Of a DNA stretch of 64,000 nucleotides, positions 1 to 64,000 are shown in pieces. The notes beneath the pieces were generated by a model. It was not told the origin of the DNA, searched no databases, and saw only the letters and a program-made list of their open reading frames with translations. Numbering within the stretch: position 1 is the stretch's first letter; every line of letters begins with the position of its first letter. The position numbers and the translations under genes were made by a program. Source of the stretch: a virus (lineage: Duplodnaviria > Heunggongvirae > Uroviricota > Caudoviricetes); the IMG/VR virus record IMGVR_UViG_3300010401_000032, positions 90,145 to 154,144 of that record, one strand, 5' to 3'.

Positions 1-261
1 GGACTCAGCTTCGCGGGCCTTCTTATTTTCTGCAACTACATCAATCTCACGCTTCTTATCGAATGCCTTCTTAAGCTTTGTAGCCATAAGACGAGCTTCG
101 TCTGGAGATTTAATATCTAAGATTTTCTTATATTGAACAACTTCATTGGGCGATAGGTCTAGTGTACGCTCGAATACCGAGTCGCCGGACATTCTAGCAA
201 GTAATTCTAGAAACTTTATTTTCTGTTGTTCTGTTAATTCAGGCAATTCTCTTTTAACCAT
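1..261 (-). CDS. Hypothetical protein, N-terminal part (runs off the window edge)
   Basis: Not in the ORF track. ATG at 261, 5 nt after a GAGGT SD that overlaps the gmd stop. Open for 87 codons (MVKRELPELTEQQKIKFLELLARMSGDS...) to position 1. Confidence 0.75.
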   Translation of the reverse strand, partial: MVKRELPELTEQQKIKFLELLARMSGDSVFERTLDLSPNEVVQYKKILDIKSPDEARLMATKLKKAFDKKREIDVVAENKKAREAES

Positions 262-269
262 ATTATACC

Positions 270-1289
270 TCAATAAATAAATTCGTCCGCTCGTTTGCTG
301 TATGCCGGGTCCGGGGACTGTAAATGATAATCGTGTACACACATTTTATCTACCAATGTTTCAAAATCACATTCAGACTTCCATCCTAATGTTTTTTGTG
401 CCTTGCTTGAATCTCCTAATAGGATTTCAACGTCTTTTGGACGCATAAAAATAGGGTTAAATTTATAAACCTTATCCTTATCGAGATTAAACCACGTGCA
501 ACACGCTTCAAAGAAACTTGTCACTGAATGGGTCTTACCTGTCGCAATAACAAAATCGTCTGGTGTATCGTTTTGCAACATCATATGCATCGCTTTTACA
601 TAGTCGCCGGCATAACCCCAGTCTCGACTAGCTGTTATATTTCCAAGCTCTATATGCTCTTGAAGGCCCCACTTAATACGTGCAAGACTGGTAGTAATCT
701 TACGGGTGACGAATTCTTCGCCACGCAAAGGACTTTCGTGATTGAAGAGAATACCAACGGTCGCAAACATGTTATATGATCTGCGATATATCTGAGTCAT
801 ATGATGCCCATACATCTTTGATGCCGCGTATGGCGACTCTGGATTCATAGGAGAGTCTTCATTTAGAATAGCAACCTTACCATTAATAATTGGGTTGCCA
901 AACTGTTCGCTGGAGCCGGCCTGATAAAACTTACAGTCTGGTTTAATTTGACGAATTGCTTCTAAACAATTAAGAACGCCGAAACCGGTAATTTTGGAAG
1001 TAGTCTCGGGATATTGCCAAGATAACGCAACGTGAGACTGTGCGGCTAAATTATAGAATTCAGCAGGTTGAAATTTCTTAACGGTATTTTGTATACTTGA
1101 AAGATCCGTTACGTCGCCATCAACCAAGTGAAAGTTGGGACTTCCCATAAGAGTGCGAAGCCTTGAAAGGTTAGAAGTAGAGGTGCGACGGCGAACCCCG
1201 ACAACTCTATAATCCAATGAGAGAAGATGTTTACTTAAGTAGTAGCCGTCCTGGCCACTGATTCCCGTGATGATAACCGTCTTATTCAT
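270..1289 (-). CDS. gmd: GDP-mannose 4,6-dehydratase
   Basis: ITGISGQDGYYL Rossmann motif, YNLAAQSHV, GSSEQFG, SPYAASK (YxxxK), GILFNHESPLRGEEFVTRKIT, RDWGYAGDYV: hallmark Gmd motifs. Confidence 0.96.
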   Translation of the reverse strand: MNKTVIITGISGQDGYYLSKHLLSLDYRVVGVRRRTSTSNLSRLRTLMGSPNFHLVDGDVTDLSSIQNTVKKFQPAEFYNLAAQSHVALSWQYPETTSKITGFGVLNCLEAIRQIKPDCKFYQAGSSEQFGNPIINGKVAILNEDSPMNPESPYAASKMYGHHMTQIYRRSYNMFATVGILFNHESPLRGEEFVTRKITTSLARIKWGLQEHIELGNITASRDWGYAGDYVKAMHMMLQNDTPDDFVIATGKTHSVTSFFEACCTWFNLDKDKVYKFNPIFMRPKDVEILLGDSSKAQKTLGWKSECDFETLVDKMCVHDYHLQSPDPAYSKRADEFIY

Positions 1290-2248
1290 GCTTGATTCCT
1301 ATACCAGTTTATTGTTCTTCTAATTGCTTCCTCAACCGATACCTGCGGTTCCCATTTGAGAACTTCTTTTGCTCTAGATATATCTAATGCTCTACGTGGT
1401 TGGCCATCTGGCTTGGTCGAATCCCACACGATATCAGAATTATAATTACCAATCCTTTTGATCATTTCCGCCAAGCTTTTAATAGTTATTTCTTGACCGC
1501 ACCCTAAGTTAATGGGTTCTGGCGAAACATTTTTTTCTATAGCAATCGCTATAGCCCTAGCACAATCACCCGCGTACAAGAAGTCGCGAGAGGCTGATCC
1601 GGTGCCCCATAAGGTTACAAACGTATTGTATTCGTAACTATCCTCATCTGTTAAACTAAGTTTTTGATCACGTCTAGATTGTTCAAATTTATTAATCAGT
1701 GCGGGTATAACATGTGACTTATCGGCCTCGAAATGATCGTGTTCGCCGACCATATTGGTTGGAATGAGATTAACTACATTAAGACCGTATTGTTTACTAT
1801 ATTCTATTCCAAGCTTCACTAGTGTTCTTTTGGCAATACCATAACCACTATTGGTCATCTCTGGCATGCCATCAAATAGTTCGCTTTCAATAAAGGGAAT
1901 CGTCTTGGGCGTGTGCGGATAGGAGCACGTCGTACCGAGCATAATGAATTTTTTAACCTTTAGGTCTTTGGCAGCCTCAAGAATATTCATGCCCATTTGA
2001 AGATTTTGATAGCCGAGCTTGCCCTGATTATTTTGATTAAATCCTATTCCGCCAACCACGCCCGCAAGATGAATAATAACATCGGGACCCCAAGCATAAT
2101 ATCGTGCTTCAATACCACACGGAGTATCATTTAATAAATCTAATGCACGAGAATTTGGAACATATAATTCGTGGTCGGTATTCTCTTCTAAATACCTTAC
2201 GAGATGATGACCTAAAAATCCGTAGCCGCCCGTTATAAGAATTTTCAT
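1286..2248 (-). CDS. fcl: GDP-L-fucose synthase (GDP-4-keto-6-deoxymannose epimerase/reductase)
   Basis: TGGYGFLG, IHLAGVVGGI..N, LGTTCSYP (catalytic Cys), YGIAK, SHVIPALI (catalytic His), WGTGSASRDFLY, KPDGQPRR; adjacent to gmd. Confidence 0.93.
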   Translation of the reverse strand: MKILITGGYGFLGHHLVRYLEENTDHELYVPNSRALDLLNDTPCGIEARYYAWGPDVIIHLAGVVGGIGFNQNNQGKLGYQNLQMGMNILEAAKDLKVKKFIMLGTTCSYPHTPKTIPFIESELFDGMPEMTNSGYGIAKRTLVKLGIEYSKQYGLNVVNLIPTNMVGEHDHFEADKSHVIPALINKFEQSRRDQKLSLTDEDSYEYNTFVTLWGTGSASRDFLYAGDCARAIAIAIEKNVSPEPINLGCGQEITIKSLAEMIKRIGNYNSDIVWDSTKPDGQPRRALDISRAKEVLKWEPQVSVEEAIRRTINWYRNQA

Positions 2249-2760
2249 TCCTTTAATCCAATTCCTCTTACGATGCAGGGTCGCTTGGAATGTTGGCCGC
2301 CAACACCCTCATACATCAATACTTTAAAGCCAGCATCCTCAAGAAGCTGTCTAATACATTCTGGCGTGAAACGCCAATAGTCTCCCGGATAGTTATGTAT
2401 CTCGAAATCAAATACGGTTGTTAAATAAAATAGCCCTCCGGGCTTTGTAACGCGGAAGGCTTCTTTGATAACTTCTCGTGGCCAGTCAACATGTTCTAAG
2501 CAATCAGTGCTTATAATAACATGAAAGCTGTTATCGGTAAACGGCATCTGCTTGGCGTCAGATACTACGTCAACGCCGGGGCCATTTTGCATATCGAGCC
2601 CAACATACTCTAGCACCTGCGGTGCTATGGTCTTGCGACAAATTATATCTTCTTGTCCAGGGGCAATCCAACTGCCTATTTCTAGCACTCGCATGTCTTT
2701 ATTGAATGGCATTCTTTGAGCGGCTTCATGCTCAATCCATCCTCTATTATGCACATCCAT
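2245..2760 (-). CDS. Class I SAM-dependent methyltransferase
   Basis: VLEIGS motif I, YVGLD..GPGVD, MPFTDNSFHVIIS..CLEHV, KPGG, YPGDYWRFTP; typical of glycan-cluster methyltransferases. Confidence 0.85.
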   Translation of the reverse strand: MDVHNRGWIEHEAAQRMPFNKDMRVLEIGSWIAPGQEDIICRKTIAPQVLEYVGLDMQNGPGVDVVSDAKQMPFTDNSFHVIISTDCLEHVDWPREVIKEAFRVTKPGGLFYLTTVFDFEIHNYPGDYWRFTPECIRQLLEDAGFKVLMYEGVGGQHSKRPCIVRGIGLKE

Positions 2761-3334
2761 TAAGAAACTCCTCTACGGTAATTACGTTCATGATCTCGTC
2801 GCGATGACGCTTAAAAATGTCCCATGTCCATCCTTCAACTGGGGCAATAAACTTCTGTTCCCACGTAGTGTCATCGCGTCTTATGACCCCACAGCCCCAA
2901 TCAGTATCTATCGTAAACATCTTTAAATCATGTCGCCACGATCTAAGACTTGCGAACGCCTTCCAACAGTCGCCAGTCCAAGGCTGACCGGAAAGCCCCT
3001 CTCTGAGTTGATGCCACTCCTCCGTAGGAAGCATATCGTGACATACTATTATGCCCTGTTCATTAAGAAATGTCAATGAATTAGTGATATCTTTTTGAAC
3101 TTGTTCTGCTAAATGTAGACCATCAATAAAGATTAAGTCATATTTTTGCTTACAATGATTAGCGAAGAACTCATCGGAGGTCATAGTATAATCGCCGCAC
3201 CCATTGGGGTCTACGCCGTGTTTAATAGGCACGTTAATCTGATTAAGAGTTTCGCGACCCAAGACCCCTATCTCAAGATAAGATTTAAAGTCGTATTTAT
3301 CGATAAGATATTTAATTATATCATAACGTTGCAT
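2747..3334 (-). CDS. Class I SAM-dependent methyltransferase (Methyltransf_24-like)
   Basis: YLEIGV, GVDP, YDLIFIDGLH..EQV..DI, GIIVCHD, WTGDCWKA. Confidence 0.85.
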   Translation of the reverse strand: MQRYDIIKYLIDKYDFKSYLEIGVLGRETLNQINVPIKHGVDPNGCGDYTMTSDEFFANHCKQKYDLIFIDGLHLAEQVQKDITNSLTFLNEQGIIVCHDMLPTEEWHQLREGLSGQPWTGDCWKAFASLRSWRHDLKMFTIDTDWGCGVIRRDDTTWEQKFIAPVEGWTWDIFKRHRDEIMNVITVEEFLNGCA

Positions 3335-4164
3335 TAGTAGCCTACATCCTGTAAGTAAGGAAGATAAATATTAGATTCGTGAAAGTGTCGCCAATTCTGG
3401 TAAACGTTATTATTTAAAGCAGCAGGATTATACAATGAATTCCAATCCACGTAATACCATTTCTGATTCCACATAGATCTTAATGTATTATGGTCGGCTT
3501 GAAGATAGCCATCATAGGCGTGGTGGATAGATCCATTTTTGGAAGTCATATTATGATAGTGGCGACAACGAACGTCGTGACTCACGGCCGCGTAACCTCC
3601 ATGAATATATGCTCTCAATGCGAAGTCAAGATTTTCGTATTGTGCTTTCCATCGTTCGTCAAAGTAGCCAATTTTATCGAACGTTGTCTTCGGCCAAAAT
3701 TGTATGGTTAGTTCCTGGGCAATACATTTAGTTATTCCATTGTCAGCATAAGATTCTTTTTGATATTCTATATCAGATATATCGGACATTGGACAGACTT
3801 GATATATATCTTGATTATTATCTAGGCATTTTAGTAATTCATCATCTAATCCATGTTCAAATAAAGTATCAGAGGTAACAAGCGACACAAACTTGCCGCG
3901 TGCCACGTGAGCTAGTAGATTAATACCGCGACTTATGCCTATATTATTACGCAGTGTAATTGATTGAAAACCAAATTTTCTAGCGAGTGATTCCGTGAGC
4001 ACGCTTTGTTTTTCTGGGCCACCCTGATCTATCAAATATACTTCGGACTTTAACGTGCTATTCTTATGAAGATATAGAGATTCAACGCAGTTCTTATAAT
4101 GCTCCTCAGCAACGGGATCATTACCAGGATTATAATTTAATACGCCGAATGTAATGTCTATCAT
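3334..4164 (-). CDS. Glycosyltransferase, GT-A fold (GT2-like)
   Basis: VYLIDQG, NIGISRGIN, TSD (degenerate DxD), IGYFDERW..YENLDFALR. Confidence 0.75.
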   Translation of the reverse strand: MIDITFGVLNYNPGNDPVAEEHYKNCVESLYLHKNSTLKSEVYLIDQGGPEKQSVLTESLARKFGFQSITLRNNIGISRGINLLAHVARGKFVSLVTSDTLFEHGLDDELLKCLDNNQDIYQVCPMSDISDIEYQKESYADNGITKCIAQELTIQFWPKTTFDKIGYFDERWKAQYENLDFALRAYIHGGYAAVSHDVRCRHYHNMTSKNGSIHHAYDGYLQADHNTLRSMWNQKWYYVDWNSLYNPAALNNNVYQNWRHFHESNIYLPYLQDVGY

Positions 4165-4793
4165 TTTATTAACCTGACTATCGTATCATTCGCCGCCGCT
4201 CCTGGCGTGCGAATATACTCAAGTTGAATTTGACAATTTAAAGTGCTTAAAAATGAAAAGAGCTTACTGTGCGAGTACGTATTCCAAAAGTAGGTGCAGC
4301 CGTTCTCGTCTGGCTCCGACTCTTTAATAATGTCCTCGGGAGAATCCGATAGATCTACGAAGAAAACTAGGATAGCTTCTTTTGCTGCGACCCTGAATAC
4401 TTCTTTAATCGCCGTCTCGTAGCCCTCGCCAAGATGTTCTAAAATATGTCTGGCGATAACTACGTCGAACGCATTGTCTATAAATGGTATTTCTTGGATG
4501 CGACCCTCTCGTAAAGAAATGCTGTCGCCATACAGGCTGCGAGCATGAGCCAAAAAGTTCTTTGTTCGATCTAGTCCCGTGTATTTGCAGCGTGCTCCAA
4601 AATTTCTAAACACTTCATAGTTGACGCAAGTGCCACATGCAACATCCAATACTGTAGTATTAGGATCATTGAAGCCATGAATTAAAGCAGCAAGTCTTTG
4701 GCGACCTAAGTTATCTGTACCGGTTCTGTGATTACGCAGAAAGGAAGCTATGTGCTCCGGAGTAAAAAAGTCGTGATTATTTATTTCTGGCAT
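4161..4793 (-). CDS. Class I SAM-dependent methyltransferase
   Basis: VLDVACGT motif I, YTGLD, IPFIDNAFDVVIARHILEHL. Confidence 0.85.
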   Translation of the reverse strand: MPEINNHDFFTPEHIASFLRNHRTGTDNLGRQRLAALIHGFNDPNTTVLDVACGTCVNYEVFRNFGARCKYTGLDRTKNFLAHARSLYGDSISLREGRIQEIPFIDNAFDVVIARHILEHLGEGYETAIKEVFRVAAKEAILVFFVDLSDSPEDIIKESEPDENGCTYFWNTYSHSKLFSFLSTLNCQIQLEYIRTPGAAANDTIVRLIK

Positions 4794-5332
4794 GTGACGT
4801 GCATTTCCAAATTAGATCTATCTACAAATGCTTTTGGTATACCATCTAAAAATTCAATATTTTGAAATCCCACTAATTTTAATAGCTTATTAATAACGCT
4901 CTTGTCTGCTATTAATTGATGTTGGCCTGCTGAACATAACCAGTCAGAGTAATTCGCGAATGGTCCATTTGCACCATCGGCTCTAGCCCATTGAGGAAAA
5001 TTATAATAAAGCCAAACAATCTTTTCAAAGTCTGGTAGCTTTAGCTCAAGCTTGCCGCCCGGCTTTAGGACTCTTCGCCATTCGTTCAATGCATCAGTAG
5101 CAGTCTTAGGATTGAGTGGATTAGAGAGATGAGGTTCGTATGCATTTCCAGCCCTAAAATGTTCTAGTATATGCGATGCATAAATCTCATCGACGCTATT
5201 GTCTTCAAATGGAAGTGCTGATACGTCGGCCTTTAAATCGGCAGATGGATGATCAAAGTCTACGTTAATATAGCCGGGCATATTGTCGCCATGACTGGCA
5301 AGATTAAGTTTAATAAACGTCGCCATTTTCAA
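4781..5332 (-). CDS. Small SAM-dependent methyltransferase
   Basis: KLNLASH..GYINVD (variant of KLNLGCG), LPFEDNSVDEIYASHILEH, EWRRVLKPGG. Start may be the second Met (MATFIK). Confidence 0.8.
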   Translation of the reverse strand: MKMATFIKLNLASHGDNMPGYINVDFDHPSADLKADVSALPFEDNSVDEIYASHILEHFRAGNAYEPHLSNPLNPKTATDALNEWRRVLKPGGKLELKLPDFEKIVWLYYNFPQWARADGANGPFANYSDWLCSAGQHQLIADKSVINKLLKLVGFQNIEFLDGIPKAFVDRSNLEMHVTCQK

Positions 5333-5567
5333 TCACTTTCTTATCCTCATAGGTAGCAACCGCACGCCTGTAGAATTCTAATTTAGCACATTCTAATGTG
5401 CCGATAATAGTATTATAACCTATATAATTTTCTTCTGTATTTCTCAAATATTTAAGACACAGACTTGTAATCACATAGTTGAGATCGCCAGGACTCTCGA
5501 CGTGCTGAAATACGTCCTGAATATATGGATCGACATCTTTGCGTAATTTTTGTTTAATATAGGGCAT
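5310..5567 (-). CDS. Conserved small phage protein (DUF6899-like)
   Basis: MPYI..., GDLNY.IT, IIGTLECAKLEFYRR....YEDKK..ENGDV pattern, recognised from memory as common in phages. Confidence 0.7.
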   Translation of the reverse strand: MPYIKQKLRKDVDPYIQDVFQHVESPGDLNYVITSLCLKYLRNTEENYIGYNTIIGTLECAKLEFYRRAVATYEDKKVIENGDVY

Positions 5568-6532
5568 TATATAATTCCTACTTCCTTAAAAATATGTTCA
5601 AATCTATTCGACCATTGATGGTCTTTGATCATGCGAGCATGACCGGCGGCAGCGATTTTTTCTCGCTCGTCAGAATTAGCGAGATAATACTTAGTTTTAT
5701 CAATTAATTCCTGTACCGTTCTGGCAATAACAATTTCTTTATCTTCAATAAAGTATGAATCTAGATCGTCTGCCGGCGTACTGATTTGAAGACCCTGCAC
5801 CTGCGGAATCTCAAAGTGCCTTCCTTTAATTTGAGGCATTGTTCCATGATGCCATGGATTAGATAGATTAAGATTAACCTTGGATGTGTTGAATACGTCT
5901 ATGATTTCTTTGAAGTCTGTCTTGTATCCGTGCCAGTTTTTATACCCGTCCCAATAATTACCGAAGAGGTCTATCGATATCCCCGCTTCCATCATGGCAT
6001 CTATGACTTCGCTTCTAAGGAATTTGCCGTTTGGCATCTGTCCGTGCTTTTGTCCAACGAAGGATGCATCATACTTATACGATTCCCTATTGGGCTTGTA
6101 AAGCGGAGAACCGGCCCACTGAGACTTAATGACCTTCATTCCGCTTTGTTGATACCATGGAATGGTTGCTGAGTGCGTAGTCACGAAATGAGACACGCGA
6201 TCTTTACGAGGAAGAATCCAGTGCTGGAAACGCCATGAGCTATCGCAGTCCCATTGAATGACAGGAACGCCCGCCCTTAGAGCCAGCTTCGCAATACCTT
6301 CCGGTAAATCTAATGTTTCATTGAAAGCTACGTTAAAGATTGCGTCATAATTAAAATCAGCAATAAACATATCAAGAGATCGTGGATCTGCGTCTGGGTA
6401 ATAGTAACAATCTTCTAGAGAATTTTGTTTACAATATTCGGCAAACCCCGCTTCAATATTCATGTGCTCATACGAAAAGCCTTCTTCCGGCTTTCCGTAA
6501 TTATATAGTAAGCCTACGTATAATATTTTCAT
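5567..6532 (-). CDS. Glycosyltransferase, CgeB/Glyco_trans_1_2-like (GT-B)
   Basis: QWDCD, YDASFVG, SKVNLNLS, QIKGRHFEIP..G, YYL.N..ERE.IA.AGH.R..KDH.W..R C-terminal signature. Confidence 0.8.
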   Translation of the reverse strand: MKILYVGLLYNYGKPEEGFSYEHMNIEAGFAEYCKQNSLEDCYYYPDADPRSLDMFIADFNYDAIFNVAFNETLDLPEGIAKLALRAGVPVIQWDCDSSWRFQHWILPRKDRVSHFVTTHSATIPWYQQSGMKVIKSQWAGSPLYKPNRESYKYDASFVGQKHGQMPNGKFLRSEVIDAMMEAGISIDLFGNYWDGYKNWHGYKTDFKEIIDVFNTSKVNLNLSNPWHHGTMPQIKGRHFEIPQVQGLQISTPADDLDSYFIEDKEIVIARTVQELIDKTKYYLANSDEREKIAAAGHARMIKDHQWSNRFEHIFKEVGII

Positions 6533-6768
6533 GATACTTGTGTTAAATAATCAATCTTCCAGGATATACATTCTGTCAGAATGCCGTCTTCTTCCGCGAT
6601 CCATTCAGACGCTAACATTTCAATACGTCTATTGGCAAAATCCGCTGCCTTAGCCCTGGTTTCAAAGGGGCCAAAAAATACTGTTTCATCTTTCCATGCT
6701 GTATTATCAGAACGATCTTTTAGATTTTCCTCTATAAGAACATACATATCAACTTGTTTCTTTGTCAT
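6529..6768 (-). CDS. Hypothetical protein
   Basis: 79 aa; ATGA-type overlaps with both neighbours. Confidence 0.65.
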   Translation of the reverse strand: MTKKQVDMYVLIEENLKDRSDNTAWKDETVFFGPFETRAKAADFANRRIEMLASEWIAEEDGILTECISWKIDYLTQVS

Positions 6769-7436
6769 CTCGGCACCGATGTTCCTAGTGAGTAGATGTA
6801 TAGGCGTTCAGGTACTTTCATAAAGATAAATCCGGCCGCTGCGGCACGTTGCCACAGATCCCAATCTTCGCGGCCCAATAGAGCCTTGTCCGTTCTGTAC
6901 ATATTTAAAGTCTCAAGAGCGGAACGGCGAATCATCATACTGCCGTGACATAAGATGTTCTCCTGTGATAGCCTGTTTACGATTTCATCGTGCTTGGAAT
7001 ATTGAAGTACTGAAAAGCAGTTTGGATGCATAACGCCGTCTACTAGATCCCATGCGTTCGTCCCGCAAAAGTCAACCTTGGTATTACGCAATAAGCAGTT
7101 TCTTTGTATTTCAAGCTTACAATCCATCCACTGATCGTCCGCGTCTAGATAGGCGATCCAATTTGTGGTGCAGTGCGAAATGCCATAATTTTTGGCTGCT
7201 GCCAATCCTTGCTTACGCGGACGTTCAAGTACCCGAAGATTGAGAACGTCCTTATAATGATCGACTAGTGCCCGCGTGTTCTCCCAGCATTCGTCCAGTA
7301 CCACTACTGTCTCAAATTCACAGTATGTTTGCCGAGTGAGAGATTCTAATGCTCTTTGCAAAAGCATGTCGTGCTCATGGTCGGGACTATGGGCACAGAC
7401 TAGAACACTAATTGTATCAGACTCTTTCATTTTCAA
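6765..7436 (-). CDS. Glycosyltransferase family 2
   Basis: RALESL..QT, GLAAAKNYG, IAYLDADDQW (DxD), HGSMMIRR, EDWDLW.R. Confidence 0.9.
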   Translation of the reverse strand: MKMKESDTISVLVCAHSPDHEHDMLLQRALESLTRQTYCEFETVVVLDECWENTRALVDHYKDVLNLRVLERPRKQGLAAAKNYGISHCTTNWIAYLDADDQWMDCKLEIQRNCLLRNTKVDFCGTNAWDLVDGVMHPNCFSVLQYSKHDEIVNRLSQENILCHGSMMIRRSALETLNMYRTDKALLGREDWDLWQRAAAAGFIFMKVPERLYIYSLGTSVPR

Positions 7437-7441
7437 TTTCT

Positions 7442-8362
7442 TTAATTAGGACATACATATTCGGGAAATACATTACTGAGAATTTCATGACAGCGACGGG
7501 TATAAGTGTGTCTTCGTAAAAATTTCTCTTGAAAGCCAAATCGAACCGGCCGCCATCTTGAGTCAAGTTCTTTGATGAGATTGAACAACTCTTCTTCGTT
7601 TCTATATTCTAAGCAAGGAATACCTAAGTCGTGTACTCCATCGTCTTGTGGCGTAATCAAATGGGATCCAGCCGCGATTACTTCGAAGGGCCGCATGGGA
7701 ATAAGACCGGCACCGCCGCCAGCAATATCATTTATAACATAATGAGATCGCATTAGTGTATCTACATATTCTTCTCTGAATGCATTTGTGACGTATTGTA
7801 CGTTGGCGTTTGGAACGAGAGACTGAATAGATTCATATAATTGTCTGCGTTCTGGACGATCTGATCCTATAATTAAGAAGTCTATATCTTTAGTCACCGG
7901 ATAAACAATATCATGCTTTAAAAAGACATATTGTCCACTATCAAAGAATATGGGACGAGCATGCTTGTCGTAATCGGCTGCGTAGGGCAGATAGATTTCG
8001 TGATCTTTGACAAAGTTTTTATTGGCAACGAAGTTGAATTCACAGCCGAGATAATTAGTTTCAAGTAACCATCTTCTAGGATATAATGATAAATCAAACC
8101 ACCAAGATGCTCTGGCGACCACATTGATATTTTTCAGTTCCTCATAAAATCTATCGCCATCGCCGCATTCCATTTGAAGATATAGATCATAAGTACCAGA
8201 CAAAGAAGCAAGAGTATTGCCTTCAATCATTTCATTGGTTTCGTAATAGTTGCCATACGGAAACACCGTATGTCCTAATTCGCGAAATGCTTTGACGACA
8301 AAATCCCCGGTCGCCCAACCGCGACTTTGAGGTATGCCCCTGTAACTAACAATAATTCTCAT
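7442..8362 (-). CDS. Glycosyltransferase, CgeB/Glyco_trans_1_2-like
   Basis: YLPYAAD, DIDFLIIGS, RPFEVIAAG, RRHTY..RC C-terminal signature. Confidence 0.7.
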   Translation of the reverse strand: MRIIVSYRGIPQSRGWATGDFVVKAFRELGHTVFPYGNYYETNEMIEGNTLASLSGTYDLYLQMECGDGDRFYEELKNINVVARASWWFDLSLYPRRWLLETNYLGCEFNFVANKNFVKDHEIYLPYAADYDKHARPIFFDSGQYVFLKHDIVYPVTKDIDFLIIGSDRPERRQLYESIQSLVPNANVQYVTNAFREEYVDTLMRSHYVINDIAGGGAGLIPMRPFEVIAAGSHLITPQDDGVHDLGIPCLEYRNEEELFNLIKELDSRWRPVRFGFQEKFLRRHTYTRRCHEILSNVFPEYVCPN

Positions 8363-8544
8363 TTATTAGTTATAATAGTGCCATCGGGCCACGCAGGAGC
8401 CGGATAGGTTTGATTGGGCATCCAGTTAATTTTTACAGAAGCATTTTCTAGCACTAAATCAAATAGCTGCTTAGTCTGTAAATCATTCAGATTCAATTCT
8501 TTGGCGAAAGCTAATGCTCTTTCAAGTTTATTTATTAACGTCAT
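8359..8544 (-). CDS. Hypothetical protein (start re-called at MTLINK)
   Basis: The track start 8577 overlaps the ORF at 8546-8698. ATG at 8544 lies just after that ORF's stop. Confidence 0.6.
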   Translation of the reverse strand: MTLINKLERALAFAKELNLNDLQTKQLFDLVLENASVKINWMPNQTYPAPAWPDGTIITNK

Positions 8545-8545
8545 A

Positions 8546-8698
8546 TTATTTCCATTTTCGGGGATCGCCCCATTCAAGAATAACAGCTAATCTAGTCATG
8601 TGTTCCCAATTGCACTTACATCGTAATAGTACTTCTGCTTTACCGCTTTCTTGGCGAACGGCATCATTGATAAGCATTGCGTCTTTAATGCTTATCAT
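8546..8698 (-). CDS. Small hypothetical protein, 50 aa (missed by ORF track)
   Basis: MISIKDAMLINDAVRQESGKAEVLLRCKCNWEHMTRLAVILEWGDPRKWK. ATGA overlap with the upstream stop; exactly fills the gap. Confidence 0.65.
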   Translation of the reverse strand: MISIKDAMLINDAVRQESGKAEVLLRCKCNWEHMTRLAVILEWGDPRKWK

Positions 8699-9720
8699 AG
8701 TCTTCCTTCTCCGTGTGGTCTACCCTCGGCCGCTCCTGCTGCCGAAATTTCTACCCAATCTGCACGCTCTCTAATTTGCTTTAAATTATTGGCCCCGCAA
8801 TAGGTCATTCCACTTCTAATGCCACCCATAAGATCACCTATTACATCTTTGATCGGGCCTTTTGCTTTCACTTTTATCTCTACGCCTTCGGCGGTTTTCC
8901 AATCTGCTTGATGGCCGAAATGATCTTCGGCGGCTTCCTTGGAGGCCATACCTCGGAACACCTTGTGTTCCGAAATAATTTCTCCTGGCGTTTCATCTGT
9001 ACCAGCTAGCATTCCACCTAGCATAACCGCGTCTGCTCCCGCCGCAAATGCTTTTACTGCATCGCCTGGGGTTCGTATACCACCATCGGCAATAATAAAA
9101 CAATTCACTCTACGACACTCTTGTATCGCTGAAAATTGCGGGACGCCGAAGCCCGTCTTGATACGTGTACTACAAACAGACCCCGGACCAATTCCAACCT
9201 TGATAGCATCCGCTCCACAGCCGGCCAAATACTCGGCTCCCGCGTAAGTGCAAACATTCCCAGCAACGATATATACATCGTCGCGAGATTCTTTGATTTG
9301 CTTTATTAAGTGACCTACTGCCTTACTGTGTCCGTGAGCAACATCGATACAAAAGTATCGAGCACCCACTTCATAAAGGGCATTAAAACGATCGAGTTTT
9401 TCATTTACGCCTAATGAAATAACCATATCGGATTGACCCGCCGTAAGATTTGGATTATCGCCCATTTTTGCAATCGTTTCATCGTACATTGCAAGATTAT
9501 CTTCTATAGAACAGAATCTATGTAAGAATCCTAGACCGCCAAGCTCTCGTAATCTGAATGCCATTTCTGGTCCAGTAACAGTATCCATATTGGAACTTAG
9601 AATAGGAATGTCTAATACAAGATTACCCAATTCAACAGACGTATCAACGTCTTGTCGACTGACAATATTATTGAATCTCGGTATTAGAGAGATGTCATCA
9701 AAAGATAAGGCTTTAACCAT
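8695..9720 (-). CDS. guaB: IMP dehydrogenase / GMP reductase family enzyme, no CBS domain
   Basis: SSNMDTVT, IDVAHGHS, VAGNV, KVGIGPGSVCSTR (catalytic Cys), IIADGGI, FRGMAS, AEGV. The flap loop looks GMPR-like, so guaC is possible. Confidence 0.85.
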   Translation of the reverse strand: MVKALSFDDISLIPRFNNIVSRQDVDTSVELGNLVLDIPILSSNMDTVTGPEMAFRLRELGGLGFLHRFCSIEDNLAMYDETIAKMGDNPNLTAGQSDMVISLGVNEKLDRFNALYEVGARYFCIDVAHGHSKAVGHLIKQIKESRDDVYIVAGNVCTYAGAEYLAGCGADAIKVGIGPGSVCSTRIKTGFGVPQFSAIQECRRVNCFIIADGGIRTPGDAVKAFAAGADAVMLGGMLAGTDETPGEIISEHKVFRGMASKEAAEDHFGHQADWKTAEGVEIKVKAKGPIKDVIGDLMGGIRSGMTYCGANNLKQIRERADWVEISAAGAAEGRPHGEGRL

Positions 9721-10378
9721 ATAGTTGTTTCAACTGCGTCTGATCGATATTATCGTTCTCGTCATATGTCGCACCTATGAAATGTCCCGGTTCTATTGGG
9801 CTTGGAAATGGAATTCCGGGCCAAAAATTAGTATGAAAATCGGCATGGTTCAGTGTGTCGTTCTTAACTACCGGCCATACAACTTGTGTCAAAAAGTCCT
9901 GGTCACATTGCCAACGGGCTTCGTGACTCTGTGCCCATTCCATGGCGTGTCTTGACATTTCGGAGAATAGTCCCTTTTTAATACCAAACATACCGCCGAG
10001 AATTGGCACGGAATGATGAAAGTGACAATGCATAGTATGAAAAAACTTATCGCTTTGAAGCCATTGGTCGACAGCTTCTTTTTCTCGTAGAGATAGACGT
10101 GAATCGCAATCTCTACTAATCATAACTTCTACATTAGCTTCGCTAATTGGCCGAAAACGATCTAACATCATACGCCAATCCCCCACCGCATCATAGAAAA
10201 TTACCTTACAATTTGGTTGCTGTGAAAGATTGAGTGGTGTTTTACCTGGAACATCAGCACTAACATAATACCAACATTCCCAGTCTGGATAAATAGTTTT
10301 AGCTAGTTCGGCGTTTTTGATGGCTCCTACGCAGTACTTAGGATTATTCCCCCAAAGACAAAACGATATAACTTTCAT
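9713..10378 (-). CDS. Putative glycosyltransferase-like protein (GT-A, RDxDS motif)
   Basis: ISFCLWG..PKY..GA, RF.P, SRDCDSRLS.RE..AV..WL.S, H...ILGGMFG, DQDFL. A family I recognise from glycan loci; function inferred. Confidence 0.6.
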   Translation of the reverse strand: MKVISFCLWGNNPKYCVGAIKNAELAKTIYPDWECWYYVSADVPGKTPLNLSQQPNCKVIFYDAVGDWRMMLDRFRPISEANVEVMISRDCDSRLSLREKEAVDQWLQSDKFFHTMHCHFHHSVPILGGMFGIKKGLFSEMSRHAMEWAQSHEARWQCDQDFLTQVVWPVVKNDTLNHADFHTNFWPGIPFPSPIEPGHFIGATYDENDNIDQTQLKQLYG

Positions 10379-10551
10379 CGGAATTCACTCATATCACATG
10401 GCTCTATTCTATCTTCATTCACTCTATACCATCCAATTGGAACACCAAACATTTCTGATACTCCACTACTGGCGACGCACATATAATGTGGGCCGTCCCA
10501 GTCGATTGTCATCTCGTATGTGCCAGAACCGATGTTTAGATTTTGTTCCAA
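10375..10551 (-). CDS. Small hypothetical protein (missed by ORF track)
   Basis: Open from TTG 10551 or ATG 10512 (MTIDWDGPHYMCVASSGVSEMFGVPIGWYRVNEDRIEPCDMSEFR). Its stop overlaps the next ATG (ATGA). Confidence 0.55.
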   Translation of the reverse strand: MEQNLNIGSGTYEMTIDWDGPHYMCVASSGVSEMFGVPIGWYRVNEDRIEPCDMSEFR

Positions 10552-10904
10552 GGTTTAAAATTCTCCAAGAATTCCATAGTGGGGTAAACCCCACTAAAGT
10601 TGATTGCTCGATCGTCAATATAAACTGACGCACCACGCTTAACACATGAGAATGCAAGCTGATCAATTAAATGATTTGGCATTCCATGATCTCTAAACCA
10701 AGCATGAAGGGCGGCTTCTGATTCGCCATGTAACATACGACACGTAAAAATGACTACATGAAAATGTTTTACTGCTTCGCAGAGCCATGCAATAGCCCCC
10801 GGAACGGGCGGATCCGGAAGATATATAGGATCTTCCTGGCTAAATTTTGTTTTGTAGCTATTGATCACGCCATCAAAATCTACGTAAATAACCTTCTTAA
10901 TCAT
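10536..10904 (-). CDS. HAD-superfamily phosphatase (capless)
   Basis: VDFDGVI motif I, IFTCR motif II, K, YIDDRA motif IV. Confidence 0.8.
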   Translation of the reverse strand: MIKKVIYVDFDGVINSYKTKFSQEDPIYLPDPPVPGAIAWLCEAVKHFHVVIFTCRMLHGESEAALHAWFRDHGMPNHLIDQLAFSCVKRGASVYIDDRAINFSGVYPTMEFLENFKPWNKI

Positions 10905-11161
10905 GATACTCCGGCATCAGTTGTCCAAACTGCTCCAAATAATACATAAACCAAGCCATAGTATCCAGTATAACGAGCCATATGTCTTACGTATCGATCT
11001 GTCGCACTCTGAAAATCGTTACAATTCTTATTCAATTCCTGTATAGTTCTTGGTTCGCGATTTTCAATCTTAATGATATCAAGCCACAACTTTTTACGTC
11101 TATTATTTATCGCTCTTAAGTGTTGAGAACGACGTTTGATTTTACGATAAAACCCAATCAT
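10901..11161 (-). CDS. Hypothetical basic protein
   Basis: 86 aa, overlaps neighbours, short hydrophobic C-terminal stretch. Confidence 0.55.
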   Translation of the reverse strand: MIGFYRKIKRRSQHLRAINNRRKKLWLDIIKIENREPRTIQELNKNCNDFQSATDRYVRHMARYTGYYGLVYVLFGAVWTTDAGVS

Positions 11162-12290
11162 AGCACTTCTCTAATTGTTTGTTTACAATACTGGCTTCGA
11201 AATATCTCATGGCTCTTCGCCGGGCAGTACGTCCAAAATAGTCGCGTAGTCTCACGCGATCTGTTTCGTCTTCATTGGCAAACTCTTCGTTAAGAACTAA
11301 TTGCTCAAGAATATCTCTGTATGCAACCCAATCGCCCACTGGCACAACAAAGCCGGCGTCGCCAATAATCTCTGATTGACCGTTATAGATTCCGCTTTCG
11401 TGAGATACTACTGGTAGTCCATGCATCATGGCCTCTTGTATATTACAAGGACAACACTCTCCATCATGACGTGCGTGAGCATAAATGTCAAGTCCCATAT
11501 AGAACTTAGATAAAGCTTGATCGCTTATAATGGGTTCGCCGAATCTTATGTTTTGTATTCCAAGCTTACTGGCACAATCGATCCAGTTCTGACAAGGATT
11601 AATTACTATATACCAAACATTAGGATATCTCTTCTCTACCTCCGCGAAAGCTTTTAATGAGATAGGGTCAAAGTTATCTGGACGGCCAACGCGACCAATG
11701 AGAATTGCATCGTGCGGTATCTTAAACTTGTTCAGTAATTCTTCTCGACATAAATCCTTGTTATCAATAGTCATATCTAGAACTGGTTGTTCTATTGGAT
11801 TATAGATTACTGGACCGACTTCGTTGCCACTAGAAACGGCTCGCTCTTTAATATAATCTGATATATAAATATGTAGGTCTATTTGACTCTCTGGCGTCGT
11901 ATCGTTATAACCAAAGATGTTAGTTTCGACCCACTTGGCTCTTGGAGCCATGTAACGGAATGCTGGCCACTCGTTGTAACCGCTTCTGTGAACATGCACA
12001 ATCTGCGGATCGATTTGCTTTAAAACATCAAATAGATTGTCCTTCTCTGGAAGGTACGGAGATTGGCGACCCTTCTTGCCGGGTTCCCACTGATAGGGAA
12101 TCACCCGATCATTTCCAAGCCAAGAGCGTACAACGTCAAGGCGTTCGTTTGCTGGATCATTATCTCTATAGACAATATATGGATCAAACCTGTCGCTTCG
12201 CGACAGGTACTTGGCGAATAGTTGTGCCGTGCGGTCTGTGCCGCTATAACCAACCGTCTTGGAATGATGTACTACTCGTATTTTGTTCAT
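11142..12290 (-). CDS. Glycosyltransferase family 4 (GT-B)
   Basis: GYSGTDRT N-terminal motif, IGRVGR, DIYAH...GECCPCNIQEAMMHGLPVV (EX7E-like), GFVVP. Confidence 0.88.
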   Translation of the reverse strand: MNKIRVVHHSKTVGYSGTDRTAQLFAKYLSRSDRFDPYIVYRDNDPANERLDVVRSWLGNDRVIPYQWEPGKKGRQSPYLPEKDNLFDVLKQIDPQIVHVHRSGYNEWPAFRYMAPRAKWVETNIFGYNDTTPESQIDLHIYISDYIKERAVSSGNEVGPVIYNPIEQPVLDMTIDNKDLCREELLNKFKIPHDAILIGRVGRPDNFDPISLKAFAEVEKRYPNVWYIVINPCQNWIDCASKLGIQNIRFGEPIISDQALSKFYMGLDIYAHARHDGECCPCNIQEAMMHGLPVVSHESGIYNGQSEIIGDAGFVVPVGDWVAYRDILEQLVLNEEFANEDETDRVRLRDYFGRTARRRAMRYFEASIVNKQLEKCYDWVLS

Positions 12291-12508
12291 ATTTCTGGTA
12301 AGGCTTCTACTTCTTCGTCCGTCATCTCTATAACTTCAATAGTAAAAGAATCACCCACGTAGGGATCATCTTCGTACCAATCGCGGATACAGCTAAATAG
12401 ACCGTCTAAGGTATCGGCATTTAATACGCTCCAATGATCGCCATCTACTAATTCTGGACTGATCCTAAAATACTTAGCCATTGATAACCTCTTCGTAAAT
12501 CTTTTCAA
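12287..12508 (-). CDS. Small acidic hypothetical protein
   Basis: Sits between two GT4 paralogues; real start probably MAKYF (~12481). Confidence 0.6.
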   Translation of the reverse strand: MKRFTKRLSMAKYFRISPELVDGDHWSVLNADTLDGLFSCIRDWYEDDPYVGDSFTIEVIEMTDEEVEALPEI

Positions 12509-13580
12509 GTTTCTTGACGCAAACGCTTGCTTCGAATTCGGCTTCCGCTTTATGTCTGCCAGCCTCGCCCATTCTGAATCTCATGCCCTGATCATCAATC
12601 AACATCTTTAAAGCTTCTGCATATTCATCGGGATGATTATTAACCACCCAACCTGTCTCGGCAGTATTCACTAAAGTAGTTTGTGCTTGAAATACGCCCA
12701 TTCCTGGAACGCTTGCTCTGGCATAATGCGTAATCACGGGTTTACCATGGATCATAGCCTCGGCAATATTAACGCCGAATGTTTCGCCATCCGCTCTAGC
12801 ATGAGTATATATATCTAAACTATTATAGAAAGTGCTTAAAATTAAAGGATTAGTTGTGGGTTCGACAACGTGAAATGGTATTTCGTACTTGACTAAATCG
12901 TCGATCATGTTACTCGGCGGTGCAACTACGATGAAACGAATATCGTACCCCTGTAGTCGAAGTAGACGAACGGCGTCAACGCTGACCGAATTATATATAC
13001 CATTGTCTGGTCGCCCGCATCTCCCTACTACAGTTGCCCCTTCTTCGTGCCATTGGCTAGCAATTGGAAGAACTGAATCCGCGTATGGCATTTCAACTGG
13101 ATTATTAACAAAGTCAAATCTTGGGTTTGCACCCCTCAAATACATTCTAAGCGAATGATTCATAAGCCATTCACTCATAAAGAGATCGCGGTCTATCGCA
13201 GAATTAGGATCTATAAAGCCAAATACATTAGTAATAACAAAACGAGGAACGGTGATATGTATATTGGGACGCGGGAATTCCGCGTAGCCCGATTGATATA
13301 CGTGCAAAATATCTGGCTTAAAATTATCTATTACCTGCTGTAGTTCGTCGCCATTAACAGAACTTCTATTTTCCCAAGAATTAACTTCGAAAAGCTTGCC
13401 GCCAGAAACACGGGCGGCTTTTTGAAATTCTTCAAGCCTTGGATGTTCGCCGGTCTTTTCAAAGACCACGGCTACTTCAAACTTATCGCTATTCGCGTGT
13501 TCGAAAAATAACTGACACGTCTTCTCCGTACCGCCCAAACCAAGATGACGAAGATAATGCAGAACTTTAATTTTTCTCAT
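12474..13580 (-). CDS. Glycosyltransferase family 4 (GT-B)
   Basis: GLGGTEKT, VGRCGR, GETFGVNIAEAMIHGKPVI (EX7E), MGEAGR; paralogue of 11142-12290. Confidence 0.9.
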   Translation of the reverse strand: MRKIKVLHYLRHLGLGGTEKTCQLFFEHANSDKFEVAVVFEKTGEHPRLEEFQKAARVSGGKLFEVNSWENRSSVNGDELQQVIDNFKPDILHVYQSGYAEFPRPNIHITVPRFVITNVFGFIDPNSAIDRDLFMSEWLMNHSLRMYLRGANPRFDFVNNPVEMPYADSVLPIASQWHEEGATVVGRCGRPDNGIYNSVSVDAVRLLRLQGYDIRFIVVAPPSNMIDDLVKYEIPFHVVEPTTNPLILSTFYNSLDIYTHARADGETFGVNIAEAMIHGKPVITHYARASVPGMGVFQAQTTLVNTAETGWVVNNHPDEYAEALKMLIDDQGMRFRMGEAGRHKAEAEFEASVCVKKLEKIYEEVING

Positions 13581-13899
13581 GAAGTTGTCTTCTAAGATAG
13601 CTAACTTCTGCCTCTAGTTCACGAATGCGTTGCTTAGAGGCTCGTGCATGAGCGGATAATATACAAGGATTTATATGTTCGCCAATTGATTGTGTATCAA
13701 CTTCATGATCAAGAGCTTTGGCACGAGATTCCCACTCTAAAGCTTTCTGTTTCTCTAGATGAATCTGAAATTCTAAATGATAGATGACGCTCTCTTGACT
13801 GGCAACTTGCTTGTGAAGATCGGTAACAAGTTCCAATAACTCGTTAGCAACATAACGATACCATTTATATCGCCAACGTGTAAGTTTCTTATAGGCCAC
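13567..13899 (-). CDS. Hypothetical coiled-coil protein
   Basis: 110 aa with heptad-like E/K/L pattern; overlaps neighbours. Confidence 0.6.
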   Translation of the reverse strand: MAYKKLTRWRYKWYRYVANELLELVTDLHKQVASQESVIYHLEFQIHLEKQKALEWESRAKALDHEVDTQSIGEHINPCILSAHARASKQRIRELEAEVSYLRRQLHEKN

Positions 13900-14704
13900 T
13901 AATCCACTCTTCGCGTTGCGGTAGGTTGTTGAAGTCTCTGAATTCTTTAGCGTGCTTCAAATGACTGTCAAAGTTATGACCAAAAAACTCGGAAATGGCA
14001 GCGTATGTTTCGTAGTTATTGGCTCGTTTGTTACTATTTTCAATGGAATCGGGTCTTTGTGTATAGACCGTAAGCTGCTCCGGAATCGATAGACCGTGAT
14101 AGCCGTTGCTCATAAAGTATAACCAGAGCCAATAATCGAACGCTGACTTGTATTCGGCGGCTCTCTTATCCATTAGCTGCCAATCAAGATCGCGTTTAAA
14201 TTCTGTATTGTTGAGCCACGCAACCTGTGGTCCGCCCCAGCATTCTCGTGTCATAAGCTCAAAGTCGAACTTAGGTTTTAAGCCACGTCCAATCAGTTGT
14301 TTCTTTTCATTAATGACCGTCATGCCGCCATAACAGAATCCTATTTTGGGACCGTTATATAGTGGACTCTGAATGAACTTTAAATACTTGTGTACAATTT
14401 CTGTGGTGCGAGGATCGTGAAAATCATCGGTATTCGAGTTCATAACAAACTCGCCCTTGGCACATCTCCATGCACGCAACCAAGACGCTCCGTACGGCTC
14501 GCGTTTCGGCCAATAGACATAATTGACGCGACTATCTATCTCTGCCCATTTCTGGGCTATCGGTCCATCAGCACCGGGCGAATCGGGATTAACAACAACG
14601 ATTTCAAAATCTGGATCGGTTTGTCTTTCAAGCAAGTCAGCAATATGCTCATCCAAGAAATGAGCAGAATCATAGGTTGATACAAGATAAGAAAGCTTAG
14701 GCAT
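13889..14704 (-). CDS. Glycosyltransferase family 2
   Basis: LVSTY, Q..DFEIVVVN..S, AKGEFVMNSNTDD (DxD), DYWLWL. Confidence 0.85.
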   Translation of the reverse strand: MPKLSYLVSTYDSAHFLDEHIADLLERQTDPDFEIVVVNPDSPGADGPIAQKWAEIDSRVNYVYWPKREPYGASWLRAWRCAKGEFVMNSNTDDFHDPRTTEIVHKYLKFIQSPLYNGPKIGFCYGGMTVINEKKQLIGRGLKPKFDFELMTRECWGGPQVAWLNNTEFKRDLDWQLMDKRAAEYKSAFDYWLWLYFMSNGYHGLSIPEQLTVYTQRPDSIENSNKRANNYETYAAISEFFGHNFDSHLKHAKEFRDFNNLPQREEWISGL

Positions 14705-15713
14705 TTACGACCATTCCGTTATGATAATGACTCATGTGCGGTTGAGACTGTCGGGACATGCAGAGCCAAATGTTTCCCCATTCTTCATTTTTCAAAACCT
14801 TAGAATAGAATTTATCGTCTTCCCAACCAAGACTGGCCGCCGTAGGATTTTCACAATGTATAAATCTAGGATGCTGTTTCATGATTTCTGGATGCTCACC
14901 GCTAAAAGCTAAAACTGGCTCGGTATCTGCGAACCAATCTTTGACTTTCTGATCAAACTTTTTATTTGCGGCCCCATGGCCCGCAAGTTCTTTTTCGTAG
15001 TACTCTTGCTTAGTTTTCATTATTTCATTCATATTCGAACGTGCATATCCATAATGATATATGAAAAAATTATTCAACATAACTCTACGATGTTGATAGT
15101 GCGGTGAAAAATAAGTACAGTGTCCAGCCGGATCAGTTGCAACAGGATGACTATTATATTTCATGCCTCGAACGTACTTAAATATACGTTGATGCTGAGG
15201 TTGCCATTCAGGACCCGGCACAGCTACGTGCCAAAAATCTCTATAGAAATGTAAAAAATTAGGGACAAACTCGCATGCCGCAGGATTAAGATCTATAGCT
15301 TTTCGTAAGCGACGAATATCCTCAGGGCGATAAAATTCATCTGCGTCATTAATAATGATCCAATCGCCAGGAAGAGAAATATCCAGAAATGTTTGTTTCA
15401 TTTCCTCAAGATTCTTCCATGGTTTCCTAATAGATATCAATGTTAGTTTTTGATCTGGATCGTGATTAGCTTTAAAATCATTGATGATTTCGATTGTACG
15501 ATCTGTCGAATGTCCATCTGGCGTTGAATTAGGACGATTCTGCACCGCCCCTTCGATCACTATAATCCTATCTACTTCATTATAGATGGACGCAAGCGTT
15601 AAGCCAATGAATTCTTCTTCGTTGTGGGCTTGAATACACTGAACTAGACGGGCAGGTTTATTAACCCGTTCGGCTATACACTTCATTTGGCTTTCGTAAT
15701 AGATTTGATTCAT
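14697..15713 (-). CDS. Glycosyltransferase family 2-like
   Basis: AHNEEEFI..TL.SIY, STDRT..I, WIIINDADEF (DxDE), IYHYGYAR. Confidence 0.82.
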   Translation of the reverse strand: MNQIYYESQMKCIAERVNKPARLVQCIQAHNEEEFIGLTLASIYNEVDRIIVIEGAVQNRPNSTPDGHSTDRTIEIINDFKANHDPDQKLTLISIRKPWKNLEEMKQTFLDISLPGDWIIINDADEFYRPEDIRRLRKAIDLNPAACEFVPNFLHFYRDFWHVAVPGPEWQPQHQRIFKYVRGMKYNSHPVATDPAGHCTYFSPHYQHRRVMLNNFFIYHYGYARSNMNEIMKTKQEYYEKELAGHGAANKKFDQKVKDWFADTEPVLAFSGEHPEIMKQHPRFIHCENPTAASLGWEDDKFYSKVLKNEEWGNIWLCMSRQSQPHMSHYHNGMVVNA

Positions 15714-16969
15714 AGTGATTCCTCAATGCTCGCCGCTACGGCACCTTCTTTTTTATCGTCAAAACGTACTACGCCAGTAGCTTTCCATGATTCATGAGCA
15801 GAGATCAACTGTTCTGTTACTTTTGATGCAATAGTTCTATAATCAAACTTGTTACCAACCATCATGGCATTTTGTTGTTTTTGTAATACGGCTTGCCACT
15901 CTTTTAGATTAGCCTCGTTTAACTGACCTTCGGCAGCACCTTTCTTTAAAAGGTAGAATCTCTGCATAACCATTGACATCTCGGCGACGGAAGGTTCAAA
16001 ACACTGTTCTAAGCCAGTGAATAATCCTGGATCTCCGTGGGGCATGTCGTAAAAGAAAGACGCACAGCCGTTATAAATTAATGCGTTTTGCGTGCTAACG
16101 AAATCTTGCAAGCCGGTTTTATCATGTGAAATAACCGTCTTACCGTGGGCCAGGGCATCGAATACCGGTATGCCCCAACCTTCTGATCTACTTGAACAAA
16201 CGTACGCATCACCTCTAGCATGTAAGCTTTGAATATCTTCGTCTGACATAGTTCCTATCAATGGAAGAACCGGCGGGAACTTGTTTGTCGGTATACGGGT
16301 TTTCATTTTGACATTTTCGATATAGCTCTTAACGTGAGTTAAATCGTTTTGTCTGTCCTGCATACTAATGTAGGTCTTTAAAACTAAGAGAACGTCGTCG
16401 GGCACACTAGAGAATGCCGCGTAATATGCCCGCAGCAAAAGATCTATTCCCTTTTTCGTGCTAAGTTGACAAATATTATAGAATATTGTTCTATTACCAG
16501 CATTCTTAATTTCAAATGGCTGGTACTTCTTTTTGTAAATATCATTATCGCATGGCGGTGCCGCAACAAGAATGGGGCGTCTTATGCCAGATCTCAATAA
16601 AGTTTCAGCATTAAAACGTGACGGCACAATGAGAAAGTCAAAACTCTGTGCTGTTTGTGCCCAAGACGGCTGTAATCTGTCCGTTTCAAAGAATGTATAC
16701 AGTCCATTAACGACACCTGGAATTGGAACCGCTTCCACATTACAGGTGGTCATTTGAGTTACAATATCAACATTCAAAAGATCTTTTTGTAGATGCGGAG
16801 CCATCCATTCCGGTATATCAAAAGATTGTCCGTTGTCAAGACGATCGTACTTTAATGGACGAGCTACCACGTCTAATCTTTCGTCTTGCTTTAGCATGCG
16901 TAAAAAATTACGCGATACTGTTGCAAATCCGGAGAAATCAAATAACGGACCTGTAAATAGAAGTTTCAT
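15710..16969 (-). CDS. Glycosyltransferase family 4 (GT-B)
   Basis: SGFATVSR, FFETD, IVPSRFN, KKGIDLLL.AY, SRSEGWGIPVFDALAHGK. Confidence 0.88.
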   Translation of the reverse strand: MKLLFTGPLFDFSGFATVSRNFLRMLKQDERLDVVARPLKYDRLDNGQSFDIPEWMAPHLQKDLLNVDIVTQMTTCNVEAVPIPGVVNGLYTFFETDRLQPSWAQTAQSFDFLIVPSRFNAETLLRSGIRRPILVAAPPCDNDIYKKKYQPFEIKNAGNRTIFYNICQLSTKKGIDLLLRAYYAAFSSVPDDVLLVLKTYISMQDRQNDLTHVKSYIENVKMKTRIPTNKFPPVLPLIGTMSDEDIQSLHARGDAYVCSSRSEGWGIPVFDALAHGKTVISHDKTGLQDFVSTQNALIYNGCASFFYDMPHGDPGLFTGLEQCFEPSVAEMSMVMQRFYLLKKGAAEGQLNEANLKEWQAVLQKQQNAMMVGNKFDYRTIASKVTEQLISAHESWKATGVVRFDDKKEGAVAASIEESL

Positions 16970-16970
16970 A

Positions 16971-18773
16971 TTAGACGAACTCTTGTTGATTCTGTGCTTG
17001 TGATTGTTGTATACCGGCCGCTTGTTTTCTCATTTGATCTCTAATCTTGGAGCCGTCCGACTGTTGATTACCGATGGCAACAAACTGGGCCATAAGCTGC
17101 TCTCGCGTGATCCCCATGCTAAGATGCTCAACCCAAGTTTTTGCACCATTTGGATCTACAGCGGGATATTTCAAAACGTTCAAATATAGCCAATCTACAT
17201 ATTCTTCATTATTAAGATTCGGCGGAATTGGAAGTGCTGCAACTGTATTCACTTCGGAGATTGGACTATCCCACGTCTGAGAACGATCGAGCGGCTGAAC
17301 ATTATCCAATACATATTCCCATTGTTGGAATAATTTATCCCAGTCATAGTTATCGACAACGCATTGATAGGCTTCCTTTGACAGTTCTGAAAGCTTCTCT
17401 TTATTAGAGATCATTTCAAACATCTTGTCTGCCAAATCTTCGATGTCTGGGTGAGCACGCTTGCAACTTGTTTCTGCTTCGTAGTAATAACGACCGACAT
17501 CAATAACATCGCCACCCTTATTGCAGGTGTAGTTATCTTTCGTAATGTCCATTTCTTTAAAGTGATCGTAGTTTGGATAACGGCCCTTCTCACGCATGGC
17601 GGTGTAATCTGTAGCCAGCGTTGGCACTCCGCAAGCTTTCGCCTCTTGTATCGGCATACCATCACCTTCGCATATAGAGCATTGAACATATAAATCCATC
17701 ATGCTATACAGCTTTGCCAATGTTTCTCTATCAAAGCCAATGCTGGTACTGGGCGGCGAAGCATCAATCTTATTGCAGTGCGGACAAGGTAACTTAATTC
17801 TACCTTCTTCTATGGGTTTTTTCCACAGATTCATTGCGTATGTAACAGACGGCTCTTTGCACGAATGACAGTGCATAGATTGTAGAATACTACCTCTAAT
17901 GCCCTTATTATAATACGGCATCCAGTCATGTGTTTCAAGACGCATGATGTGTCTAGGATAATCGTAAGAGTGTACGTTATCTGGCCAAGACGAGTGTATG
18001 AGGAGGGTGGCCTTGTCTACAATCTCATTACCCTTATACTTAGCTTTCATACGAGAAAAACCGTCGATAAGATCTGGATAAAGTTTACGAGATTGATTTC
18101 TCATAACAGTACCAATAACTGTTATTTCTTTATTGAGATTCCAGAAGTCTCTTACTTCTTTTTTATCCATTGGCTTGAAAGTACTAAGGTCTACTCCCGG
18201 TCGCATAGGCTTAGGGAATATCTTCATCTTTCTTTTGCCAGTTGGCAACACCTGACTTTGACGACGCAAAGCGTGAACGCCGTAATCAGAATAAGCCAAA
18301 ACTAAGTTGGCATTTTCATAAGTCTCAATCCACTCTTCCGCTTGTGGTTCTGCGTCCACTGTTGGCATAATAATCCATTTAAACCAAGGGCGGAAAGCGT
18401 TTCTCTCTTCGAATTCCAACATCCAAAAATCTCTAATATCAATAACGATATCGGGCTGAAAATCTAATAGAACGGCATTAAGTTTGTATTCGCCGAATTG
18501 GTTTGTCATTTGTCCGCGAGCACGTGGATGGGGACAGTTCTGCCCGAACACGGACGCTTCCTGTTGATTGGTCGGAAGCACACCATAAAATTTCCAACGA
18601 CCATTTATAAATGATTGAACACGAGGATCGTTTTGATGTGCGTAAGATCCTAACTCTGCAATTTCATATTTGCCGGTTGCAGCAAGCCGTGGTAATAATT
18701 CTCTGTAATATGTCGAGAATCCAGTATTAAGGAAGCTAGCTTCACCTATAAACAGAATGCGTTTTTTGCTCAT
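16971..18773 (-). CDS. Glycosyltransferase family 4 with Cys4 insert and DUF4214-like C-terminal module
   Basis: TGFSTY, PGVD...F.P, RNQSRK.YP.L, CEGDGMPIQEAKACGVP (EX7E), YDWD; CHSC...CPHC insert; YVDWLY.NVL...D..G...W...L..G.TR tail. Confidence 0.85.
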   Translation of the reverse strand: MSKKRILFIGEASFLNTGFSTYYRELLPRLAATGKYEIAELGSYAHQNDPRVQSFINGRWKFYGVLPTNQQEASVFGQNCPHPRARGQMTNQFGEYKLNAVLLDFQPDIVIDIRDFWMLEFEERNAFRPWFKWIIMPTVDAEPQAEEWIETYENANLVLAYSDYGVHALRRQSQVLPTGKRKMKIFPKPMRPGVDLSTFKPMDKKEVRDFWNLNKEITVIGTVMRNQSRKLYPDLIDGFSRMKAKYKGNEIVDKATLLIHSSWPDNVHSYDYPRHIMRLETHDWMPYYNKGIRGSILQSMHCHSCKEPSVTYAMNLWKKPIEEGRIKLPCPHCNKIDASPPSTSIGFDRETLAKLYSMMDLYVQCSICEGDGMPIQEAKACGVPTLATDYTAMREKGRYPNYDHFKEMDITKDNYTCNKGGDVIDVGRYYYEAETSCKRAHPDIEDLADKMFEMISNKEKLSELSKEAYQCVVDNYDWDKLFQQWEYVLDNVQPLDRSQTWDSPISEVNTVAALPIPPNLNNEEYVDWLYLNVLKYPAVDPNGAKTWVEHLSMGITREQLMAQFVAIGNQQSDGSKIRDQMRKQAAGIQQSQAQNQQEFV

Positions 18774-19375
18774 TTTATCTTACTCTTAATATTTCTTTCA
18801 ATCATATATACGTTATTAACCGAAATACTTAATCTCTTTGCTACTATAGAGGCCGAAACATTACCCAAAATTCTATCCTGTAAAATAGTCTTTTCTTGAG
18901 TGGTCTGTGCCGCTTCTTCTAAGATTGTTTGTATATCTTCTGACGTATGACATTCGATAGATTCCTCGTCTATACATGAAGACTGTTTTCTACTATACGC
19001 CAATCGAAGATCCTTAACGTGCTGAATATCAATAGTCTTCTTTAATCGGTCGCTTAAAATATCAACTATCTCTTCGTCTGACTTACCATCATTTGCCAGC
19101 CTATTGACTTTAGAAGCTAAGTTCGTAGTTCGATGATCTACTGTAAACACGCCAAGAAATCTGCCGGCCTCGTGATATATTTCCTGTTTAACTAGGCGAG
19201 AAACAAAGGATTTAATATTGGATCCACAAGACGGATCATATTCCTTAATAGCTCTTAACGCAGCGATTCTACCTATCTGGTAGAGGTCATTAATATCTAT
19301 TGCGGCAGAAGAGAAGCATGCCGAACGTGCAATATGATTTATTAATGGAATATAGGCTTCTAGTACATCTACCAT
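18770..19375 (-). CDS. Phage-encoded sigma70-family RNA polymerase sigma factor
   Basis: Region 2: DLYQIG..AAL.AI..YDP..GS...SFV...VK..I. Region-4-like HTH: EK.IL...I......VAKRL.IS...VY.IE. Confidence 0.8.
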   Translation of the reverse strand: MVDVLEAYIPLINHIARSACFSSAAIDINDLYQIGRIAALRAIKEYDPSCGSNIKSFVSRLVKQEIYHEAGRFLGVFTVDHRTTNLASKVNRLANDGKSDEEIVDILSDRLKKTIDIQHVKDLRLAYSRKQSSCIDEESIECHTSEDIQTILEEAAQTTQEKTILQDRILGNVSASIVAKRLSISVNNVYMIERNIKSKIK

Positions 19376-19409
19376 AATTACATTATTGCAATTTTACACA
19401 AAACGTCAA
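19376..19409 (-). promoter_or_regulatory. sigma70-type promoter, probably leaderless, for the sigma-factor/glycosylation operon
   Basis: Minus strand TTGACG (19409-19404), 16 nt, TG-C-AATAAT (19387-19382), 6 nt, ATG; no SD. Confidence 0.6.
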
Positions 19410-19615
19410 GATTTTTTCTTGGTTTTTTTCTCGCGTTTAAACCACATATATGGCACTGAAAAAGGATAGAGCGGCTCCCATCCTTCTTTAGCTTTCTTAT
19501 TAGCGAGATCAACCACCATAGAATTAACATCGTCTATTTTGGCAAGTCCCATTTGTATCATCTGCTTCTGATCGTCACTTAATGGAAGTGACTCAAAGCT
19601 ATATTCGTATATCAT
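19406..19615 (-). CDS. Small hypothetical protein (DUF4177-like)
   Basis: YEY...; N.K.KEGWEP motif. Confidence 0.55.
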   Translation of the reverse strand: MIYEYSFESLPLSDDQKQMIQMGLAKIDDVNSMVVDLANKKAKEGWEPLYPFSVPYMWFKREKKTKKKS

Positions 19616-22600
19616 GCTACCCTTTCTATTATATCAGCAATCAAGGATCCTCGTTCGTCCATTTTGCCTCTAATTTTAATTATACTGCCGGCTTCTAATA
19701 AATACTTGGCACGAGAAAACGTCTGTGGGAAAACTACTATGTTGTCCATCATATAAGTATTGTCTCGTGCTGTGACGAAAGCCATTGGATCGCCCTTCTT
19801 AGTAATGATCTCTCTTATGGAATCTACGCAAACGGCAATTTCAAATCTCGTTTCCGGCTCTCCGTGCTTGATAAGATCAATGCACTTATCCTTAGCTCTA
19901 TAAATATCAGCTTCGCTACCGCTCAGGCTAATACCAAGGTAATGTTGCTCCCACGCAATGCGTTGTGCCTTACTATCAAAGAGGTCGCCATTATCGTACT
20001 CTGCTAATAGCTCTCTAATAGTCTTACGTCTAGAGATGTTTGGTAATTTTAATGAATATTTTTCCTTGATAATAGTAGCCTTTTGTTCATCAGAAATAGC
20101 ACGTACTATCTTTATTCTATCTTTTAAGCCTTCTTGGAATGGAAGAAGGGTATCGATAAGTTCACGATCCTTTGCCGTCAGATTCTCTAATAGCCTGAAT
20201 CTTCGTTGAGATTCTACTCGGTGTTCTTGCATGTCATCAAAAGCCCCGCCCCTAATGAGGGCGAGCATTGCCGCAGAACTAATCTTGTTCTTGGTAGATA
20301 GAACTTGCCAAATCATGTCGTCCAGCGTCGTGCATTCTTTTGAAATCTTTATGAGATCATTTATGGCCACGTTGCCAACGCCCTTAAGGGCAGTCATTCC
20401 AAAGGCTATTTGCTTATCGCTGATAATGTCAAAATCTTTATTGGCGTGTTTAATACGCGGTGGCACTACCTCTAGATCAAACAGTTTGGCGTCGTATACA
20501 AGTGCCGACAACTGCTCAAACTTTTCTGGGTGTGACTCTGTGTGACGTAGTTTAGCACAGAAAAATTCTATAGTATAATTTGCTTTCAAGTATGCTGTTT
20601 CATAAGCCAGTAATGCATAGCCGATACCGTGAGATTTATTGAAGCCGTATCCGGAGAATTTATCTACATAGTCCCAGATATCACTTGATATTTGATCTGA
20701 TATGCCATTAGCTACACAGCCGGCAATAAACTTCTCTTTCCATTTTTTCATCTCCTCGGGCTTCTTCTTACCCATGGCTTTACGAACGGAGTCAGCGTCC
20801 GCAAGTGACATACTGGCCAACTGTTTACAGATTTCAATAACCTGTTCCTGATACAGTAATGCCGAATACGTACGACCCATGATCGGCTCTAGAGACGGGT
20901 GAATATACTCGGCGGCTTCCCCTTTAATCTTCACGTTGCGATACGCAGTATGCATCTGCGATTCCATTGGGCCTGGACGAATGATGGAAACCAAGTCTGA
21001 TAATTGATCTATATTTTGTGGCTCAAGATTCTTAGACCAAGTTTTACCTAACTGTTTCTCTATCTGGAAAATTCCCATTGTAAATCCCTGGCATAGCATT
21101 GCCCATGTCTTTGGATCATCTAAAGGAATTAGTTTTCTAGATAGGTCAATTTTTCTACGCTTCTTCACTAGGTCCATGGTAACTTGAATATCGTCTAATG
21201 TAGTTAGACCAAGTATATCAAGCTTTAAAAGACTTAGAGAGTCTACAGTGTTCATATCCCAACCAAAGATTAAGTCGCCGTCCTTTGATCTCGTCAGGGG
21301 GTATGGACTCTCATCAAATGGAATATCTGAAATAACTACGGCGGCTGCGTGGATGCCCGTGCTCTTGTAGCATCCTTCAAGAGCTAAGGCGATTTTAAAC
21401 CATGGCGTATATTTATCGTAGTACGCTTTCAGTTCTGGCACTGTATCAATAGCTTCTTGCAAAGAGATCGGAACGTGTTCGTCGTTCTTTGCTGGCACCA
21501 ATGCAGTAATCTTATTGGCTTCGTCAAAAGGCATGTCATATACCCTAAAGACTTCTTTCAGAACTGCCTTCGCTTGCAATCCACTAAGGGTAACTAACTG
21601 TGCTACATTTCTAGCACCGAATCTATCTTTGATGTACTCAAGAGCGTCTTGTCTAAAGGAACGCGGTACGTCAGTATCAATATCCGGAAGTCCGCCACGA
21701 CCCTTATTTAAGAAACGTTCCCAGATTAGTCCATATTTCAACGGATCAATCTCTGTGATGCCGAGTGTATAACTAACCAAACTGCCTCCGGCACTTCCTC
21801 GACCATGCCCCAAGAGAACGTTTTTGTGACGAATCCAATTAACCACGTCATAAACTATTAAGAAATAATCGACGAATCCCATCTCCTCTATATCTTTTAA
21901 TTCGCGATCTAGTCTATGTTGATATGTCTCATATGCGTCGCCAGCGTTAATATCCGAAACTAGTCTTTTCAGTCCGTCATTTGCTAACTCGTGCAAATAT
22001 TGACTCCCCGTCTTGCCCTCGGGGACAAACTGATATTTCGGTAGTCTGCGTTTTTTAAGATCTAGGACAACGTGGCATCTGTTAGCAATCTCATTAGTTA
22101 AATCAAGTTCTTCTTTTGTAAAATCGCACGCTTCCATTTCTTCACGAGTCTTAATATAATATTCTTCGTGAGAAAAATTGGTATATGTTGAGCGTTGATA
22201 TTTATTGGTATTCATTTCCAATAAAGTCTTATGTGCCTCGGCGTCATGTTGCCGTACATAATGCACATTGTTCGTTGCGACCGTTCTTAGGTTATATTTC
22301 TTGGCTATCTGTCTGAGACGTATGTTGATCGTAGCCTGCTCATTAACGAAGTTGTTTTGAACCTCTAAGAATAGATTGTCATTACCGAATATCTTTATTA
22401 ATCTTCTGACTATGCCTTCCGCTTTAAATAGTGCCGCGGGCTCCGAGACCTCTCCGTCTTGAGATGTCTTGTCATAGAGATTATAAGAAATCACCCCGTC
22501 AAGACTGCTGCCAGTTAAACAAATGACGCCCTCTTTATGCTTTTCAAGCAAATTGAAATCTATACGAGGATTATAATAGTAATAATCTTCGCTATTTGCA

Positions 22601-22917
22601 ATACTTGCAAGTCTCGCTATATTAGCCAAACCTTTTTCTGTTTCTGCCAACAGCACCATATGATAAACTTGCCTGGATTTATGGATCTTAGACTGTTTAG
22701 CATCTTCGCAAAAATAAAGGTCTACACCGATGATCGGTTTAATACCCTCTGATTGAGCAGCCTTAATGAAATTAACGGCATTAAAAAGATTAGAGTAATC
22801 AGTTAACGCTACCGCTGTTTGTCCGACGGCTTTAACTTGCTTGACTAACTCGTCAATATCGGCCGATCCATAGAGCATGGACGCCTTAGAGTGTGTATTT
22901 AAGTGTGTAAAAGTCAT
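19612..22917 (-). CDS. dnaE: DNA polymerase III alpha subunit (family C)
   Basis: PHP domain, GRGSAGGSL, PDIDTD and KLDILGL catalytic aspartates, YQEQV, YGFNKSH, HhH GLKGVG, C-terminal OB fold; no intein. Confidence 0.96.
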   Translation of the reverse strand: MTFTHLNTHSKASMLYGSADIDELVKQVKAVGQTAVALTDYSNLFNAVNFIKAAQSEGIKPIIGVDLYFCEDAKQSKIHKSRQVYHMVLLAETEKGLANIARLASIANSEDYYYYNPRIDFNLLEKHKEGVICLTGSSLDGVISYNLYDKTSQDGEVSEPAALFKAEGIVRRLIKIFGNDNLFLEVQNNFVNEQATINIRLRQIAKKYNLRTVATNNVHYVRQHDAEAHKTLLEMNTNKYQRSTYTNFSHEEYYIKTREEMEACDFTKEELDLTNEIANRCHVVLDLKKRRLPKYQFVPEGKTGSQYLHELANDGLKRLVSDINAGDAYETYQHRLDRELKDIEEMGFVDYFLIVYDVVNWIRHKNVLLGHGRGSAGGSLVSYTLGITEIDPLKYGLIWERFLNKGRGGLPDIDTDVPRSFRQDALEYIKDRFGARNVAQLVTLSGLQAKAVLKEVFRVYDMPFDEANKITALVPAKNDEHVPISLQEAIDTVPELKAYYDKYTPWFKIALALEGCYKSTGIHAAAVVISDIPFDESPYPLTRSKDGDLIFGWDMNTVDSLSLLKLDILGLTTLDDIQVTMDLVKKRRKIDLSRKLIPLDDPKTWAMLCQGFTMGIFQIEKQLGKTWSKNLEPQNIDQLSDLVSIIRPGPMESQMHTAYRNVKIKGEAAEYIHPSLEPIMGRTYSALLYQEQVIEICKQLASMSLADADSVRKAMGKKKPEEMKKWKEKFIAGCVANGISDQISSDIWDYVDKFSGYGFNKSHGIGYALLAYETAYLKANYTIEFFCAKLRHTESHPEKFEQLSALVYDAKLFDLEVVPPRIKHANKDFDIISDKQIAFGMTALKGVGNVAINDLIKISKECTTLDDMIWQVLSTKNKISSAAMLALIRGGAFDDMQEHRVESQRRFRLLENLTAKDRELIDTLLPFQEGLKDRIKIVRAISDEQKATIIKEKYSLKLPNISRRKTIRELLAEYDNGDLFDSKAQRIAWEQHYLGISLSGSEADIYRAKDKCIDLIKHGEPETRFEIAVCVDSIREIITKKGDPMAFVTARDNTYMMDNIVVFPQTFSRAKYLLEAGSIIKIRGKMDERGSLIADIIERVA

Positions 22918-23591
22918 GAATCAACTTGATTTCTATTGCGACGCGGTGCTTTTCGTTCGGTTGGCTTGGTATAAACTTCGCCAGGAATTCGATCTAGAGA
23001 TACGTTTCTTTCTTTTTGAAGCTTGCGTATTCTATGCTTATTAGCTTTCTCTGTATGGGTCGCCTGATAATTACCATCTTTGTCATATTGGCCGCTTCGA
23101 ACTGGCTCTATGCCGGCCTTGTCCCAAATATCACCAATACGTTGTTTTGTTTTAATACCCGGTGGGTTTGAGTACTGTAGAGAATAACCATCGGTAGCTT
23201 TCAAAGACAGGCCGCATTCCTTATGATGGCAAATTATCTCACCCGTGTCAATCAATTCGGGTAGTTCTTCTAACGAGCCTTTAATGTTGAAAAAGTCTTC
23301 TGGTCCTGAGCCGTACTGTATATGAAGCCAACCGTGGTTAAATAAGCCGATAAGTGAGGCGTGTCCATCTTTACATTGATAATGCTTCATGGCGTTAAAT
23401 AGAGTGGCCCCCTCTTTAACGAAGATGGGATTGTTAATATTGTCTACTTTACACGTTGGACATACAACTTTATTCTTGAGAATTTTACGTTGTATAGCCT
23501 CTTCTTCTGATCTTGAAATAAGAAGCTCTGTTTCATGACTCTTTTCCCAGCAACAGACAATAACCTTAGTTCGTGCCATCGTATTTTTCAT
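22914..23591 (-). CDS. Hypothetical Cys/His-rich (probable zinc-binding) protein
   Basis: CC, CPTC, C..GH, CHH.EC motifs; basic C-terminus. Confidence 0.65.
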   Translation of the reverse strand: MKNTMARTKVIVCCWEKSHETELLISRSEEEAIQRKILKNKVVCPTCKVDNINNPIFVKEGATLFNAMKHYQCKDGHASLIGLFNHGWLHIQYGSGPEDFFNIKGSLEELPELIDTGEIICHHKECGLSLKATDGYSLQYSNPPGIKTKQRIGDIWDKAGIEPVRSGQYDKDGNYQATHTEKANKHRIRKLQKERNVSLDRIPGEVYTKPTERKAPRRNRNQVDS

Positions 23592-24156
23592 CCCATATAT
23601 GATCTATAATGCCAAGTCTTTGTGCTTCTTCCGCATCAAAAAAGTGATCTCCAACCTGCTCTGTATATTCCCTCCAGAACTCGGCCGGTTTACTTGTGTG
23701 AAGGGCCATTAGCTCATACCACCTATCTCCCATTTTGTCGTGATGCTCAATATCTTTCTTCACTTCATCAATTCGTTTATCTATAAAGCTGTCCCATGAT
23801 TGGTGAATCATAAACCATGTATTGGGCGTGGCATATCTTTCTCCTGGCTGACCACACGCTACTAATAAGGGGGCGGCCGACATGCATTTCCCTATGGCAG
23901 TTGTGTAAATTGGAGACTTCAAAGTTCTGATAACGTCATAGAGAGCAAACATTTCATATTCGCTGCCGCCAAAAGAACCAATAAATAATTCAATTGGTTT
24001 TTCTGTAGATTCAGAATCCATATAATACAAGCCTTTAATAACCATACCAATTGCAGTTTCGCCAACGTCATCGAATAAAAATATGCGACGATTCTGGCGA
24101 TCGATACCATATTCGAAATATGCTTCTATCCAATCGCGTGTTATTTTTGCTCGCAT
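23566..24156 (-). CDS. clpP: ClpP-like serine protease subunit
   Basis: RRIFL...V, PIELFI.S.GG, CMSAA (Ser), FMIHQ (His), DHFFDAEEA..LGIIDHI (Asp region). Confidence 0.88.
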   Translation of the reverse strand: MRAKITRDWIEAYFEYGIDRQNRRIFLFDDVGETAIGMVIKGLYYMDSESTEKPIELFIGSFGGSEYEMFALYDVIRTLKSPIYTTAIGKCMSAAPLLVACGQPGERYATPNTWFMIHQSWDSFIDKRIDEVKKDIEHHDKMGDRWYELMALHTSKPAEFWREYTEQVGDHFFDAEEAQRLGIIDHIWDEKYDGTN

Positions 24157-25136
24157 GTATTAAACTTTCCTTTCCATTCTTTCGCACAAACGCCCGTATC
24201 GCAAATGGCATTACATGTAAAATATCTATAGCCATTATTTGCATTGCGTTCTGCGAAGTTAACATTGTTTGGCACGATTCTATGTATCCACTCCGTAGAT
24301 TCTATCTCGCGTATTTTGTCCTGAACAAATCTTTCGGTATCGTCATCTTCTTTTTTAGAAAAGGCGAGTGTAATTGGCGACTTAGTAAAATAGTCAAAAG
24401 TTAAAATAACGTTCTTAAATTTATATCCTTTTTTATGGATATCATCTATGAACTCGCGGCGAGCCGCGAGCGAATACATTTTAACCTGAATATCTTCTCT
24501 GCACTCTTTATAATTCTGAGCCCATGCACCCGTTTTATAGTCTATAACGTGAATGGTGTCTTCGTTTTCTTTAATAACCAAGTCCATGAATCCATTCATT
24601 GGTACTTCTGTGCCGGGCACCATGATACGAAACGGATACTCTGTACCAATAATCTTACCGTCATTATCTTTTAAGAGCTTAGGCCAAATATTTGTGTATC
24701 TGTTAATAACGGACTGCAATGATGAGACCGTATTATCAAATAGGTCTCTTGGGCATCCAGGTAAATTATCTAGTGCTTTTAATGAGATAGAACAGATGCC
24801 GTCGGTTTTGTTCGCATGAGGGCACGTGTCGCAATACGGTTTCTTTTGAGCATACTCTTTTGCCTTTGCTAGCAACAGAGGGCTTGGCATAGTCTCAGCT
24901 TCGCCGTGTCTATTCTTTGTTTCTAGAATGCCGCCGAATCCGGCATATAGTCGACGCACCCAATCCTTATCGGTATCATTTGAATATTGCTCTAGAACGT
25001 CATGCATTAAGGTGCCGATTACTGCACCCCAATTTGATTTCAATTCTATTTCAGTATGATAAGTGAGCCAAAATTTAAACAAGCACGTATCGTACGTTTT
25101 AATCTTGCTTGCAGAAATAGAAGACAGTTTTAACAT
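24141..25136 (-). CDS. PD-(D/E)XK nuclease, Cas4/RecB/AddB-like (probable recombination exonuclease)
   Basis: LSxSKI..Y..C N-terminus, G...H..LE, GFMDLV...IDYKTG, Q..MY, C-terminal C..CD...C. Confidence 0.85.
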   Translation of the reverse strand: MLKLSSISASKIKTYDTCLFKFWLTYHTEIELKSNWGAVIGTLMHDVLEQYSNDTDKDWVRRLYAGFGGILETKNRHGEAETMPSPLLLAKAKEYAQKKPYCDTCPHANKTDGICSISLKALDNLPGCPRDLFDNTVSSLQSVINRYTNIWPKLLKDNDGKIIGTEYPFRIMVPGTEVPMNGFMDLVIKENEDTIHVIDYKTGAWAQNYKECREDIQVKMYSLAARREFIDDIHKKGYKFKNVILTFDYFTKSPITLAFSKKEDDDTERFVQDKIREIESTEWIHRIVPNNVNFAERNANNGYRYFTCNAICDTGVCAKEWKGKFNTCEQK

Positions 25137-26203
25137 AATATATCTTTAAAGATGCGTTGCAGTTCGGGAACGGGAAGTTCGCCGCAATCAGAATCGGGGG
25201 GTAATTCTACCTTATGTAAATTGAATATATCGCCAACAATTCGCTTGGTTTTTTCCCAGCCCTTTTCACCGGGCGATTTGCCGTCTTTATATTTATTGGG
25301 ATCATCATTATCATAAGCGACAAATAGATCCTTAACGCCACACTTTACCAACAGCGTTCGATGTCCATGACATAGATTAGTACTGAGTGTGGCGACCCAA
25401 TTATGTATGCCGGCCTCTTCTAATTTCATTCCATCTAATGGGCCTTCAACAAGTATGAGGCGACGATCTGGTTCCAAGTATCTACGGGCACGAAATAGAT
25501 TGTATAGAATGGATCCAGTAAAAAGATGTGGTTCTGATGGATGTGGAATTCTGTTAAAGTAACGACCGTGCAGCCACTTTATATATTCTAAGCCACGATT
25601 TTCGAAGTAAGATTTCTCATGAATGGTTCTGCCAGTGTAGCCAACTAAATGACCATCGTGATCCCTTATAGGGAAAACAACCCTATCGTGCATATAGGTG
25701 CCATACCGGTTCCATAAGCCGACTTCATATTTTCTTAAGACATTAAGGTCAAATCCACGATTCAATAAATACGTAGGATCGGGCTGTAAGAATTTAAGAT
25801 TGTCTTCCGCTAATGGTTCGTGAATATGTAGCGTGACACTTTTGACACTATCGGGTTCGGCGGCTAGGACGGTCACGTCTACGTTCTTATTAGTTAGTGT
25901 ATCGTTAATCCACTGAAACGTTTCCTTGAAAGATGTTCCAAGAATGCTGCTAACCAAACCAAAAATATCGTTTCCTCTTGACTCTTCGCAGTGGTGAGAC
26001 CAACACACCCACTTGCCAATATCTGAACGCCAGCTAAATGCAGTTGTATTATTACGATCACCACCATGCTGTTTACATGGACACGCGGCCTGCATCAGTC
26101 CGTTACCGCGATCATTATAACAGATCTTCAATTGATCAAATAAATAGCCAATGTTCCTATTGGCGTGATTACGAATCGAGCGTTTCTTTTCGTTCTCAAT
26201 CAT
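25130..26203 (-). CDS. dnaG: DNA primase (zinc finger + TOPRIM)
   Basis: CPCxxH...CWSHHC zinc finger, RVVFPI.D..G..VGYTGR, LVEGPLD, AYDND. Start re-called to ATG 26203 (overlaps dnaB stop); track gave 26254. Confidence 0.88.
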   Translation of the reverse strand: MIENEKKRSIRNHANRNIGYLFDQLKICYNDRGNGLMQAACPCKQHGGDRNNTTAFSWRSDIGKWVCWSHHCEESRGNDIFGLVSSILGTSFKETFQWINDTLTNKNVDVTVLAAEPDSVKSVTLHIHEPLAEDNLKFLQPDPTYLLNRGFDLNVLRKYEVGLWNRYGTYMHDRVVFPIRDHDGHLVGYTGRTIHEKSYFENRGLEYIKWLHGRYFNRIPHPSEPHLFTGSILYNLFRARRYLEPDRRLILVEGPLDGMKLEEAGIHNWVATLSTNLCHGHRTLLVKCGVKDLFVAYDNDDPNKYKDGKSPGEKGWEKTKRIVGDIFNLHKVELPPDSDCGELPVPELQRIFKDILC

Positions 26204-27650
26204 GGTCTGCATCTGGTGTTTGCTGCTGCTGTTGACGCTGAGTCGGTTTGCCAATATCTAATTCTATAAATTCGCCATATGATAAATTCACATTATAGTT
26301 TATGTAATGTCCCCATAATCCCTTACCAAAACGAGCTTTCCAAATACGAACCGAGTGAGATCCCTCTCCGTCTTCTGCTCGTTCATTTTCTGTCTTACGC
26401 TTAAAATAAGAAACAGAATCGACGTTTTCGCTAATGCGTTTGCCACCGGCCACGCAGCGTATTCCGCCCTCGTCTGGCTCATTGTTCGTTTGACCAAAGG
26501 CTATCATTGGCACGTTGTACTTATGAACGAAATCATGTAGGTGCGAAATATGTAAGCCGTGCTGTTGCCACTCTTGGAGAACGCCGCGACTAATTTCATT
26601 CGTCATTGCAAGCTTGATATAATCATATACAATCAAGCATTGAGGCTGGGATGTATCTCTATCGGGCTTGACATGGCTTAAAAGCCATCGTCTTACGTGA
26701 GGAACTACTTCCATAACGCTCATGCCACTAATCGATTGATAGCTAATTGGCATTTTGCTTACGAGTTCTTTTAGCCTAGGATCTGCCAACCTACGGCCAT
26801 ATGCTATAATTTCATCAATCTTGTTTTGATCAGTAATGCCAGTGTTTCGTATTTGAGACTCTGACATTTTCCATAGGCCAGTTTCTATATATTCAGACGG
26901 CACCTTTGTAAGCATAGCTGCCATGCGAATCCATTGATCTGCCTTGCTTAATTCGCTGTCAAGATACAAAACCGGTAATCCTTTTCGAGCGGCTATGACG
27001 GCAGCCTTTAGACCAAATTGAGATTTCCCACTGCCGGTCGTTCCGACTATAAAGGTAATGCCACCATTTCGTATGTGTCCAACAAGCTCCTGCCAAATCG
27101 GATATCCAAGATCCAAGCCAATATGTCCAGGGTTATCCGCCAGGGAATCTAGGAATTCCCAAAACCCTTCACGCATATCGATGATAGCATGCTCGCCCTT
27201 ATCGATCGTATTAATCTTATTTAGTATGTCGTTCTCGACTTTACTAATCATTATCGATAAAGGATCGTCGGTGCTAGATAAATAATCCTTTAGTTCTATG
27301 AACGTTTCGGCGTACTGTGTTTTGAGAGATTGTCTTTTGACTTCTTGAAATAAACTTGCAATCTCCTGTGATGTAATCGACTCGCCAAAAAGTTCATCTA
27401 TCCACACGCCATCCTTCGTAGCAGATAAGAAATTATTATGACCAATAGACTTGGCCTCTGCAATAATCTTGGCCTTGGTTAAGGACTTTGCTTCTTTATC
27501 TATTACAAGTGACCTTATCGCCTCAAAGGTCATCTTTGTGGTAGAGTGCTGAAAATCGTCGGTATCTAGATACTCTACGTATTCAAATAGCTTGTCTGGA
27601 TACTGTACGATCCCAGCTAGAAATACTTTTTCTGCCGCAATATTACTCAT
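26196..27650 (-). CDS. dnaB: Replicative DNA helicase DnaB
   Basis: N-terminal AEK..LAGI, Walker A GTTGSGKS, YLDSE, Walker B IVYDYI, Q.N, K.R.G. Confidence 0.88.
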   Translation of the reverse strand: MSNIAAEKVFLAGIVQYPDKLFEYVEYLDTDDFQHSTTKMTFEAIRSLVIDKEAKSLTKAKIIAEAKSIGHNNFLSATKDGVWIDELFGESITSQEIASLFQEVKRQSLKTQYAETFIELKDYLSSTDDPLSIMISKVENDILNKINTIDKGEHAIIDMREGFWEFLDSLADNPGHIGLDLGYPIWQELVGHIRNGGITFIVGTTGSGKSQFGLKAAVIAARKGLPVLYLDSELSKADQWIRMAAMLTKVPSEYIETGLWKMSESQIRNTGITDQNKIDEIIAYGRRLADPRLKELVSKMPISYQSISGMSVMEVVPHVRRWLLSHVKPDRDTSQPQCLIVYDYIKLAMTNEISRGVLQEWQQHGLHISHLHDFVHKYNVPMIAFGQTNNEPDEGGIRCVAGGKRISENVDSVSYFKRKTENERAEDGEGSHSVRIWKARFGKGLWGHYINYNVNLSYGEFIELDIGKPTQRQQQQQTPDADHD

Positions 27651-28065
27651 CTTTTGTCCGAACTTCTTGTATCAAATCTTTCAGTTCTTCCAATGAAATG
27701 TTCCCCGACACTTCTATTAAATCAATCCCATTAAGGACGCACCAAGCTTTCTTACGTTCGTCGCGAGCTTGAGAATTTTGAAACCCCTTCTTGTCTGTAT
27801 GAAAAAACTTATTGAATTTAAAGTGTTGTTCGCCATGATATTCGAAAGCAAGGCAGTAGTGCGGCAAGTAAAAATCTAAAAACAATCTCTCTTCTGGTAG
27901 TCCAAATTCCTCTAATATAAGAGCCTCTTGTCCATATATGCCTTGAATAAGTCGACCAAGATTAAATTGACCAATAGACTTACTTTGTTCTCTTGAGAGA
28001 ATGGGATATCTTTCAGGCAAAATATCCATGCGAATCTCGCGGTTACTCAGCGTCTTGAATTTCAT
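27643..28065 (-). CDS. PD-(D/E)XK endonuclease-like protein (DUF559/Vsr-like)
   Basis: LDFYLP...AFEYHGEQH, RD..K..WC..NGI.LIEV; start re-called at MKFKTL. Confidence 0.75.
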   Translation of the reverse strand: MKFKTLSNREIRMDILPERYPILSREQSKSIGQFNLGRLIQGIYGQEALILEEFGLPEERLFLDFYLPHYCLAFEYHGEQHFKFNKFFHTDKKGFQNSQARDERKKAWCVLNGIDLIEVSGNISLEELKDLIQEVRTKDE

Positions 28066-29197
28066 TAGCAGATAAAGTATCAATAGGATTATTGGCGGCA
28101 GTCTTCAAGACTTCTTTTAGTTCATCGCTTAATTTGGTCACTAATGTTGCGTCCATTAATAGGCGACGAGCAGCATTAAACTGACTCATCCATGAACCAG
28201 CACGTTCCTCGTCTTCCATCACGTATTCATTAGTGGTCCTATCTAGCTTGGGTAAGAATACTTGTTTGCCGCCCTTACCGCCCATTTTTAATACGCCAAA
28301 ATTACAGCACTGTGATACCAGTTCTTGCTCATAGAAAATTCCATTCTTAAATAGAATTAAGAAAGAGTTTTCATTACCATCAGGAGCAAGTTTGTTTTTG
28401 ATAATTTTATATCTTATAATCACGCCATATTTGTTAGCGTCTGCGTCTTGTAAATAGTCGGCCTTACGGGGCTTGAAAAGTTGAATTCGTTGTGAGGCGT
28501 AGAACTTCAAAGCCTTGCCGCCCGGCGTTGAAGTAGGATCGCCATACATAGTAATCTTATCTCTAATTTGATTGATGAATATGAGAGTGACTTTGTTTCC
28601 CTCGGCGACACCTATTAACTTACGCATTGCGTCGGAAATGAGTTTGGCCAAATTGCCGACCTTGGCTTCGCCAATCTCGCCAGCTAATACCGCTGCGGGT
28701 TGAGCCGCGTCGATGGAATCTAAAATAGCTACTCCACCAGGACACATGGCGGCGAACTTTCGCATGGCTTCAAATGCCTGCTCTCCATTCGTGGCGTTTA
28801 CTATCCAGAGTGGGCAATCACCTTCTTTGCCGGCCTCCATTTGTTCTATAGCCTTATCTATGTATGGACGCAAAGAACGCACCGTACGCATCAGCGACAG
28901 GTTTAAGTTCTTCTCCATGTTTATATATAAAACGGTCTTGCCCTTTCTAATAGCACGGCCGGCAACTTCTAAAGAAAGAGTTGTTTTACATGTTGATTCT
29001 TCGCCAAAGATCTCGGTTATTCTGCCCTCTGGAAAGGGTACGACTAAATCGTAGTCCAAAGTATAAGATCCACTTTCATTAGCGGATGGATCAATTACCT
29101 GTGCGGCTGTCATGGCCTGAACGCCTTCTACTTCAACCGTTTGCTTAAAAAAGTTGAATGCTTCTATGTTTTCAGATTTCTTTTGCTTGTTGGCCAC
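28043..29197 (-). CDS. recA: RecA-family recombinase
   Basis: GRITEIFGEESTCKTT, ILDSI.A, FINQIR.KI..YG.P.TTPGG.ALKFYAS.RI, KNK.AP. Confidence 0.9.
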   Translation of the reverse strand: MANKQKKSENIEAFNFFKQTVEVEGVQAMTAAQVIDPSANESGSYTLDYDLVVPFPEGRITEIFGEESTCKTTLSLEVAGRAIRKGKTVLYINMEKNLNLSLMRTVRSLRPYIDKAIEQMEAGKEGDCPLWIVNATNGEQAFEAMRKFAAMCPGGVAILDSIDAAQPAAVLAGEIGEAKVGNLAKLISDAMRKLIGVAEGNKVTLIFINQIRDKITMYGDPTSTPGGKALKFYASQRIQLFKPRKADYLQDADANKYGVIIRYKIIKNKLAPDGNENSFLILFKNGIFYEQELVSQCCNFGVLKMGGKGGKQVFLPKLDRTTNEYVMEDEERAGSWMSQFNAARRLLMDATLVTKLSDELKEVLKTAANNPIDTLSANEIQDAE

Positions 29198-29618
29198 TTT
29201 CTAACTCCCTTAAAAATGCGATGAGTGATTTCGGCTTCTCTTGTTTTTTGTACTGAACATTTTCAAGTCCGGTACTGGAAAGATCTTGACGCCGATCACA
29301 ATAAAGTCTATGTACTTGTTCTAAATCGTAGTTTTGAAATAGCTTTCTAGCGACGACTGCCATTTTGGCAAATTCCTGAGGACTGATCTGCGTTGGCTTG
29401 CACTTCCAGATATAAAACGCTAACTGCCCGTACGACAATCCATACGGGTCTTGATTTAGTTTCTTAATAGCGGCAACGATACGTCCCCATTGCTTGCTAT
29501 TAGAACCACGCCATGGAAAGATATCGCTGCGGATATCGCGATTGAGCCAAATAAATTCTGTCAATAGATTGGCGGAATCGTGTTCTATGTTAGGCGTTGT
29601 GATAGAAGTATATTTCAT
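29172..29618 (-). CDS. Hypothetical protein (replication module)
   Basis: 148 aa, translationally coupled to recA; no family recognised. Confidence 0.7.
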   Translation of the reverse strand: MKYTSITTPNIEHDSANLLTEFIWLNRDIRSDIFPWRGSNSKQWGRIVAAIKKLNQDPYGLSYGQLAFYIWKCKPTQISPQEFAKMAVVARKLFQNYDLEQVHRLYCDRRQDLSSTGLENVQYKKQEKPKSLIAFLRELESGQQAKEI

Positions 29619-30070
29619 GCCGGGTGATCATTGATGATTATGGCAGGATCACCTTTCACGTAGGGTCGAATTTCGTGCTTTATATTTCCAGACTCGGAAA
29701 CCCACGTAATAATAACTTCTAAGCCCTTAAGATAGCCTATACCACGTTCTTGACCCTCAAATATTCCCTGGTCACACAATAGAACGCCGATAGACTTACT
29801 GTGCCAATATCCGTTAATCTGCGGAGTTTTATCTGGACCACGATACGGAAGTAAAACTACTTGACAGCCGTATGCTTCTAAACGAAGATTGGTTAACTTA
29901 AGATTGTGAATCTTGACATAATCGCTAAGTCTTCTCCACGCGGAGACTTCTCCAGGTGTCACGTCTTCGAAAACTGTAGTGCCATCAGATAAAGAAGCTA
30001 TCCATCGACTTGCAGTCGGATCTTCGTTAGGTTTAGGTACATACGGATGTTTAGACGTAAAGACTAACAT
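29615..30070 (-). CDS. Hypothetical protein, first gene of the replication operon
   Basis: 151 aa; ATG lies 6 nt after a -10 box. Confidence 0.7.
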   Translation of the reverse strand: MLVFTSKHPYVPKPNEDPTASRWIASLSDGTTVFEDVTPGEVSAWRRLSDYVKIHNLKLTNLRLEAYGCQVVLLPYRGPDKTPQINGYWHSKSIGVLLCDQGIFEGQERGIGYLKGLEVIITWVSESGNIKHEIRPYVKGDPAIIINDHPA

Positions 30071-30104
30071 ATGAGCATTATGACACGAAAGACTAAAATG
30101 TCAA
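30071..30104 (-). promoter_or_regulatory. sigma70-type promoter, probably leaderless, for the replication operon
   Basis: TTGACA (30104-30099), 16 nt, TG-T-CATAAT (30082-30077), 6 nt, ATG; no SD. Confidence 0.7.
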
Positions 30105-30106
30105 CG

Positions 30107-30129
30107 AAAAAGGCGGGGATAACCCCGCC
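30107..30129 (-). terminator. Rho-independent terminator ending the structural transcript
   Basis: GGCGGGG-TTAT-CCCCGCC then TTTTT on the minus strand, 22 nt after the 30152 stop. Confidence 0.85.
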
Positions 30130-30151
30130 CTTTAGTCGCTAATCGTATAGA

Positions 30152-30823
30152 TTATAGGAATTCTAATTGCATGTAATAGCCGAAATTCGTCTTACGGCCG
30201 GCGGCCGTAGGTGAACCGCTTATAAGTAAATGATAGTCGTGAACGTGTGCTCCGATTGCCTGATCATTTAGACTCATAACCGCACCGGCAGAAGAAATCT
30301 CTGACCAAGCTGCGTCGGCCGAATTTCCAGATGTGTCTCTTAATTGTGCTGCCTTGACTGTGATACCAGTTGCCAAGCTACCAATATTTGGTACACCGGA
30401 ACCAGCATCAAAGTTCACCGCTCTAAAGGTAGCATTCTGTGTTACAACGGCGGTTCCATTAGGCTCCGTGAATCTGCAAAGCAATGTACCGGACTCTCGT
30501 GGTATATTGGCAAATCCACCTGTAAATGGAACCCCAGAGTTTTCCACGCTAGAGGCACCGGTAAATTTGTTGTTGACCATTTGCCCGAGGTTCGCACCTA
30601 GATAATCTGTTCTAAAAGTACGATCCTGGTACTGTCCAACAATAACAGCACTATTCGGAGCACCATTAACTCCGAAGAAGCCCATACGATTAGGGCTATT
30701 TGTGGCACCAATTTCGAAATTGAAAATTTCGAATCTAGTAGTAGCTTGTCCTGCGGCATAAAGAGAGGCAACGGAATTGCCTAATACGCCAGAAGTACCA
30801 AAAAATCTAATACCGCTTACAAT
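30152..30823 (-). CDS. Probable virion structural protein, extended to a likely ATT start
   Basis: The frame stays open upstream of the track ATG (30685) to TAG at 30857-59, with no ATG/GTG/TTG. AGGTG-TTATT-ATT gives MVSGIRFFGTSG...; G/S/T/N-rich composition. Confidence 0.65.
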   Translation of the reverse strand: MVSGIRFFGTSGVLGNSVASLYAAGQATTRFEIFNFEIGATNSPNRMGFFGVNGAPNSAVIVGQYQDRTFRTDYLGANLGQMVNNKFTGASSVENSGVPFTGGFANIPRESGTLLCRFTEPNGTAVVTQNATFRAVNFDAGSGVPNIGSLATGITVKAAQLRDTSGNSADAAWSEISSAGAVMSLNDQAIGAHVHDYHLLISGSPTAAGRKTNFGYYMQLEFL

Positions 30824-30912
30824 AATAACACCTAATTTCTTTCTTTTAAACTCTAACTATCCATATGGAACATTAGGTAAATCAGAACTATGGCAAAAAA
30901 CCAATGCTACTA

Positions 30913-30924
30913 ATAATACACTAA
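30913..30924 (-). promoter_or_regulatory. Candidate late-promoter motif TTAGTGTATTAT (exact)
   Basis: Exact 12-mer overlapping the TAG stop of 30921-33008, about 90 nt upstream of the next start. Confidence 0.55.
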
Positions 30925-33008
30925 TATGGAATAAACACTAGTTCGCGTGCGGGCATTGCTGCCCCAACGCTTGTGTCAATTCTAGCAATAGACTTAACTT
31001 CCCAGTAATTTGTTGATTCTTCAATCCGAATGATATATAAGCTTTTAATGCCAGATTTTACCCAGGCTATTATAGCGTATATACCGTCCCTTAGGTGAGT
31101 TGCCCCAGAAATTTCAATTACATCCATGATTTGGGCAGATGTAGCATGACCTATAAAGGGTGCTCCATTAATATATTTGACCATACCAAATTGTACAGTA
31201 CCACAACTAGGTGCAGAACCGTCGTCTGAAAATGGTTCTGTTCCATCAGTAACAACGTCCATTGGAATAAGTCCACTGCCGATATCGGTGCCGTTTTGCC
31301 CGCCGTAGAAAACATATTGTTTGCCACCAATATTCACTCCTCTATCCTGAATAAGTCCACTAGATACAAGTGGCACATACTTATTCAAATACTTGAAAGT
31401 ACTATCAAATTTCCAATATGGAAAACCACCGGCACCGATATCGTTACCATTGGAAACCCAATATTCATCAGCAATTGGATCATGCCATAAATCAAAAAAG
31501 AATGCACCGTCATTAACTGGAAATTGATTAGTAATATTAGGCTGAGTAACGTCTGATGTACTTGTAATTGCAGCAGATAAATCTAGTATATCGTTATATC
31601 GTCCAAGTCTTAATTGGCCCGAGTTGCTGGCAAACGGTCTTTGTATAGTCGGATGCAATCTATAGATATTATTTACGCTCGGTCTCGTAAGACCAACGAA
31701 CGTAGACCAATTACCGCTATCACTTACCGGAATCGATCCGAACGTAACTTGAGAAGCTATTGGAGTTTGATCAGCATATCTTACCCATAATGATGTAAAT
31801 GTAAATGGAGACAATAGGGCTAGACCAGAAGGATAACCAAAGTTAGATCCGGCGTATGAAGCCTGAGTATTTCTATCTGTCATCCATAGTGTATCATCAA
31901 AAACTTGATATCCTATATTAGAATTTGTGTTTGTAATAATAGAATTAGACGGCCAAGACGCCGCTGGAGTGGGCCAGTAACTAAAGATTCCGGATTCGAT
32001 TGTAGTGAAGGAGAAATTTGCAAATCTATTAATACCCGCTACTCTATAAACACCAGAGCCTTGTGATCGCGGCGTCGAAAATATTCTTGTAGTTTCCGCG
32101 TTGCCACCTAATGAAAGCGATCTAATACTATCCATGAAAAAATCAAAATCATCTGTATTAAATTTGATTCCATGCCCCAATGCTATACTTGTTTGTTCTC
32201 TTAATGCATAGCCATCGAATCTTACTACTCCAGAAAATATAGGGTCGGTTGCATAGAATTCATTCCCTGACAAAAGTTCCGGTTCCCTGCCAGTAAGTGG
32301 CACTAAAGAACCGTCCGTCTTTTGAAAAGATGGAAATATTGGAGCACATAATATCATGAACGTGTCATTAGCATTAGTATCTCCTCTTCGTCCATGGGCA
32401 GTTCTATAATCAGATCTGCTAAAAAATGGTGCCGGATTGAACATGACTTCGCCGAAGTCTATATCGTATAGAACGCCAGAAGATCCTAGTACGTCTGTAA
32501 CGTTGTAGTCGATAATACCCACTTCCGAAGGAAATCTATGGGCATTATGGCCGGTCGTAAAAAATTCTGGAGCAAAATAAAATCCACTCGGACTATCTGG
32601 ATATGCTGACTGAAACCATCCCTTTAAAAAGTCTTCATTAGAATAATCGGAGTCATTTGTATAAAAATTAAATAATGATTCCAATGCACTTCTTGTATCT
32701 TGTATGACATCTATATAGCTAAGAGAAGCGGGGGCTACCTCATTACCTAGAGTAGATCCGTTAGCCTTGGGTTCATATGGACCAGACGGAGCAATGGCCG
32801 GATTGATATAGACAAAAAAGTCTGACAAAATATGGCTGCTAACAAGCCTGCGAAATTTTCTCATTTCAGCGGTAATGATGAACTGTGCCTGCTCCAGTAA
32901 AATACCAGACGGACCTATAGCTGGACGAGCACTATAGGGCTCAGGAACCCTAAAAGATCCCTTACCTATAGCATATTCATATGGGGGTATACCTGATTGT
33001 AAAACCAT
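30921..33008 (-). CDS. Putative tail-tip/virion protein, 695 aa
   Basis: Position in tail module; beta-rich, aromatic/Gly/Ser composition; no family recognised. Confidence 0.7.
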   Translation of the reverse strand: MVLQSGIPPYEYAIGKGSFRVPEPYSARPAIGPSGILLEQAQFIITAEMRKFRRLVSSHILSDFFVYINPAIAPSGPYEPKANGSTLGNEVAPASLSYIDVIQDTRSALESLFNFYTNDSDYSNEDFLKGWFQSAYPDSPSGFYFAPEFFTTGHNAHRFPSEVGIIDYNVTDVLGSSGVLYDIDFGEVMFNPAPFFSRSDYRTAHGRRGDTNANDTFMILCAPIFPSFQKTDGSLVPLTGREPELLSGNEFYATDPIFSGVVRFDGYALREQTSIALGHGIKFNTDDFDFFMDSIRSLSLGGNAETTRIFSTPRSQGSGVYRVAGINRFANFSFTTIESGIFSYWPTPAASWPSNSIITNTNSNIGYQVFDDTLWMTDRNTQASYAGSNFGYPSGLALLSPFTFTSLWVRYADQTPIASQVTFGSIPVSDSGNWSTFVGLTRPSVNNIYRLHPTIQRPFASNSGQLRLGRYNDILDLSAAITSTSDVTQPNITNQFPVNDGAFFFDLWHDPIADEYWVSNGNDIGAGGFPYWKFDSTFKYLNKYVPLVSSGLIQDRGVNIGGKQYVFYGGQNGTDIGSGLIPMDVVTDGTEPFSDDGSAPSCGTVQFGMVKYINGAPFIGHATSAQIMDVIEISGATHLRDGIYAIIAWVKSGIKSLYIIRIEESTNYWEVKSIARIDTSVGAAMPARELVFIPY

Positions 33009-36000
33009 TATGCAAATCTAAAGAGAGCACCCTTGACTATTTCTACGAAGCTTACTGTACTTGTTTGTCCGAATCCACCGCTAGGTACTGTATTAACCGT
33101 TGTCAAAAATCCTCTATCTCCTGATACTGCGAATTCTCTAAATGGCACGGGAATAACATTTGGGTATAATTGTCCGGAAGCTATACTAAATCTGCCGTCG
33201 GCCCCTATACCAAGTTCTTTACATAATGCTACGGCAGTTGGCAGCCCTTGTTCGACAACGCTAATAATTTCAACGGGAGTTACTCCAGCACCAGCTTGTT
33301 GAACTGTGCTTGTAATAAAGATTCTGTCGTTGCTGGCCCCAGGGGATACCGGTGCGTCTCCTTGAACCGCCAAAACAGTTTTATCGCCAACGTTAACAGT
33401 TCCATTGAGAACAGAAACGCCCAAGATGGCACGGTTGACCCCAAGTGTCGCTAGTGTTGTAGGGTCAACAATAGTAACGTCATATTTACTTGAATCAAAT
33501 CCGTTTACTTGGTTAACAAATACGATCGTTCCGTTGCCGAATGGGCGACCTTGAGTGAAGTATCTTAAGATAATATTGCCGTCCGGCAATTCAAAGTCGT
33601 CGGTATGATACATGGCTTCGTCACTAATGTTCAAGAAGCCGTCTATGCAAATTGCTCCGTCAACGAAGTCTGGGTTAGAAGAGTCAAATGCATGTGGTGG
33701 TTTTGTATAACCATGCTGATCGATACCACGATAGCGTTCAGGTTCTTCGGATCCAGGAGCACTGCCTAATGTGAATATATTGTTAACTTCGTTAACAGTT
33801 ACACGAACGGCCTTTTCATCCCTGTCAAAGAATAGAGGCGGGAAGAATGGATCACCTGGTAATAGTGGATCTGCCGGAGGACCAGGATTAGGATCAAGTA
33901 ATGATAGATCTGTAAAATCTATAGGATTCAAAATGCCGTTTAAGTGAGCACGAACACGTTCGCCAAGCGGGGCATCGCGTCCAAACTTCGGGAAGTAAGA
34001 CTGGATCTTATATCTTGTTAAGAATCCATCAATACCAAAGCTAATATTCAGTTCATTAACACCGTGACTGATCTCTCCATATAGTCCTGAAGGACCAATA
34101 TTTTGTTCGGCAAAAGCATCGAATGAAAGTACAGGTAGTCCTACTTGCTGAAAATCTGCATATCTAGAAGAACTGCGAGGAACTATCTTGCCCTCTACTC
34201 GACGAATGGCACGATCCGACATTACTTGTAATGAGGTCTGATTACCCTCGGGAGAGAACGCCCATGGCACGAATTGATCGTCTAGTTGAACGTCTTCGTC
34301 ACGCTCGTAATGTAAGTCTCCCAAAACCCATTGGCTAGGATATGCTTGACCATAGCGGCTACGAGATTCTATTGGAATTGCAACGCCGGAAAGTGAATCA
34401 TACACATTAAGAATAATAGATGGATTAATAATATCTAATAGCCCGGAACCGGCGAGCTTGTTTTGAATATTAATTAATGTTGCTAGCTGGCTAATAACGT
34501 TATCTTCGACAAGTCCGCCTGAGGGTCCTGCATTAACCGGCAATTGACAAAGAACAGTACCTTCCGGATAATCTTCGAATGAATAGAGTTCGTCGCTTCT
34601 AGGATTGATAACTCGATTACCGACTAACGACAGGTCTACCGGTATATAGTGTTCGCCAGATCCGTTTGGATTAAATGGAGGTGCATCTTCGGTCCAATTG
34701 CCGAAGCTGGCAGGACTATCATCGCCTTGCGGGCCATAAATAGTAAATGCCGGAAGCTTGCAGTAGGCTCTTACTCTAAAATCATCTGTCACGAATGGGC
34801 TTACGGGACCCAATAGTTTATTAATTTCATAGTCGTCAACATAAACTCCGCTGCCGCCATTGACAACAACTCCAGAAGAAGACAGTTTATAGCCTTCAAC
34901 CTGATTTTCAATATTTGCCCAGGCCGCGTCAACTAAACGGAATAGACCAGAAGCTTGATTAAATAATAGTCCTTCGGCGACATATGAACGCCCATAGTGT
35001 CTAGACGAGTGATCACGAACTCTATTATAGTATGCGATCGTCCAGTTTTGATCTTCGTCGCGACGATTGTTAATAACACGAATACCGGATGCTTCATTAC
35101 CGCCACCGAGTGCGGAAAGCGGCATGAGTGGGTCTAATCTACTTTGGAAACTAGGATCTTGAGCGGCTATAGATCCTTCGTCTGGTGGTAATCCATATCC
35201 TGTTGGCGTACCACTTGGGTCAGCACTTTGATAGATCTTAAAATAGGTCCACTGTTCAATGCCAGCAAGTGCAAGCTGTAGTTCTTTTTCGGTTGGTTTA
35301 TATGTACGATAGAAGCCGCCAGCATCATAGAAACCAATTGTAAGCTTGGACCATGCCGGATAAAATATTAATTGTATTCCGCTTGCCTGAGTATTAAGGT
35401 CAACAATACCATCCAAGCCAAAAGTATCAATCCCGTCTATGGGGCTTAGAATGTTTGAATTTATAAAGCCCTCTTGGTGGCCGCCGATAACTCTAAATCT
35501 AGTTGGATCGGGAACAACGTCCTGCCCGAAACCAAGCTGAGTTGTTTCATTGAGTCCGCTAGCACTACCGAATTCAGAAACTAAATCCAGAATGTCCGTT
35601 TCTGATATATCGAATACGGCCTTCTTATTGACAAGGTTGATCTTCTGTGCGTCCATATTCCAATACCAGTCGTATCCAGTATCGAATAATACGCGAGTTA
35701 TAACCTCGTCAAATGTATTAAGATTAAATTGGAATCTTAGGGCTTCTGACGTGCCATCAATGTTTTTTTCGATCTGTGCGACCGTAGGCAAATCGGCAAT
35801 AGGGAACGCACATTTGTTTTCATTAAAATGAAGGTCTATAGCCGTTAATATTTGGCTGTATGTTCCGCCGAATTGTAATATACGCTTATATTCTTGTATA
35901 TTAGAATCAATCGTTCCATTAATATCCGTTAGACCATTAACAATTCTAAATGCACGGGCTATAGATATGACTCCACTAGGGGCGTCCTCACTCAAGTCCT

Positions 36001-36382
36001 CCGTGTGTATCTTAACCTTACGCAATAATCTTCGATCGTCTTCAACGGTTACGTTAACAATCGTGCCGCCAGCACTGGTAGTATAGTCTGCGTGAGTTAC
36101 CTTGCCACGTAAGAAGAAGTCGCCAACGAATAATTCTAAGCTATGTCCAATATCAGGAAGTTGACCAGACGCACCATGGAAAGTTCCCGGCATGCCGTCA
36201 TCGCATGGAATCCATTCCATTTGGAATGAGTGCGGAGTAAGATTAAAGCCAAAGGTTGCATTGATAGAAGATAAGAATGCACACAACTGAGAGCCGGGCT
36301 CATTATCATTGAATTGACCAGACGGCCAAGGAATACCATTTAACGGTACGCCTACACCACTAACAATAATTGTATTAGTCAT
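33008..36382 (-). CDS. Putative tail hub / central tail protein, 1124 aa
   Basis: Downstream of the tape measure; GKVTH...TIVNVTVED.R and GYDWYW patterns resemble baseplate-hub-type N-termini (inference). Confidence 0.6.
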   Translation of the reverse strand: MTNTIIVSGVGVPLNGIPWPSGQFNDNEPGSQLCAFLSSINATFGFNLTPHSFQMEWIPCDDGMPGTFHGASGQLPDIGHSLELFVGDFFLRGKVTHADYTTSAGGTIVNVTVEDDRRLLRKVKIHTEDLSEDAPSGVISIARAFRIVNGLTDINGTIDSNIQEYKRILQFGGTYSQILTAIDLHFNENKCAFPIADLPTVAQIEKNIDGTSEALRFQFNLNTFDEVITRVLFDTGYDWYWNMDAQKINLVNKKAVFDISETDILDLVSEFGSASGLNETTQLGFGQDVVPDPTRFRVIGGHQEGFINSNILSPIDGIDTFGLDGIVDLNTQASGIQLIFYPAWSKLTIGFYDAGGFYRTYKPTEKELQLALAGIEQWTYFKIYQSADPSGTPTGYGLPPDEGSIAAQDPSFQSRLDPLMPLSALGGGNEASGIRVINNRRDEDQNWTIAYYNRVRDHSSRHYGRSYVAEGLLFNQASGLFRLVDAAWANIENQVEGYKLSSSGVVVNGGSGVYVDDYEINKLLGPVSPFVTDDFRVRAYCKLPAFTIYGPQGDDSPASFGNWTEDAPPFNPNGSGEHYIPVDLSLVGNRVINPRSDELYSFEDYPEGTVLCQLPVNAGPSGGLVEDNVISQLATLINIQNKLAGSGLLDIINPSIILNVYDSLSGVAIPIESRSRYGQAYPSQWVLGDLHYERDEDVQLDDQFVPWAFSPEGNQTSLQVMSDRAIRRVEGKIVPRSSSRYADFQQVGLPVLSFDAFAEQNIGPSGLYGEISHGVNELNISFGIDGFLTRYKIQSYFPKFGRDAPLGERVRAHLNGILNPIDFTDLSLLDPNPGPPADPLLPGDPFFPPLFFDRDEKAVRVTVNEVNNIFTLGSAPGSEEPERYRGIDQHGYTKPPHAFDSSNPDFVDGAICIDGFLNISDEAMYHTDDFELPDGNIILRYFTQGRPFGNGTIVFVNQVNGFDSSKYDVTIVDPTTLATLGVNRAILGVSVLNGTVNVGDKTVLAVQGDAPVSPGASNDRIFITSTVQQAGAGVTPVEIISVVEQGLPTAVALCKELGIGADGRFSIASGQLYPNVIPVPFREFAVSGDRGFLTTVNTVPSGGFGQTSTVSFVEIVKGALFRFA

Positions 36383-36385
36383 GTT

Positions 36386-39300
36386 TTACGCACCTCCATT
36401 TTGTAGATAATCATTACCAGCTTCCAAGCTATCTGTCCATGTGACGCCACGGGAATCTCTTATAATCCAAATTGGTCTATATGTTCCAGGTCTTGTGTAA
36501 ACGTGGGTCGGATTTGACGATGTGGTTGTCTGACCATCATCAAAGTTGAGTAGTCTAGCCGAGATGCTCACGCCATCGGGTATTGTATTCACCACTGTAG
36601 TAAAGTCTACTGTTAGTGCAGCAGCACCGACACGAGGAACTCCAGAAAGACTAATTATAACTGGATCTATTCCCGACGCAACATTAACAATCCGTGTTGC
36701 GGATCCGTGCATACCATCCGAATCTATAGCTTCAAATCTTACAATATAGAAACCACTAGATGCAAAGTTGTGTTGTATTGGATATAGACTAATGCCACTT
36801 TCAACGCCAGCAACATTAGGAGTGAAGTCACCGAAATTCCATCTTGTTTGTACAATGGTTTTATCTTGTTGCCCAGAAGCAAAACCGACGAAATATTGAT
36901 TGAATGGCGGCACTAATCCACTCACTGTTGCATTAGGAGTTATGATATCAACGAATGGCGGAAGTTCGTTTTGGAAAATTATAATCTTCGCGTCAAAGTC
37001 AGAGGATGTTGTTTGTGCAATTTCAAGCTGTGCGTCGAAATCTTTTGCAGCCATTACCTCTAGCGTATAGCTAGTATCAAATTCAATTCTACCTTGTAAT
37101 GCTCCAATGATAAACCCACCAAGTAGACCGCTACCAATATCTATGGTTAGATTAGCACCAAGAATTAGACCACCGAATAGACCAGAGCCTATCGCTTGAC
37201 CACGAATATAACCAGCAATCATGCCTGAGCATGCCGTAGATCCAACAACGTATCCGCCTAATAATCCTGATGCGACATCCAGACCGCGAATAAATCCACC
37301 GATAGTACCGTCTGCGAAAACCTGTCCAGAAATGTATCCGCCGAACAATCCACTGCACGCCGTACTACCAGTTATAATACCACCGATTATACCAGAGCTT
37401 GTATCAAGACCTTGGGCATAACCACCGATTAAACCAGAACCGGTATCTTGTCCATAAATAAATCCGCCCATGACACCGCTAACGACACTCGCTTCTGCTG
37501 CATCAATTCCATTCAAAGCTACATAACGTACTTCATTATCAGTTAATGCTCTAGAGAAGTAGAAAACGTCAGTAAGAATAGATGCCTGATCGTTGAGTGT
37601 ATTGGTATTAAAATCCCATGGTGCCGAGTTTTGGTGATTTAGGAATGTAATAAGTTTGGCCGCCGAATTAGTAGGAACCCACGGCCCCAATCCAGAAGTA
37701 CTACCGGTGCGAGGGTCAATACCGACCTTAAGATTTTTTCTATCTACTTCTGTTCCATCTACATAACAAATTAATGCCGATGCTACGGGATCGAAAACCC
37801 AACAATAATGTGCCATACCGTCAATACGGGGTGGACGTGGCGTTCCCCATTTATAGACATCGAATCTAGTTTGATCCTCGTAAATACCATCGCCTTCGAA
37901 TGTTCCACATACTATCTGACCAGATTGAGATGTATCAGAGCTATTGTCATAATAGCCATTTCCAGCAGTTGAAAGAACCATCTTCATGTCATTGTTATCG
38001 TCATTAACAATGACCCATCCACGATCTAAATTAATAGTTGTATCGCTAACTGAGTTGCTTCCAAGTATACCATATGATAAAACTACGTCAGCCGTATTAG
38101 CTGTAGCAATATCATTTCTTTTAACTAGTAAAAATCCAACAGAAAATCCAACGTGAGGATTATTAAATGCTACGCCGGAAACAGCAAATGGCGGATAGAA
38201 TGGTGCATTAGTTAGTGTCGCGTCGACGAACGAAATACCACTACATTGTATCAGAAGATCAGAATTAGCTAGTGGCCCCGGAAGAATTTTTAATTGTCTT
38301 AATGCGGTCGCGGTCTGTTGTCCCTGTCCAACGAGAATTCGACCTTGAATAATACCACTAAGATTATGTCCTTTTAACGAAAGGTCACGAATACCGGAGA
38401 AACCATTGGTCATTCCATTAAATCTCCAATAACCTTCTAAATTAGAATCGGAGATTGTCACCTGCGTAGTAGGCATAGAATCGGTATAGCCTTGAATTGT
38501 CGGCTGCAATATACCACTAATTGCTAATGCCTCTACTTCATGTTCTTCAAATATACCACGCATGACGAACATATTACGCATATATATTTCGCCAAGGCCA
38601 CCGTCTCGGGCAATCTGTGTAGCATACGTATTACTTCCAATTTCTCCACCGAAGTTTAATGTCCAGCTTTCTGTCGTAGAGTTGGGAGGTTGAGCACTCC
38701 ACATTTTAGCTGTAGAAGCCGGCACACGTACTGTTTGTACTAGAATTCCATTAATCCATAATTCAATAGCAACTACGGCCTGACCAGTAGTTTCATTAGA
38801 AACATTATATGGAGAATCAAACTTTGAGTGGAAGAGTATCTTAGATGGTACGCCGAATGGAATTCTGCCAGAAACCAATGGCTTAAAGGCAGTGCCAGCG
38901 AAAACATCTTCACGACCCTGAAATACTATTGTCACGCCCGAGCCGGCAGAAGCATCGATTGTTGTTAAGAATGATCGTAGTTCGCCAACGTTCGTCGGTG
39001 ATGCATTACCACCAATACCACCATAAACATGAAGTGTTGAATTAAAATCAAACTTTTCTGAATCGCTTGTAGATCCAAGTAAAGTAATGGGTATTCTTCC
39101 GCTTGGAGTAACTTCATATCCAATAATATACTCACCAAGTATATTTTGAGAAGCAAGGTCGTTTTCCTCATTAACTGGCTTATATCTTTCAACTAAATTA
39201 CCTATTGATGATCTAGCCCCCCCGGCATCCGAAACAACGTTAGTACCAAGAGATCCTCCGCGAACTGTAAATACTCCAGACGTAATACCTAGATTGCCAA

Positions 39301-41311
39301 AGCTAGATAATTCTGGCGGTAACGTTCTACCCCTGAATAGATCGTGTGAATTGGGTGCATTATATGTCAGTCCCCATTGAGTACTTGTATTTCCTCTTGA
39401 AAGTGTTCCGGGGAATATGCTCCATATTCGGGCCTTATCTTCTATCAGTACGTCATCCACTGTAAATGTATCGCATGGCCAATAACCCATTAATCTAGTG
39501 TCATATATCGTTCTGTAAATAGAACTGATGTCAATACCATTTTGGGCTATGAATCTAACCTCGCTAGGCAATAGAGGTCGATTGAAAACTGATATGGGAC
39601 CGAACCATGTCTTATTACCACCGGCAGCAAAAAGACCACGAGCGGCAGAATCAACTATAGTATCTTGAACACCGTTACCAAACATTAATGGATATCCACT
39701 ACCAACCAGCTTAATTAGTTGGGTCGTAAGAGAAGCAACGAGCGTACCGCTACCTTGTTGAATGCCATTAAGATAAACCGCAAGACCCTTTGTTTGATCG
39801 TCGTAAACAACGGAATAACATGCGGTGCTTGTACTATTATAACCGCTGGTGCTGGTATCTATTTCAAATAAATTAGCAGAAATATCTCCAACTGGATACG
39901 CAGAGAATCTCATTCTGTTTGGCGTACCAAACTCAGTCAGTGCTATACCGAATGTTGCAGCAGAAATTGCCGTTGGTGCGGTATTGGCCGTGTTGGATGA
40001 TACAGATCCCCACGACATAATCATGTTGTCATCGCGGCCGTTCCCGGCGGCAGCGGGACCTGCAAAGATATTAATACTCCAACTACGTGAAGATAATATA
40101 GTATCAATCATGCCGCTAGTAGCGATCATCGCAGTACTAGCAGTCGCGGCATTTTGCATTAATCCACCGCCTTTAAAAGGTCCAGGATTAACTACTGCAC
40201 TATCGGCATCGCCTTCATCGATCAAACTTATTAGCGGGAAGTGATTCTTGCTGGCGTCTGGATATCCAACTGATCTAAATGGATAATATCCAACTAAATT
40301 AGCGTCGGTTAACAATACTTCTTTTGTTGGAAGCGTTATGCTTGGTTGTGGTTGTAGACCACCAGTATTATGGAGCGTGAGCATCTCTCCTTCTGGCAAT
40401 ACTCTTCTGAATAAATAAACGCCAGAAAGTAAATGATTCCAACCGGCAGTACCAGTATAGTTATTTGTGCCCGCTGCCGCATCGTCAGAATTACCAATAC
40501 CAAATGCACGGCTTAAAATACTTGTGTTACTTAGGTCTAGTTCTACGCTAGTTGTACCACTAGCCGCTACTCGTCCGTCTTTGTATAAAACAACTTGGTT
40601 ACTAGTACCGTCTATAAACCTGTAAGTAAAAGCTATATGGGTAAATCTACCAGATTCAATAGGAATTCTTAACGACAGGGGTGATGTAGCGTTTGCACTT
40701 TCTAAAGCAATATATGCAGCTAATTGATTAGGACCACCAAATTGAGTACTACTATTCTGTGCCGCACCGGTTAGTTTACCAGAAATACCAAGGTGATACC
40801 CGCCGTTTGCATTATTATATAAGAATTGACCAATAAGAGAGTGGCAACGTGCAGATTCAGTTTCCCAATTATACGTGCCGAGGTTAGCGTCGGTGGCAAA
40901 ATTAATGTAGCCGTCGCTATTGGGATATACCCATACGCCAACAGTAATACCGCTGTTAACAACATTCTGCGACAGTGTTTGCTCGCGTGATTGCGTACTG
41001 CCATTTCCAAGAATTAGATATCGACTATAGGGAGAAGAATCTGTTCCAAGCTTCCAATAGCCTTGAGCCATATATCCAGTATTCAAAGTACCAGAAGAGG
41101 CATTAAATATGGAAGTGGTGCCGGGCCAAACTGATTTTGATCGAGCGTGATCTATGGCGGTGGCCGTAGTGGAAACCGCTACATGTAAATCGAACGACAG
41201 ACCGCTAGGATGACCCGCTCTAGTAGTAGAGTGGTTAAGAAAGAATGGGGCACCACTAGGTTCATTAAGCGGCCAGAATCCAATTAATGAGCCATCGTTA
41301 ATGTCAGCCAT
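36386..41311 (-). CDS. Large tail adhesin-like protein: 4 LamG/concanavalin-like modules, Gly-rich repeat, PKD-like domains
   Basis: Four L.G(F/Y)(W/Y).(L/F/C) starts, with H..F.Y....LY.DG and F.R.L...E(V/M) LamG motifs; C-terminal WNFGD and FDDGQTTTSSNPTHVY..PG.Y PKD motifs. Confidence 0.8.
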   Translation of the reverse strand: MADINDGSLIGFWPLNEPSGAPFFLNHSTTRAGHPSGLSFDLHVAVSTTATAIDHARSKSVWPGTTSIFNASSGTLNTGYMAQGYWKLGTDSSPYSRYLILGNGSTQSREQTLSQNVVNSGITVGVWVYPNSDGYINFATDANLGTYNWETESARCHSLIGQFLYNNANGGYHLGISGKLTGAAQNSSTQFGGPNQLAAYIALESANATSPLSLRIPIESGRFTHIAFTYRFIDGTSNQVVLYKDGRVAASGTTSVELDLSNTSILSRAFGIGNSDDAAAGTNNYTGTAGWNHLLSGVYLFRRVLPEGEMLTLHNTGGLQPQPSITLPTKEVLLTDANLVGYYPFRSVGYPDASKNHFPLISLIDEGDADSAVVNPGPFKGGGLMQNAATASTAMIATSGMIDTILSSRSWSINIFAGPAAAGNGRDDNMIMSWGSVSSNTANTAPTAISAATFGIALTEFGTPNRMRFSAYPVGDISANLFEIDTSTSGYNSTSTACYSVVYDDQTKGLAVYLNGIQQGSGTLVASLTTQLIKLVGSGYPLMFGNGVQDTIVDSAARGLFAAGGNKTWFGPISVFNRPLLPSEVRFIAQNGIDISSIYRTIYDTRLMGYWPCDTFTVDDVLIEDKARIWSIFPGTLSRGNTSTQWGLTYNAPNSHDLFRGRTLPPELSSFGNLGITSGVFTVRGGSLGTNVVSDAGGARSSIGNLVERYKPVNEENDLASQNILGEYIIGYEVTPSGRIPITLLGSTSDSEKFDFNSTLHVYGGIGGNASPTNVGELRSFLTTIDASAGSGVTIVFQGREDVFAGTAFKPLVSGRIPFGVPSKILFHSKFDSPYNVSNETTGQAVVAIELWINGILVQTVRVPASTAKMWSAQPPNSTTESWTLNFGGEIGSNTYATQIARDGGLGEIYMRNMFVMRGIFEEHEVEALAISGILQPTIQGYTDSMPTTQVTISDSNLEGYWRFNGMTNGFSGIRDLSLKGHNLSGIIQGRILVGQGQQTATALRQLKILPGPLANSDLLIQCSGISFVDATLTNAPFYPPFAVSGVAFNNPHVGFSVGFLLVKRNDIATANTADVVLSYGILGSNSVSDTTINLDRGWVIVNDDNNDMKMVLSTAGNGYYDNSSDTSQSGQIVCGTFEGDGIYEDQTRFDVYKWGTPRPPRIDGMAHYCWVFDPVASALICYVDGTEVDRKNLKVGIDPRTGSTSGLGPWVPTNSAAKLITFLNHQNSAPWDFNTNTLNDQASILTDVFYFSRALTDNEVRYVALNGIDAAEASVVSGVMGGFIYGQDTGSGLIGGYAQGLDTSSGIIGGIITGSTACSGLFGGYISGQVFADGTIGGFIRGLDVASGLLGGYVVGSTACSGMIAGYIRGQAIGSGLFGGLILGANLTIDIGSGLLGGFIIGALQGRIEFDTSYTLEVMAAKDFDAQLEIAQTTSSDFDAKIIIFQNELPPFVDIITPNATVSGLVPPFNQYFVGFASGQQDKTIVQTRWNFGDFTPNVAGVESGISLYPIQHNFASSGFYIVRFEAIDSDGMHGSATRIVNVASGIDPVIISLSGVPRVGAAALTVDFTTVVNTIPDGVSISARLLNFDDGQTTTSSNPTHVYTRPGTYRPIWIIRDSRGVTWTDSLEAGNDYLQNGGA
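37101..37490 (-). repeat. Protein-level tandem repeat, 9 x ~14 aa (xxSG[LIVM][LIFM]GG[FY]I.G..)
   Basis: VVSGVMGGFIYGQD/TGSGLIGGYAQGLD/TSSGIIGGIITGST/ACSGLFGGYISGQV/FADGTIGGFIRGLD/VASGLLGGYVVGST/ACSGMIAGYIRGQA/IGSGLFGGLILGAN/..IGSGLLGGFIIGA. Confidence 0.9.
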
Positions 41312-41775
41312 TATAAGGACTCCATAATGATATGATCTCCCGTAAATGGAGATACTCTGTAGCGTTTAATGACGTTGTTGCCACCATCAAGAACATCTAA
41401 ATTAATAAATAGATGATTGGCGTCAATGATCGGCTTCTTGCTTATGAGCCATCCAGGTCTTTGGCCTTCCATATTTAATGGATAATATTCTGTAACAAAG
41501 CAATGGAGATCTGCTTCAGTCCACGCTTCAGAAGACAAAAGCCCCATGTCTTCAAAGTACTTATCTTCTGTACGAAAAGCTCTAAATAGAGAGTTCTCTT
41601 GAGCGAGAGAAAGTATAACGCCTTCGTACGTTGCAACGTCGCTTACGGCAGTGCCGCCAAGACGAAAAATTTCATCGCTGCTCTTCGTGCAGGCGATTTC
41701 TACAGATCGGTCAAAATGCGTGTTAACCGATAAAAGGCCGTTGTTGCCTTCATATTCAAATCTTGCTTTTACCAT
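41311..41775 (-). CDS. Hypothetical protein
   Basis: 154 aa, strong SD (AGGAG), coupled to the LamG gene. Confidence 0.7.
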   Translation of the reverse strand: MVKARFEYEGNNGLLSVNTHFDRSVEIACTKSSDEIFRLGGTAVSDVATYEGVILSLAQENSLFRAFRTEDKYFEDMGLLSSEAWTEADLHCFVTEYYPLNMEGQRPGWLISKKPIIDANHLFINLDVLDGGNNVIKRYRVSPFTGDHIIMESL

Positions 41776-41813
41776 CCTTACTCCTAAGACTAAGCCGAGC
41801 TATGTCTTGAATG

Positions 41814-41825
41814 AAAATACACTAA
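41814..41825 (-). promoter_or_regulatory. Candidate late-promoter motif TTAGTGTATTTT
   Basis: One mismatch to consensus; overlaps the 3' arm of the 41821-41854 hairpin; about 40 nt before ATG 41775. Confidence 0.45.
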
Positions 41826-41854
41826 GGCGGCACTTTTAACGGTGCCGCCTTAGT
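41821..41854 (-). terminator. 13-bp perfect hairpin after the 61-aa gene (terminator or processing site)
   Basis: ACTAAGGCGGCAC-8 nt-GTGCCGCCTTAGT, followed on the minus strand by GTATTTT. Confidence 0.7.
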
Positions 41855-41875
41855 TTAACAATAACACACTAAATA

Positions 41876-42061
41876 TCAGAGCATATTAGTGAATGGATCG
41901 CCAGCGGCGACGCCAACACCAAGGTTATTAACCGCAGTGATTAGGCCACCACGAACAGTCGTAGAAGTCTTACGATCTGAGTGGTATTCTAACTTCGTGC
42001 TTAAGCTCCAAAGTACTGCATTTGCGTTGTTAGTGCTAGATGCTGCATTGAATGTTGCCAT
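41876..42061 (-). CDS. Small probable virion protein, 61 aa
   Basis: AGGAG SD; flanked by a motif copy upstream and a hairpin downstream; A/S/T/N/G-rich. Confidence 0.75.
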   Translation of the reverse strand: MATFNAASSTNNANAVLWSLSTKLEYHSDRKTSTTVRGGLITAVNNLGVGVAAGDPFTNML

Positions 42062-42119
42062 AAGTTTATCTCCTGTACAGGTTACACGTGTGAAATAGAC
42101 TATAAGAGTCTACCATTAA

Positions 42120-42131
42120 ATAATACACTAA
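42120..42131 (-). promoter_or_regulatory. Candidate late-promoter motif TTAGTGTATTAT (exact)
   Basis: Exact 12-mer overlapping the TAG stop of 42128-42778, about 60 nt upstream of ATG 42061. Confidence 0.55.
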
Positions 42132-42778
42132 CCGCCAAATTCGTGGAATACGTCATTTAGCCAATAATTAAAGACTAATGCTAGTCTTAGAAGCCCAGAA
42201 CCACACACGCCGAAAGAACCGAGCGGAGTGCCGAGCGGGACAACAATGTTTAAATAAACGAATTCTGACGAATTCAAATCGTCTTGTGCTACTATACCAG
42301 CCGTACCATCTTGTCTAAAAACATTCTGTTTGCTTGGAACGGTCCTCGGAATACGGGCAACCGAGCCGGAAGGCAGACTTAAATTATATCTCCAAATATT
42401 ACCGCTTGGAGCATACTGCATAAATGCCCTATCTAGTCCCTGATCTTGGCTAGCTTGAAAAGCACTATCGTCCGTTAGGAACAACCTTAGATCCGAGATA
42501 GCTGTACCGCTCGCGGCAAGATTAAATGTTATGGCAGTTGGCTTAGAAGCTAGATGAGATGGCACCGGTAATGTAGTTAAATCGAATTTTGTATTTTCAA
42601 ATAGTAATGTTCCAGAAGTAGTTCCAGGTCTGAGTGGATTTGCCATCATACAACCAGAAGCGACCATCTGCTTGAATGCAAATGATCCGCCCGCTATATG
42701 ACGAGTTCCGATAGGACTTGCTGGCTCGCCAGTATCCCACTCAAAAATTCTAATTACTGGAAAATCTCCACCGGCCAT
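42128..42778 (-). CDS. Putative virion structural protein
   Basis: Tail module; resembles 42965-43522 (I.D/N.R.FL, S...Y.YL...V..G.P.G..G..G.G...(Y/L)...Y/F pattern). Confidence 0.7.
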   Translation of the reverse strand: MAGGDFPVIRIFEWDTGEPASPIGTRHIAGGSFAFKQMVASGCMMANPLRPGTTSGTLLFENTKFDLTTLPVPSHLASKPTAITFNLAASGTAISDLRLFLTDDSAFQASQDQGLDRAFMQYAPSGNIWRYNLSLPSGSVARIPRTVPSKQNVFRQDGTAGIVAQDDLNSSEFVYLNIVVPLGTPLGSFGVCGSGLLRLALVFNYWLNDVFHEFGG

Positions 42779-42960
42779 TATTCTTCCTTACGGATATGTT
42801 TCTCTGTAAGTTCTTTTTGAAGCTGTGGTTCGACCGGCAAAAATCTACCGCCCGTGCGTCTAACGAATATAGCGGTATTACCAACCAAGACAAGTCTTAT
42901 GCCATACGGTAAAGAATTGAATTCCGGTTCACCAACCTTGCGTAATTTAATTTCATCCAT
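42778..42960 (-). CDS. Small hypothetical protein (start re-called at MDEIKL)
   Basis: The track GTG start overlaps the upstream gene; ATG at 42960 lies 5 nt after its stop. Confidence 0.6.
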   Translation of the reverse strand: MDEIKLRKVGEPEFNSLPYGIRLVLVGNTAIFVRRTGGRFLPVEPQLQKELTEKHIRKEE

Positions 42961-42964
42961 TGTA

Positions 42965-43522
42965 TTAACTAAAATCGTAGAGTAGACGATAGCGGAACGT
43001 ACCTGCTCCTGCACCACCATATGTACCGAATGGAACGTTTACTCCAGCTTCAACAGCCAAATAAACATACTGGCTAACGTCATTATCTCGCACGCCGCTC
43101 ATCCACGGTTGTCCCAATGGCCATTCGCTTTGAATAGTACCAGAGAAGTTCGGTTTGTTTGGTATAACAACTGGCGTATTGAGGGCGGCAGAATCAAGCG
43201 TCAGATTTGGTACAAAGTGGAATTGTTTTTGTTCCAAGAATCGATATGATCCCGCTCCCCATGCAGAAGTATTCACCAAGAAGAAACGCATATTGAATAC
43301 GCCGGAAGCGTCCGCTATATTACTAATACGGGCATAGCATAACAGCGTAGGAGAAGTAGCCCCCGATCCGGTCGTGTTTAGTTGGCCAAAGTCTAGAACA
43401 CCACCCGCACCGGTATCTACCGTCCGTATAAAGCCAGCTACCGTAGAATGTAGGTGTCTAGATCCGGAAGGATTAATGGCTGGATTCTGTTGTATCCATT
43501 CTATGCTAGGGAATTGAACCAT
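42965..43522 (-). CDS. Putative virion structural protein (paralogue-like to 42128-42778)
   Basis: SQYVYLAVEAGVNVPFGTYGGAGAG versus SEFVYLNIVVPLGTPLGSFGVCGSG. Confidence 0.7.
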   Translation of the reverse strand: MVQFPSIEWIQQNPAINPSGSRHLHSTVAGFIRTVDTGAGGVLDFGQLNTTGSGATSPTLLCYARISNIADASGVFNMRFFLVNTSAWGAGSYRFLEQKQFHFVPNLTLDSAALNTPVVIPNKPNFSGTIQSEWPLGQPWMSGVRDNDVSQYVYLAVEAGVNVPFGTYGGAGAGTFRYRLLYDFS

Positions 43523-45027
43523 TATGCCATCCTCAATGCGATATCTGAATTGATATCTGGTGCTGTAGATATATCAATCGTGAATATTAGTTCTAATGTG
43601 GCCTGACATGTTAGTTCAATCTCGCTGAATTGAGAACTTAGTTGACCAATTCTAACAGTAACGTAATTGGCTGGATTACCGTGAATAGCTTTTAGTCTAT
43701 TTAGTTCGTCTTGAACGAACTGGATAGCACGGTTAGTATCGTTTTGTTGACTACCAGTATTCTTAGCTTGTGCTTGGCATTGAATAGATATTGTGCCCTC
43801 TGTCGTAGTAGCTATGTCCTGTATGATATTACCTAATCCCCTGAAAGGAATAGGATGACTAACGAATAATCGTATGCCTTCTGTAATAGAGATATTAGAT
43901 GAGGTTGATACAATACCACTAGGCAGTTTGGCGTTCGGATTATCTGTGAATGTAATAGAGAAATCTACAGTGCCACGACAAGCATTTTGCGTTACTGTAA
44001 ACGCCGTTGGATTATATATCGCTAATCCGCTGCCGTTAGATCCCTCTTTGTATTTTTCATATACACCAGATGCATCCCACTTAAGTTGAGGCTTGATATG
44101 TCCTAAGAATCCAGAACATGCACGTTCGAAACCAAGTCCACCTATTCCATGAAGCGGCGTAATTGTTCTGCCGAGACCTTGGACCGTGCCAGCTAATGTT
44201 ACTGTAGCAATACCGTTTTGATCTTCTTCGAAAGATTCTGTTCTCTGAGAGAAGTAGAATGGAACGCCGCTGACTATAGTGAATACTTCTGTGACAGAAT
44301 AAGTGCCATTAAATACGTCGGCTACCTCTTCTCTTTGTACAGATACTTCAAATATAGGTCCGCCGGATGGATTAGCCGGATGTATCAGGCTATATAAACC
44401 AGAGCCATTTGGTTCGACGAAACATGGAATTTCAATAGGTAGTTTATCTATGCCTATTCTCGCCCTAACTGCTCTAAAAGCCTGTAAGAACTTATCGGGT
44501 TCGCCCTCTGGTCCCTCGGCGTTGATTTGGTGAGTGATGTCTACCGTACATGACTCATTGTTTTCTTTAAAAGACCATTGGTCAGTTAAGCTAGAAGTTA
44601 TACCGCTTACTCCAGAAGCAACAACTAAATCTTCTAATTCAATCGTGTAGTCTATACGTTGAAACTGAGTATCAGCAGCTACGTCAACAGTAAGTACTTT
44701 CGGCGTCAAGCCGGAAGAGATAATAGAACCCTGCGGCAGAGTTACGTTACCCGGACCAGCTAAAATCAAAAAGTCTTTATTATCTTCCGAGAATGCAGTT
44801 CTAAGTTCCGTCTGCTTTTCGAACATGAGTTCGTAACTGCCAGAAGGAACGATAAGAACGGTGCCCGTTAATGTGAGGTGATTTCTATTCGACGTTCTTG
44901 TGCCGGCACTATCAAACTCCGATTCGACCGACCAGTTAATTAACGGGGCGGGTACGAGCTTACAATTATTGTAGTAAACTTCTACCGGTGACTGCGGCGG
45001 ATGGGGAATTTCTGATTCAACGTTCAT
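43522..45027 (-). CDS. Putative distal tail / tail-tip protein
   Basis: Immediately downstream of the tape measure (Dit-like position); repeated 'LTGT/INAEG/LAGTVQG/IQCQA' beta-strand units. Confidence 0.6.
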   Translation of the reverse strand: MNVESEIPHPPQSPVEVYYNNCKLVPAPLINWSVESEFDSAGTRTSNRNHLTLTGTVLIVPSGSYELMFEKQTELRTAFSEDNKDFLILAGPGNVTLPQGSIISSGLTPKVLTVDVAADTQFQRIDYTIELEDLVVASGVSGITSSLTDQWSFKENNESCTVDITHQINAEGPEGEPDKFLQAFRAVRARIGIDKLPIEIPCFVEPNGSGLYSLIHPANPSGGPIFEVSVQREEVADVFNGTYSVTEVFTIVSGVPFYFSQRTESFEEDQNGIATVTLAGTVQGLGRTITPLHGIGGLGFERACSGFLGHIKPQLKWDASGVYEKYKEGSNGSGLAIYNPTAFTVTQNACRGTVDFSITFTDNPNAKLPSGIVSTSSNISITEGIRLFVSHPIPFRGLGNIIQDIATTTEGTISIQCQAQAKNTGSQQNDTNRAIQFVQDELNRLKAIHGNPANYVTVRIGQLSSQFSEIELTCQATLELIFTIDISTAPDINSDIALRMA

Positions 45028-45033
45028 GATATC

Positions 45034-48000
45034 TTATTTCGGCTGACTGAACGAGCTTAGTAAGCCACGCTCTCTAAGGGAAGTGAATATACTATCCAAT
45101 TGATCCAATTGAAGGGCAAGTTGCTTATCTACTTGATCGGATGTAACGTTCTTGACTGCCGCTTCTAATTGAGAACGTAGATTTTCTAGACCAGTTATTG
45201 TCACGGTATTATTCTGATTAGTTTGTAATACGATACGTACTTCATTACCAACGGCCGCTGCCTTAGCTTGAGGATTTTGATTATCGGTTGCAGTATTGCT
45301 TTGAATAAGAGAATTGCTTGCCTTCACCTCATCTAGCGTATTGTTCAATGACGATAGTTGATTTACTATCTCGGTGAAGGCTTCGGTATTATCCCCGCCA
45401 CCGCTATTGATAGTTGCCAAGGCAGAAGTAATGGACGCAGAAATAGCAGCTACTAATGCTGCCGGCACTTGATTGACGGCATTAATACTTGCAGCAATAG
45501 AACTGCCGAAATTACCTTGGTCGAAATTTGGCACGAATCCGCGATGACGCATAGGGATTACTGCCTCGGACGTATTCGCTACGGCGAGACCGGCACCTGT
45601 TGGCATGGCACGTTTTTCACGCATGCCTGCACGCAATAGGCCGGCCGCTTCTTTCGGCGTAAGATTACCACCAGCGAAGTTCGGAATATGACCATTTACA
45701 AGATTGTTAAGATTAGTTTGTGCCTCCATCATACTAAGCTTTGCACTAATGGCACTAGTAATGCCACGAATTATGTTTTCGCCAACGTCCCTAAAGGTCG
45801 AGTTTTGTTCGGCGAATAACTGAGCTTCCTTTTCAATTTGAAGTAATGTATTACGGTCCTGTGCGGCGACAACACCAGCGGCTAGTTCTCTACGCTCTTG
45901 GTTGGCCTGATCAAGTATTGAGCTTTCCACAAGAATAGAATCGTGTACCTTTTCAAGACCTTCTTGGGCACGTTCCTCAAGTAATTTAGAAGCTTGTAAT
46001 TGTTCTTCGGCCTTATCGACTGCCGCCTTAGCATTAACGACCTGAGCAAATTGCAACTTAGCGTCTTGTAACGAAAGATCTTGTAGCTTCTGTAGTTGCT
46101 CTACTTGTTGCTTATTGAGATCTTGAATGGCCGGCAAGCCTTCTTCTGGAGCAACGCCAGCACCGACTTGACCGATGGCCTGCTTTAATTGATCAGTAGT
46201 AAATCCGCCAATGTTTGCCGTAGACGGCAAGAAAGAGAGAGCGTCTAGAATTTGCTTTCTAAATTCAACTGGAAGACCTAATAGAGTTTTGCTTACATCA
46301 GAAAGTTCACCCTCCGTTAGGTGTAAGAAAGCCTGGAATGATCCACCTAACTTATCTGCCACGAGTTGAAGGCCGGCAATACCACGCCCTAGAGCTTGGT
46401 TCTCCTGTCCGGTTTGTCCAAAGATGCCGGTGCCGGCCTGTACTATAGAGTCGCGAGCCTGTTGCAAGAACGATAGAGTCTCTTCTCCTAATTGACGCTC
46501 AAGGTCTATTCTCTTTTGAAGCGTAATATTAGCATCATTCAATACGCTTGTAAAAGCGTTATTCAAAGAAGATAGTTGGCCGTCGAAGGTATATACGTCT
46601 CCAGTAAGGGCCGCAATGTCACGACCCAAAAGATTTGATTTTACTCTAGCTTCTGCTAAAGCATTACCAAATTCTAATTGAGCTTGGATAAGAGACTTAT
46701 ATGCATCGGCTACGCCTCTGGTAGACTCGATAACTTCTTTTTGCTTGTCTTGCAGTTCTCCGCGAGCATCAGCTTCTTGCTTGAAAAGGTCGGCTATCTT
46801 TTGATTTCTGAAATCATTAAAGCTACGCTCTGAGTCTCTTAACTCTTTGGCGAAGTTTCTAGAGGCGTCGGCAACTTTTTCTATTAGTTCTAATCGTCTC
46901 TTCTCTAGCTCTGCTGCCTTCTCGGCCGCTTCCTTTTCCGCTGCTAAAACCTTAATTTTTGCTTCTGTCGCATCAACGGTGGCTTGTTGCTTAGTCTTTT
47001 CTATTTCTAATTCAATACCATGTTTTTCAGCGGTTAGTGCAGCGGCACTATTAGAATTTGCTTGATCTGCTAGTCTACGATTAACGTCTTTAAGCTTAAG
47101 ATCTAATACTTCAAGCTTACCGGCAGATTCGTCCGCTATTGCATTTAATTCTGTTTGAGCTTTAACGATCTTTGTTTGTGGCTTATCTTCTGCGAAAGCT
47201 CCGGAAATAATTTGTTGGATGCCCTTACTTAATTGTGAGCCACCCTTTAATACGTCAGTAACATCGTTAAGAGATATATTTTGGAAGGCGGACAATACGT
47301 CCGTTGTAACTGCATCTCCGAATTTGCGTAATTCAGAACTGAACTTACGAGTAGACTCAAAAGCGTTAATGCTTGCGGCAGCTTCCTCATCGAACATATC
47401 TTTTGCACGCTTTTGTTGTTCGGCTATCAGATCGTTTTCTTTCTTCTGTAGCTCAAGCTTGTCCTTAGTTTGTTGCTCTACAATCTTTAGAATTTCATCG
47501 GCGGCATCACGCTCGGCCTTTGGTAACTCACGAATAACATGAGTGAACTGATCTATAGATTTTTGATCAAGCGACTGCGGAACTTCTAGAAGATTCTTTA
47601 ATAGTGTTTGGAAATCAACGCCCTTTGAGAAGTTGAAATTTCCAAGATTTTTAATAGCCGCATTCAATTGTTCGCGAAGAGACTTTTGAGTTTGTTGAGA
47701 TGAACGCTGAGTTAGCATAAACTCATTATCAAGACGCTTCAAGTCGTCTTTTAATGCCGCCGGTCCAGCCTTGGCCACTTCAAGTTCTTGACCAAGATTT
47801 CTAATTTCGTCGGCGAAGTCTATAATCTTTTGAGTATCGGTAAATTCTTTGAAGTCGAATGCTTGCTTGATACGACCGGTCACATCACTGATCTCAACTT
47901 CACCAGCACCTAGCGTGCGTGTTAGTAAGCTAAATGCTTGTCCAACATTTAAAGTGCCTTCTTGTAAGCCCGCCATTAAATCGTTGAATTGGGCCGTACG

Positions 48001-50250
48001 ACCGTTGGCTTCGGCAACCGCACCTATTTTTTCTTTTTCAAGATTAATGAAATTCTTTAATACGTCGATATCGCCCAATAGAGCATTACGTAAGTCTTCG
48101 GCATCAACATTAAGATCTTTAAATGGCAAAGAGGTTGCAACCTCGGCCAGTGTATCGTTTATACTCTTATTAAGTTCTTCACCTAATTTCTTGCCCTTTA
48201 GGCCAGAAGCAAGAGCGTCGAATAATTGACCGGCAGCCTCCGCACCTTTATTTCCACCGCCTTGAATGCGGAATTCTACACCGGCAGTATTTCCTTGTTT
48301 CGTAATACGTGCCGTTTCTTCGTCGCGTGCTTTATTATTGTCATCTATAGCGGCGGTAATAGTCTTGAAAGCTTCCGTAACTATTCCAATTGTCCCAGCA
48401 GTAATTGCAGCCTGCTTACCTAACGCGGCAAAGGTTGCAGCTAGTGACACGCCCTCGCTACTAACCTTAAGAATATCTGATCCACCTCTGCCGAAGGCGG
48501 TATTCGTCGCCTCTAGTTTTTGAGCTAGGGTATCAAATAATTTAGGTAAGAATGATCCAATAACAACCAAAGCCCCAAGGCCGGTAACGGTTTCTGTAAA
48601 TGTTTTCTTTAAAGAAGTGAGACTAAGAGTCGATCTAGCAAGTGCGACTGCATTTTCTTTAATAGCTACTGCATGTCCTTGCAATGATTGTGTATCTATA
48701 TTTAATCTTAATCCATGAGCCTGATCAAGGGTAGTATTAGTTGCGACTTGTGCAGAGAATTTACCAACTAGAGAAGCACTATTTGTAACAATAGAACCGA
48801 AACGAGTAAGATCAACTCCTACAGTTGCTATTGCGGCTTGCGTCTTGGTTAATGGCCCAATAAAATCTGCTTGACCAGGAGCAGGAGCATTAGATTTACC
48901 TCCGCCTCCTAGACCACCTCCAGCCAAACCGAAAATTGATTTACCAAGTTGTATACCACCTAAAGCTAGTAAAGGTGCTAAATTACCACCAAGTTCTCCT
49001 ATGACTTTAGTAATACTAGTAAATATGTCTAGTAATTTAGTTGCAATCTGTAGGGCACTCTTAAGAGCGTCTTGCACGCCAGCGTCGCCGAGTGATTTAG
49101 CAAGTTCTTGTCCTTGGGCAATTAATTTACCTAATTGACGATCAAGTTTTTGGTCAGTGATTGTTCGCTTTGAATCAACAGCACCGGCGGCTTGAGAAGC
49201 AGACGCAGCAAGTTCATTGGCACGCTCAACAGAATTTAATGTAGCAATTAACGATTCGAATTGACGAGTACCAGCAATGGCTTTAGCGGCAGAAGCGGCT
49301 TGAGATTCGGTTAAGCCACCGAAAGCTTTCTTAAGATCTGTAAGAACAGCTAGCGTCGGACGTAAAGAACCATCAAGGTTTTCAACAGATACTCCTAATG
49401 CCTCTACAGCACTTCTAGATTCACCGGCGGCGAATATACGGGTTTGTAAAGTCTTGAAGAACGTACCAATTTCAGAACCGGACTTACGGGTTTGTTCTCG
49501 TAATGCAGAAATCAAACCTATGCCCTGATTAATATCTTTGCCGAATTCAGCCAATGAGTTACCACCGGCTCTAAAGGCTTCGGCTACGTCTTGAGCTTCA
49601 ACGGCAGATAAGTCTTCTACCTTTACGAGAGCATCAAGCGATTGTGCTAGCTTATCTCCAGAAAGACCGAATTGCTTATTAACGGACAACAAGAATTCAA
49701 CAGCGTCAGCAGATTTCAAAGTAGAAACTTGCGTGGCGATAATTGCTAGTTGTGCTCTTTTTTGAGCGTCAGCAATTTCTAAACCGGCTTGAACGAAGGT
49801 CTTTGTAACTTCTAAAACTTCTTGGGTTGTAACACCAAGGTCAACGGCAGTTTTTAGTGCAGCCTCGCCGATAGCATCCATTTGACCGGCAAGTTCCTTG
49901 ACGTTGGTTTTAACAATGTCTCGCAAGGCATTATCAAATTCGAATAAGAATTTAACGCCGCCCTGAATGGTCTTATTAAGGGTAGAGAACGTCGGAAGTA
50001 AAATTGCAAACTGGGCCATTCTATTTAAGAATAATCTAGCGACCCGTTCGTTTTGACTAAGTGCGTTGGCCGTCTGATTTAGACGTTGATTAAGACCGGC
50101 GGCATTCGATCCCGCTTGTTTTATATTGACACTAACCTGTTGAAGTTGCTGCGGCATGTTCGCAACAGACTGACTAATCTTACGAAAGATCTGCGGGTTG
50201 ACTTGCACGTCAACCAGTTTCAAAATGCCTTCTAATTGAAACTTATTCAT
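45034..50250 (-). CDS. Tail tape measure protein
   Basis: 1738 aa, helical A/L/Q/E-rich, TP901-like core (FDNALRDI..., TT.EV......F.QAG, D.L..V.D.SA....D.AEA...GG.....G); follows tube and chaperones. Confidence 0.92.
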   Translation of the reverse strand: MNKFQLEGILKLVDVQVNPQIFRKISQSVANMPQQLQQVSVNIKQAGSNAAGLNQRLNQTANALSQNERVARLFLNRMAQFAILLPTFSTLNKTIQGGVKFLFEFDNALRDIVKTNVKELAGQMDAIGEAALKTAVDLGVTTQEVLEVTKTFVQAGLEIADAQKRAQLAIIATQVSTLKSADAVEFLLSVNKQFGLSGDKLAQSLDALVKVEDLSAVEAQDVAEAFRAGGNSLAEFGKDINQGIGLISALREQTRKSGSEIGTFFKTLQTRIFAAGESRSAVEALGVSVENLDGSLRPTLAVLTDLKKAFGGLTESQAASAAKAIAGTRQFESLIATLNSVERANELAASASQAAGAVDSKRTITDQKLDRQLGKLIAQGQELAKSLGDAGVQDALKSALQIATKLLDIFTSITKVIGELGGNLAPLLALGGIQLGKSIFGLAGGGLGGGGKSNAPAPGQADFIGPLTKTQAAIATVGVDLTRFGSIVTNSASLVGKFSAQVATNTTLDQAHGLRLNIDTQSLQGHAVAIKENAVALARSTLSLTSLKKTFTETVTGLGALVVIGSFLPKLFDTLAQKLEATNTAFGRGGSDILKVSSEGVSLAATFAALGKQAAITAGTIGIVTEAFKTITAAIDDNNKARDEETARITKQGNTAGVEFRIQGGGNKGAEAAGQLFDALASGLKGKKLGEELNKSINDTLAEVATSLPFKDLNVDAEDLRNALLGDIDVLKNFINLEKEKIGAVAEANGRTAQFNDLMAGLQEGTLNVGQAFSLLTRTLGAGEVEISDVTGRIKQAFDFKEFTDTQKIIDFADEIRNLGQELEVAKAGPAALKDDLKRLDNEFMLTQRSSQQTQKSLREQLNAAIKNLGNFNFSKGVDFQTLLKNLLEVPQSLDQKSIDQFTHVIRELPKAERDAADEILKIVEQQTKDKLELQKKENDLIAEQQKRAKDMFDEEAAASINAFESTRKFSSELRKFGDAVTTDVLSAFQNISLNDVTDVLKGGSQLSKGIQQIISGAFAEDKPQTKIVKAQTELNAIADESAGKLEVLDLKLKDVNRRLADQANSNSAAALTAEKHGIELEIEKTKQQATVDATEAKIKVLAAEKEAAEKAAELEKRRLELIEKVADASRNFAKELRDSERSFNDFRNQKIADLFKQEADARGELQDKQKEVIESTRGVADAYKSLIQAQLEFGNALAEARVKSNLLGRDIAALTGDVYTFDGQLSSLNNAFTSVLNDANITLQKRIDLERQLGEETLSFLQQARDSIVQAGTGIFGQTGQENQALGRGIAGLQLVADKLGGSFQAFLHLTEGELSDVSKTLLGLPVEFRKQILDALSFLPSTANIGGFTTDQLKQAIGQVGAGVAPEEGLPAIQDLNKQQVEQLQKLQDLSLQDAKLQFAQVVNAKAAVDKAEEQLQASKLLEERAQEGLEKVHDSILVESSILDQANQERRELAAGVVAAQDRNTLLQIEKEAQLFAEQNSTFRDVGENIIRGITSAISAKLSMMEAQTNLNNLVNGHIPNFAGGNLTPKEAAGLLRAGMREKRAMPTGAGLAVANTSEAVIPMRHRGFVPNFDQGNFGSSIAASINAVNQVPAALVAAISASITSALATINSGGGDNTEAFTEIVNQLSSLNNTLDEVKASNSLIQSNTATDNQNPQAKAAAVGNEVRIVLQTNQNNTVTITGLENLRSQLEAAVKNVTSDQVDKQLALQLDQLDSIFTSLRERGLLSSFSQPK

Positions 50251-50900
50251 GAGTTCAGATTCTTATTAAGACTTAAAATTAGTTGTTCTTGGATTGCAGA
50301 CTCTATGGCCTGTATATTCTGTTCTAACCATTGCACTTCATAGTTTTGAAATTCTACTGGAAATTCCCACTCGCCAGAACTGCCGAAAGAACCTTGCGGT
50401 AACATGAGACCACCGGGAGCACTTCTAATACGAATATTCTTTTTCATGCCACGACGTAGTTTTGACCTCGGTACGAAACCACGATCGGGAACCTTAAGAT
50501 CATCTACTATCCATTCTAGCCAAGATTGAATATGTAGATTGCCAGTCCCCGATGCCGGGTGAGGAGTTAACATTTTCAAAGTAGCTACGTCGCCGAATTG
50601 AAGCAATAAAGTATTATTATTAGTTGAGATTTTGAAAGCCTTCTCATAGGCGGCTAGCAGTCTTCTGGGCTGTGATTTCTCAATACCTAATTCGCTTAAT
50701 CCTTCTGGGCTTGAAATAAAATTAAAGAAAGGGGTGTCTGAGATGCCGCGAATCCCGAAGTCGCCGTATATCATGGCATGAATCAGGCTCTTACTCATCC
50801 AGACTTTTAGGTCCGCAAGAGTTTTAGCCCAGTTCGCCCGTAAGAACACGGAGACCGTATCAACTGGGTTGACTAATGTTAGTTCCCAACTTTTTGGCAC
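50247..50900 (-). CDS. Hypothetical protein (tail module)
   Basis: 217 aa, GTG start with AAGGT SD. Confidence 0.65.
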   Translation of the reverse strand: MPKSWELTLVNPVDTVSVFLRANWAKTLADLKVWMSKSLIHAMIYGDFGIRGISDTPFFNFISSPEGLSELGIEKSQPRRLLAAYEKAFKISTNNNTLLLQFGDVATLKMLTPHPASGTGNLHIQSWLEWIVDDLKVPDRGFVPRSKLRRGMKKNIRIRSAPGGLMLPQGSFGSSGEWEFPVEFQNYEVQWLEQNIQAIESAIQEQLILSLNKNLNS

Positions 50901-51624
50901 GCTTGACTACCTTTCGTTTCGTTTTCTCATTTTCCTTTTTAATAGCGGCTTCTGCCCTTGTCTTGACTTCAACTAAAACTTTTTCTTCAACCTCTCTATC
51001 GAGCATTCGATCTTCGAGTGTTTTTACATATTTATTTTCTGGGTACTCATTAATAAGACTTTGACGTGCTTCGTCCAAAATCTGAGATTGTAGAGTGATA
51101 ACCTTAGCATAAACCGTAGACTTTGAATTGAGGTCTCGTTCACGAACGTATTCAGAATAATTATCCCAGTAACGTTTGTTAATCGATTTGATTACAGTAC
51201 AGGCGGCCATGATTGATTCCGTCTTGACCATTTCGGCAACGCCTTCGGCAGAATTCATATAAACGGTTTGTTGAACTAGGAATAGTTCCCACATGCGTTT
51301 TCTACCCTCTGCAATATTGCGTGCAGCAGAAAGACACTTATCGTTATTGCCTTCAGCTTCAGCGGAACGAAGTTCAACTTGTGAAACCGCTATTTTGCCA
51401 ACAACCTTCTTGAATTCTTTGTCGTCGTTTTCAGTCCACATATTATGCTCTCTCATAATTTCGCGAAGTTTTTCTCTAGGGAAAACACCTTCGGCGAGAG
51501 CATGACTATAGGCGATACGATATTGACGCTCGCCTTCATTCTCTTCGGCAAGAGTTGGCGTTTTAAGCTCAAATTCACACTCTTGTCCATTGCGGTCTAC
51601 AGCCTTAAATACACGTTCGATCAT
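50860..51624 (-). CDS. Putative tail assembly chaperone-like protein
   Basis: Between tube and TMP; helical and charged; paralogous to 52163-53365. Confidence 0.55.
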   Translation of the reverse strand: MIERVFKAVDRNGQECEFELKTPTLAEENEGERQYRIAYSHALAEGVFPREKLREIMREHNMWTENDDKEFKKVVGKIAVSQVELRSAEAEGNNDKCLSAARNIAEGRKRMWELFLVQQTVYMNSAEGVAEMVKTESIMAACTVIKSINKRYWDNYSEYVRERDLNSKSTVYAKVITLQSQILDEARQSLINEYPENKYVKTLEDRMLDREVEEKVLVEVKTRAEAAIKKENEKTKRKVVKRAKKLGTNISQPS

Positions 51625-52166
51625 ACCTTGCTCCTATATAGTTTAACTACCTCACGCCTCCACTCTTGATACTTGGGCCGAACGCCCGTGTGTAAAGAGT
51701 AGCGATCCATAATTGGAAGTACACAATTTATACAAGATAATGTACCAACAATCTCTAGAATCATATAACCGGTTTCTTCATACAATACGCCAGTGCCAAA
51801 TTCCGTTCGAATAGCCTCTAACACTGATTTCTTGTCTGGACTAGCATAAATCATAATCGATGGCTCGCTATTGAGCGAGAACTCGATTTTCTGCACTGTG
51901 TCCATGAATGTTCTTGTAATAGAGAGAGTATTATCATCATTCATCCGCAACGGACGATATGTGATTTCATAGTCTCTTAATTCATCTCTCTGTGCTCTTA
52001 TAACGTCGTTAAAGGAGGTGCGAATGTCTCCTTTAAATATGTTAGTATCGCGTGAGTTATCCAATTGGGGAAACATCGTTTCAAATTTTTCTAATGTCTT
52101 AATCATTAGATGTTTGATCCGACGATCAAGACTATTGCTAAGTTGCTCTTGTGAGGGGTTTTTCAT
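51621..52166 (-). CDS. Hypothetical protein
   Basis: 181 aa, coupled overlaps on both sides. Confidence 0.7.
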   Translation of the reverse strand: MKNPSQEQLSNSLDRRIKHLMIKTLEKFETMFPQLDNSRDTNIFKGDIRTSFNDVIRAQRDELRDYEITYRPLRMNDDNTLSITRTFMDTVQKIEFSLNSEPSIMIYASPDKKSVLEAIRTEFGTGVLYEETGYMILEIVGTLSCINCVLPIMDRYSLHTGVRPKYQEWRREVVKLYRSKV

Positions 52167-53365
52167 CTGCGTCTAATTGGGATAACGTTGGTTTTCATGC
52201 CATAAAATTCACGAGTTTTTCTATTGCGTAGATGCTGTTCTTCTATAGCACCATTTTGCTCTATGATATCCTGCTCTTTATTAATGAGCTTTCTCATGCC
52301 TTGGTTGTTACGAGAGTATACGGCATTCGCCTTTTGTTCTTTTTCTTCACGAGAATACTTGTGCCACGTTCCATAGAGACAGCTATTATCATGCAATATA
52401 CGTTCGCCCAAGTATTTTCCTTTATTTTTCTCCTTGGCTCCGCACGTGCAATCGTTAATATATTCGCCGTCCAGTACGCGGCCCTGTTCTACGTGATCAT
52501 TCATAGTCTCGTCAGTAGTCTTCTTATTAAGATCTCTATTCGCAAGCCATTGATCAAACAAGTCGTCATCCTGAATAGTTTCAAATGACGGCGGTTCGTG
52601 TCCTTCAATAGCAGAGTCATAAACTCTACTCCAGTAAATCAAAAGCCTATGATTAACGGTAAGATCACCAATACTACGATTAAAAATTGAACTGAGATTC
52701 TCTCTACAAATCGTCCAGGTGATACGCCATTCTGGAGAACGAGCTATTTCGCGTATGTCCTTAATTTCCATCATGCCTTCGGACACCATTTCCTGTATGA
52801 GGAAATACAATAGGCTAAAATAATGTTCCTTAAAATAAATGATGGCAGAATCATCGGGTAGGATTTTTCTGCCGTCTGGATAGAATATAACTCTTTGTAA
52901 GAGACAAAGAGATGCAATTTCATGTGCTAGGTATTCTGCACTCGCTCCACGAAATTCAAAACGCTTATGTTGGACAGCAAGCTTTTGTTTCTGTGCTTCG
53001 GCAATTTGCGTCTGGATAATATTTTGACGCGACTTAAACTTCTTTTTTGCCGTGAATTCAGACTCTAAAAAAGCAATGTGATCGTCGATAGTTTTTTCGA
53101 CAAATTCATCCTTGTCTGTCCAATAGCCAGCTAACTTAGCATTAGCGGTAATTTCTTCTTCAGAAGGCACGCCCTGTTGTTTTGACTTATGTATTTCAAG
53201 CTCTCTTTGAATCATATAGTGATTACGATCTTCGAGAGTTAGATCTTTGATAACTACATACGCTAGATCTAATGGACGAGCTATATCATCTGGAATAAGA
53301 ATAATTCTCTTATCCCATAATAGCTTATAAATCCTATCCTGAACCGTCAAAACCATACCTTGCAC
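52163..53365 (-). CDS. Putative tail assembly chaperone-like protein
   Basis: First gene after the tube terminator; N-terminal half similar to 50860-51624. Start may be ATG 53356. Confidence 0.55.
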   Translation of the reverse strand: MQGMVLTVQDRIYKLLWDKRIILIPDDIARPLDLAYVVIKDLTLEDRNHYMIQRELEIHKSKQQGVPSEEEITANAKLAGYWTDKDEFVEKTIDDHIAFLESEFTAKKKFKSRQNIIQTQIAEAQKQKLAVQHKRFEFRGASAEYLAHEIASLCLLQRVIFYPDGRKILPDDSAIIYFKEHYFSLLYFLIQEMVSEGMMEIKDIREIARSPEWRITWTICRENLSSIFNRSIGDLTVNHRLLIYWSRVYDSAIEGHEPPSFETIQDDDLFDQWLANRDLNKKTTDETMNDHVEQGRVLDGEYINDCTCGAKEKNKGKYLGERILHDNSCLYGTWHKYSREEKEQKANAVYSRNNQGMRKLINKEQDIIEQNGAIEEQHLRNRKTREFYGMKTNVIPIRRR

Positions 53366-53371
53366 CTATTG

Positions 53372-53420
53372 AAAAAGAAAAAGGCGGCGGGGTTCACCCC
53401 CTCAGGAATCCCCCGCCGCC
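53372..53420 (-). terminator. Rho-independent terminator after the tail tube gene
   Basis: GGCGGCGGGG-18 nt-CCCCGCCGCC followed by TTTTTCTTTTT. Confidence 0.85.
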
Positions 53421-53431
53421 AGTTCGGTATC

Positions 53432-54850
53432 TTAGATACCTAGAGTAGAACGCTTAAATGGCGGGCATCCTACGTTGAAGCGACTGTTACCAGTTGCGAA
53501 CACAATAATTCTATGGTTCGGTTGGAAGAAGTCGTGTGAAACGTTGAATACGTTGAAGCTAGAGTAGTTGTAAGTAACAGTCATACTGTCACCGCCAGCT
53601 TCGCCACCACCTGTTTCTGTGCTGACTAGACGATTAGCATCGCCAAGGTCAACCTGCATACCATCGCAAGTACGAATGATAATCGTATTCGATGCTGTCG
53701 TATTGTCATGTCCTCTGCAACAGTCGATTGCAGATGTTGCATCAACCAAGTCACCCTGAGCGGTAACAACTTCAATTGATGTAGTTGCTTCTAGAGGGAA
53801 TGCAGGAGCTTTGAAGTATGGACGCTTAGATCCAAGTTCGAAGATGTCATTTCTAGAAATTGCGAACGATACTGTAATCGTCTGAATGTGTTCAGCGATG
53901 AAGTCAGTATTCGCATTAGCAATCAATTGTTGAGTACCGGCTAGAGTACCAGGGCCTTGAGCACCGAAGCCACCGTTAACGAACGCGGCGTCGATACCTG
54001 AGACTGATGGTGCAATAACGCCAGGGATGTCGTTAGGTAGAATCGAACGACTAATTTCAACTTCTTCACGACGTTGAATACCAGAGCCTACAACGATGAT
54101 ACCGAAACGATCTTCGCCACCGGCAGTTTCAGCGGCACCACCCTCAACTAGTGCTGAGGTATTGCCGTCGTGTCCGAACACGCCAGAAGGAGTTCCTTCG
54201 GGGGCTTCGGGGTTGTTGCCGTCTTGATCATCGGGCCAAACGACGATTGGGTCTGCGGGACTTCCGCCGTTATTACCGGCAGTAACACCAGACACCGCAA
54301 CCATAACGCCCCAGAGCTTGTCATTACCAACTAAAGTAATGTCTTCTGTTACGAAGCCGTCAATTGGGAACGTGTAAGAAACGTTTGATACATACATACC
54401 GGAAGCTGTACAAATAGATTGTGGCTTGCCGGTTGCACGGAATTTTGTATCCGGATAAATTTCTAAAGCAATATCAACACGGTATGCGGCAGTACGAGCA
54501 ACGATGTCGTTTGCACCCGCCGGATTTGTTACCATAAAGAAGAGTGGTTTACTACCGTCAATTGCCTTCGATAGAGATACTTCAATATCGGGCTGACGTT
54601 CTGAGTACTCGTAAAGCTCTACTTGACCAATTTGGAAAACTTGTTCCAAGTTGAAAGTCGTAGTCATACTCATGCTTTGAAGACCACGCGGCACTTCCCA
54701 TAGACCATTAACTTGATCAACACCTGAGGCGAGCGGACCCGTGCTAAACTCTCTCGAATTTGCGGGTGCTACAGCCCCAGTGGGCGGTGCAGCATTATCT
54801 TTAATGGCAATCTGTTCGATTGCCCAGAAGACGCGATTATTATTAGCCAT
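53432..54850 (-). CDS. Major tail (tube) protein
   Basis: Strong SD (GGAGG), own terminator; twin FNLEQVFQIGQ / ISRNDIFELGS motifs typical of tube folds; upstream of chaperones and TMP. Confidence 0.75.
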   Translation of the reverse strand: MANNNRVFWAIEQIAIKDNAAPPTGAVAPANSREFSTGPLASGVDQVNGLWEVPRGLQSMSMTTTFNLEQVFQIGQVELYEYSERQPDIEVSLSKAIDGSKPLFFMVTNPAGANDIVARTAAYRVDIALEIYPDTKFRATGKPQSICTASGMYVSNVSYTFPIDGFVTEDITLVGNDKLWGVMVAVSGVTAGNNGGSPADPIVVWPDDQDGNNPEAPEGTPSGVFGHDGNTSALVEGGAAETAGGEDRFGIIVVGSGIQRREEVEISRSILPNDIPGVIAPSVSGIDAAFVNGGFGAQGPGTLAGTQQLIANANTDFIAEHIQTITVSFAISRNDIFELGSKRPYFKAPAFPLEATTSIEVVTAQGDLVDATSAIDCCRGHDNTTASNTIIIRTCDGMQVDLGDANRLVSTETGGGEAGGDSMTVTYNYSSFNVFNVSHDFFQPNHRIIVFATGNSRFNVGCPPFKRSTLGI

Positions 54851-54921
54851 TATTTCCCTCCGTTACTGGGGCACTTTGCAAAGTTATACTAAAAAGACGG
54901 CTTGTACTTTGCCGCTTATAG

Positions 54922-54933
54922 ATAATACACTAA
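54922..54933 (-). promoter_or_regulatory. Candidate late-promoter motif TTAGTGTATTAT (exact)
   Basis: Exact 12-mer directly after the stop of 54934-55959, about 70 nt upstream of the tube gene. Confidence 0.55.
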
Positions 54934-55959
54934 TTATAGTATTGGATTCTCGATTGTAGGTAGCGTAGAAATAGGTCCAAAGATATGACCTAATGGTGTA
55001 GTTGGAGCATTTAAGAATGTTTCTACTGTATAAGTGATTATAGCTCTTTCATATTCTTCGGCGGATTGAAGATTACGCGGATTGGCTGTCATGATATTAG
55101 TAATATATCTAACAGGAATACCAGATCCTATAGTCGTGATTAACTCTCTATTTCTCAGCATTTCCTGATATGGAACGTATTCAGGAGATAGAGTGTTGAG
55201 TATACCAGAGAGTGGCAACGGAGCTATATTAAAATCTATCATAGGAATAGCTTTTCGCCATTGACTCGTAATGATATCAATTATATTGTCTCGTTGTAAA
55301 TCGTCCAATGCCCAAACGTGAAATTTAATCTCATCGGTGATGATAGCACTTCTATTGCCCAATTCATATCCTCTTAGATCTCTGCCGTCAACCTCGATAA
55401 ATACTGCTGGAAATGGTTGAGAGCGACCAGACGGATAAACAAGTTGCATAGATGTGAATGGATTGGTCACGTATTGACTCTCGATATATCCATCGCTGAA
55501 TTGTTGATTGAACTGATGTTCAAAACCAACTCTAACTTCTCTAACCGAGAACTCTCCGTTGACTTTTAATGCCGTGGGCTGCGGGGAATTAAAAATGATT
55601 CTACCGTTAATAAAGTCAATAGTGTGCCCAAACTGAGGATCAGTAGTAGGACGAAAACTGCCCTCAATATATACACCAGAGGCCACAACAGGAGGAGATG
55701 AAACGTTCGTACCATCGAGCGGTACGCCAGATTCATAAACCCAATTTCTAAAAGCCGATTGCCAAACTTGACCATCGCTGACTCCAAATAGTGTATCTTT
55801 AGCGGTTGAATCGGGAAGCAAAAGTGACATATCGCTACCGTCATAGAATGGCTGTCCACTGGCAATATTAGTGAATGCACCTTCTCTAAGAAAATGCATA
55901 TCAATAAAAAGCTTCATATTGAGCTTTAAAAGCGAGCGGAGTTTATATTCTAGACCCAT
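54934..55959 (-). CDS. Putative tail completion/terminator protein
   Basis: Immediately upstream of the tube gene; FPAVFIE....D..GYELG...I.F.V.A pattern resembles tail terminators. Confidence 0.6.
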   Translation of the reverse strand: MGLEYKLRSLLKLNMKLFIDMHFLREGAFTNIASGQPFYDGSDMSLLLPDSTAKDTLFGVSDGQVWQSAFRNWVYESGVPLDGTNVSSPPVVASGVYIEGSFRPTTDPQFGHTIDFINGRIIFNSPQPTALKVNGEFSVREVRVGFEHQFNQQFSDGYIESQYVTNPFTSMQLVYPSGRSQPFPAVFIEVDGRDLRGYELGNRSAIITDEIKFHVWALDDLQRDNIIDIITSQWRKAIPMIDFNIAPLPLSGILNTLSPEYVPYQEMLRNRELITTIGSGIPVRYITNIMTANPRNLQSAEEYERAIITYTVETFLNAPTTPLGHIFGPISTLPTIENPIL

Positions 55960-55961
55960 AA

Positions 55962-56513
55962 TTATCCTACATCAATATTCGGTGAGGGGTTTTCGGACTC
56001 TTGAATTTCACGTAATTTTATCATAAGATATCGTCTTACGGTAAATCCAATTGGACGAGTATCCGCAATAGCGTATCTGCGACCTTCAATACTAATACTG
56101 AGGGTCTCTTTTACGTGAGGCAATGCTTCAATAACGACTGTAATCATCGCCTCATTTTCTTTTAAGAATCCTATTCCAAGTTTATCATTAGGTAGATTAA
56201 GACGAGGGCCGACAACAATATGGGCTGTATATTCTACATCACGAGTAGTAATTTTTGTGCCAGGATTTCTGGTGTTCGTGGTTGGAACAGGAACTCTACC
56301 AAAGAATGGATTATATTGTTGTGGAGCATGTTGTGCTTGGGTAACATTATCTTGTTGTATTAATGGCTGTAAATGGAAGAGTACTGGGCCTCTGCGACCG
56401 CCGAGATCTTGAAGTGCTTCATCCATAACAGAATGATAGATATTTTCCAAGAAAGGCATATTAATGATGCCGCTTCCTGCTGTTAGGTCTTCAAAATTAT
56501 TAATCAAAATCAT
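55962..56513 (-). CDS. Putative head-closure (stopper) protein
   Basis: Head-tail joining region; beta-rich C-terminus (IEGRRY.I.D..P.G). Confidence 0.5.
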   Translation of the reverse strand: MILINNFEDLTAGSGIINMPFLENIYHSVMDEALQDLGGRRGPVLFHLQPLIQQDNVTQAQHAPQQYNPFFGRVPVPTTNTRNPGTKITTRDVEYTAHIVVGPRLNLPNDKLGIGFLKENEAMITVVIEALPHVKETLSISIEGRRYAIADTRPIGFTVRRYLMIKLREIQESENPSPNIDVG

Positions 56514-57085
56514 GGTTGCACGTATCTAAACTTGACTCTAATTTTTGCATATCCAGGGGTTATTACCTTCACTTGGTCTGCTGGATTATTTTCCCAAACT
56601 ATTTCTTTTGTACACGGATCCATGTATTCACGACTAAAACCTAGGCCACGCATGACTACGATGTGCGGGTCGGCTTTTAATACACTTCTAAATTCGCCTA
56701 TTTTTAAAGTGCCAAATGAAGGATCATTTGTGAAGGTGCCACTTGGTCCTACGTAGGCGTCCATGCCGGGCATCAACTCGCCGACAATATGAAGCCAGTC
56801 CGTGATCCAATCTCCTTCGATACCAACGCCAACAATACTGCATGGTACGTCGGTCATGACACCATTACCTCTATAGGTTCTATGATATTGTCTGCCAAGA
56901 TTCATCCACTCCACATCATTTAATTGGATGCCGAATGGAATAACGTCCGTTGGGTCATATGCATATTGCACTATCGTCATCCCAGATAACGAGCCCAAAG
57001 ATAAACATCCGCCACGTTCTTGCGTAAATGGCGTAATGAAATCTATATTGACCTGTTCGGTCTGTCTAGCAGGTAGGAGAGACAT
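56510..57085 (-). CDS. Paralogue of the capsid decoration protein
   Basis: Shares NID...ERGG, G..(L/M).DV..N, S.VG...EGD..TD, PG...Y....G with 59429-59896. Confidence 0.65.
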   Translation of the reverse strand: MSLLPARQTEQVNIDFITPFTQERGGCLSLGSLSGMTIVQYAYDPTDVIPFGIQLNDVEWMNLGRQYHRTYRGNGVMTDVPCSIVGVGIEGDWITDWLHIVGELMPGMDAYVGPSGTFTNDPSFGTLKIGEFRSVLKADPHIVVMRGLGFSREYMDPCTKEIVWENNPADQVKVITPGYAKIRVKFRYVQP

Positions 57086-57425
57086 TTTGAAGTGCTATCT
57101 TAATTTGATCAACTTTTTTCTTATGTGACCAAGTTTTGTCGTATTTTGAAACCATTAAGGGGCCAATGTTATCTATAGTAGATTCAGGCAACCATCTTAT
57201 TTCGTGATAGGTGAATGCTATTTCTGGAAATGGTTTGCCGAACAGTTTAGATAAAATACCTTCTCTATATGTACAATCGACTAATCCGTCTTTACAAGAA
57301 TTATAAACTTGAAATGGAAGATTAGTTGGTTCTTGACCACATTCCTTGCCGTATATTCTATATATAATACCCGTGTCGGCACGAATATCTAATACCCCGC
57401 GAGGCTTTTTAGCAAAGACGAGCAT
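57066..57425 (-). CDS. Hypothetical protein
   Basis: 119 aa, overlaps neighbour. Confidence 0.6.
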   Translation of the reverse strand: MLVFAKKPRGVLDIRADTGIIYRIYGKECGQEPTNLPFQVYNSCKDGLVDCTYREGILSKLFGKPFPEIAFTYHEIRWLPESTIDNIGPLMVSKYDKTWSHKKKVDQIKIALQNVSPTC

Positions 57426-57426
57426 A

Positions 57427-58281
57427 TTAATATATCATCTTTCCAAAGTTGCCGGTCATACGGCTTAAGAAGGCTTTTATAGCCGCTTCTAATTCATTGC
57501 GTCTTTGGGTCGCGTCGAACTTGTGCAGATCGGATCTAAATCCAAGACGCGAAGACGAAATAGTAACTGTCACGCCATCGGCGTTAGTAACGGAAATGCC
57601 ATCTTGTCCGACTGACGTACTGAGACCGTCTATTGCCATCAATCTCTTAAGGGCACTGATTTCGCTTTCAAGTATAATAACTTCCATTTGCATAACAACT
57701 AGATCGCAAATTTCGTCGTTATTTGGAGTGATCGTGCCAGCTTCGGGATCGGCAATAATTGGGAATACTTTAATGCGTGGGCCGCCGAAACCACCAGGAA
57801 TACCCTGAGGACGAGAAGTTGGAGAAAGTCCGAGTCTTTGATTAAGTCTTCGAACTGCCTTAACGAGAACTCTTTGTAAGAATTCATCATTAAATATTAC
57901 GCCTGCCGCATCGCCAATGTCTATACGAACTGCGTCATATATGGCACTCGTTTTATCTTCGGGGGGATTGAATCCTATGCTTACAAGCACGTCTTGCACA
58001 ACGAACGTCTCAGAGGCTTTAACTAGGCTATCTAGTAGCGTAATGATAGTCCAATCAACGTGCCATAAACCTAACTGAAATCCAGCAGGAATAATACCCG
58101 AGCCAACATAATGTCCTAATGCTGGATTTAAAGCAACTCCACTAACGGCCGAGGCGTTAGAGGCGTCGAATAATTCAAATCCAACGTATTTTCCACTGAC
58201 AGATGCACCATTAGCGGATAAGAATATATCCAAAGCAGAAGCATCTTGACCAACAGTTAAAACTTTGCTTTCTCCAGACAT
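57427..58281 (-). CDS. Putative head-tail adaptor with N-terminal Ig-like domain
   Basis: First gene after MCP; N-terminal beta domain (GHY.....IP....G.W...W); C-terminal VR.DIGD....F.D..L...L..A helical adaptor pattern. Confidence 0.55.
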   Translation of the reverse strand: MSGESKVLTVGQDASALDIFLSANGASVSGKYVGFELFDASNASAVSGVALNPALGHYVGSGIIPAGFQLGLWHVDWTIITLLDSLVKASETFVVQDVLVSIGFNPPEDKTSAIYDAVRIDIGDAAGVIFNDEFLQRVLVKAVRRLNQRLGLSPTSRPQGIPGGFGGPRIKVFPIIADPEAGTITPNNDEICDLVVMQMEVIILESEISALKRLMAIDGLSTSVGQDGISVTNADGVTVTISSSRLGFRSDLHKFDATQRRNELEAAIKAFLSRMTGNFGKMIY

Positions 58282-58297
58282 ATGAAGCTCCTAATAA

Positions 58298-58309
58298 GGA
58301 ATACACTAC
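58298..58309 (-). promoter_or_regulatory. Candidate late-promoter variant GTAGTGTATTCC
   Basis: TAGTGTATT core 16 nt before ATG 58281; context TAGTGTATTCCTTATTAGGA matches 61823. Confidence 0.45.
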
Positions 58310-58329
58310 TTATGATCATTGTAAATACA

Positions 58330-58355
58330 GACGGCCACTCATAAGAGTGGCCGTC
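58330..58355 (-). terminator. Hairpin after the major capsid gene (probable terminator)
   Basis: GACGGCCACTC-TTAT-GAGTGGCCGTC, 11-bp perfect stem; weak U-tract (TGTATTT). Confidence 0.7.
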
Positions 58356-58379
58356 CGTAAGTCATACTAAGTCAAGGAC

Positions 58380-59417
58380 TTAGAACTCGCCGATTAGGAC
58401 TCTACGGCTGTCGAGAACGGCGAAGCCGTGCTCCATCCAACCGAAGATTCCGGCTCTTTGCTCGCGATAAAGTGCGGGATCTTCGTACGTCTCAAGTTCG
58501 TAACGAATTGGCATAACGAAACTATCCATTGTGGATAGGTCGAGACCAATGCAGTATTCCTTAAGAGTTGCAGAAGATACGACTGAGTGAGCGTTGCCAA
58601 GAGTTACTTCGAGGAATTCCTCGTACTCTTGACCTTCGCCGAACTCGGTCATTTCGTGAAGAACGACACCGTAAATCTGAGCTAGGCCGTATTCCTTTGA
58701 AACGAAGATTTCACGACGAGTGAACTCGTCGATTTCGTCTACGTCCCAAGCACGAATGTCTTCCATAGCTTCCATAGATAGATAAGTGTCGGTCAAACGA
58801 CCAGCATTACCGTTACCACCGGCACCACGTGTCATCGCAGTCTTCATACGGCTGAGCAATTCCTTTGTGAATTGACCAGCGGCGGCGACTGGAGATAGCG
58901 TAGAACCAGTGAATGGAGCAGTGCCGTTGGCGTGAACAATTAGACCACGACCATCGGCTGCACCAAGAATGGTACGCCAACCGTCGCTATTGATCTTGCG
59001 AACGAAACCAGCTTCATAAACACGAATGGCTCGCATAATAACGTCGAATCGTGCTTCTCTTGCGTACTTCAAAGACCAGTCAATTGAGTTACCAATTGAG
59101 AATGTGGGAACCCACAATTCATCGCCTTCAACGTGACGCTCAGGAACACGACCTTGCTTCGGTAGGGTGAAGGCCATAAACTCGTCTTCTTCACCGGGCT
59201 TAACGAAGTCAAGAGGATAATTTGCTTGGGCACCAGGAGCGAGAACTTGCTTCTCGTAGATGCCACCAAGATTGTCACGATCAAAAATGCCCTGACGAAG
59301 AGGTGCATTTAGTTCGGCTGCCAAAGCCTTCTGTGCTTGACCGCGAACCTCTGTATCAGAGCTTGCAGTAGCACGAAGTGCTTCAATTGCTTCTTGCGGA
59401 TAACGGTTGTAATTCAT
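58380..59417 (-). CDS. Major capsid protein (HK97-like fold)
   Basis: Follows scaffold and decoration genes, strong SD, followed by a hairpin; E-loop/P-domain-like pattern (G.VPERHVEGDE..VPTF.I...IDW...YAR.ARFD). Confidence 0.82.
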   Translation of the reverse strand: MNYNRYPQEAIEALRATASSDTEVRGQAQKALAAELNAPLRQGIFDRDNLGGIYEKQVLAPGAQANYPLDFVKPGEEDEFMAFTLPKQGRVPERHVEGDELWVPTFSIGNSIDWSLKYAREARFDVIMRAIRVYEAGFVRKINSDGWRTILGAADGRGLIVHANGTAPFTGSTLSPVAAAGQFTKELLSRMKTAMTRGAGGNGNAGRLTDTYLSMEAMEDIRAWDVDEIDEFTRREIFVSKEYGLAQIYGVVLHEMTEFGEGQEYEEFLEVTLGNAHSVVSSATLKEYCIGLDLSTMDSFVMPIRYELETYEDPALYREQRAGIFGWMEHGFAVLDSRRVLIGEF

Positions 59418-59428
59418 ATAGTTCTCCT

Positions 59429-59896
59429 TTATAGTTCAAGGCTAATCTTTAAGAACCCGTCAGCCGTACGAGCACTAAGTGCTTTACCGACGACTACTCG
59501 TCTGGCAGCAATTTGTTGACGGCTGACTTTTCCATTATCAGCGAGATAGAGTACGTCGCCTGGAGCGTAAGTACCAACTGATGCACCATCGGCTGTAGTA
59601 GTTTCTACGAAGTCAGTCCAGAAATCACCTTCCGTTGCTAGGCCGACAACACTGCCTGCCGAAACAACGTTACGCTGACGATACTCGGGAGCGTTAAAAG
59701 CATTGAGTGCTTCAACGTCGTCCATGAGTAAACCAGCGGGTTTTGAAAGTTGACCTGAAACTGCGGTTGCATTACCGTATTCGCCTAGACCAGCTACACC
59801 GGGAACAAAAGAGATGATACCTCCGCGTTCTGCGACACCAGAAACAGTAACGTCAATATTTGTCTCAAATACTTGACGGCTTTCTTTTAATGCCAT
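59429..59896 (-). CDS. Capsid decoration / cement protein
   Basis: 155 aa between scaffold and MCP; PAGL, PGD.LY....G, VVGKALS..ADG.LKI beta-tulip-like motifs. Confidence 0.7.
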   Translation of the reverse strand: MALKESRQVFETNIDVTVSGVAERGGIISFVPGVAGLGEYGNATAVSGQLSKPAGLLMDDVEALNAFNAPEYRQRNVVSAGSVVGLATEGDFWTDFVETTTADGASVGTYAPGDVLYLADNGKVSRQQIAARRVVVGKALSARTADGFLKISLEL

Positions 59897-59907
59897 AATA
59901 AGCCTCC

Positions 59908-61812
59908 TTATAGAACGGGATCGAAGCCCGGCTTACTTGCCGGAGCTTTTTCTTCTTTTTCACCACGACCAGCCAAAACCGTTGACGCTAACACGCGGAA
60001 CGGATTGACTGTCTCACCCTCGTCACCAACTTGTGAACCGGCAAGCTGGACGCCACCCTTGGCTTGAGCGTTCTCAAGCATCTTGGCAGGATCGTTCCCG
60101 GCGGTTTCACCAGCAATTTTGTAACGCGGTGTTCTTAATTGACCTGGATTAACTCCACTCTTAACATTGGTTTCGCCAGTGTTAGTAGGATTGATTAAAT
60201 CAGGTTCGTTTGGATTACCATTCATCGTATCCGGATTGGCGGTGCCACTCTCAGAACGACGCTTTGCTAGCAATGATTCAAAGACGTTTGCACATCCCTT
60301 GTCCGCTGGCTTTTGATCTTTGGCCTTTTTAGCCTTCTTCTCATCCATAGCGTTTTGCATTGCGGGCGGTAATTCTTTCTTTGCACCACGTGTGAGTTCA
60401 AGAACCATTAGTTCCTTCTCATCACGCCAGTGCGTATATTCTGCTTGAGATAGTGAAGAAGCATGTGCAACAAATGTTTCTAGTGCTTCTTCGGAAATCA
60501 CTTCGCCGAGCAATGAACGAACGTCTTGCTCACGAACGACTGACTCCGCTTCCGCTAGTTGTGCTTCAAGTTCTGATGCACGTGCGGCTCTTGAACGAAG
60601 TGATGCCATGGAGTTTTGAATCCAAGCAATCTTTGCCTTAAAAGCTTCTTCGCCCGTCTTTGCGGCGTCAATCTTAGCGATTTCAGGAGGAGTGTCGTCT
60701 GTTGCTCCTGCTGTTACATGATCATTAACTAGTTGATCAACCAATGAAGAATATTCATCGAGTTGGCCGCGAAGGGCGTCTAGTTCTGTCTTCTTGTTTT
60801 CTTGTGCTGTATTAAGTTCATTTAGCTTCTGACCTAATTCAACGCTTTGGTTTTCAGCTTGCGTTGCACGAGCAACTAAAGCTGCATGTTCACGCTCCGC
60901 TGCTGCAACCTTTTCTCTTTTATCGAGAACGGTTTCAACCGCAGAAGCAATAACTTCGGGCACGCCTTCGCCCTTTAGTTGTGCTGATGTATTCATAAAA
61001 ATTTCCTCCAGATGATCATTTCCTTGTAATTCAGTTAACTGTTGGAGCAAGAGTGCGATTTGCGACTCTGTGGGTTGCTCCGCTAAAGAGTTCATAGGCT
61101 CTACAGCCTCTATCACGGAACGCTTATTTGCGGGACGGTCCACAAAACCGCAGCCTCCAAAGGTAATTGACCTTAGGACGCGACCGATCCGCACATCGTC
61201 ATCCTTTTCAGGATGGCGATATACCCCGGTTCCTTTGTTAGCACGAAGATGCTCATCAAGGAACGCGGAGAACTTATTTCGGGTTACTACTTCACTTAGT
61301 TGACCTGTAGCCTTATCACAGAATCCATAACTATAATCATCAAACCATGCTTCCATGGAAACGTATAGCGAATTAGACTTAGAACGACGAGCGATTTCGC
61401 TAGCACGTTCCGGCTGTATCAAACTAAAAACAGCAGCTTCAACCCAAAGATCAAAGTCACGATCTGGAACAGCAGGACTATTAATGTCTAATATATTGCC
61501 GTTGAGATCGCGAGCTTGTACTGTATAAATAACACCAAGAATGTCTTTATCGTTATGTTGCCAATTAAACGGCTTTAAAACTGGGGTGTGACGAGCAGCC
61601 CAAGCTTCTTCACGAGTGAAGATATCGTCGTTTTCATTTGTACCAGCGGTGGGGCCGGCAGAAACTAAACAAGAACGAACATAAAGTAAATCCATTTGTG
61701 GCTTTAAATCAAAACCATAGCGGTCTTTTAGAGACGACGCGATGGCCTTAAATTCGTCAGACTTAGGTTCTAAAACCTCTGCCTTAGCCGTTAATGTTGT
61801 GCGATATTTCAT
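59908..61812 (-). CDS. Prohead protease-scaffold fusion
   Basis: N-terminal NENDD.F, KPFNWQH..ILG, VSME, FGGCGFVDRPA protease-like motifs; C-terminal acidic coiled coil. Confidence 0.7.
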   Translation of the reverse strand: MKYRTTLTAKAEVLEPKSDEFKAIASSLKDRYGFDLKPQMDLLYVRSCLVSAGPTAGTNENDDIFTREEAWAARHTPVLKPFNWQHNDKDILGVIYTVQARDLNGNILDINSPAVPDRDFDLWVEAAVFSLIQPERASEIARRSKSNSLYVSMEAWFDDYSYGFCDKATGQLSEVVTRNKFSAFLDEHLRANKGTGVYRHPEKDDDVRIGRVLRSITFGGCGFVDRPANKRSVIEAVEPMNSLAEQPTESQIALLLQQLTELQGNDHLEEIFMNTSAQLKGEGVPEVIASAVETVLDKREKVAAAEREHAALVARATQAENQSVELGQKLNELNTAQENKKTELDALRGQLDEYSSLVDQLVNDHVTAGATDDTPPEIAKIDAAKTGEEAFKAKIAWIQNSMASLRSRAARASELEAQLAEAESVVREQDVRSLLGEVISEEALETFVAHASSLSQAEYTHWRDEKELMVLELTRGAKKELPPAMQNAMDEKKAKKAKDQKPADKGCANVFESLLAKRRSESGTANPDTMNGNPNEPDLINPTNTGETNVKSGVNPGQLRTPRYKIAGETAGNDPAKMLENAQAKGGVQLAGSQVGDEGETVNPFRVLASTVLAGRGEKEEKAPASKPGFDPVL

Positions 61813-61822
61813 ATCCTATTAA

Positions 61823-61834
61823 GGAATAAACTAA
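61823..61834 (-). promoter_or_regulatory. Candidate late-promoter variant TTAGTTTATTCC
   Basis: Intergenic, 10 nt before ATG 61812; shares TAGT.TATTCCTTA.TAGGA with 58298. Confidence 0.4.
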
Positions 61835-61845
61835 ATAGACGCCTA

Positions 61846-62301
61846 TCAGCCAAAGTTTTCAGGTATATGGCAGTGATCACCGCATGGATGATTTTCGCCA
61901 TCGTGTACGTGAGAGCCGTCTATCGATATACCATATAAAGGTTTTTCTTTTTTATGGTGGTGTGCCCCGTAACGATTTTGCGGACCATGAGAGTGTCCGC
62001 CCGATGGCTTACCGCCTATTACGTGAGAGTGTAATCCTAATGGATTGGACTCAGAATGGATATGAACACCGTAATATGTGGCTTCTTCTTCTGGAGTTGA
62101 TGGAGCGTGATCCCAAACGGGAACGTTCGCGGGTTTCATTTCCAATCCGTATGGATCGGCAATATCAGTTCCGGGAACTTTTCTAACGCCATCTCCGCAC
62201 GGATCTTTTTCGTCGCCACGAGCACGAACTAAGGCTTCCTGAAAAGACCCATGCTGTAGTCCACGATTACGATCCCAAGTATCACGATCTAAAATATTCA
62301 T
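61846..62301 (-). CDS. His-rich protein with repeated G-x-H-x-H motifs
   Basis: 14 His in the last ~75 aa (GVHIH, GLHSH, GGHSH, GAHHH, GSHVH, GDHCH). Confidence 0.75.
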   Translation of the reverse strand: MNILDRDTWDRNRGLQHGSFQEALVRARGDEKDPCGDGVRKVPGTDIADPYGLEMKPANVPVWDHAPSTPEEEATYYGVHIHSESNPLGLHSHVIGGKPSGGHSHGPQNRYGAHHHKKEKPLYGISIDGSHVHDGENHPCGDHCHIPENFG

Positions 62302-62303
62302 TA

Positions 62304-62615
62304 TTAGCTACCTTGCGTAAATTCGTTTACAGTATGAAGATCGTTAGTAATACCGCCGTCTGTTTCCGTTACTTCTGAAACAACGGTTCTTGCAAATCCG
62401 GCGGGAATCGTATAAGTGTCACGACACTTGCCGCCTGGAGCACTGGGAGTACCGATAGCACTTCCAGAAACGTGCGTAATTGTTACGCTTTCTTTTACGC
62501 CATTGCCATCGATGTCGATGGTACGATCCGTAAGACGTTGCATATGAGCACCGTTATTACGAACCTGAATAACGTTGATGTTATTACGATAACCAACATT
62601 TAGGGACGTTGCCAT
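62304..62615 (-). CDS. Small probable virion protein
   Basis: 103 aa, T/G/N-rich beta pattern in the head module. Confidence 0.65.
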   Translation of the reverse strand: MATSLNVGYRNNINVIQVRNNGAHMQRLTDRTIDIDGNGVKESVTITHVSGSAIGTPSAPGGKCRDTYTIPAGFARTVVSEVTETDGGITNDLHTVNEFTQGS

Positions 62616-62977
62616 GATTTTTTCTTCTTTTTCTTGCCGCCGTCTGTTGGCTTCTGAGGTTCATTATAATAATTAGCCTCTTCTTGAGCAACCAACATAA
62701 AAGCTCCCAATGAAAAGTCAGCCTTGCTTACTTGAATATCTTTATACTTGCGTTTTACAGCACTGCGAACCGCCGACTGTAAAGCTTGAAGAGTACCGCT
62801 ATACCAAGAAGGTACGGAACTATATTGAGCTACTCTAGAAAGAGCATTACGTGCTTGGTCTTCGCTATTAATAGGAAAGTGATCCTTATGGTCTTTTACG
62901 TTCTTAGAATTCGCTGGAAACACTACGTCTCCGCGATTTCTAATTTCTGCCTTAGGATCTAATTTCTTATCAGCCAT
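62600..62977 (-). CDS. Small basic protein with HFPI...QARNAL.R domain
   Basis: Start re-called at MADKKL (overlaps upstream stop); the domain is repeated in 62970-63863. Confidence 0.7.
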   Translation of the reverse strand: MADKKLDPKAEIRNRGDVVFPANSKNVKDHKDHFPINSEDQARNALSRVAQYSSVPSWYSGTLQALQSAVRSAVKRKYKDIQVSKADFSLGAFMLVAQEEANYYNEPQKPTDGGKKKKKKSWQRP

Positions 62978-63863
62978 TTTTCTTATTTTCATTCATCTTA
63001 TTAATGAGTGCTAGACGACGATCTTCTTGATAAGAAGCTGCCGTTGAGCTTGACATCATTAATTCGGACAAAACGTTTTGTTGAATATAAGTGCTCAATG
63101 TTTCGAATTGATCTGAGGATAGTCCACCGTCAATAATGTCTTGTGCGAGCTTCTTTGCTTGCTTGACATTATCAAGTTGAGAATCAATAACTTCCATTAG
63201 CCTGCCACCAAATGTCTTGCGAACATCATTATTCTTGCATAGCTCTACCGCTTGAGCAGTTGTGATGGTAGGAGCGGGAACTTGAGGAACTAGATCCTTC
63301 TTAATGACATCGTTCGGATCCTTAACAGATTGCAAAGATGTCTCGGCTGGAGTCTGACCATCAGACAATGCAATCGTTAGTTGCATATCTGGATGTAGCT
63401 TGACTATACCGTCGTGAACTTCTTTTTGAAGCTCGGCTAGCGTGCCGTTGTACCAGACTGGGCAATCAGCTAGACGCAATACTCTAGACATGCTAGACTG
63501 AGCTTGCGTACTCGTAATAACTGGGAAGTGATGCTTGGAATCCAAAAGCTTGGTGGAAGCTTGGCCAGCAATAGTTCCTCTGTGGAGTTTGTCAGAAATA
63601 GATTGATGAACAATCTGACGAGGCTTCGGATCTGGCTCTTGACCAACTACGGTAGGATCAATATTACCATTAACAGCCTGAGCAAAATTAGTAAAAGCGT
63701 CTTTGTATTCCATTGATGATCCTTTATTCTTAAAGTATTCGACTTCTGCTAGTCTTTTCTTTGCTTCGCCTTCTGATGATGAACAGCCCAGGTTCTTGCC
63801 AGTATGTGAAAATACACAATACTCACTACCAACTTTACGGATAATAGCGTTTGTTCTTTCCAT
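62970..63863 (-). CDS. Head-module protein with a small N-terminal IRK.G..(Y/W)CV.S..GKNLG domain and an internal copy of the HFP domain
   Basis: HHFPVITSTQAQSSMSRV...P.WYNGTL.ELQ matches DHFPINSEDQARNALSRV...P.WYSGTL.ALQ. Confidence 0.7.
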   Translation of the reverse strand: MERTNAIIRKVGSEYCVFSHTGKNLGCSSSEGEAKKRLAEVEYFKNKGSSMEYKDAFTNFAQAVNGNIDPTVVGQEPDPKPRQIVHQSISDKLHRGTIAGQASTKLLDSKHHFPVITSTQAQSSMSRVLRLADCPVWYNGTLAELQKEVHDGIVKLHPDMQLTIALSDGQTPAETSLQSVKDPNDVIKKDLVPQVPAPTITTAQAVELCKNNDVRKTFGGRLMEVIDSQLDNVKQAKKLAQDIIDGGLSSDQFETLSTYIQQNVLSELMMSSSTAASYQEDRRLALINKMNENKKNG

Positions 63864-63881
63864 ATGTAAACCCCGTAAACT

Positions 63882-63893
63882 ATAGTACTCTAA
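63882..63893 (-). promoter_or_regulatory. Candidate late-promoter variant TTAGAGTACTAT
   Basis: Two mismatches to consensus; intergenic, right after the upstream stop, 18 nt before ATG 63863. Confidence 0.35.
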
Positions 63894-63895
63894 AA

Positions 63896-64000
63896 TTAGG
63901 CACGTAATAGATCTGGTTTATGTTCTATATGTTCTAATATTGCAGTTTGTGTCCAAGAAGATATCATAAATTGTCTACGCATCTCCCTAGTGGGTATCTT
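63896..64000 (-). CDS. C-terminal fragment of an upstream gene (possibly portal)
   Basis: Open frame KIPTREMRRQFMISSWTQTAILEHIEHKPDLLRA*. The portal guess rests only on position upstream of the head genes. Confidence 0.5.
   Translation of the reverse strand, partial: KIPTREMRRQFMISSWTQTAILEHIEHKPDLLRA

Follow-up and report, generated by a model that had tools for sequence, protein, structure and literature searches.

A core, syntenic glycosylation island in an uncultured soil phage, with virion proteins as candidate acceptors

We find that the 18.5-kb glycosylation island of an uncultured soil phage with a 161-kb genome is a core syntenic module rather than an accessory region, with a swappable cassette before fcl, and we give about even weight to belief and doubt in our preferred explanation, that it is an assembly line in the cytoplasm that glycosylates virion proteins. 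The source record (IMG/VR IMGVR_UViG_3300010401_000032) is 161,114 bp long, has terminal repeats, is scored complete, and carries the phage marker genes TerL, tape-measure protein and major capsid protein (MCP), the last only 25% identical to that of Bacillus phage G. In the window (the whole 64,000-nucleotide stretch analysed), the island occupies positions 270-18773. The first-pass annotation described it as one co-oriented, overlap-coupled run, which is borne out almost gene for gene: all genes are on the minus strand, as are the two anchor genes upstream, and junctions are mostly overlaps of 1-35 nt or spacers of 1-5 nt, the widest spacer being 232 nt (6533-6764). The glycosylation gene classes are present as listed, but the run is interrupted by a GMP-reductase/IMPDH-family gene, a HAD-like gene and several small ORFs. 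Island GC content equals that of the genome, and the island is therefore a long-term resident.

At the distal end of the island lies gmd (270..1289; PF16363, GDP_Man_Dehyd, 367 bits), predicted to encode a GDP-mannose 4,6-dehydratase; it matches TIGR01472 over its full length with 349 bits, under the 415 cut-off, and is found in 13/13 related phage records at 43-71% identity. Adjoining it is an fcl-type gene (1286..2248) for a putative GDP-4-keto-6-deoxymannose 3,5-epimerase/4-reductase, a probable GDP-L-fucose synthase, which has orthologues in 9/9 sampled clade relatives and scores 229 bits against NF047922, under the 500 cut-off. Because its top PDB match is 1e6u (E. coli GDP-fucose synthetase, E 1.6e-48) and the catalytic equivalents S107(T), C109, Y136, K140 and H179 are retained, it is reasonable to read GDP-fucose as the likely pathway product. 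Four predicted SAM methyltransferases accompany these genes. MT1 (2245..2760; Methyltransf_11/23/25), present in some sampled relatives only, and MT2 (2747..3334; Methyltransf_24 type, PF13578 39.6 bits), for which no orthologue was found among sampled relatives, form part of the variable cassette, which in relative G005 contains TylF/Methyltransf_24 genes. MT3 (4161..4793; Methyltransf_11, 63 bits) is conserved in 9/9 clade relatives (46-69%), and MT4 (4781..5332; Methyltransf_11, 37 bits) occurs in some of those sampled.

The island encodes 11 glycosyltransferases (GTs): four GT2, four GT4, two CgeB-like and one Pfam-blank GT-A protein. An HMM check of each ORF recovers every Pfam-known class that had been listed, gmd, fcl and the methyltransferases included. 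Among the GT2 genes, GT2a (3334..4164) matches PF00535 weakly (26.4 bits; cut-off 23.3) and has orthologues in five relatives (42-51%), while GT2b (6765..7436; PF00535, 79 bits) has them in 7/9 sampled clade relatives. An N-S-N-x-D-D motif is invariant in GT2c (13889..14704; PF00535, 54.8 bits; orthologues 49-68%), and an IND-x-DE motif in GT2d (14697..15713; PF00535, 34 bits; orthologues 60-76%). The CgeB-like Glyco_trans_1_2 genes, GT1_2a (5567..6532; PF13524, 90.9 bits) and GT1_2b (7442..8362; PF13524, 35.8 bits), each have orthologues in 9/9 clade relatives, at 48-71% and 34-48% respectively. The eleventh GT (9713..10378), initially annotated as "RDxDS GT-like", is blank in Pfam, but its model (pLDDT 81) has a GT-A fold, and its RDCDSR motif is invariant in an alignment of eight orthologues. 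Foldseek matches of this model are generic and comprise PcManGT, glycogenin, PBCV-1 A64R and Skp1 AgtA (E ~1e-5, TM ~0.55).

GT4a (11142..12290; PF13692 and PF00534; orthologues 43-73%) and its paralogue GT4b (12474..13580; PF00534), which are 30% identical, share an invariant EX7E motif. GT4c (15710..16969; PF00534, 45 bits), with a conserved EX7D motif, is the partner in an ancient pair of GT4d (16971..18773), the first gene after sigma, whose 600-aa product has Pfam matches including a C-terminal DUF4214 helical domain. The GT4d model (pLDDT 87) has a generic retaining GT-B fold, its matches including sucrose-phosphate synthase, MshA, BshA, GlgM and methylmannose-polysaccharide mannosyltransferase, and a Cys4 insert (C302, C305, C330, C333) is invariant in 27 sequences. 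Its relatives number 470 representatives at E <= 1e-30, many with inteins, one of which sits within the catalytic EX7E motif; inteins usually lodge at conserved sites in indispensable genes. The gene set is intact, as are its catalytic motifs, and we conclude that the island genes are real and ancient.

Three further genes lie within the run: one for a DUF6899 protein (5310..5567; PF21840, 99 bits), carried by G009 alone among sampled relatives; one for a GMP reductase/IMPDH-family enzyme (8695..9720; PF00478, 330 bits; both specific models under cut-off), which holds the same position in relatives, the G010 and G012 versions being longer and 32-34% identical; and one for a small HAD-like protein, a possible phosphatase (10536..10904; weak HAD_SAK_2 and NT5C matches under cut-off), with an orthologue in G006 only among those sampled. 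As the first-pass annotation noted, the neighbours are phage replication and virion genes. A sigma factor gene (18770..19375; Sigma70_r2, 36 bits) overlaps GT4d by 4 nt and is the upstream anchor; beyond it lie DNA polymerase III alpha (PolIII-alpha; 19612..22917; PHP, DNA_pol3_alpha and finger domains), a context anchor outside the glycan line, then ClpP, a PD-(D/E)XK nuclease, primase, DnaB and RecA, and finally tail and head genes. ThyX, a class II RNR and a FAD oxidoreductase form the downstream flank.

Surveying related genomes for the island, we found that gene order (PolIII-alpha, sigma, GTs, then fcl-gmd) and boundaries are shared by 9/9 clade relatives sampled; at 34-76% identity, the island is conserved to much the same degree as PolIII-alpha (48-70%). 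A variable cassette precedes fcl in these relatives; its genes encode nucleotidyltransferases, TylF-type methyltransferases, a PRK-like kinase and a HAD phosphatase, functions that diversification of an outer glycan would need. IMG/VR contains at least 537 stretches with a GT4d relative. At distant IMG/VR loci, PolIII-alpha lies upstream of GT4d in 59/60 (33-39% identity) and GT4c follows GT4d in 49/60. The sigma-GT4d pair is retained in clade relatives and beside one homologue at 35% identity, and a clade-level HMM places sigma beside GT4d in 11 of the 60 distant loci. A third CgeB-like GT, outside the island, is the neighbour of TerL where the structural block begins and is kept in 12/12 clade relatives.

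TM-like segments are absent from every island protein, extending to the whole run what had been claimed for the GTs, and each of the 11 GTs has an acidic pI (5.4-6.4). The reported lack of a flippase, Wzy and undecaprenyl-phosphate transferase holds for the complete genome, which encodes no protein with three or more TM-like segments, hence no polytopic membrane protein and no Wzx, Wzy, WaaL or phosphoglycosyl transferase, nor any export or lipid-carrier machinery. Neither an integrase nor a resolvase was found in the complete genome, and it contains no C5 DNA methylase and no ThyA-type hydroxymethylase, the same search for the latter being positive in 10/14 control genomes. Tet/JBP reached 11.8 bits only, sub-threshold and with an internal stop; control genomes gave no Tet/JBP positive either. 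Core status, the GT4d inteins, the lack of an integrase and the lack of a route to a hydroxylated DNA base together favour a phage-intrinsic target, whichever molecule may be the acceptor.

Under our preferred explanation, Gmd and the Fcl-type enzyme would convert host GDP-mannose to a GDP-6-deoxyhexose, most likely GDP-L-fucose, and the 11 soluble GTs would attach sugars stepwise (GT4d/GT4c, then GT2d, GT2c, GT4b, GT4a, the GT-A protein, and GT2b with the CgeB-like enzymes), while the four methyltransferases would O-methylate the glycan. The acceptor may be one or more virion proteins, glycosylated in the cytoplasm while virions assemble or earlier, and the product would have an inner glycan that is conserved and outer decorations that differ between lineages. 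If the genes are cotranscribed with the phage sigma factor and coupled to it in translation, the enzymes would be made just before late protein synthesis. Sequence evidence that appears to support virion glycosylation includes the gene content with its intact motifs; whole-island synteny, PolIII-alpha-like conservation and the ubiquity of gmd; the cassette contents together with a GT4d locus order kept in distant phages; and the missing hydroxymethylase and C5 methylase, with Tet/JBP sub-threshold. The TerL-adjacent CgeB-like GT may add to this by analogy with the reported action of CgeB on CgeA. Support also comes from the GT4d inteins, given their typical sites, from the matching GC content, and from the absence of polytopic membrane proteins, integrase and resolvase; the acidic GTs lend weak support to soluble acceptors. 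Counting against virion glycosylation, the island lies in a replication and nucleotide-metabolism block, away from head and tail genes; virion proteins offer no clear acceptor tract, the MCP being without a Ser/Thr-rich tail; and the predicted folds of GT4d and the GT-A protein have generic matches.

The serious rival, which we judge unlikely, is host-envelope remodelling, in which soluble phage GTs would extend a host-primed undecaprenyl- or wall-linked intermediate at the inner membrane face; host flippase, ligase or exporters could then display an altered fucose- and methyl-sugar glycan, and the effect could be a superinfection block, release of progeny otherwise trapped on debris, or a drain on lipid carriers. 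Of the initial interpretation, the phage origin and the soluble enzymes are supported and the GDP-fucose reading is reasonable, but the absence of TM helices does not discriminate the acceptor, because peripheral O-antigen/EPS GTs, like those of lipid-linked pathways generally, also normally lack them, and the host could provide primer, flippase and ligase. GT2, GT4, gmd, fcl and sugar methyltransferases are moreover the classes of O-antigen/EPS loci, the best, albeit weak, NCBIfam likenesses of GT2b and GT2c are to EpsE, TuaG and WcaA (EPS, teichuronic-acid and colanic-acid enzymes), and the DUF4214 domain of Psh, a domain also present in GT4d, is reported to bind cell-surface O-antigen (bioRxiv 10.64898/2026.09.02.748959); the last two count against a virion target. 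Envelope remodelling is, furthermore, the long-standing interpretation of the like clusters in P-SSM2, S-SCSM1 and S-SCSM2R. Yet initiating transferase, flippase, polymerase and ligase are all absent from the complete genome, the lack of integrase and resolvase leaves no setting for lysogenic seroconversion, and the GTs are all acidic. Inteins in the lead GT also speak against it, as does a module that is core and syntenic over so wide a range of phages: lipid-linked acceptors, being host-specific, should vary over such a range, so that accessory behaviour would be expected, as between P-SSM2 and P-SSM4.

We regard as improbable, more so than envelope remodelling, some other cytoplasmic product. 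This could be a methylated polysaccharide or glycoconjugate, free or bound to a primer and akin to the polymethylated polysaccharides of mycobacteria; alternatively, the GTs could glycosylate host proteins or non-structural proteins of the phage during takeover. Soluble, acidic enzymes throughout, multiple GT4 enzymes alongside multiple O-methyltransferases, GT4d fold matches to enzymes with small-molecule or soluble acceptors, and grouping with early/middle replication and nucleotide genes would all fit. However, those fold matches are generic for GT4, 11 GTs with a swappable cassette suggest a structure that is exposed on a surface and under pressure to diversify rather than an internal metabolite, and we know of no phage precedent for a cytoplasmic glycan product other than a virion glycoprotein. 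Least probable by far is DNA hypermodification, in which the GTs would glycosylate a modified phage-DNA base against restriction, as in T-even phages and TET-linked systems. The island's position directly after the replicative polymerase and beside nucleotide-metabolism genes, the GT-B fold known for T4 DNA glucosyltransferases, and the Cys4 insert of GT4d are compatible with it, but the pyrimidine hydroxymethylase, C5 methylase and Tet/JBP searches argue otherwise, ThyX is consistent with ordinary dTMP, the GTs are acidic, and 11 GTs with four methyltransferases and a deoxyhexose pathway go far beyond any known DNA glycan.

Glycosylation of virion proteins would be analogous to the capsid glycans of chloroviruses and, in miniature, to the glycans that mycobacteriophages carry on capsid and tail tube. 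Like the island, chlorovirus PBCV-1 (GMD, GMER, A064R and A111/114R among others; PMC5408694, PMC7826918) encodes its own GMD and epimerase/reductase, and both have sugar methylation and mostly soluble GTs without signal peptides; PBCV-1 GTs are expressed ahead of capsid synthesis. The chlorovirus glycan joins a conserved core to virus-specific decorations, which the island mirrors at gene level with conserved GTs and a variable cassette. PBCV-1, however, is an NCLDV of a eukaryotic alga rather than a tailed phage, its six GT genes are scattered over the genome rather than held in one operon-like run, its glycans are proven by structure determination, and the match of A64R to the GT-A protein (TM ~0.5, 16% identity) does not amount to sequence-level orthology. 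Megavirinae fibril-glycosylation clusters likewise join rare-sugar genes and GTs with clade-specific content, and are set apart, by their description in PMC10117803, as belonging to giant viruses of amoebae with other sugars and enzymes.

Virion O-glycosylation is reported for mycobacteriophages Che8, Corndog and Myrna (Freeman et al. 2023, as cited in PMC12619734), by that account the only experimentally shown tailed-phage virion self-glycosylation by phage-encoded cytoplasmic GTs. As described there, these phages make do with one to three GTs and lack a sugar-nucleotide pathway, against 11 GTs plus gmd/fcl here, and place glycans on the C-termini of capsid and tail-tube subunits, whereas the MCP of our phage has no such Ser/Thr-rich C-terminal tail. 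B. subtilis CgeB reportedly glycosylates the spore-crust protein CgeA directly, an activity that is weak and preliminary (PMC13577073); it is a soluble cytoplasmic GT acting on a particle surface without lipid carrier or flippase, as would hold for the phage, which has three CgeB-like genes, but the system is cellular (sporulation) and the domain family is the sole thing shared.

The suggestion that NCLDV-scale glycosylation in a tailed phage is itself novel was overstated, since P-SSM2 carries 24 such genes (PMC1079782), S-SCSM1 gmd, fcl, fucosyltransferases and GTs (PMC9602691), and S-SCSM2R 13 GTs (PMC12801897). These T4-like cyanomyovirus clusters, annotated as "LPS" or "cell-wall synthesis and modification", resemble the island in their clustered soluble GTs and nucleotide-sugar enzymes including gmd and fcl, in comparable gene number, and in a target that is putative. 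The lineages differ: the MCP shows only low likeness to that of phage G, and the cyanophages S-EIVl and S-CBS4 match GT4d at only 21-23% identity. The cyanomyovirus clusters are also accessory, P-SSM2 having one that its relative P-SSM4 lacks, whereas the island belongs to the syntenic core of the sampled clade and its leading end is kept at distant loci. Large-phage glycosylation clusters were thus already known; what is new is the island's core status and synteny, together with the GT4d inteins.

The glycan genes form a single minus-strand run, traced from the ORF listing and Pfam, that descends from window position 18773 to 270, with most junctions overlapping by 1-35 nt. Immediately before it in transcription order lies a sigma factor gene (18770-19375, minus strand), followed by the first gene of the island, GT4d (16971-18773, minus strand), which combines GT4 and DUF4214 domains. 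From the ORF list and Pfam, the order then continues on the same strand with GT4c, GT2d and GT2c; a 110-aa ORF, GT4b, a 73-aa ORF and GT4a; an 86-aa ORF, a HAD-like gene and a 58-aa ORF; a 221-aa protein that is blank in Pfam and a GMP-reductase/IMPDH-family gene; small ORFs, the CgeB-like GT1_2b, GT2b and the CgeB-like GT1_2a; and DUF6899, MT4, MT3, GT2a, MT2 (Methyltransf_24) and MT1, with an fcl-type gene and then gmd at the distal end. The ORF listing and Pfam, together with a structural model of the 221-aa protein, bear out the count of 11 glycosyltransferases (GTs), four methyltransferases, gmd and fcl made in the first-pass annotation. What was described there as an RDxDS GT-like gene is this 221-aa protein (window 9713-10378), whose orthologues carry an invariant RDCDSR and whose model (pLDDT 81) adopts a GT-A fold, matching mannosyltransferase, glycogenin, PBCV-1 A64R and Skp1 galactosyltransferase (E ~1e-5, TM ~0.55). 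The neighbouring GMP-reductase/IMPDH-family gene (window 8695-9720), a possible supplier of guanine nucleotide for GDP-sugars, holds its place in the island throughout the clade, and is replaced in the related records G010 and G012 (L063/L064, L073) by 421- and 610-aa versions at 32-34% identity.

Conservation of catalytic motifs across orthologues indicates that the island consists of working genes and not of the degenerate pseudogenes that had been named as a possible objection. Alignments of up to nine orthologues show an invariant EX7E in GT4a, GT4b and GT4d, a conserved EX7D in GT4c, and likewise invariant acidic motifs in GT2c, GT2d and the GT-A protein. The conserved EX7D also rules out GT4c as a catalytically dead partner resembling GtfB. 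Matches to Glyco_trans_1_2, for which the Pfam cut-off is 25 bits, score 90.9 bits in GT1_2a, 35.8 bits in GT1_2b and 92.4 bits in a third CgeB-like gene outside the island. All GTs are acidic (pI 5.4-6.4), and fold searches with GT4d and the GT-A protein return generic GT-B and GT-A matches that do not point to an acceptor.

The two sugar-nucleotide genes likely constitute a GDP-L-fucose pathway. The gmd product covers the whole of PF16363 (367 bits, model positions 1-332 of 332) and has TIGR01472 as its best model (349 bits, under the 415-bit equivalog cut-off), while the fcl-type protein finds its best match in E. coli GDP-fucose synthetase 1e6u (E 1.6e-48) and scores 229 bits against NF047922, under the cut-off of 500. 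Residues aligned to 1e6u positions S107 (here T), C109, Y136, K140 and H179 are all conserved; from the E. coli enzyme, we take these to be the SDR triad and the Cys/His pair for 3,5-epimerisation. By family and catalytic residues the pathway as first annotated is therefore likely, and the exact sugar is not proven because both proteins fall below the NCBIfam equivalog cut-offs.

The parent IMG/VR record (161,114 bp), of which the window covers bases 90,145-154,144, has terminal repeats of 123 bp and a completeness score of 100%. Its GC content is flat over the island and flanks (0.40-0.43), so the island is no recent compositional import. Since neither a tyrosine integrase nor a serine recombinase was found in the genome, the record fits a virulent phage. 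Its DNA is present in soil and rhizosphere metagenome runs, with no RNA run among the sequencing runs listed for the record. Megablast of the first 20 kb of the window against 50,697 phage records gave zero matches, and tblastn against phages returned only remote relatives of the major capsid protein (MCP, window 58380-59417; Bacillus phage G at 25%) and of GT4d (cyanophages at 21-23%); by these searches, no cultured phage in the collection carries an orthologue. Most virion proteins stay without a name after Pfam and PHROGs. A pattern scan found no close cellular homologue of gmd from which a host could be inferred, and SD-like cores precede no more than 59 of the 250 ORFs, a hint of a weak-SD host that does not name it. 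Relatives of GT4d also occur in MAGs labelled Hydrogenophaga, Balneolaceae, Promethearchaeota and a gammaproteobacterium (L165-L168), the Hydrogenophaga-binned contig being 157,945 bp long, about one whole phage genome; as the taxon labels disagree, these phage contigs were probably mis-binned and do not inform on the host.

A search with the MCP recovered 19 IMG/VR loci at 64-88% identity on contigs of up to 183 kb, and gmd was present in 13/13 related records searched. We took ~31 kb from ten of these 13 for comparison of the island. G013 stands apart, having a different set of GTs; the remaining nine share one frame, running through PolIII-alpha, sigma, GT4d, GT4c, GT2d, GT2c, GT4b, GT4a and the GT-A protein, and then through GMP reductase, GT1_2b, GT2b, GT1_2a, MT3, a variable cassette, fcl and gmd, with a few members absent or relocated in single genomes. 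Island proteins in these nine are 34-76% identical to those of this phage (PolIII-alpha 48-70%), the island spans ~17-26 kb, and in most of them a conserved ~240-aa ORF follows gmd. The survey of related genomes thus finds the island syntenic in all nine, and its unchanged boundaries in each of the clade relatives sampled argue that it is a core module of the lineage and not an accessory one. Its variable cassette, which comprises GT2a and three methyltransferases in this phage, holds nucleotidyltransferases, a HAD phosphatase, a PRK-like kinase, TylF/Methyltransf_24 methyltransferases and DUF7796 proteins in the relatives, enzymes that would be expected to alter sugar activation and decoration. 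One NCBI metagenome contig of the clade (L062) carries a free-standing LAGLIDADG homing-endonuclease-like ORF between GT4c and GT2d (L062:13061-13696) and a 686-aa unannotated ORF inserted between GT2d and GT2c.

The front of the module is conserved far beyond this clade. GT4d has relatives in more than 120 clusters at ≥53% identity, all of ~600 aa and on contigs of up to 183 kb; an exhaustive search yielded 470 representatives at E ≤ 1e-30, and a profile scan confirmed homologues on at least 537 IMG/VR stretches. Among 60 distant loci, where GT4d homologues are 33-39% identical, PolIII-alpha precedes GT4d in 59 and GT4c follows it in 49, often with GT2b-, CgeB-, fcl- and gmd-like genes next; the overlap with a Sigma70_r2 gene recurs in a homologue that is 35% identical. 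In nearly all of these loci (L105-L164) PolIII-alpha is found as two or three consecutive ORFs, which suggests a gene split, or interrupted by inteins or introns, in the wider group.

Roughly one third of the GT4d representatives listed are 890-1600 aa long with split alignments. Inteins occur in P0036, P0041, P0054, P0059, P0095, P0108, P0114 and many more GT4d relatives, several of which have LAGLIDADG_3, Hint_2 and Intein_splicing domains in precomputed Pfam annotation, and the positions at which the alignments break point to three or more insertion sites in the family, near query residues 112-141, 265-276 and 370. In the related record G008 (L075:4613-7480) the insert starts with Cys right after '...VQCSI', within the invariant 'CSICEGDGMPIQEAKACG' EX7E motif. 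It is unusual to find inteins in a glycosyltransferase and in its active-site motif, and their position in a catalytic motif would be independent evidence that the phage cannot do without GT4d. Upstream of the island, a sigma-70-like promoter (window 19382-19409, minus strand; TTGACG, 16 nt, TG-AATAAT) ends 6 nt before the sigma ATG, a spacing that repeats the leaderless layout of early genes elsewhere in the same genome. Given this promoter and layout, host RNA polymerase may transcribe the sigma gene and possibly also the GT run that follows. A scan of the island for sigma-70 promoters and terminators found 67, not above the shuffled expectation of 55.7 +/- 7.9.

Counting those outside the island, the genome holds 13 GT-like genes. 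The third CgeB-like gene, recognised by Glyco_trans_1_2 at genome 160552-160986, crosses the contig junction (160552-161114 joined to the record start) and encodes ~308 aa once the record is circularised, the C-terminal half corresponding to L007:6408-6842 (minus strand); it adjoins TerL where the structural block starts and is kept at 58-71% in 12/12 clade relatives. The other is a free-standing 201-aa GT2 (L003:18385-18990, plus strand; genome 68529-69134; PF00535, 50.7 bits) in the genome's plus-strand half and well away from the island. A Kyte-Doolittle scan confirmed that no island protein has a TM-like segment, and the same is true of these two further GTs. Applied to the complete genome, the scan found at most two TM-like segments in any protein, so that Wzx, Wzy, WaaL and polyprenyl-phosphate transferases are missing, extending to the whole genome the lack of flippase, Wzy and und-P transferase first noted for the window.

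Two observations concern the virion proteins themselves. The Ser-Gly dipeptide occurs 2-3x above composition expectation in tail, baseplate and fibre-like proteins (counted over window 30152-45027 and 53432-58281 and over L002:9419-11366), with 38 observed against 18.9 expected in a 1641-aa LamG/PKD protein and zero in the MCP; the excess may reflect the beta-rich make-up of fibre proteins and not a sequon. A 434-aa Ser/Gly/Thr-rich protein (L002:9419-10723, minus strand; genome 79563-80867) is encoded where the minus-strand block ends, further downstream than ThyX and RNR. It has a BclA C-terminal-domain match of 21 bits, below cut-off, and is probably a fibre-like protein that lies apart from the main tail module.

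Taken together, the genes make up a glycan assembly line that is conserved, intact, soluble and the phage's own, its inner set being fixed and its outer set swappable. As to what it glycosylates, we give virion proteins an even chance. They are favoured because core synteny, depth and inteins all give the module the character of a trait that the lineage cannot lose, because the phage has no lysogeny genes, encodes no export machinery and has no route to a hydroxylated DNA base, and because a CgeB-like GT sits among packaging and structural genes. Modification of a host-envelope glycan by the phage GTs is a serious but less likely alternative. The enzyme classes are those of loci for O-antigen and EPS, TM helices are not required of peripheral GTs, and the host could provide primer and export; by the TM scan, the complete genome contains none of the genes that define such a locus (an initiating transferase, a flippase or ABC exporter, a polymerase or a ligase). 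A soluble cytoplasmic product and DNA modification are both less likely than virion or envelope targets: the former we consider distinctly improbable, and the latter hardly credible in a genome that encodes ThyX and has no match to a ThyA-family hydroxymethylase (PF00303) or a C5 DNA methylase (PF00145), and whose Tet/JBP match (PF12851, 11.8 bits) is below cut-off with an internal stop, in a family for which no control genome gave a positive.

If virion proteins are the acceptor, the sigma-coupled GT4d (Zn-finger and DUF4214) and GT4c would supply them with a conserved inner glycan, to which lineage-specific cassettes would then attach fucose, methyl groups and other sugars. More tentatively, and at somewhat less than even probability, virion glycosylation could be ancestral and obligatory throughout the 100-240-kb PolIII-alpha phages, a very large and wholly uncultured group (at least 537 matching IMG/VR stretches), with the core glycan made by GT4d/GT4c and decorated by lineage cassettes. 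Glycan coats, which have so far looked like an oddity of a few actinophages, would, if the acceptor is the virion, be a constant and heritable component of the particles of a major phage lineage in soil and other habitats, bearing on host recognition, on shielding from host or predator recognition, on particle stability in soil, and on the annotation of phage 'auxiliary metabolic' sugar genes, which are by default read as LPS/cell-wall modification. The GT4d/GT4c pair beside sigma also offers a simple marker for finding these phages.

As a novelty, the first-pass description of NCLDV-scale glycosylation in a tailed phage is overstated in view of the cyanomyovirus 'LPS/CWSM' clusters, in which GTs and nucleotide-sugar enzymes are likewise grouped in tailed phages: P-SSM2 has 24 such genes, missing from its relative P-SSM4 (PMC1079782), S-SCSM1 carries gmd, fcl, fucosyltransferases and GTs (PMC9602691), and S-SCSM2R carries 13 GTs (PMC12801897). 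Four core GT families are also reported for the 'Moraphages', a different lineage with genomes of >200 kb (PMC12619734). For individual domains, B. subtilis CgeB is reported to act in the cytoplasm of the mother cell, where it glycosylates a protein of the spore surface, with weak activity in vitro (PMC13577073); the Glyco_trans_1_2 domain is common to it and to three genes of this phage, here predicted GTs. DUF4214 appears in the literature only in an O-antigen-binding secreted protein, and is ambiguous for GT4d (bioRxiv 10.64898/2026.09.02.748959). In PBCV-1, soluble, early-expressed GTs with GMD and GMER build capsid glycans that have a conserved core and virus-specific decorations (PMC5408694, PMC7826918), and the scheme proposed here would be a bacterial-virus counterpart of that arrangement. 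Soluble virus-encoded GTs and lineage conservation are common to the island and to virion glycosylation in PBCV-1 and mycobacteriophages. Set against the cyanomyovirus clusters, which are accessory, the island is core, and this status, its anchoring to PolIII-alpha and sigma, its deeply conserved lead pair and a lead enzyme that is a frequent intein host are what is distinctive here.

Follow-up and report, generated by a model that had tools for sequence, protein, structure and literature searches.

Genes of the tail region

The window analyzed here is a 64,000-nucleotide stretch (positions 90,145 to 154,144 of IMG/VR record IMGVR_UViG_3300010401_000032) from an uncultured 161-kb phage of the Caudoviricetes. 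Its tail and virion genes are listed below in window coordinates, with the number of Ser-Gly (SG) dipeptides in each product.

30152..30823, minus strand: 223-aa tail-tip protein, ATT start; seven SG
30921..33008, minus strand: 695-aa tail-tip or fibre protein; 16 SG vs 6.5 expected (shuffle p 0.0005)
33008..36382, minus strand: 1124-aa tail-tip protein; 19 SG vs 8.4 expected
36386..41311, minus strand: 1641-aa adhesin with LamG/ConA-like and PKD domains; 38 SG vs 18.9 expected, with I/L/V after 22 of them
37112..37480, minus strand: nine 14-aa repeats within the 1641-aa protein (residues about 1278-1400), with SG in the same register
42128..42778, minus strand: 216-aa tail protein, paralogue of the 185-aa protein; 6 SG vs 1.9 expected
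42965..43522, minus strand: 185-aa tail protein; 5 SG vs 1.7 expected
43522..45027, minus strand: 501-aa protein with a distal-tail/tube-like fold, adjoining the tape measure; 11 SG vs 3.6 expected
45034..50250, minus strand: tape measure protein (internal), a negative contrast; 5 SG vs 8.7 expected (0.58x)
53432..54850, minus strand: 472-aa tail protein; 6 SG vs 3.7 expected, five of them followed by I/L/V
54934..55959, minus strand: 341-aa tail protein; 6 SG vs 1.8 expected
57427..58281, minus strand: 284-aa virion protein; four SG, all within residues 1-61
58380..59417, minus strand: major capsid protein, a negative contrast; no SG

The 223-aa protein named in the earlier note is real. Its open frame extends upstream of the first ATG to an ATT start (30821-30823). 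The orthologues all have ATG at this codon and begin MVSGIRFF; they carry 4-9 SG vs about 2-3 expected. An AlphaFold model of residues 1-330 of the 1641-aa protein (pLDDT 79.5, pTM 0.85) matches lectin-like jelly rolls. The 284-aa protein contains a short stretch similar to the SG repeat of the 1641-aa protein.

SG excess in the outer tail proteins

SG was tallied in ten tail and tail-tip proteins of this phage. Together they hold 116 SG vs 51.1 expected (2.27x, z 9.1), and the runner-up dipeptide in the same proteins reaches z 2.9. GS (1.14x), NG (1.09x) and DG (1.20x) stay close to expectation, whereas TG falls below it (0.62x). The earlier note had counted SG by hand, and its figures were reproduced: SG/GS of 38/17 in the 1641-aa protein (with the same 22 SG before I/L/V) and 19/8 in the 1124-aa protein; 16, 11, 6, 6 and 6 SG in the 695-, 501-, 216-, 341- and 472-aa proteins; and low counts in the tape measure (5), the major capsid protein (0) and DnaE (3). 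Its view that composition alone does not explain the excess is borne out by per-protein shuffles (p ≤ 0.001 in four large proteins, p 0.006-0.03 in small ones). Without the nine-copy repeat, the 1641-aa protein still has 29 SG vs 15.3 expected. The excess is restricted to the outer tail proteins, as had been suggested, and is found neither in the tape measure and capsid nor in non-virion proteins; the remaining 47 proteins of the window stand at 0.81x. Serine codons at the SG sites are varied (TCT, AGC, AGT, TCC, TCA, TCG), thus the signal lies at the protein level.

The residues around SG are P/A/G/V at -1, V/I/L at +1, and Y/L/P/I/F at +2. The four-residue motif [PAGV]-S-G-[VIL] occurs 42 times in the tail proteins vs 3.3 expected, about twelve-fold over chance, and three times vs 3.0 expected in the rest of the window. 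It is common to at least eight tail proteins without detectable mutual similarity (the 216- and 185-aa paralogues are the one exception), which span the tube/Dit-like fold and the lectin-like jelly roll. The pattern is absent from the tail proteins of T4, T5, lambda and S-CBS4, where SG stands at 1.04-1.48x and the motif at 0.34-1.27 per 1000 aa vs 7.45 in this phage. [STND]-Gly as a whole is no denser than usual (3.9 per 100 aa vs 2.65-4.0 in these control phages), and serine makes up 53% of it vs 27-37% in the controls.

This serine share at ordinary density is what would be seen if long-lived virions had swapped labile Asn-Gly and Asp-Gly, which deamidate or isomerize, for Ser-Gly at exposed turns. 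We consider such a gain in chemical durability very improbable. NG and DG show no depletion, durability explains neither the loss of TG nor the P/A and V/I/L flanks, and the control phages persist outside cells without the pattern.

Conservation and structural setting of the SG sites

No dipeptide is better conserved than SG in alignments of 23-32 orthologues per protein (77% retained vs 32% overall), and the excess is concentrated in about 75 fixed alignment columns (at least 80% occupancy), not in shifting sites. SG sites are kept at 84% in the 1641-aa protein vs 25% for all dipeptides, at 55% vs 14% in the 695-aa protein (22 orthologues), and at 85% and 87% in the 216- and 185-aa proteins; 10 of the 11 sites of the 501-aa protein hardly vary, if at all, among 21 sequences. 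Numbers of SG are also maintained. Each of 38 loci related to the 1124-aa protein (42-76% identity) has 13-22 SG, 18 orthologues of the 341-aa protein have 5-7 vs 1.6 expected, and orthologues of the 472-aa protein average 6.1 vs 3.8 expected. The corresponding means are 6.2 vs 10.7 expected for tape measure orthologues and 0.8 vs 1.3 expected for 17 major capsid orthologues.

The serine of SG is conserved at 79% vs 38% for other serines, and is seldom exchanged for T (2.7%), D (2.5%) or N (1.6%). By position, conservation is 0.79 for S and 0.86 for G vs a background of 0.52, with the flanks at 0.42-0.52. Both serine codon families are used in 24 of the 75 conserved columns. The alignments indicate that selection acts on the serine of SG itself.

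In predicted secondary structure, coil holds 13 of 19 mapped serines, many of them with a strand starting within 0-3 residues; four are in strands, and two in helix. The contexts are mixed, and some sites are within long, low-confidence loops. The superfamily of the 501-aa protein (>1000 uncultured members) has SG at 1.85x throughout, and at site 253 of the Dit-like superfamily about 125 distant homologues have S in 78 and G in 85. Several motif glycines resemble fold-conserved glycines of the LamG or Dit-like superfamily.

Part of the SG pattern may be structural, since many sites are fixed, ancient, and at a strand-loop boundary, and some lie inside strands or predicted helix. Type I beta-turns with a G1 bulge have Pro at i+1, a small polar residue (Asp, Asn, Ser or Thr is accepted) at i+2, and Gly at i+3, with a strand next; Pro-Ser-Gly suits a type I turn followed by Gly. 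A serious rival to modification is thus a lineage-specific tight turn of this kind at the passage from a loop into a beta-strand, in a lineage that settled on serine and whose glycosyltransferases (GTs) serve something else. We regard it as possible, though on balance somewhat improbable. The fixed columns, the coil positions just before strands, the sites common to the whole Dit-like superfamily, and the ordinary [STND]-Gly density all fit a turn, and V/I/L at +1 and Y/L/P/I/F at +2 are typical strand starts. Most mapped sites are at loop-strand boundaries, like the bulge turn; unlike it, serine is near-exclusive in the phage and kept across orthologues. Turns favor Asn and Asp before Gly no less than Ser, yet NG and DG both match expectation, TG is depleted, and exchange of the serine for T, N or D is almost never seen. 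The turn would also need to account for the same four-residue pattern in eight unrelated folds and in mixed contexts that include long low-confidence loops, when the phage's own non-virion proteins and the four control tails do without it. A trans-acting reader is the economical explanation of a motif found in at least eight dissimilar proteins, with different folds and mixed contexts.

The glycosylation island

Enzymes that could act on such a motif are encoded at the other end of the window:

270..18773, minus strand: glycosylation island with gmd, an fcl-like epimerase, four methyltransferases and about eleven GTs (Pfam)
16971..18773, minus strand: 600-aa GT4 with a Cys4 insert (C302, C305, C330, C333) and a C-terminal DUF4214

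The GTs belong to the GT2, GT4 and CgeB-like families (Pfam), and all are soluble (no 19-residue hydrophobic segment above 1.4). We did not find a phosphoglycosyl transferase of the lipid-carrier initiating type (PF02397, PF00953) or a ThyA-type hydroxymethylase in the complete genome, nor a convincing TET/JBP, and the hydroxymethyl-base pathway is absent from it; thus a phage-made lipid-linked or hydroxymethyl-base acceptor is not evident. The 600-aa GT4 is a candidate protein-directed transferase. Its four cysteines sit just before the donor-binding motif. All of 20 homologues retain them without exception, even at 28% identity and in two distant lineages. A profile search against PDB sequences placed it nearest to solved GT4 enzymes (BshA-like, TarM, PimB, MshA) and did not find TibC. 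The same search gave a weak match to the GT B736L of PBCV-1 (E 0.05). The Cys4 insert weakly resembles the TFIIS zinc ribbon.

Matches to GT1 and GT2 are present in 20 of 20 related records, and the SG excess is present in all relatives as well. A distant lineage has a smaller GT set, retains the Cys4 GT4, and has SG-rich fibres (e.g., 54 vs 18.5 expected). No relative without GTs was found among these 20 records and the distant lineage. The co-occurrence of SG and GTs therefore does not discriminate between explanations, because every relative examined carries the GT island, its GT4 with the four invariant Cys included.

The sequence evidence suggests a reader of Ser-Gly without identifying its chemistry, which could as well be phosphorylation, acylation, another modification, or recognition by an assembly factor, with the island unrelated. 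Pfam scans of the window revealed no kinase, acyltransferase or similar candidate, and the island is the only large conserved enzyme set. We therefore consider a different activity on the serine improbable.

Comparison with known systems

The sequon of animal xylosylation is Ser-Gly with acidic flanks, often Gly-Ser-Gly. The earlier note had drawn an analogy to this proteoglycan system, which fails because SG in the phage lies between P/A/G/V and V/I/L, with no enrichment of acidic residues anywhere from -8 to +9. O-glycosylation in Bacteroidota uses D-(S/T)-(A/I/L/V/M/T) and periplasmic transfer. That sequon was rejected: in the phage Asp is not enriched at -1, the +1 position is always Gly, and the sites avoid Thr.

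In chlorovirus PBCV-1, virus-encoded soluble GTs build a complex glycan on the capsid protein, and the virus has GDP-mannose dehydratase, an epimerase/reductase, and methylated sugars. The phage island is similar in its soluble GT set, gmd/fcl and methyltransferases. The PBCV-1 glycan is N-linked at atypical sites of the capsid protein of a eukaryotic virus, whereas the phage candidates are serines on tail proteins.

Bacterial autotransporter heptosylation is a better precedent than animal xylosylation. TibC heptosylates Ser313 (NSGG) and Ser322 (VSGT) of TibA and does not use Thr; a Cys4 metal finger inserted in its catalytic domain helps substrate recognition, and the autotransporter site is described as short strand, acceptor loop, short strand (PMC4358343). 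TibC and AAH act on TibA and AIDA-I (PMC4358343; Charbonneau et al., 2012, as cited in PMC5000012). In that system, hyperglycosylation of many serines on a beta-rich surface adhesin is the work of a soluble GT-B enzyme in the cytoplasm, and the phage likewise combines soluble GTs with SG-rich outer tail proteins. The phage motif resembles TibA at the level of sequence in its use of Ser and not Thr, its Ser-Gly context, and its beta-rich proteins. The phage GT4 may resemble TibC in its Cys4 insert, a likeness read from the invariant cysteines. The layout of the 14-aa SG repeat of the 1641-aa protein, which is solenoid-like, seems comparable to that of the 19-aa repeats of AIDA-I and TibA, which are likewise short, solenoid-forming and have Ser in register. 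The phage enzyme is GT4-type and not of the heptosyltransferase family, and its donor genes are gmd/fcl, with no heptose-synthesis family among the Pfam matches of window genes. The four methyltransferases and some ten additional GTs point to an oligosaccharide, unlike the single heptoses of TibC/AAH, and the candidate substrates are many unrelated virion proteins, unlike the one partner adhesin of those enzymes.

Virion glycosylation has been described in the actinobacteriophages Che8, Corndog and Myrna (Freeman et al., 2023, summarised in PMC12619734). According to that summary, few GTs place O-glycans on the C-termini of capsid and tail tube subunits (PMC12619734). GTs are encoded here as in those phages, whose GTs decorate their own structural proteins in the cytoplasm; for the present phage the acceptor is a proposal. 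As far as the summary describes them, the three differ from this phage, where the capsid has no SG and the many candidate sites lie within the chains of tail-tip, fibre and tail proteins.

A possible O-glycosylated tail

The best single explanation of the SG motif is that its serine is glycosylated by the phage's own enzymes, which we put forward tentatively, as a possibility that falls somewhat short of probable. It is favored by the strength and specificity of the SG signal, which is not a general property of tails, by selection on the serine and the outer-tail distribution, and by the GT, gmd/fcl and methyltransferase writers, their co-occurrence with SG in relatives, and the TibC/TibA precedent. 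Several observations argue against it. About 75 columns are fixed and ancient, as structural residues would be; 6 of 19 mapped sites are in predicted strands or helix and would be hardly reachable for a transferase on a folded protein; several motif glycines look fold-conserved in LamG or in the Dit-like superfamily, the latter with its own SG excess throughout; and the GTs may have their substrate elsewhere, for example in host envelope precursors.

If the serine is glycosylated, the acceptor would be Ser of (Pro/Ala/Gly/Val)-Ser-Gly-(Val/Ile/Leu), mostly at the end of a loop directly before a beta-strand, in the outward-facing tail, tail-tip and fibre proteins. O-glycosylation would take place in the cytoplasm of the infected cell by the phage's own soluble GTs, probably at an exposed subset of the SG sites only. 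The first, protein-recognizing enzyme would most likely be the conserved GT4 with the Cys4 metal finger and DUF4214 tail, and the remaining GTs, GDP-fucose synthesis and the methyltransferases would extend and cap the glycan, giving a sugar-coated tail. The earlier note held that one genome encodes writers and tagged substrates and so a glycan-coated tail; the soluble GTs, gmd/fcl, methyltransferases and SG excess are all present, and we infer the coat itself, as we do the serine modification, the chain-starting enzyme and the identity of the glycan. The broader proposal is that a large clade of uncultured aquatic siphophages has its own O-glycosylation code, with (P/A)-S-G-(V/I/L) in every outward-facing tail protein, a zinc-finger GT4 reader, about ten more soluble transferases, GDP-fucose synthesis, and methyltransferases. 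As a whole this is doubtful.

To our knowledge, virion glycosylation is known only in a few actinobacteriophages, at protein C-termini, and we know of no phage with a sequon. If the motif is only a turn, the lineage would have an unusually clean, lineage-wide, Ser-specific structural habit, and a caution against taking a dipeptide excess for a sequon. If the motif is an acceptor, it would be a sequence rule that predicts which proteins of uncultured phages are sugar-coated and at which residues. It would be a compact, Ser-specific tagging system of one motif and one soluble enzyme, directly testable in E. coli. It would also explain the big GT islands of many large aquatic phages that have no lipid-carrier or DNA-modification genes. 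A glycan-coated tail, if true, could mask the virion or tune adsorption.

Genome Setting and Gene Order

The parent IMG/VR virus record is a complete 161 kb genome with direct terminal repeats, and the window represents its bases 90145-154144. All genes of the window are carried on the minus strand, in the following order:

58380-59417, minus strand, capsid genes, including the capsid protein
45034-50250 (tape measure), minus strand, tail genes and the 1738-aa tape measure
30152-45027, minus strand, run of large tail-tip proteins
Between the tail-tip genes and the sigma factor in gene order, minus strand, replication genes, including the 1101-aa DnaE
270-18773 (island), minus strand, sigma factor and then the 18-kb glycosyltransferase (GT) island, with a GDP-mannose dehydratase, an fcl-like epimerase, four methyltransferases and about 11 GTs (GT2, GT4, and CgeB-like)

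A tblastn search for cultured phage relatives with the capsid protein, the 501-aa protein or a distant homologue resulted in zero matches, and a PHROGs search with the tail-tip proteins also gave none. The 223-aa tail-tip protein named in the earlier note is real. Its start codon is ATT (30821-30823, minus strand) vs. ATG in all orthologues, either a rare start or a recent change. A 181-aa ORF amid the row of tail genes (51621-52166) is a weak match to a LAGLIDADG endonuclease.

Ser-Gly Excess in the Tail Proteins

The earlier note had counted Ser-Gly (SG) dipeptides by hand and proposed that they form an O-glycosylation sequon on the tail proteins for the phage's own GTs. Every one of those counts was reproduced, which confirms the observation; the effect proves stronger than those counts alone could show. 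Compared to shuffled sequences of each protein, SG is enriched in the 1641-, 1124-, 695-, and 501-aa proteins (p ≤ 0.001) and in the smaller proteins (p 0.006-0.03). The ten tail proteins pooled (5636 aa) contain 116 SG vs. 51.1 expected (z 9.1; the runner-up dipeptide has z 2.9). Other dipeptides in the same set are GS at 1.14x, NG at 1.09x, DG at 1.20x, and TG at 0.62x, and SG in the remaining 47 proteins of the window is at 0.81x. The dipeptide also has a sharp context. In the tail set the residue ahead of it is P, A, G, or V. The residue after it is V, I, or L at 67/116 sites, with Y, L, P, I, or F preferred at the second position after it. The resulting four-residue motif, [PAGV]SG[VIL], occurs 42 times in the tail set (3.3 expected) and three times in the rest of the window (3.0 expected).

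A second SG-rich, fibre-like module lies beyond the window at genome 79563-81943 (locus L089:3564-5944, minus strand), with ORFs of 434, 213, and 136 aa, the first of which has 12 SG vs. 6.3 expected. The module has a weak match to a BclA C-terminal domain and is flanked by nucleotide-metabolism genes (ThyX, ribonucleotide reductase).

Several trivial causes were ruled out. Serines at SG sites are encoded by six different codons, which excludes a nucleotide-level origin and places the signal at the level of the protein. A nine-copy 14-aa repeat supplies nine SG sites of the 1641-aa protein, and internal repeats are not the only cause, as the protein minus this repeat still has 29 SG vs. 15.3 expected. 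Similarity between carrier proteins was found only for the 216- and 185-aa pair, thus common descent does not explain the pattern. Nor is the excess a general trait of tail proteins: in the tail, baseplate, and fibre proteins of T5, lambda, T4, and the cyanophage S-CBS4, SG is at 1.04-1.48x, and the four-residue motif occurs 0.34-1.27 times per 1000 aa vs. 7.45 in our phage. [STND]-Gly occurs at a typical density (3.9 per 100 aa vs. 2.65-4.0 in the control phages), while Ser makes up 53% of these positions vs. 27-37% in the controls. Thus, the number of polar-Gly turns is normal, and it is their filling with Ser that is unusual.

Conservation of the Motif

Relatives of the 1124-aa protein were found at 38 IMG/VR loci (42-76% identity), and the same proteins show the same SG excess in all of them. 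When seven tail-tip proteins are aligned, each with 23-32 sequences, no dipeptide is better conserved than SG, which persists in 77% of comparisons (all dipeptides, 32%; GS, 32%). Serines within SG are conserved at 79% (other Ser, 38%), which places them above Trp, and changes to Thr, Asp, Asn, or Ala are limited to 2-3% each. Conservation exceeds background at the two motif positions and not at the flanks. About 75 alignment columns, each with an occupancy of 80% or more, account for the excess; GS reaches this level in five columns. Both Ser codon families occur in one third of these SG columns. Toward the capsid genes, 18 orthologues of the 341-aa protein contain 5-7 SG where 1.6 are expected. 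Tape measure orthologues are depleted (6.2 SG vs. 10.7 expected), and the capsid protein shows no enrichment.

Fixed positions of this kind favour a structural origin for at least part of the pattern, as do the agreement with turn propensities and the sites inside predicted strands. The model of the 501-aa protein is of moderate confidence (pLDDT 71) and has repeated sheet-plus-helix units, with weak Foldseek matches to tail tube/distal tail (Dit-like) proteins, none at E ≤ 0.001. Residues 1-330 of the 1641-aa protein are predicted to form a lectin-like jelly roll (pLDDT 79.5, pTM 0.85). Of 19 SG serines in the two models, 13 are in coil, often 0-3 residues ahead of a strand, four are inside strands, and two are in predicted helix; several fall in long loops of low confidence. 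A purely structural motif is a serious possibility, only a little less likely than glycosylation.

The Glycosyltransferase Island

None of the GT island proteins has a membrane-spanning segment, and the complete genome lacks a phosphoglycosyl transferase of either family. A ThyA-type hydroxymethylase and a convincing TET/JBP enzyme were likewise not found in the complete genome, and thymidylate is made via ThyX. Outside the window, at genome 4584-4769, an open frame with an in-frame TAG gives a very weak match (E 0.01) to TET/JBP enzymes. A lipid-linked or hydroxymethyl-base acceptor made by the phage is thus not evident from its genes, and the simplest acceptor would then be a protein in the cytoplasm.

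At the head of the island, the 600-aa GT4 (16971-18773) has four cysteines (302, 305, 330, and 333) directly ahead of the donor-binding motif, invariant across 20 homologues down to 28% identity. Its nearest solved structures are ordinary GT4 enzymes, and the Cys insert weakly resembles a zinc ribbon; a single-protein pattern scan gave no matches. Among cultured phages it matches only GTs of cyanophages, with 21-23% identity along most or part of the protein and 46% across one 50-residue stretch. S-CBS4, which carries one such homologue, has a near-zero SG excess. Synechococcus phage S-EIVl (KJ410740; loci L114/L115) has a distant Cys4 GT4 homologue (21% identity) and several SG-rich ORFs (for example, 14 vs. 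3.7 and 14 vs. 6.6 expected), with no preference for V/I/L after Gly and no four-residue motif.

In one relative (L105, G007:C1:122112-126221), an insert of about 350 residues splits the Cys4 GT4 orthologue, precisely at its conserved donor-binding motif. With an initial Cys and a terminal His-Asn ahead of the next Cys, this insert resembles an intein that contains a homing endonuclease. A weak GT2-like gene is also found outside the window (L090:5100-5909, genome ~159.2-160.1 kb), near the large terminase and next to a gene for an ERCC4-type nuclease. In relatives, the equivalent place, which lies about 10 kb ahead (upstream) of the capsid gene, gives GT2 and GT1-like matches. The island itself includes IMP dehydrogenase/GMP reductase-family and small HAD/5′-nucleotidase-like genes (8695-9720 and 10536-10904).

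Co-occurrence of the Motif and the Enzymes

GT1 and GT2 genes are present in 20/20 related records. A profile search with the 501-aa protein resulted in more than 1000 homologues, all uncultured and some SG-poor; as a set this family has SG at 1.85x, with 0 to 17 SG in individual members. Some of the 501-aa SG sites, including 253 and 209, are widely shared, and others, including 62, 105, 320, and 333, are found in the near clade only. Scanning IMG/VR with the 501-aa alignment recovered the same clade. One SG-poor IMG/VR lineage has Dit-like and hub proteins at expected SG, and its fibres are strongly SG-rich (54 vs. 18.5 and 36 vs. 14.7 expected). The two longer contigs of this lineage have GT1 and GT2 genes together with a Cys4 GT4 homologue. 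Among the 20 related records and this lineage, none had the motif without the enzymes or the enzymes without the motif. Motif and enzymes thus occur together in all relatives examined, but this constancy does not tell the explanations apart. The lack of an island-less control among the lineages reached counts in favour of a structural origin for at least part of the pattern.

Comparison with Known Systems

The analogy drawn earlier to xylosylation in animals does not fit, because the flanks of SG are not acidic. Autotransporter heptosylation is the closest working analogy. The target serines of TibC in TibA, Ser313 and Ser322, are within NSGG and VSGT, the acceptor is Ser rather than Thr, and the Cys4 finger of TibC aids recognition of the beta-helical substrate (PMC4358343). 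For the TibC-related Aah, Charbonneau et al. (2012, as cited in PMC5000012) described a strand-loop-strand element as the recognition site. The phage Cys4 GT4 falls outside this heptosyltransferase family. In actinobacteriophages, virion glycosylation is known from the capsid and tube proteins, at their C-termini (as summarised in PMC12619734). We found no description of a Ser-Gly sequon in a phage in the literature.

The SG serines are quite possibly glycosylation sites, a reading we hold tentatively; explanations other than glycosylation or a structural motif make up the remainder. Four points speak for a trans-acting reader of Ser: the specificity for Ser, the one four-residue pattern shared by unrelated folds, the confinement of the motif to outer tail proteins, and the GT set that constantly accompanies it. 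The phage's own soluble GTs would be the obvious candidates for such a reader.
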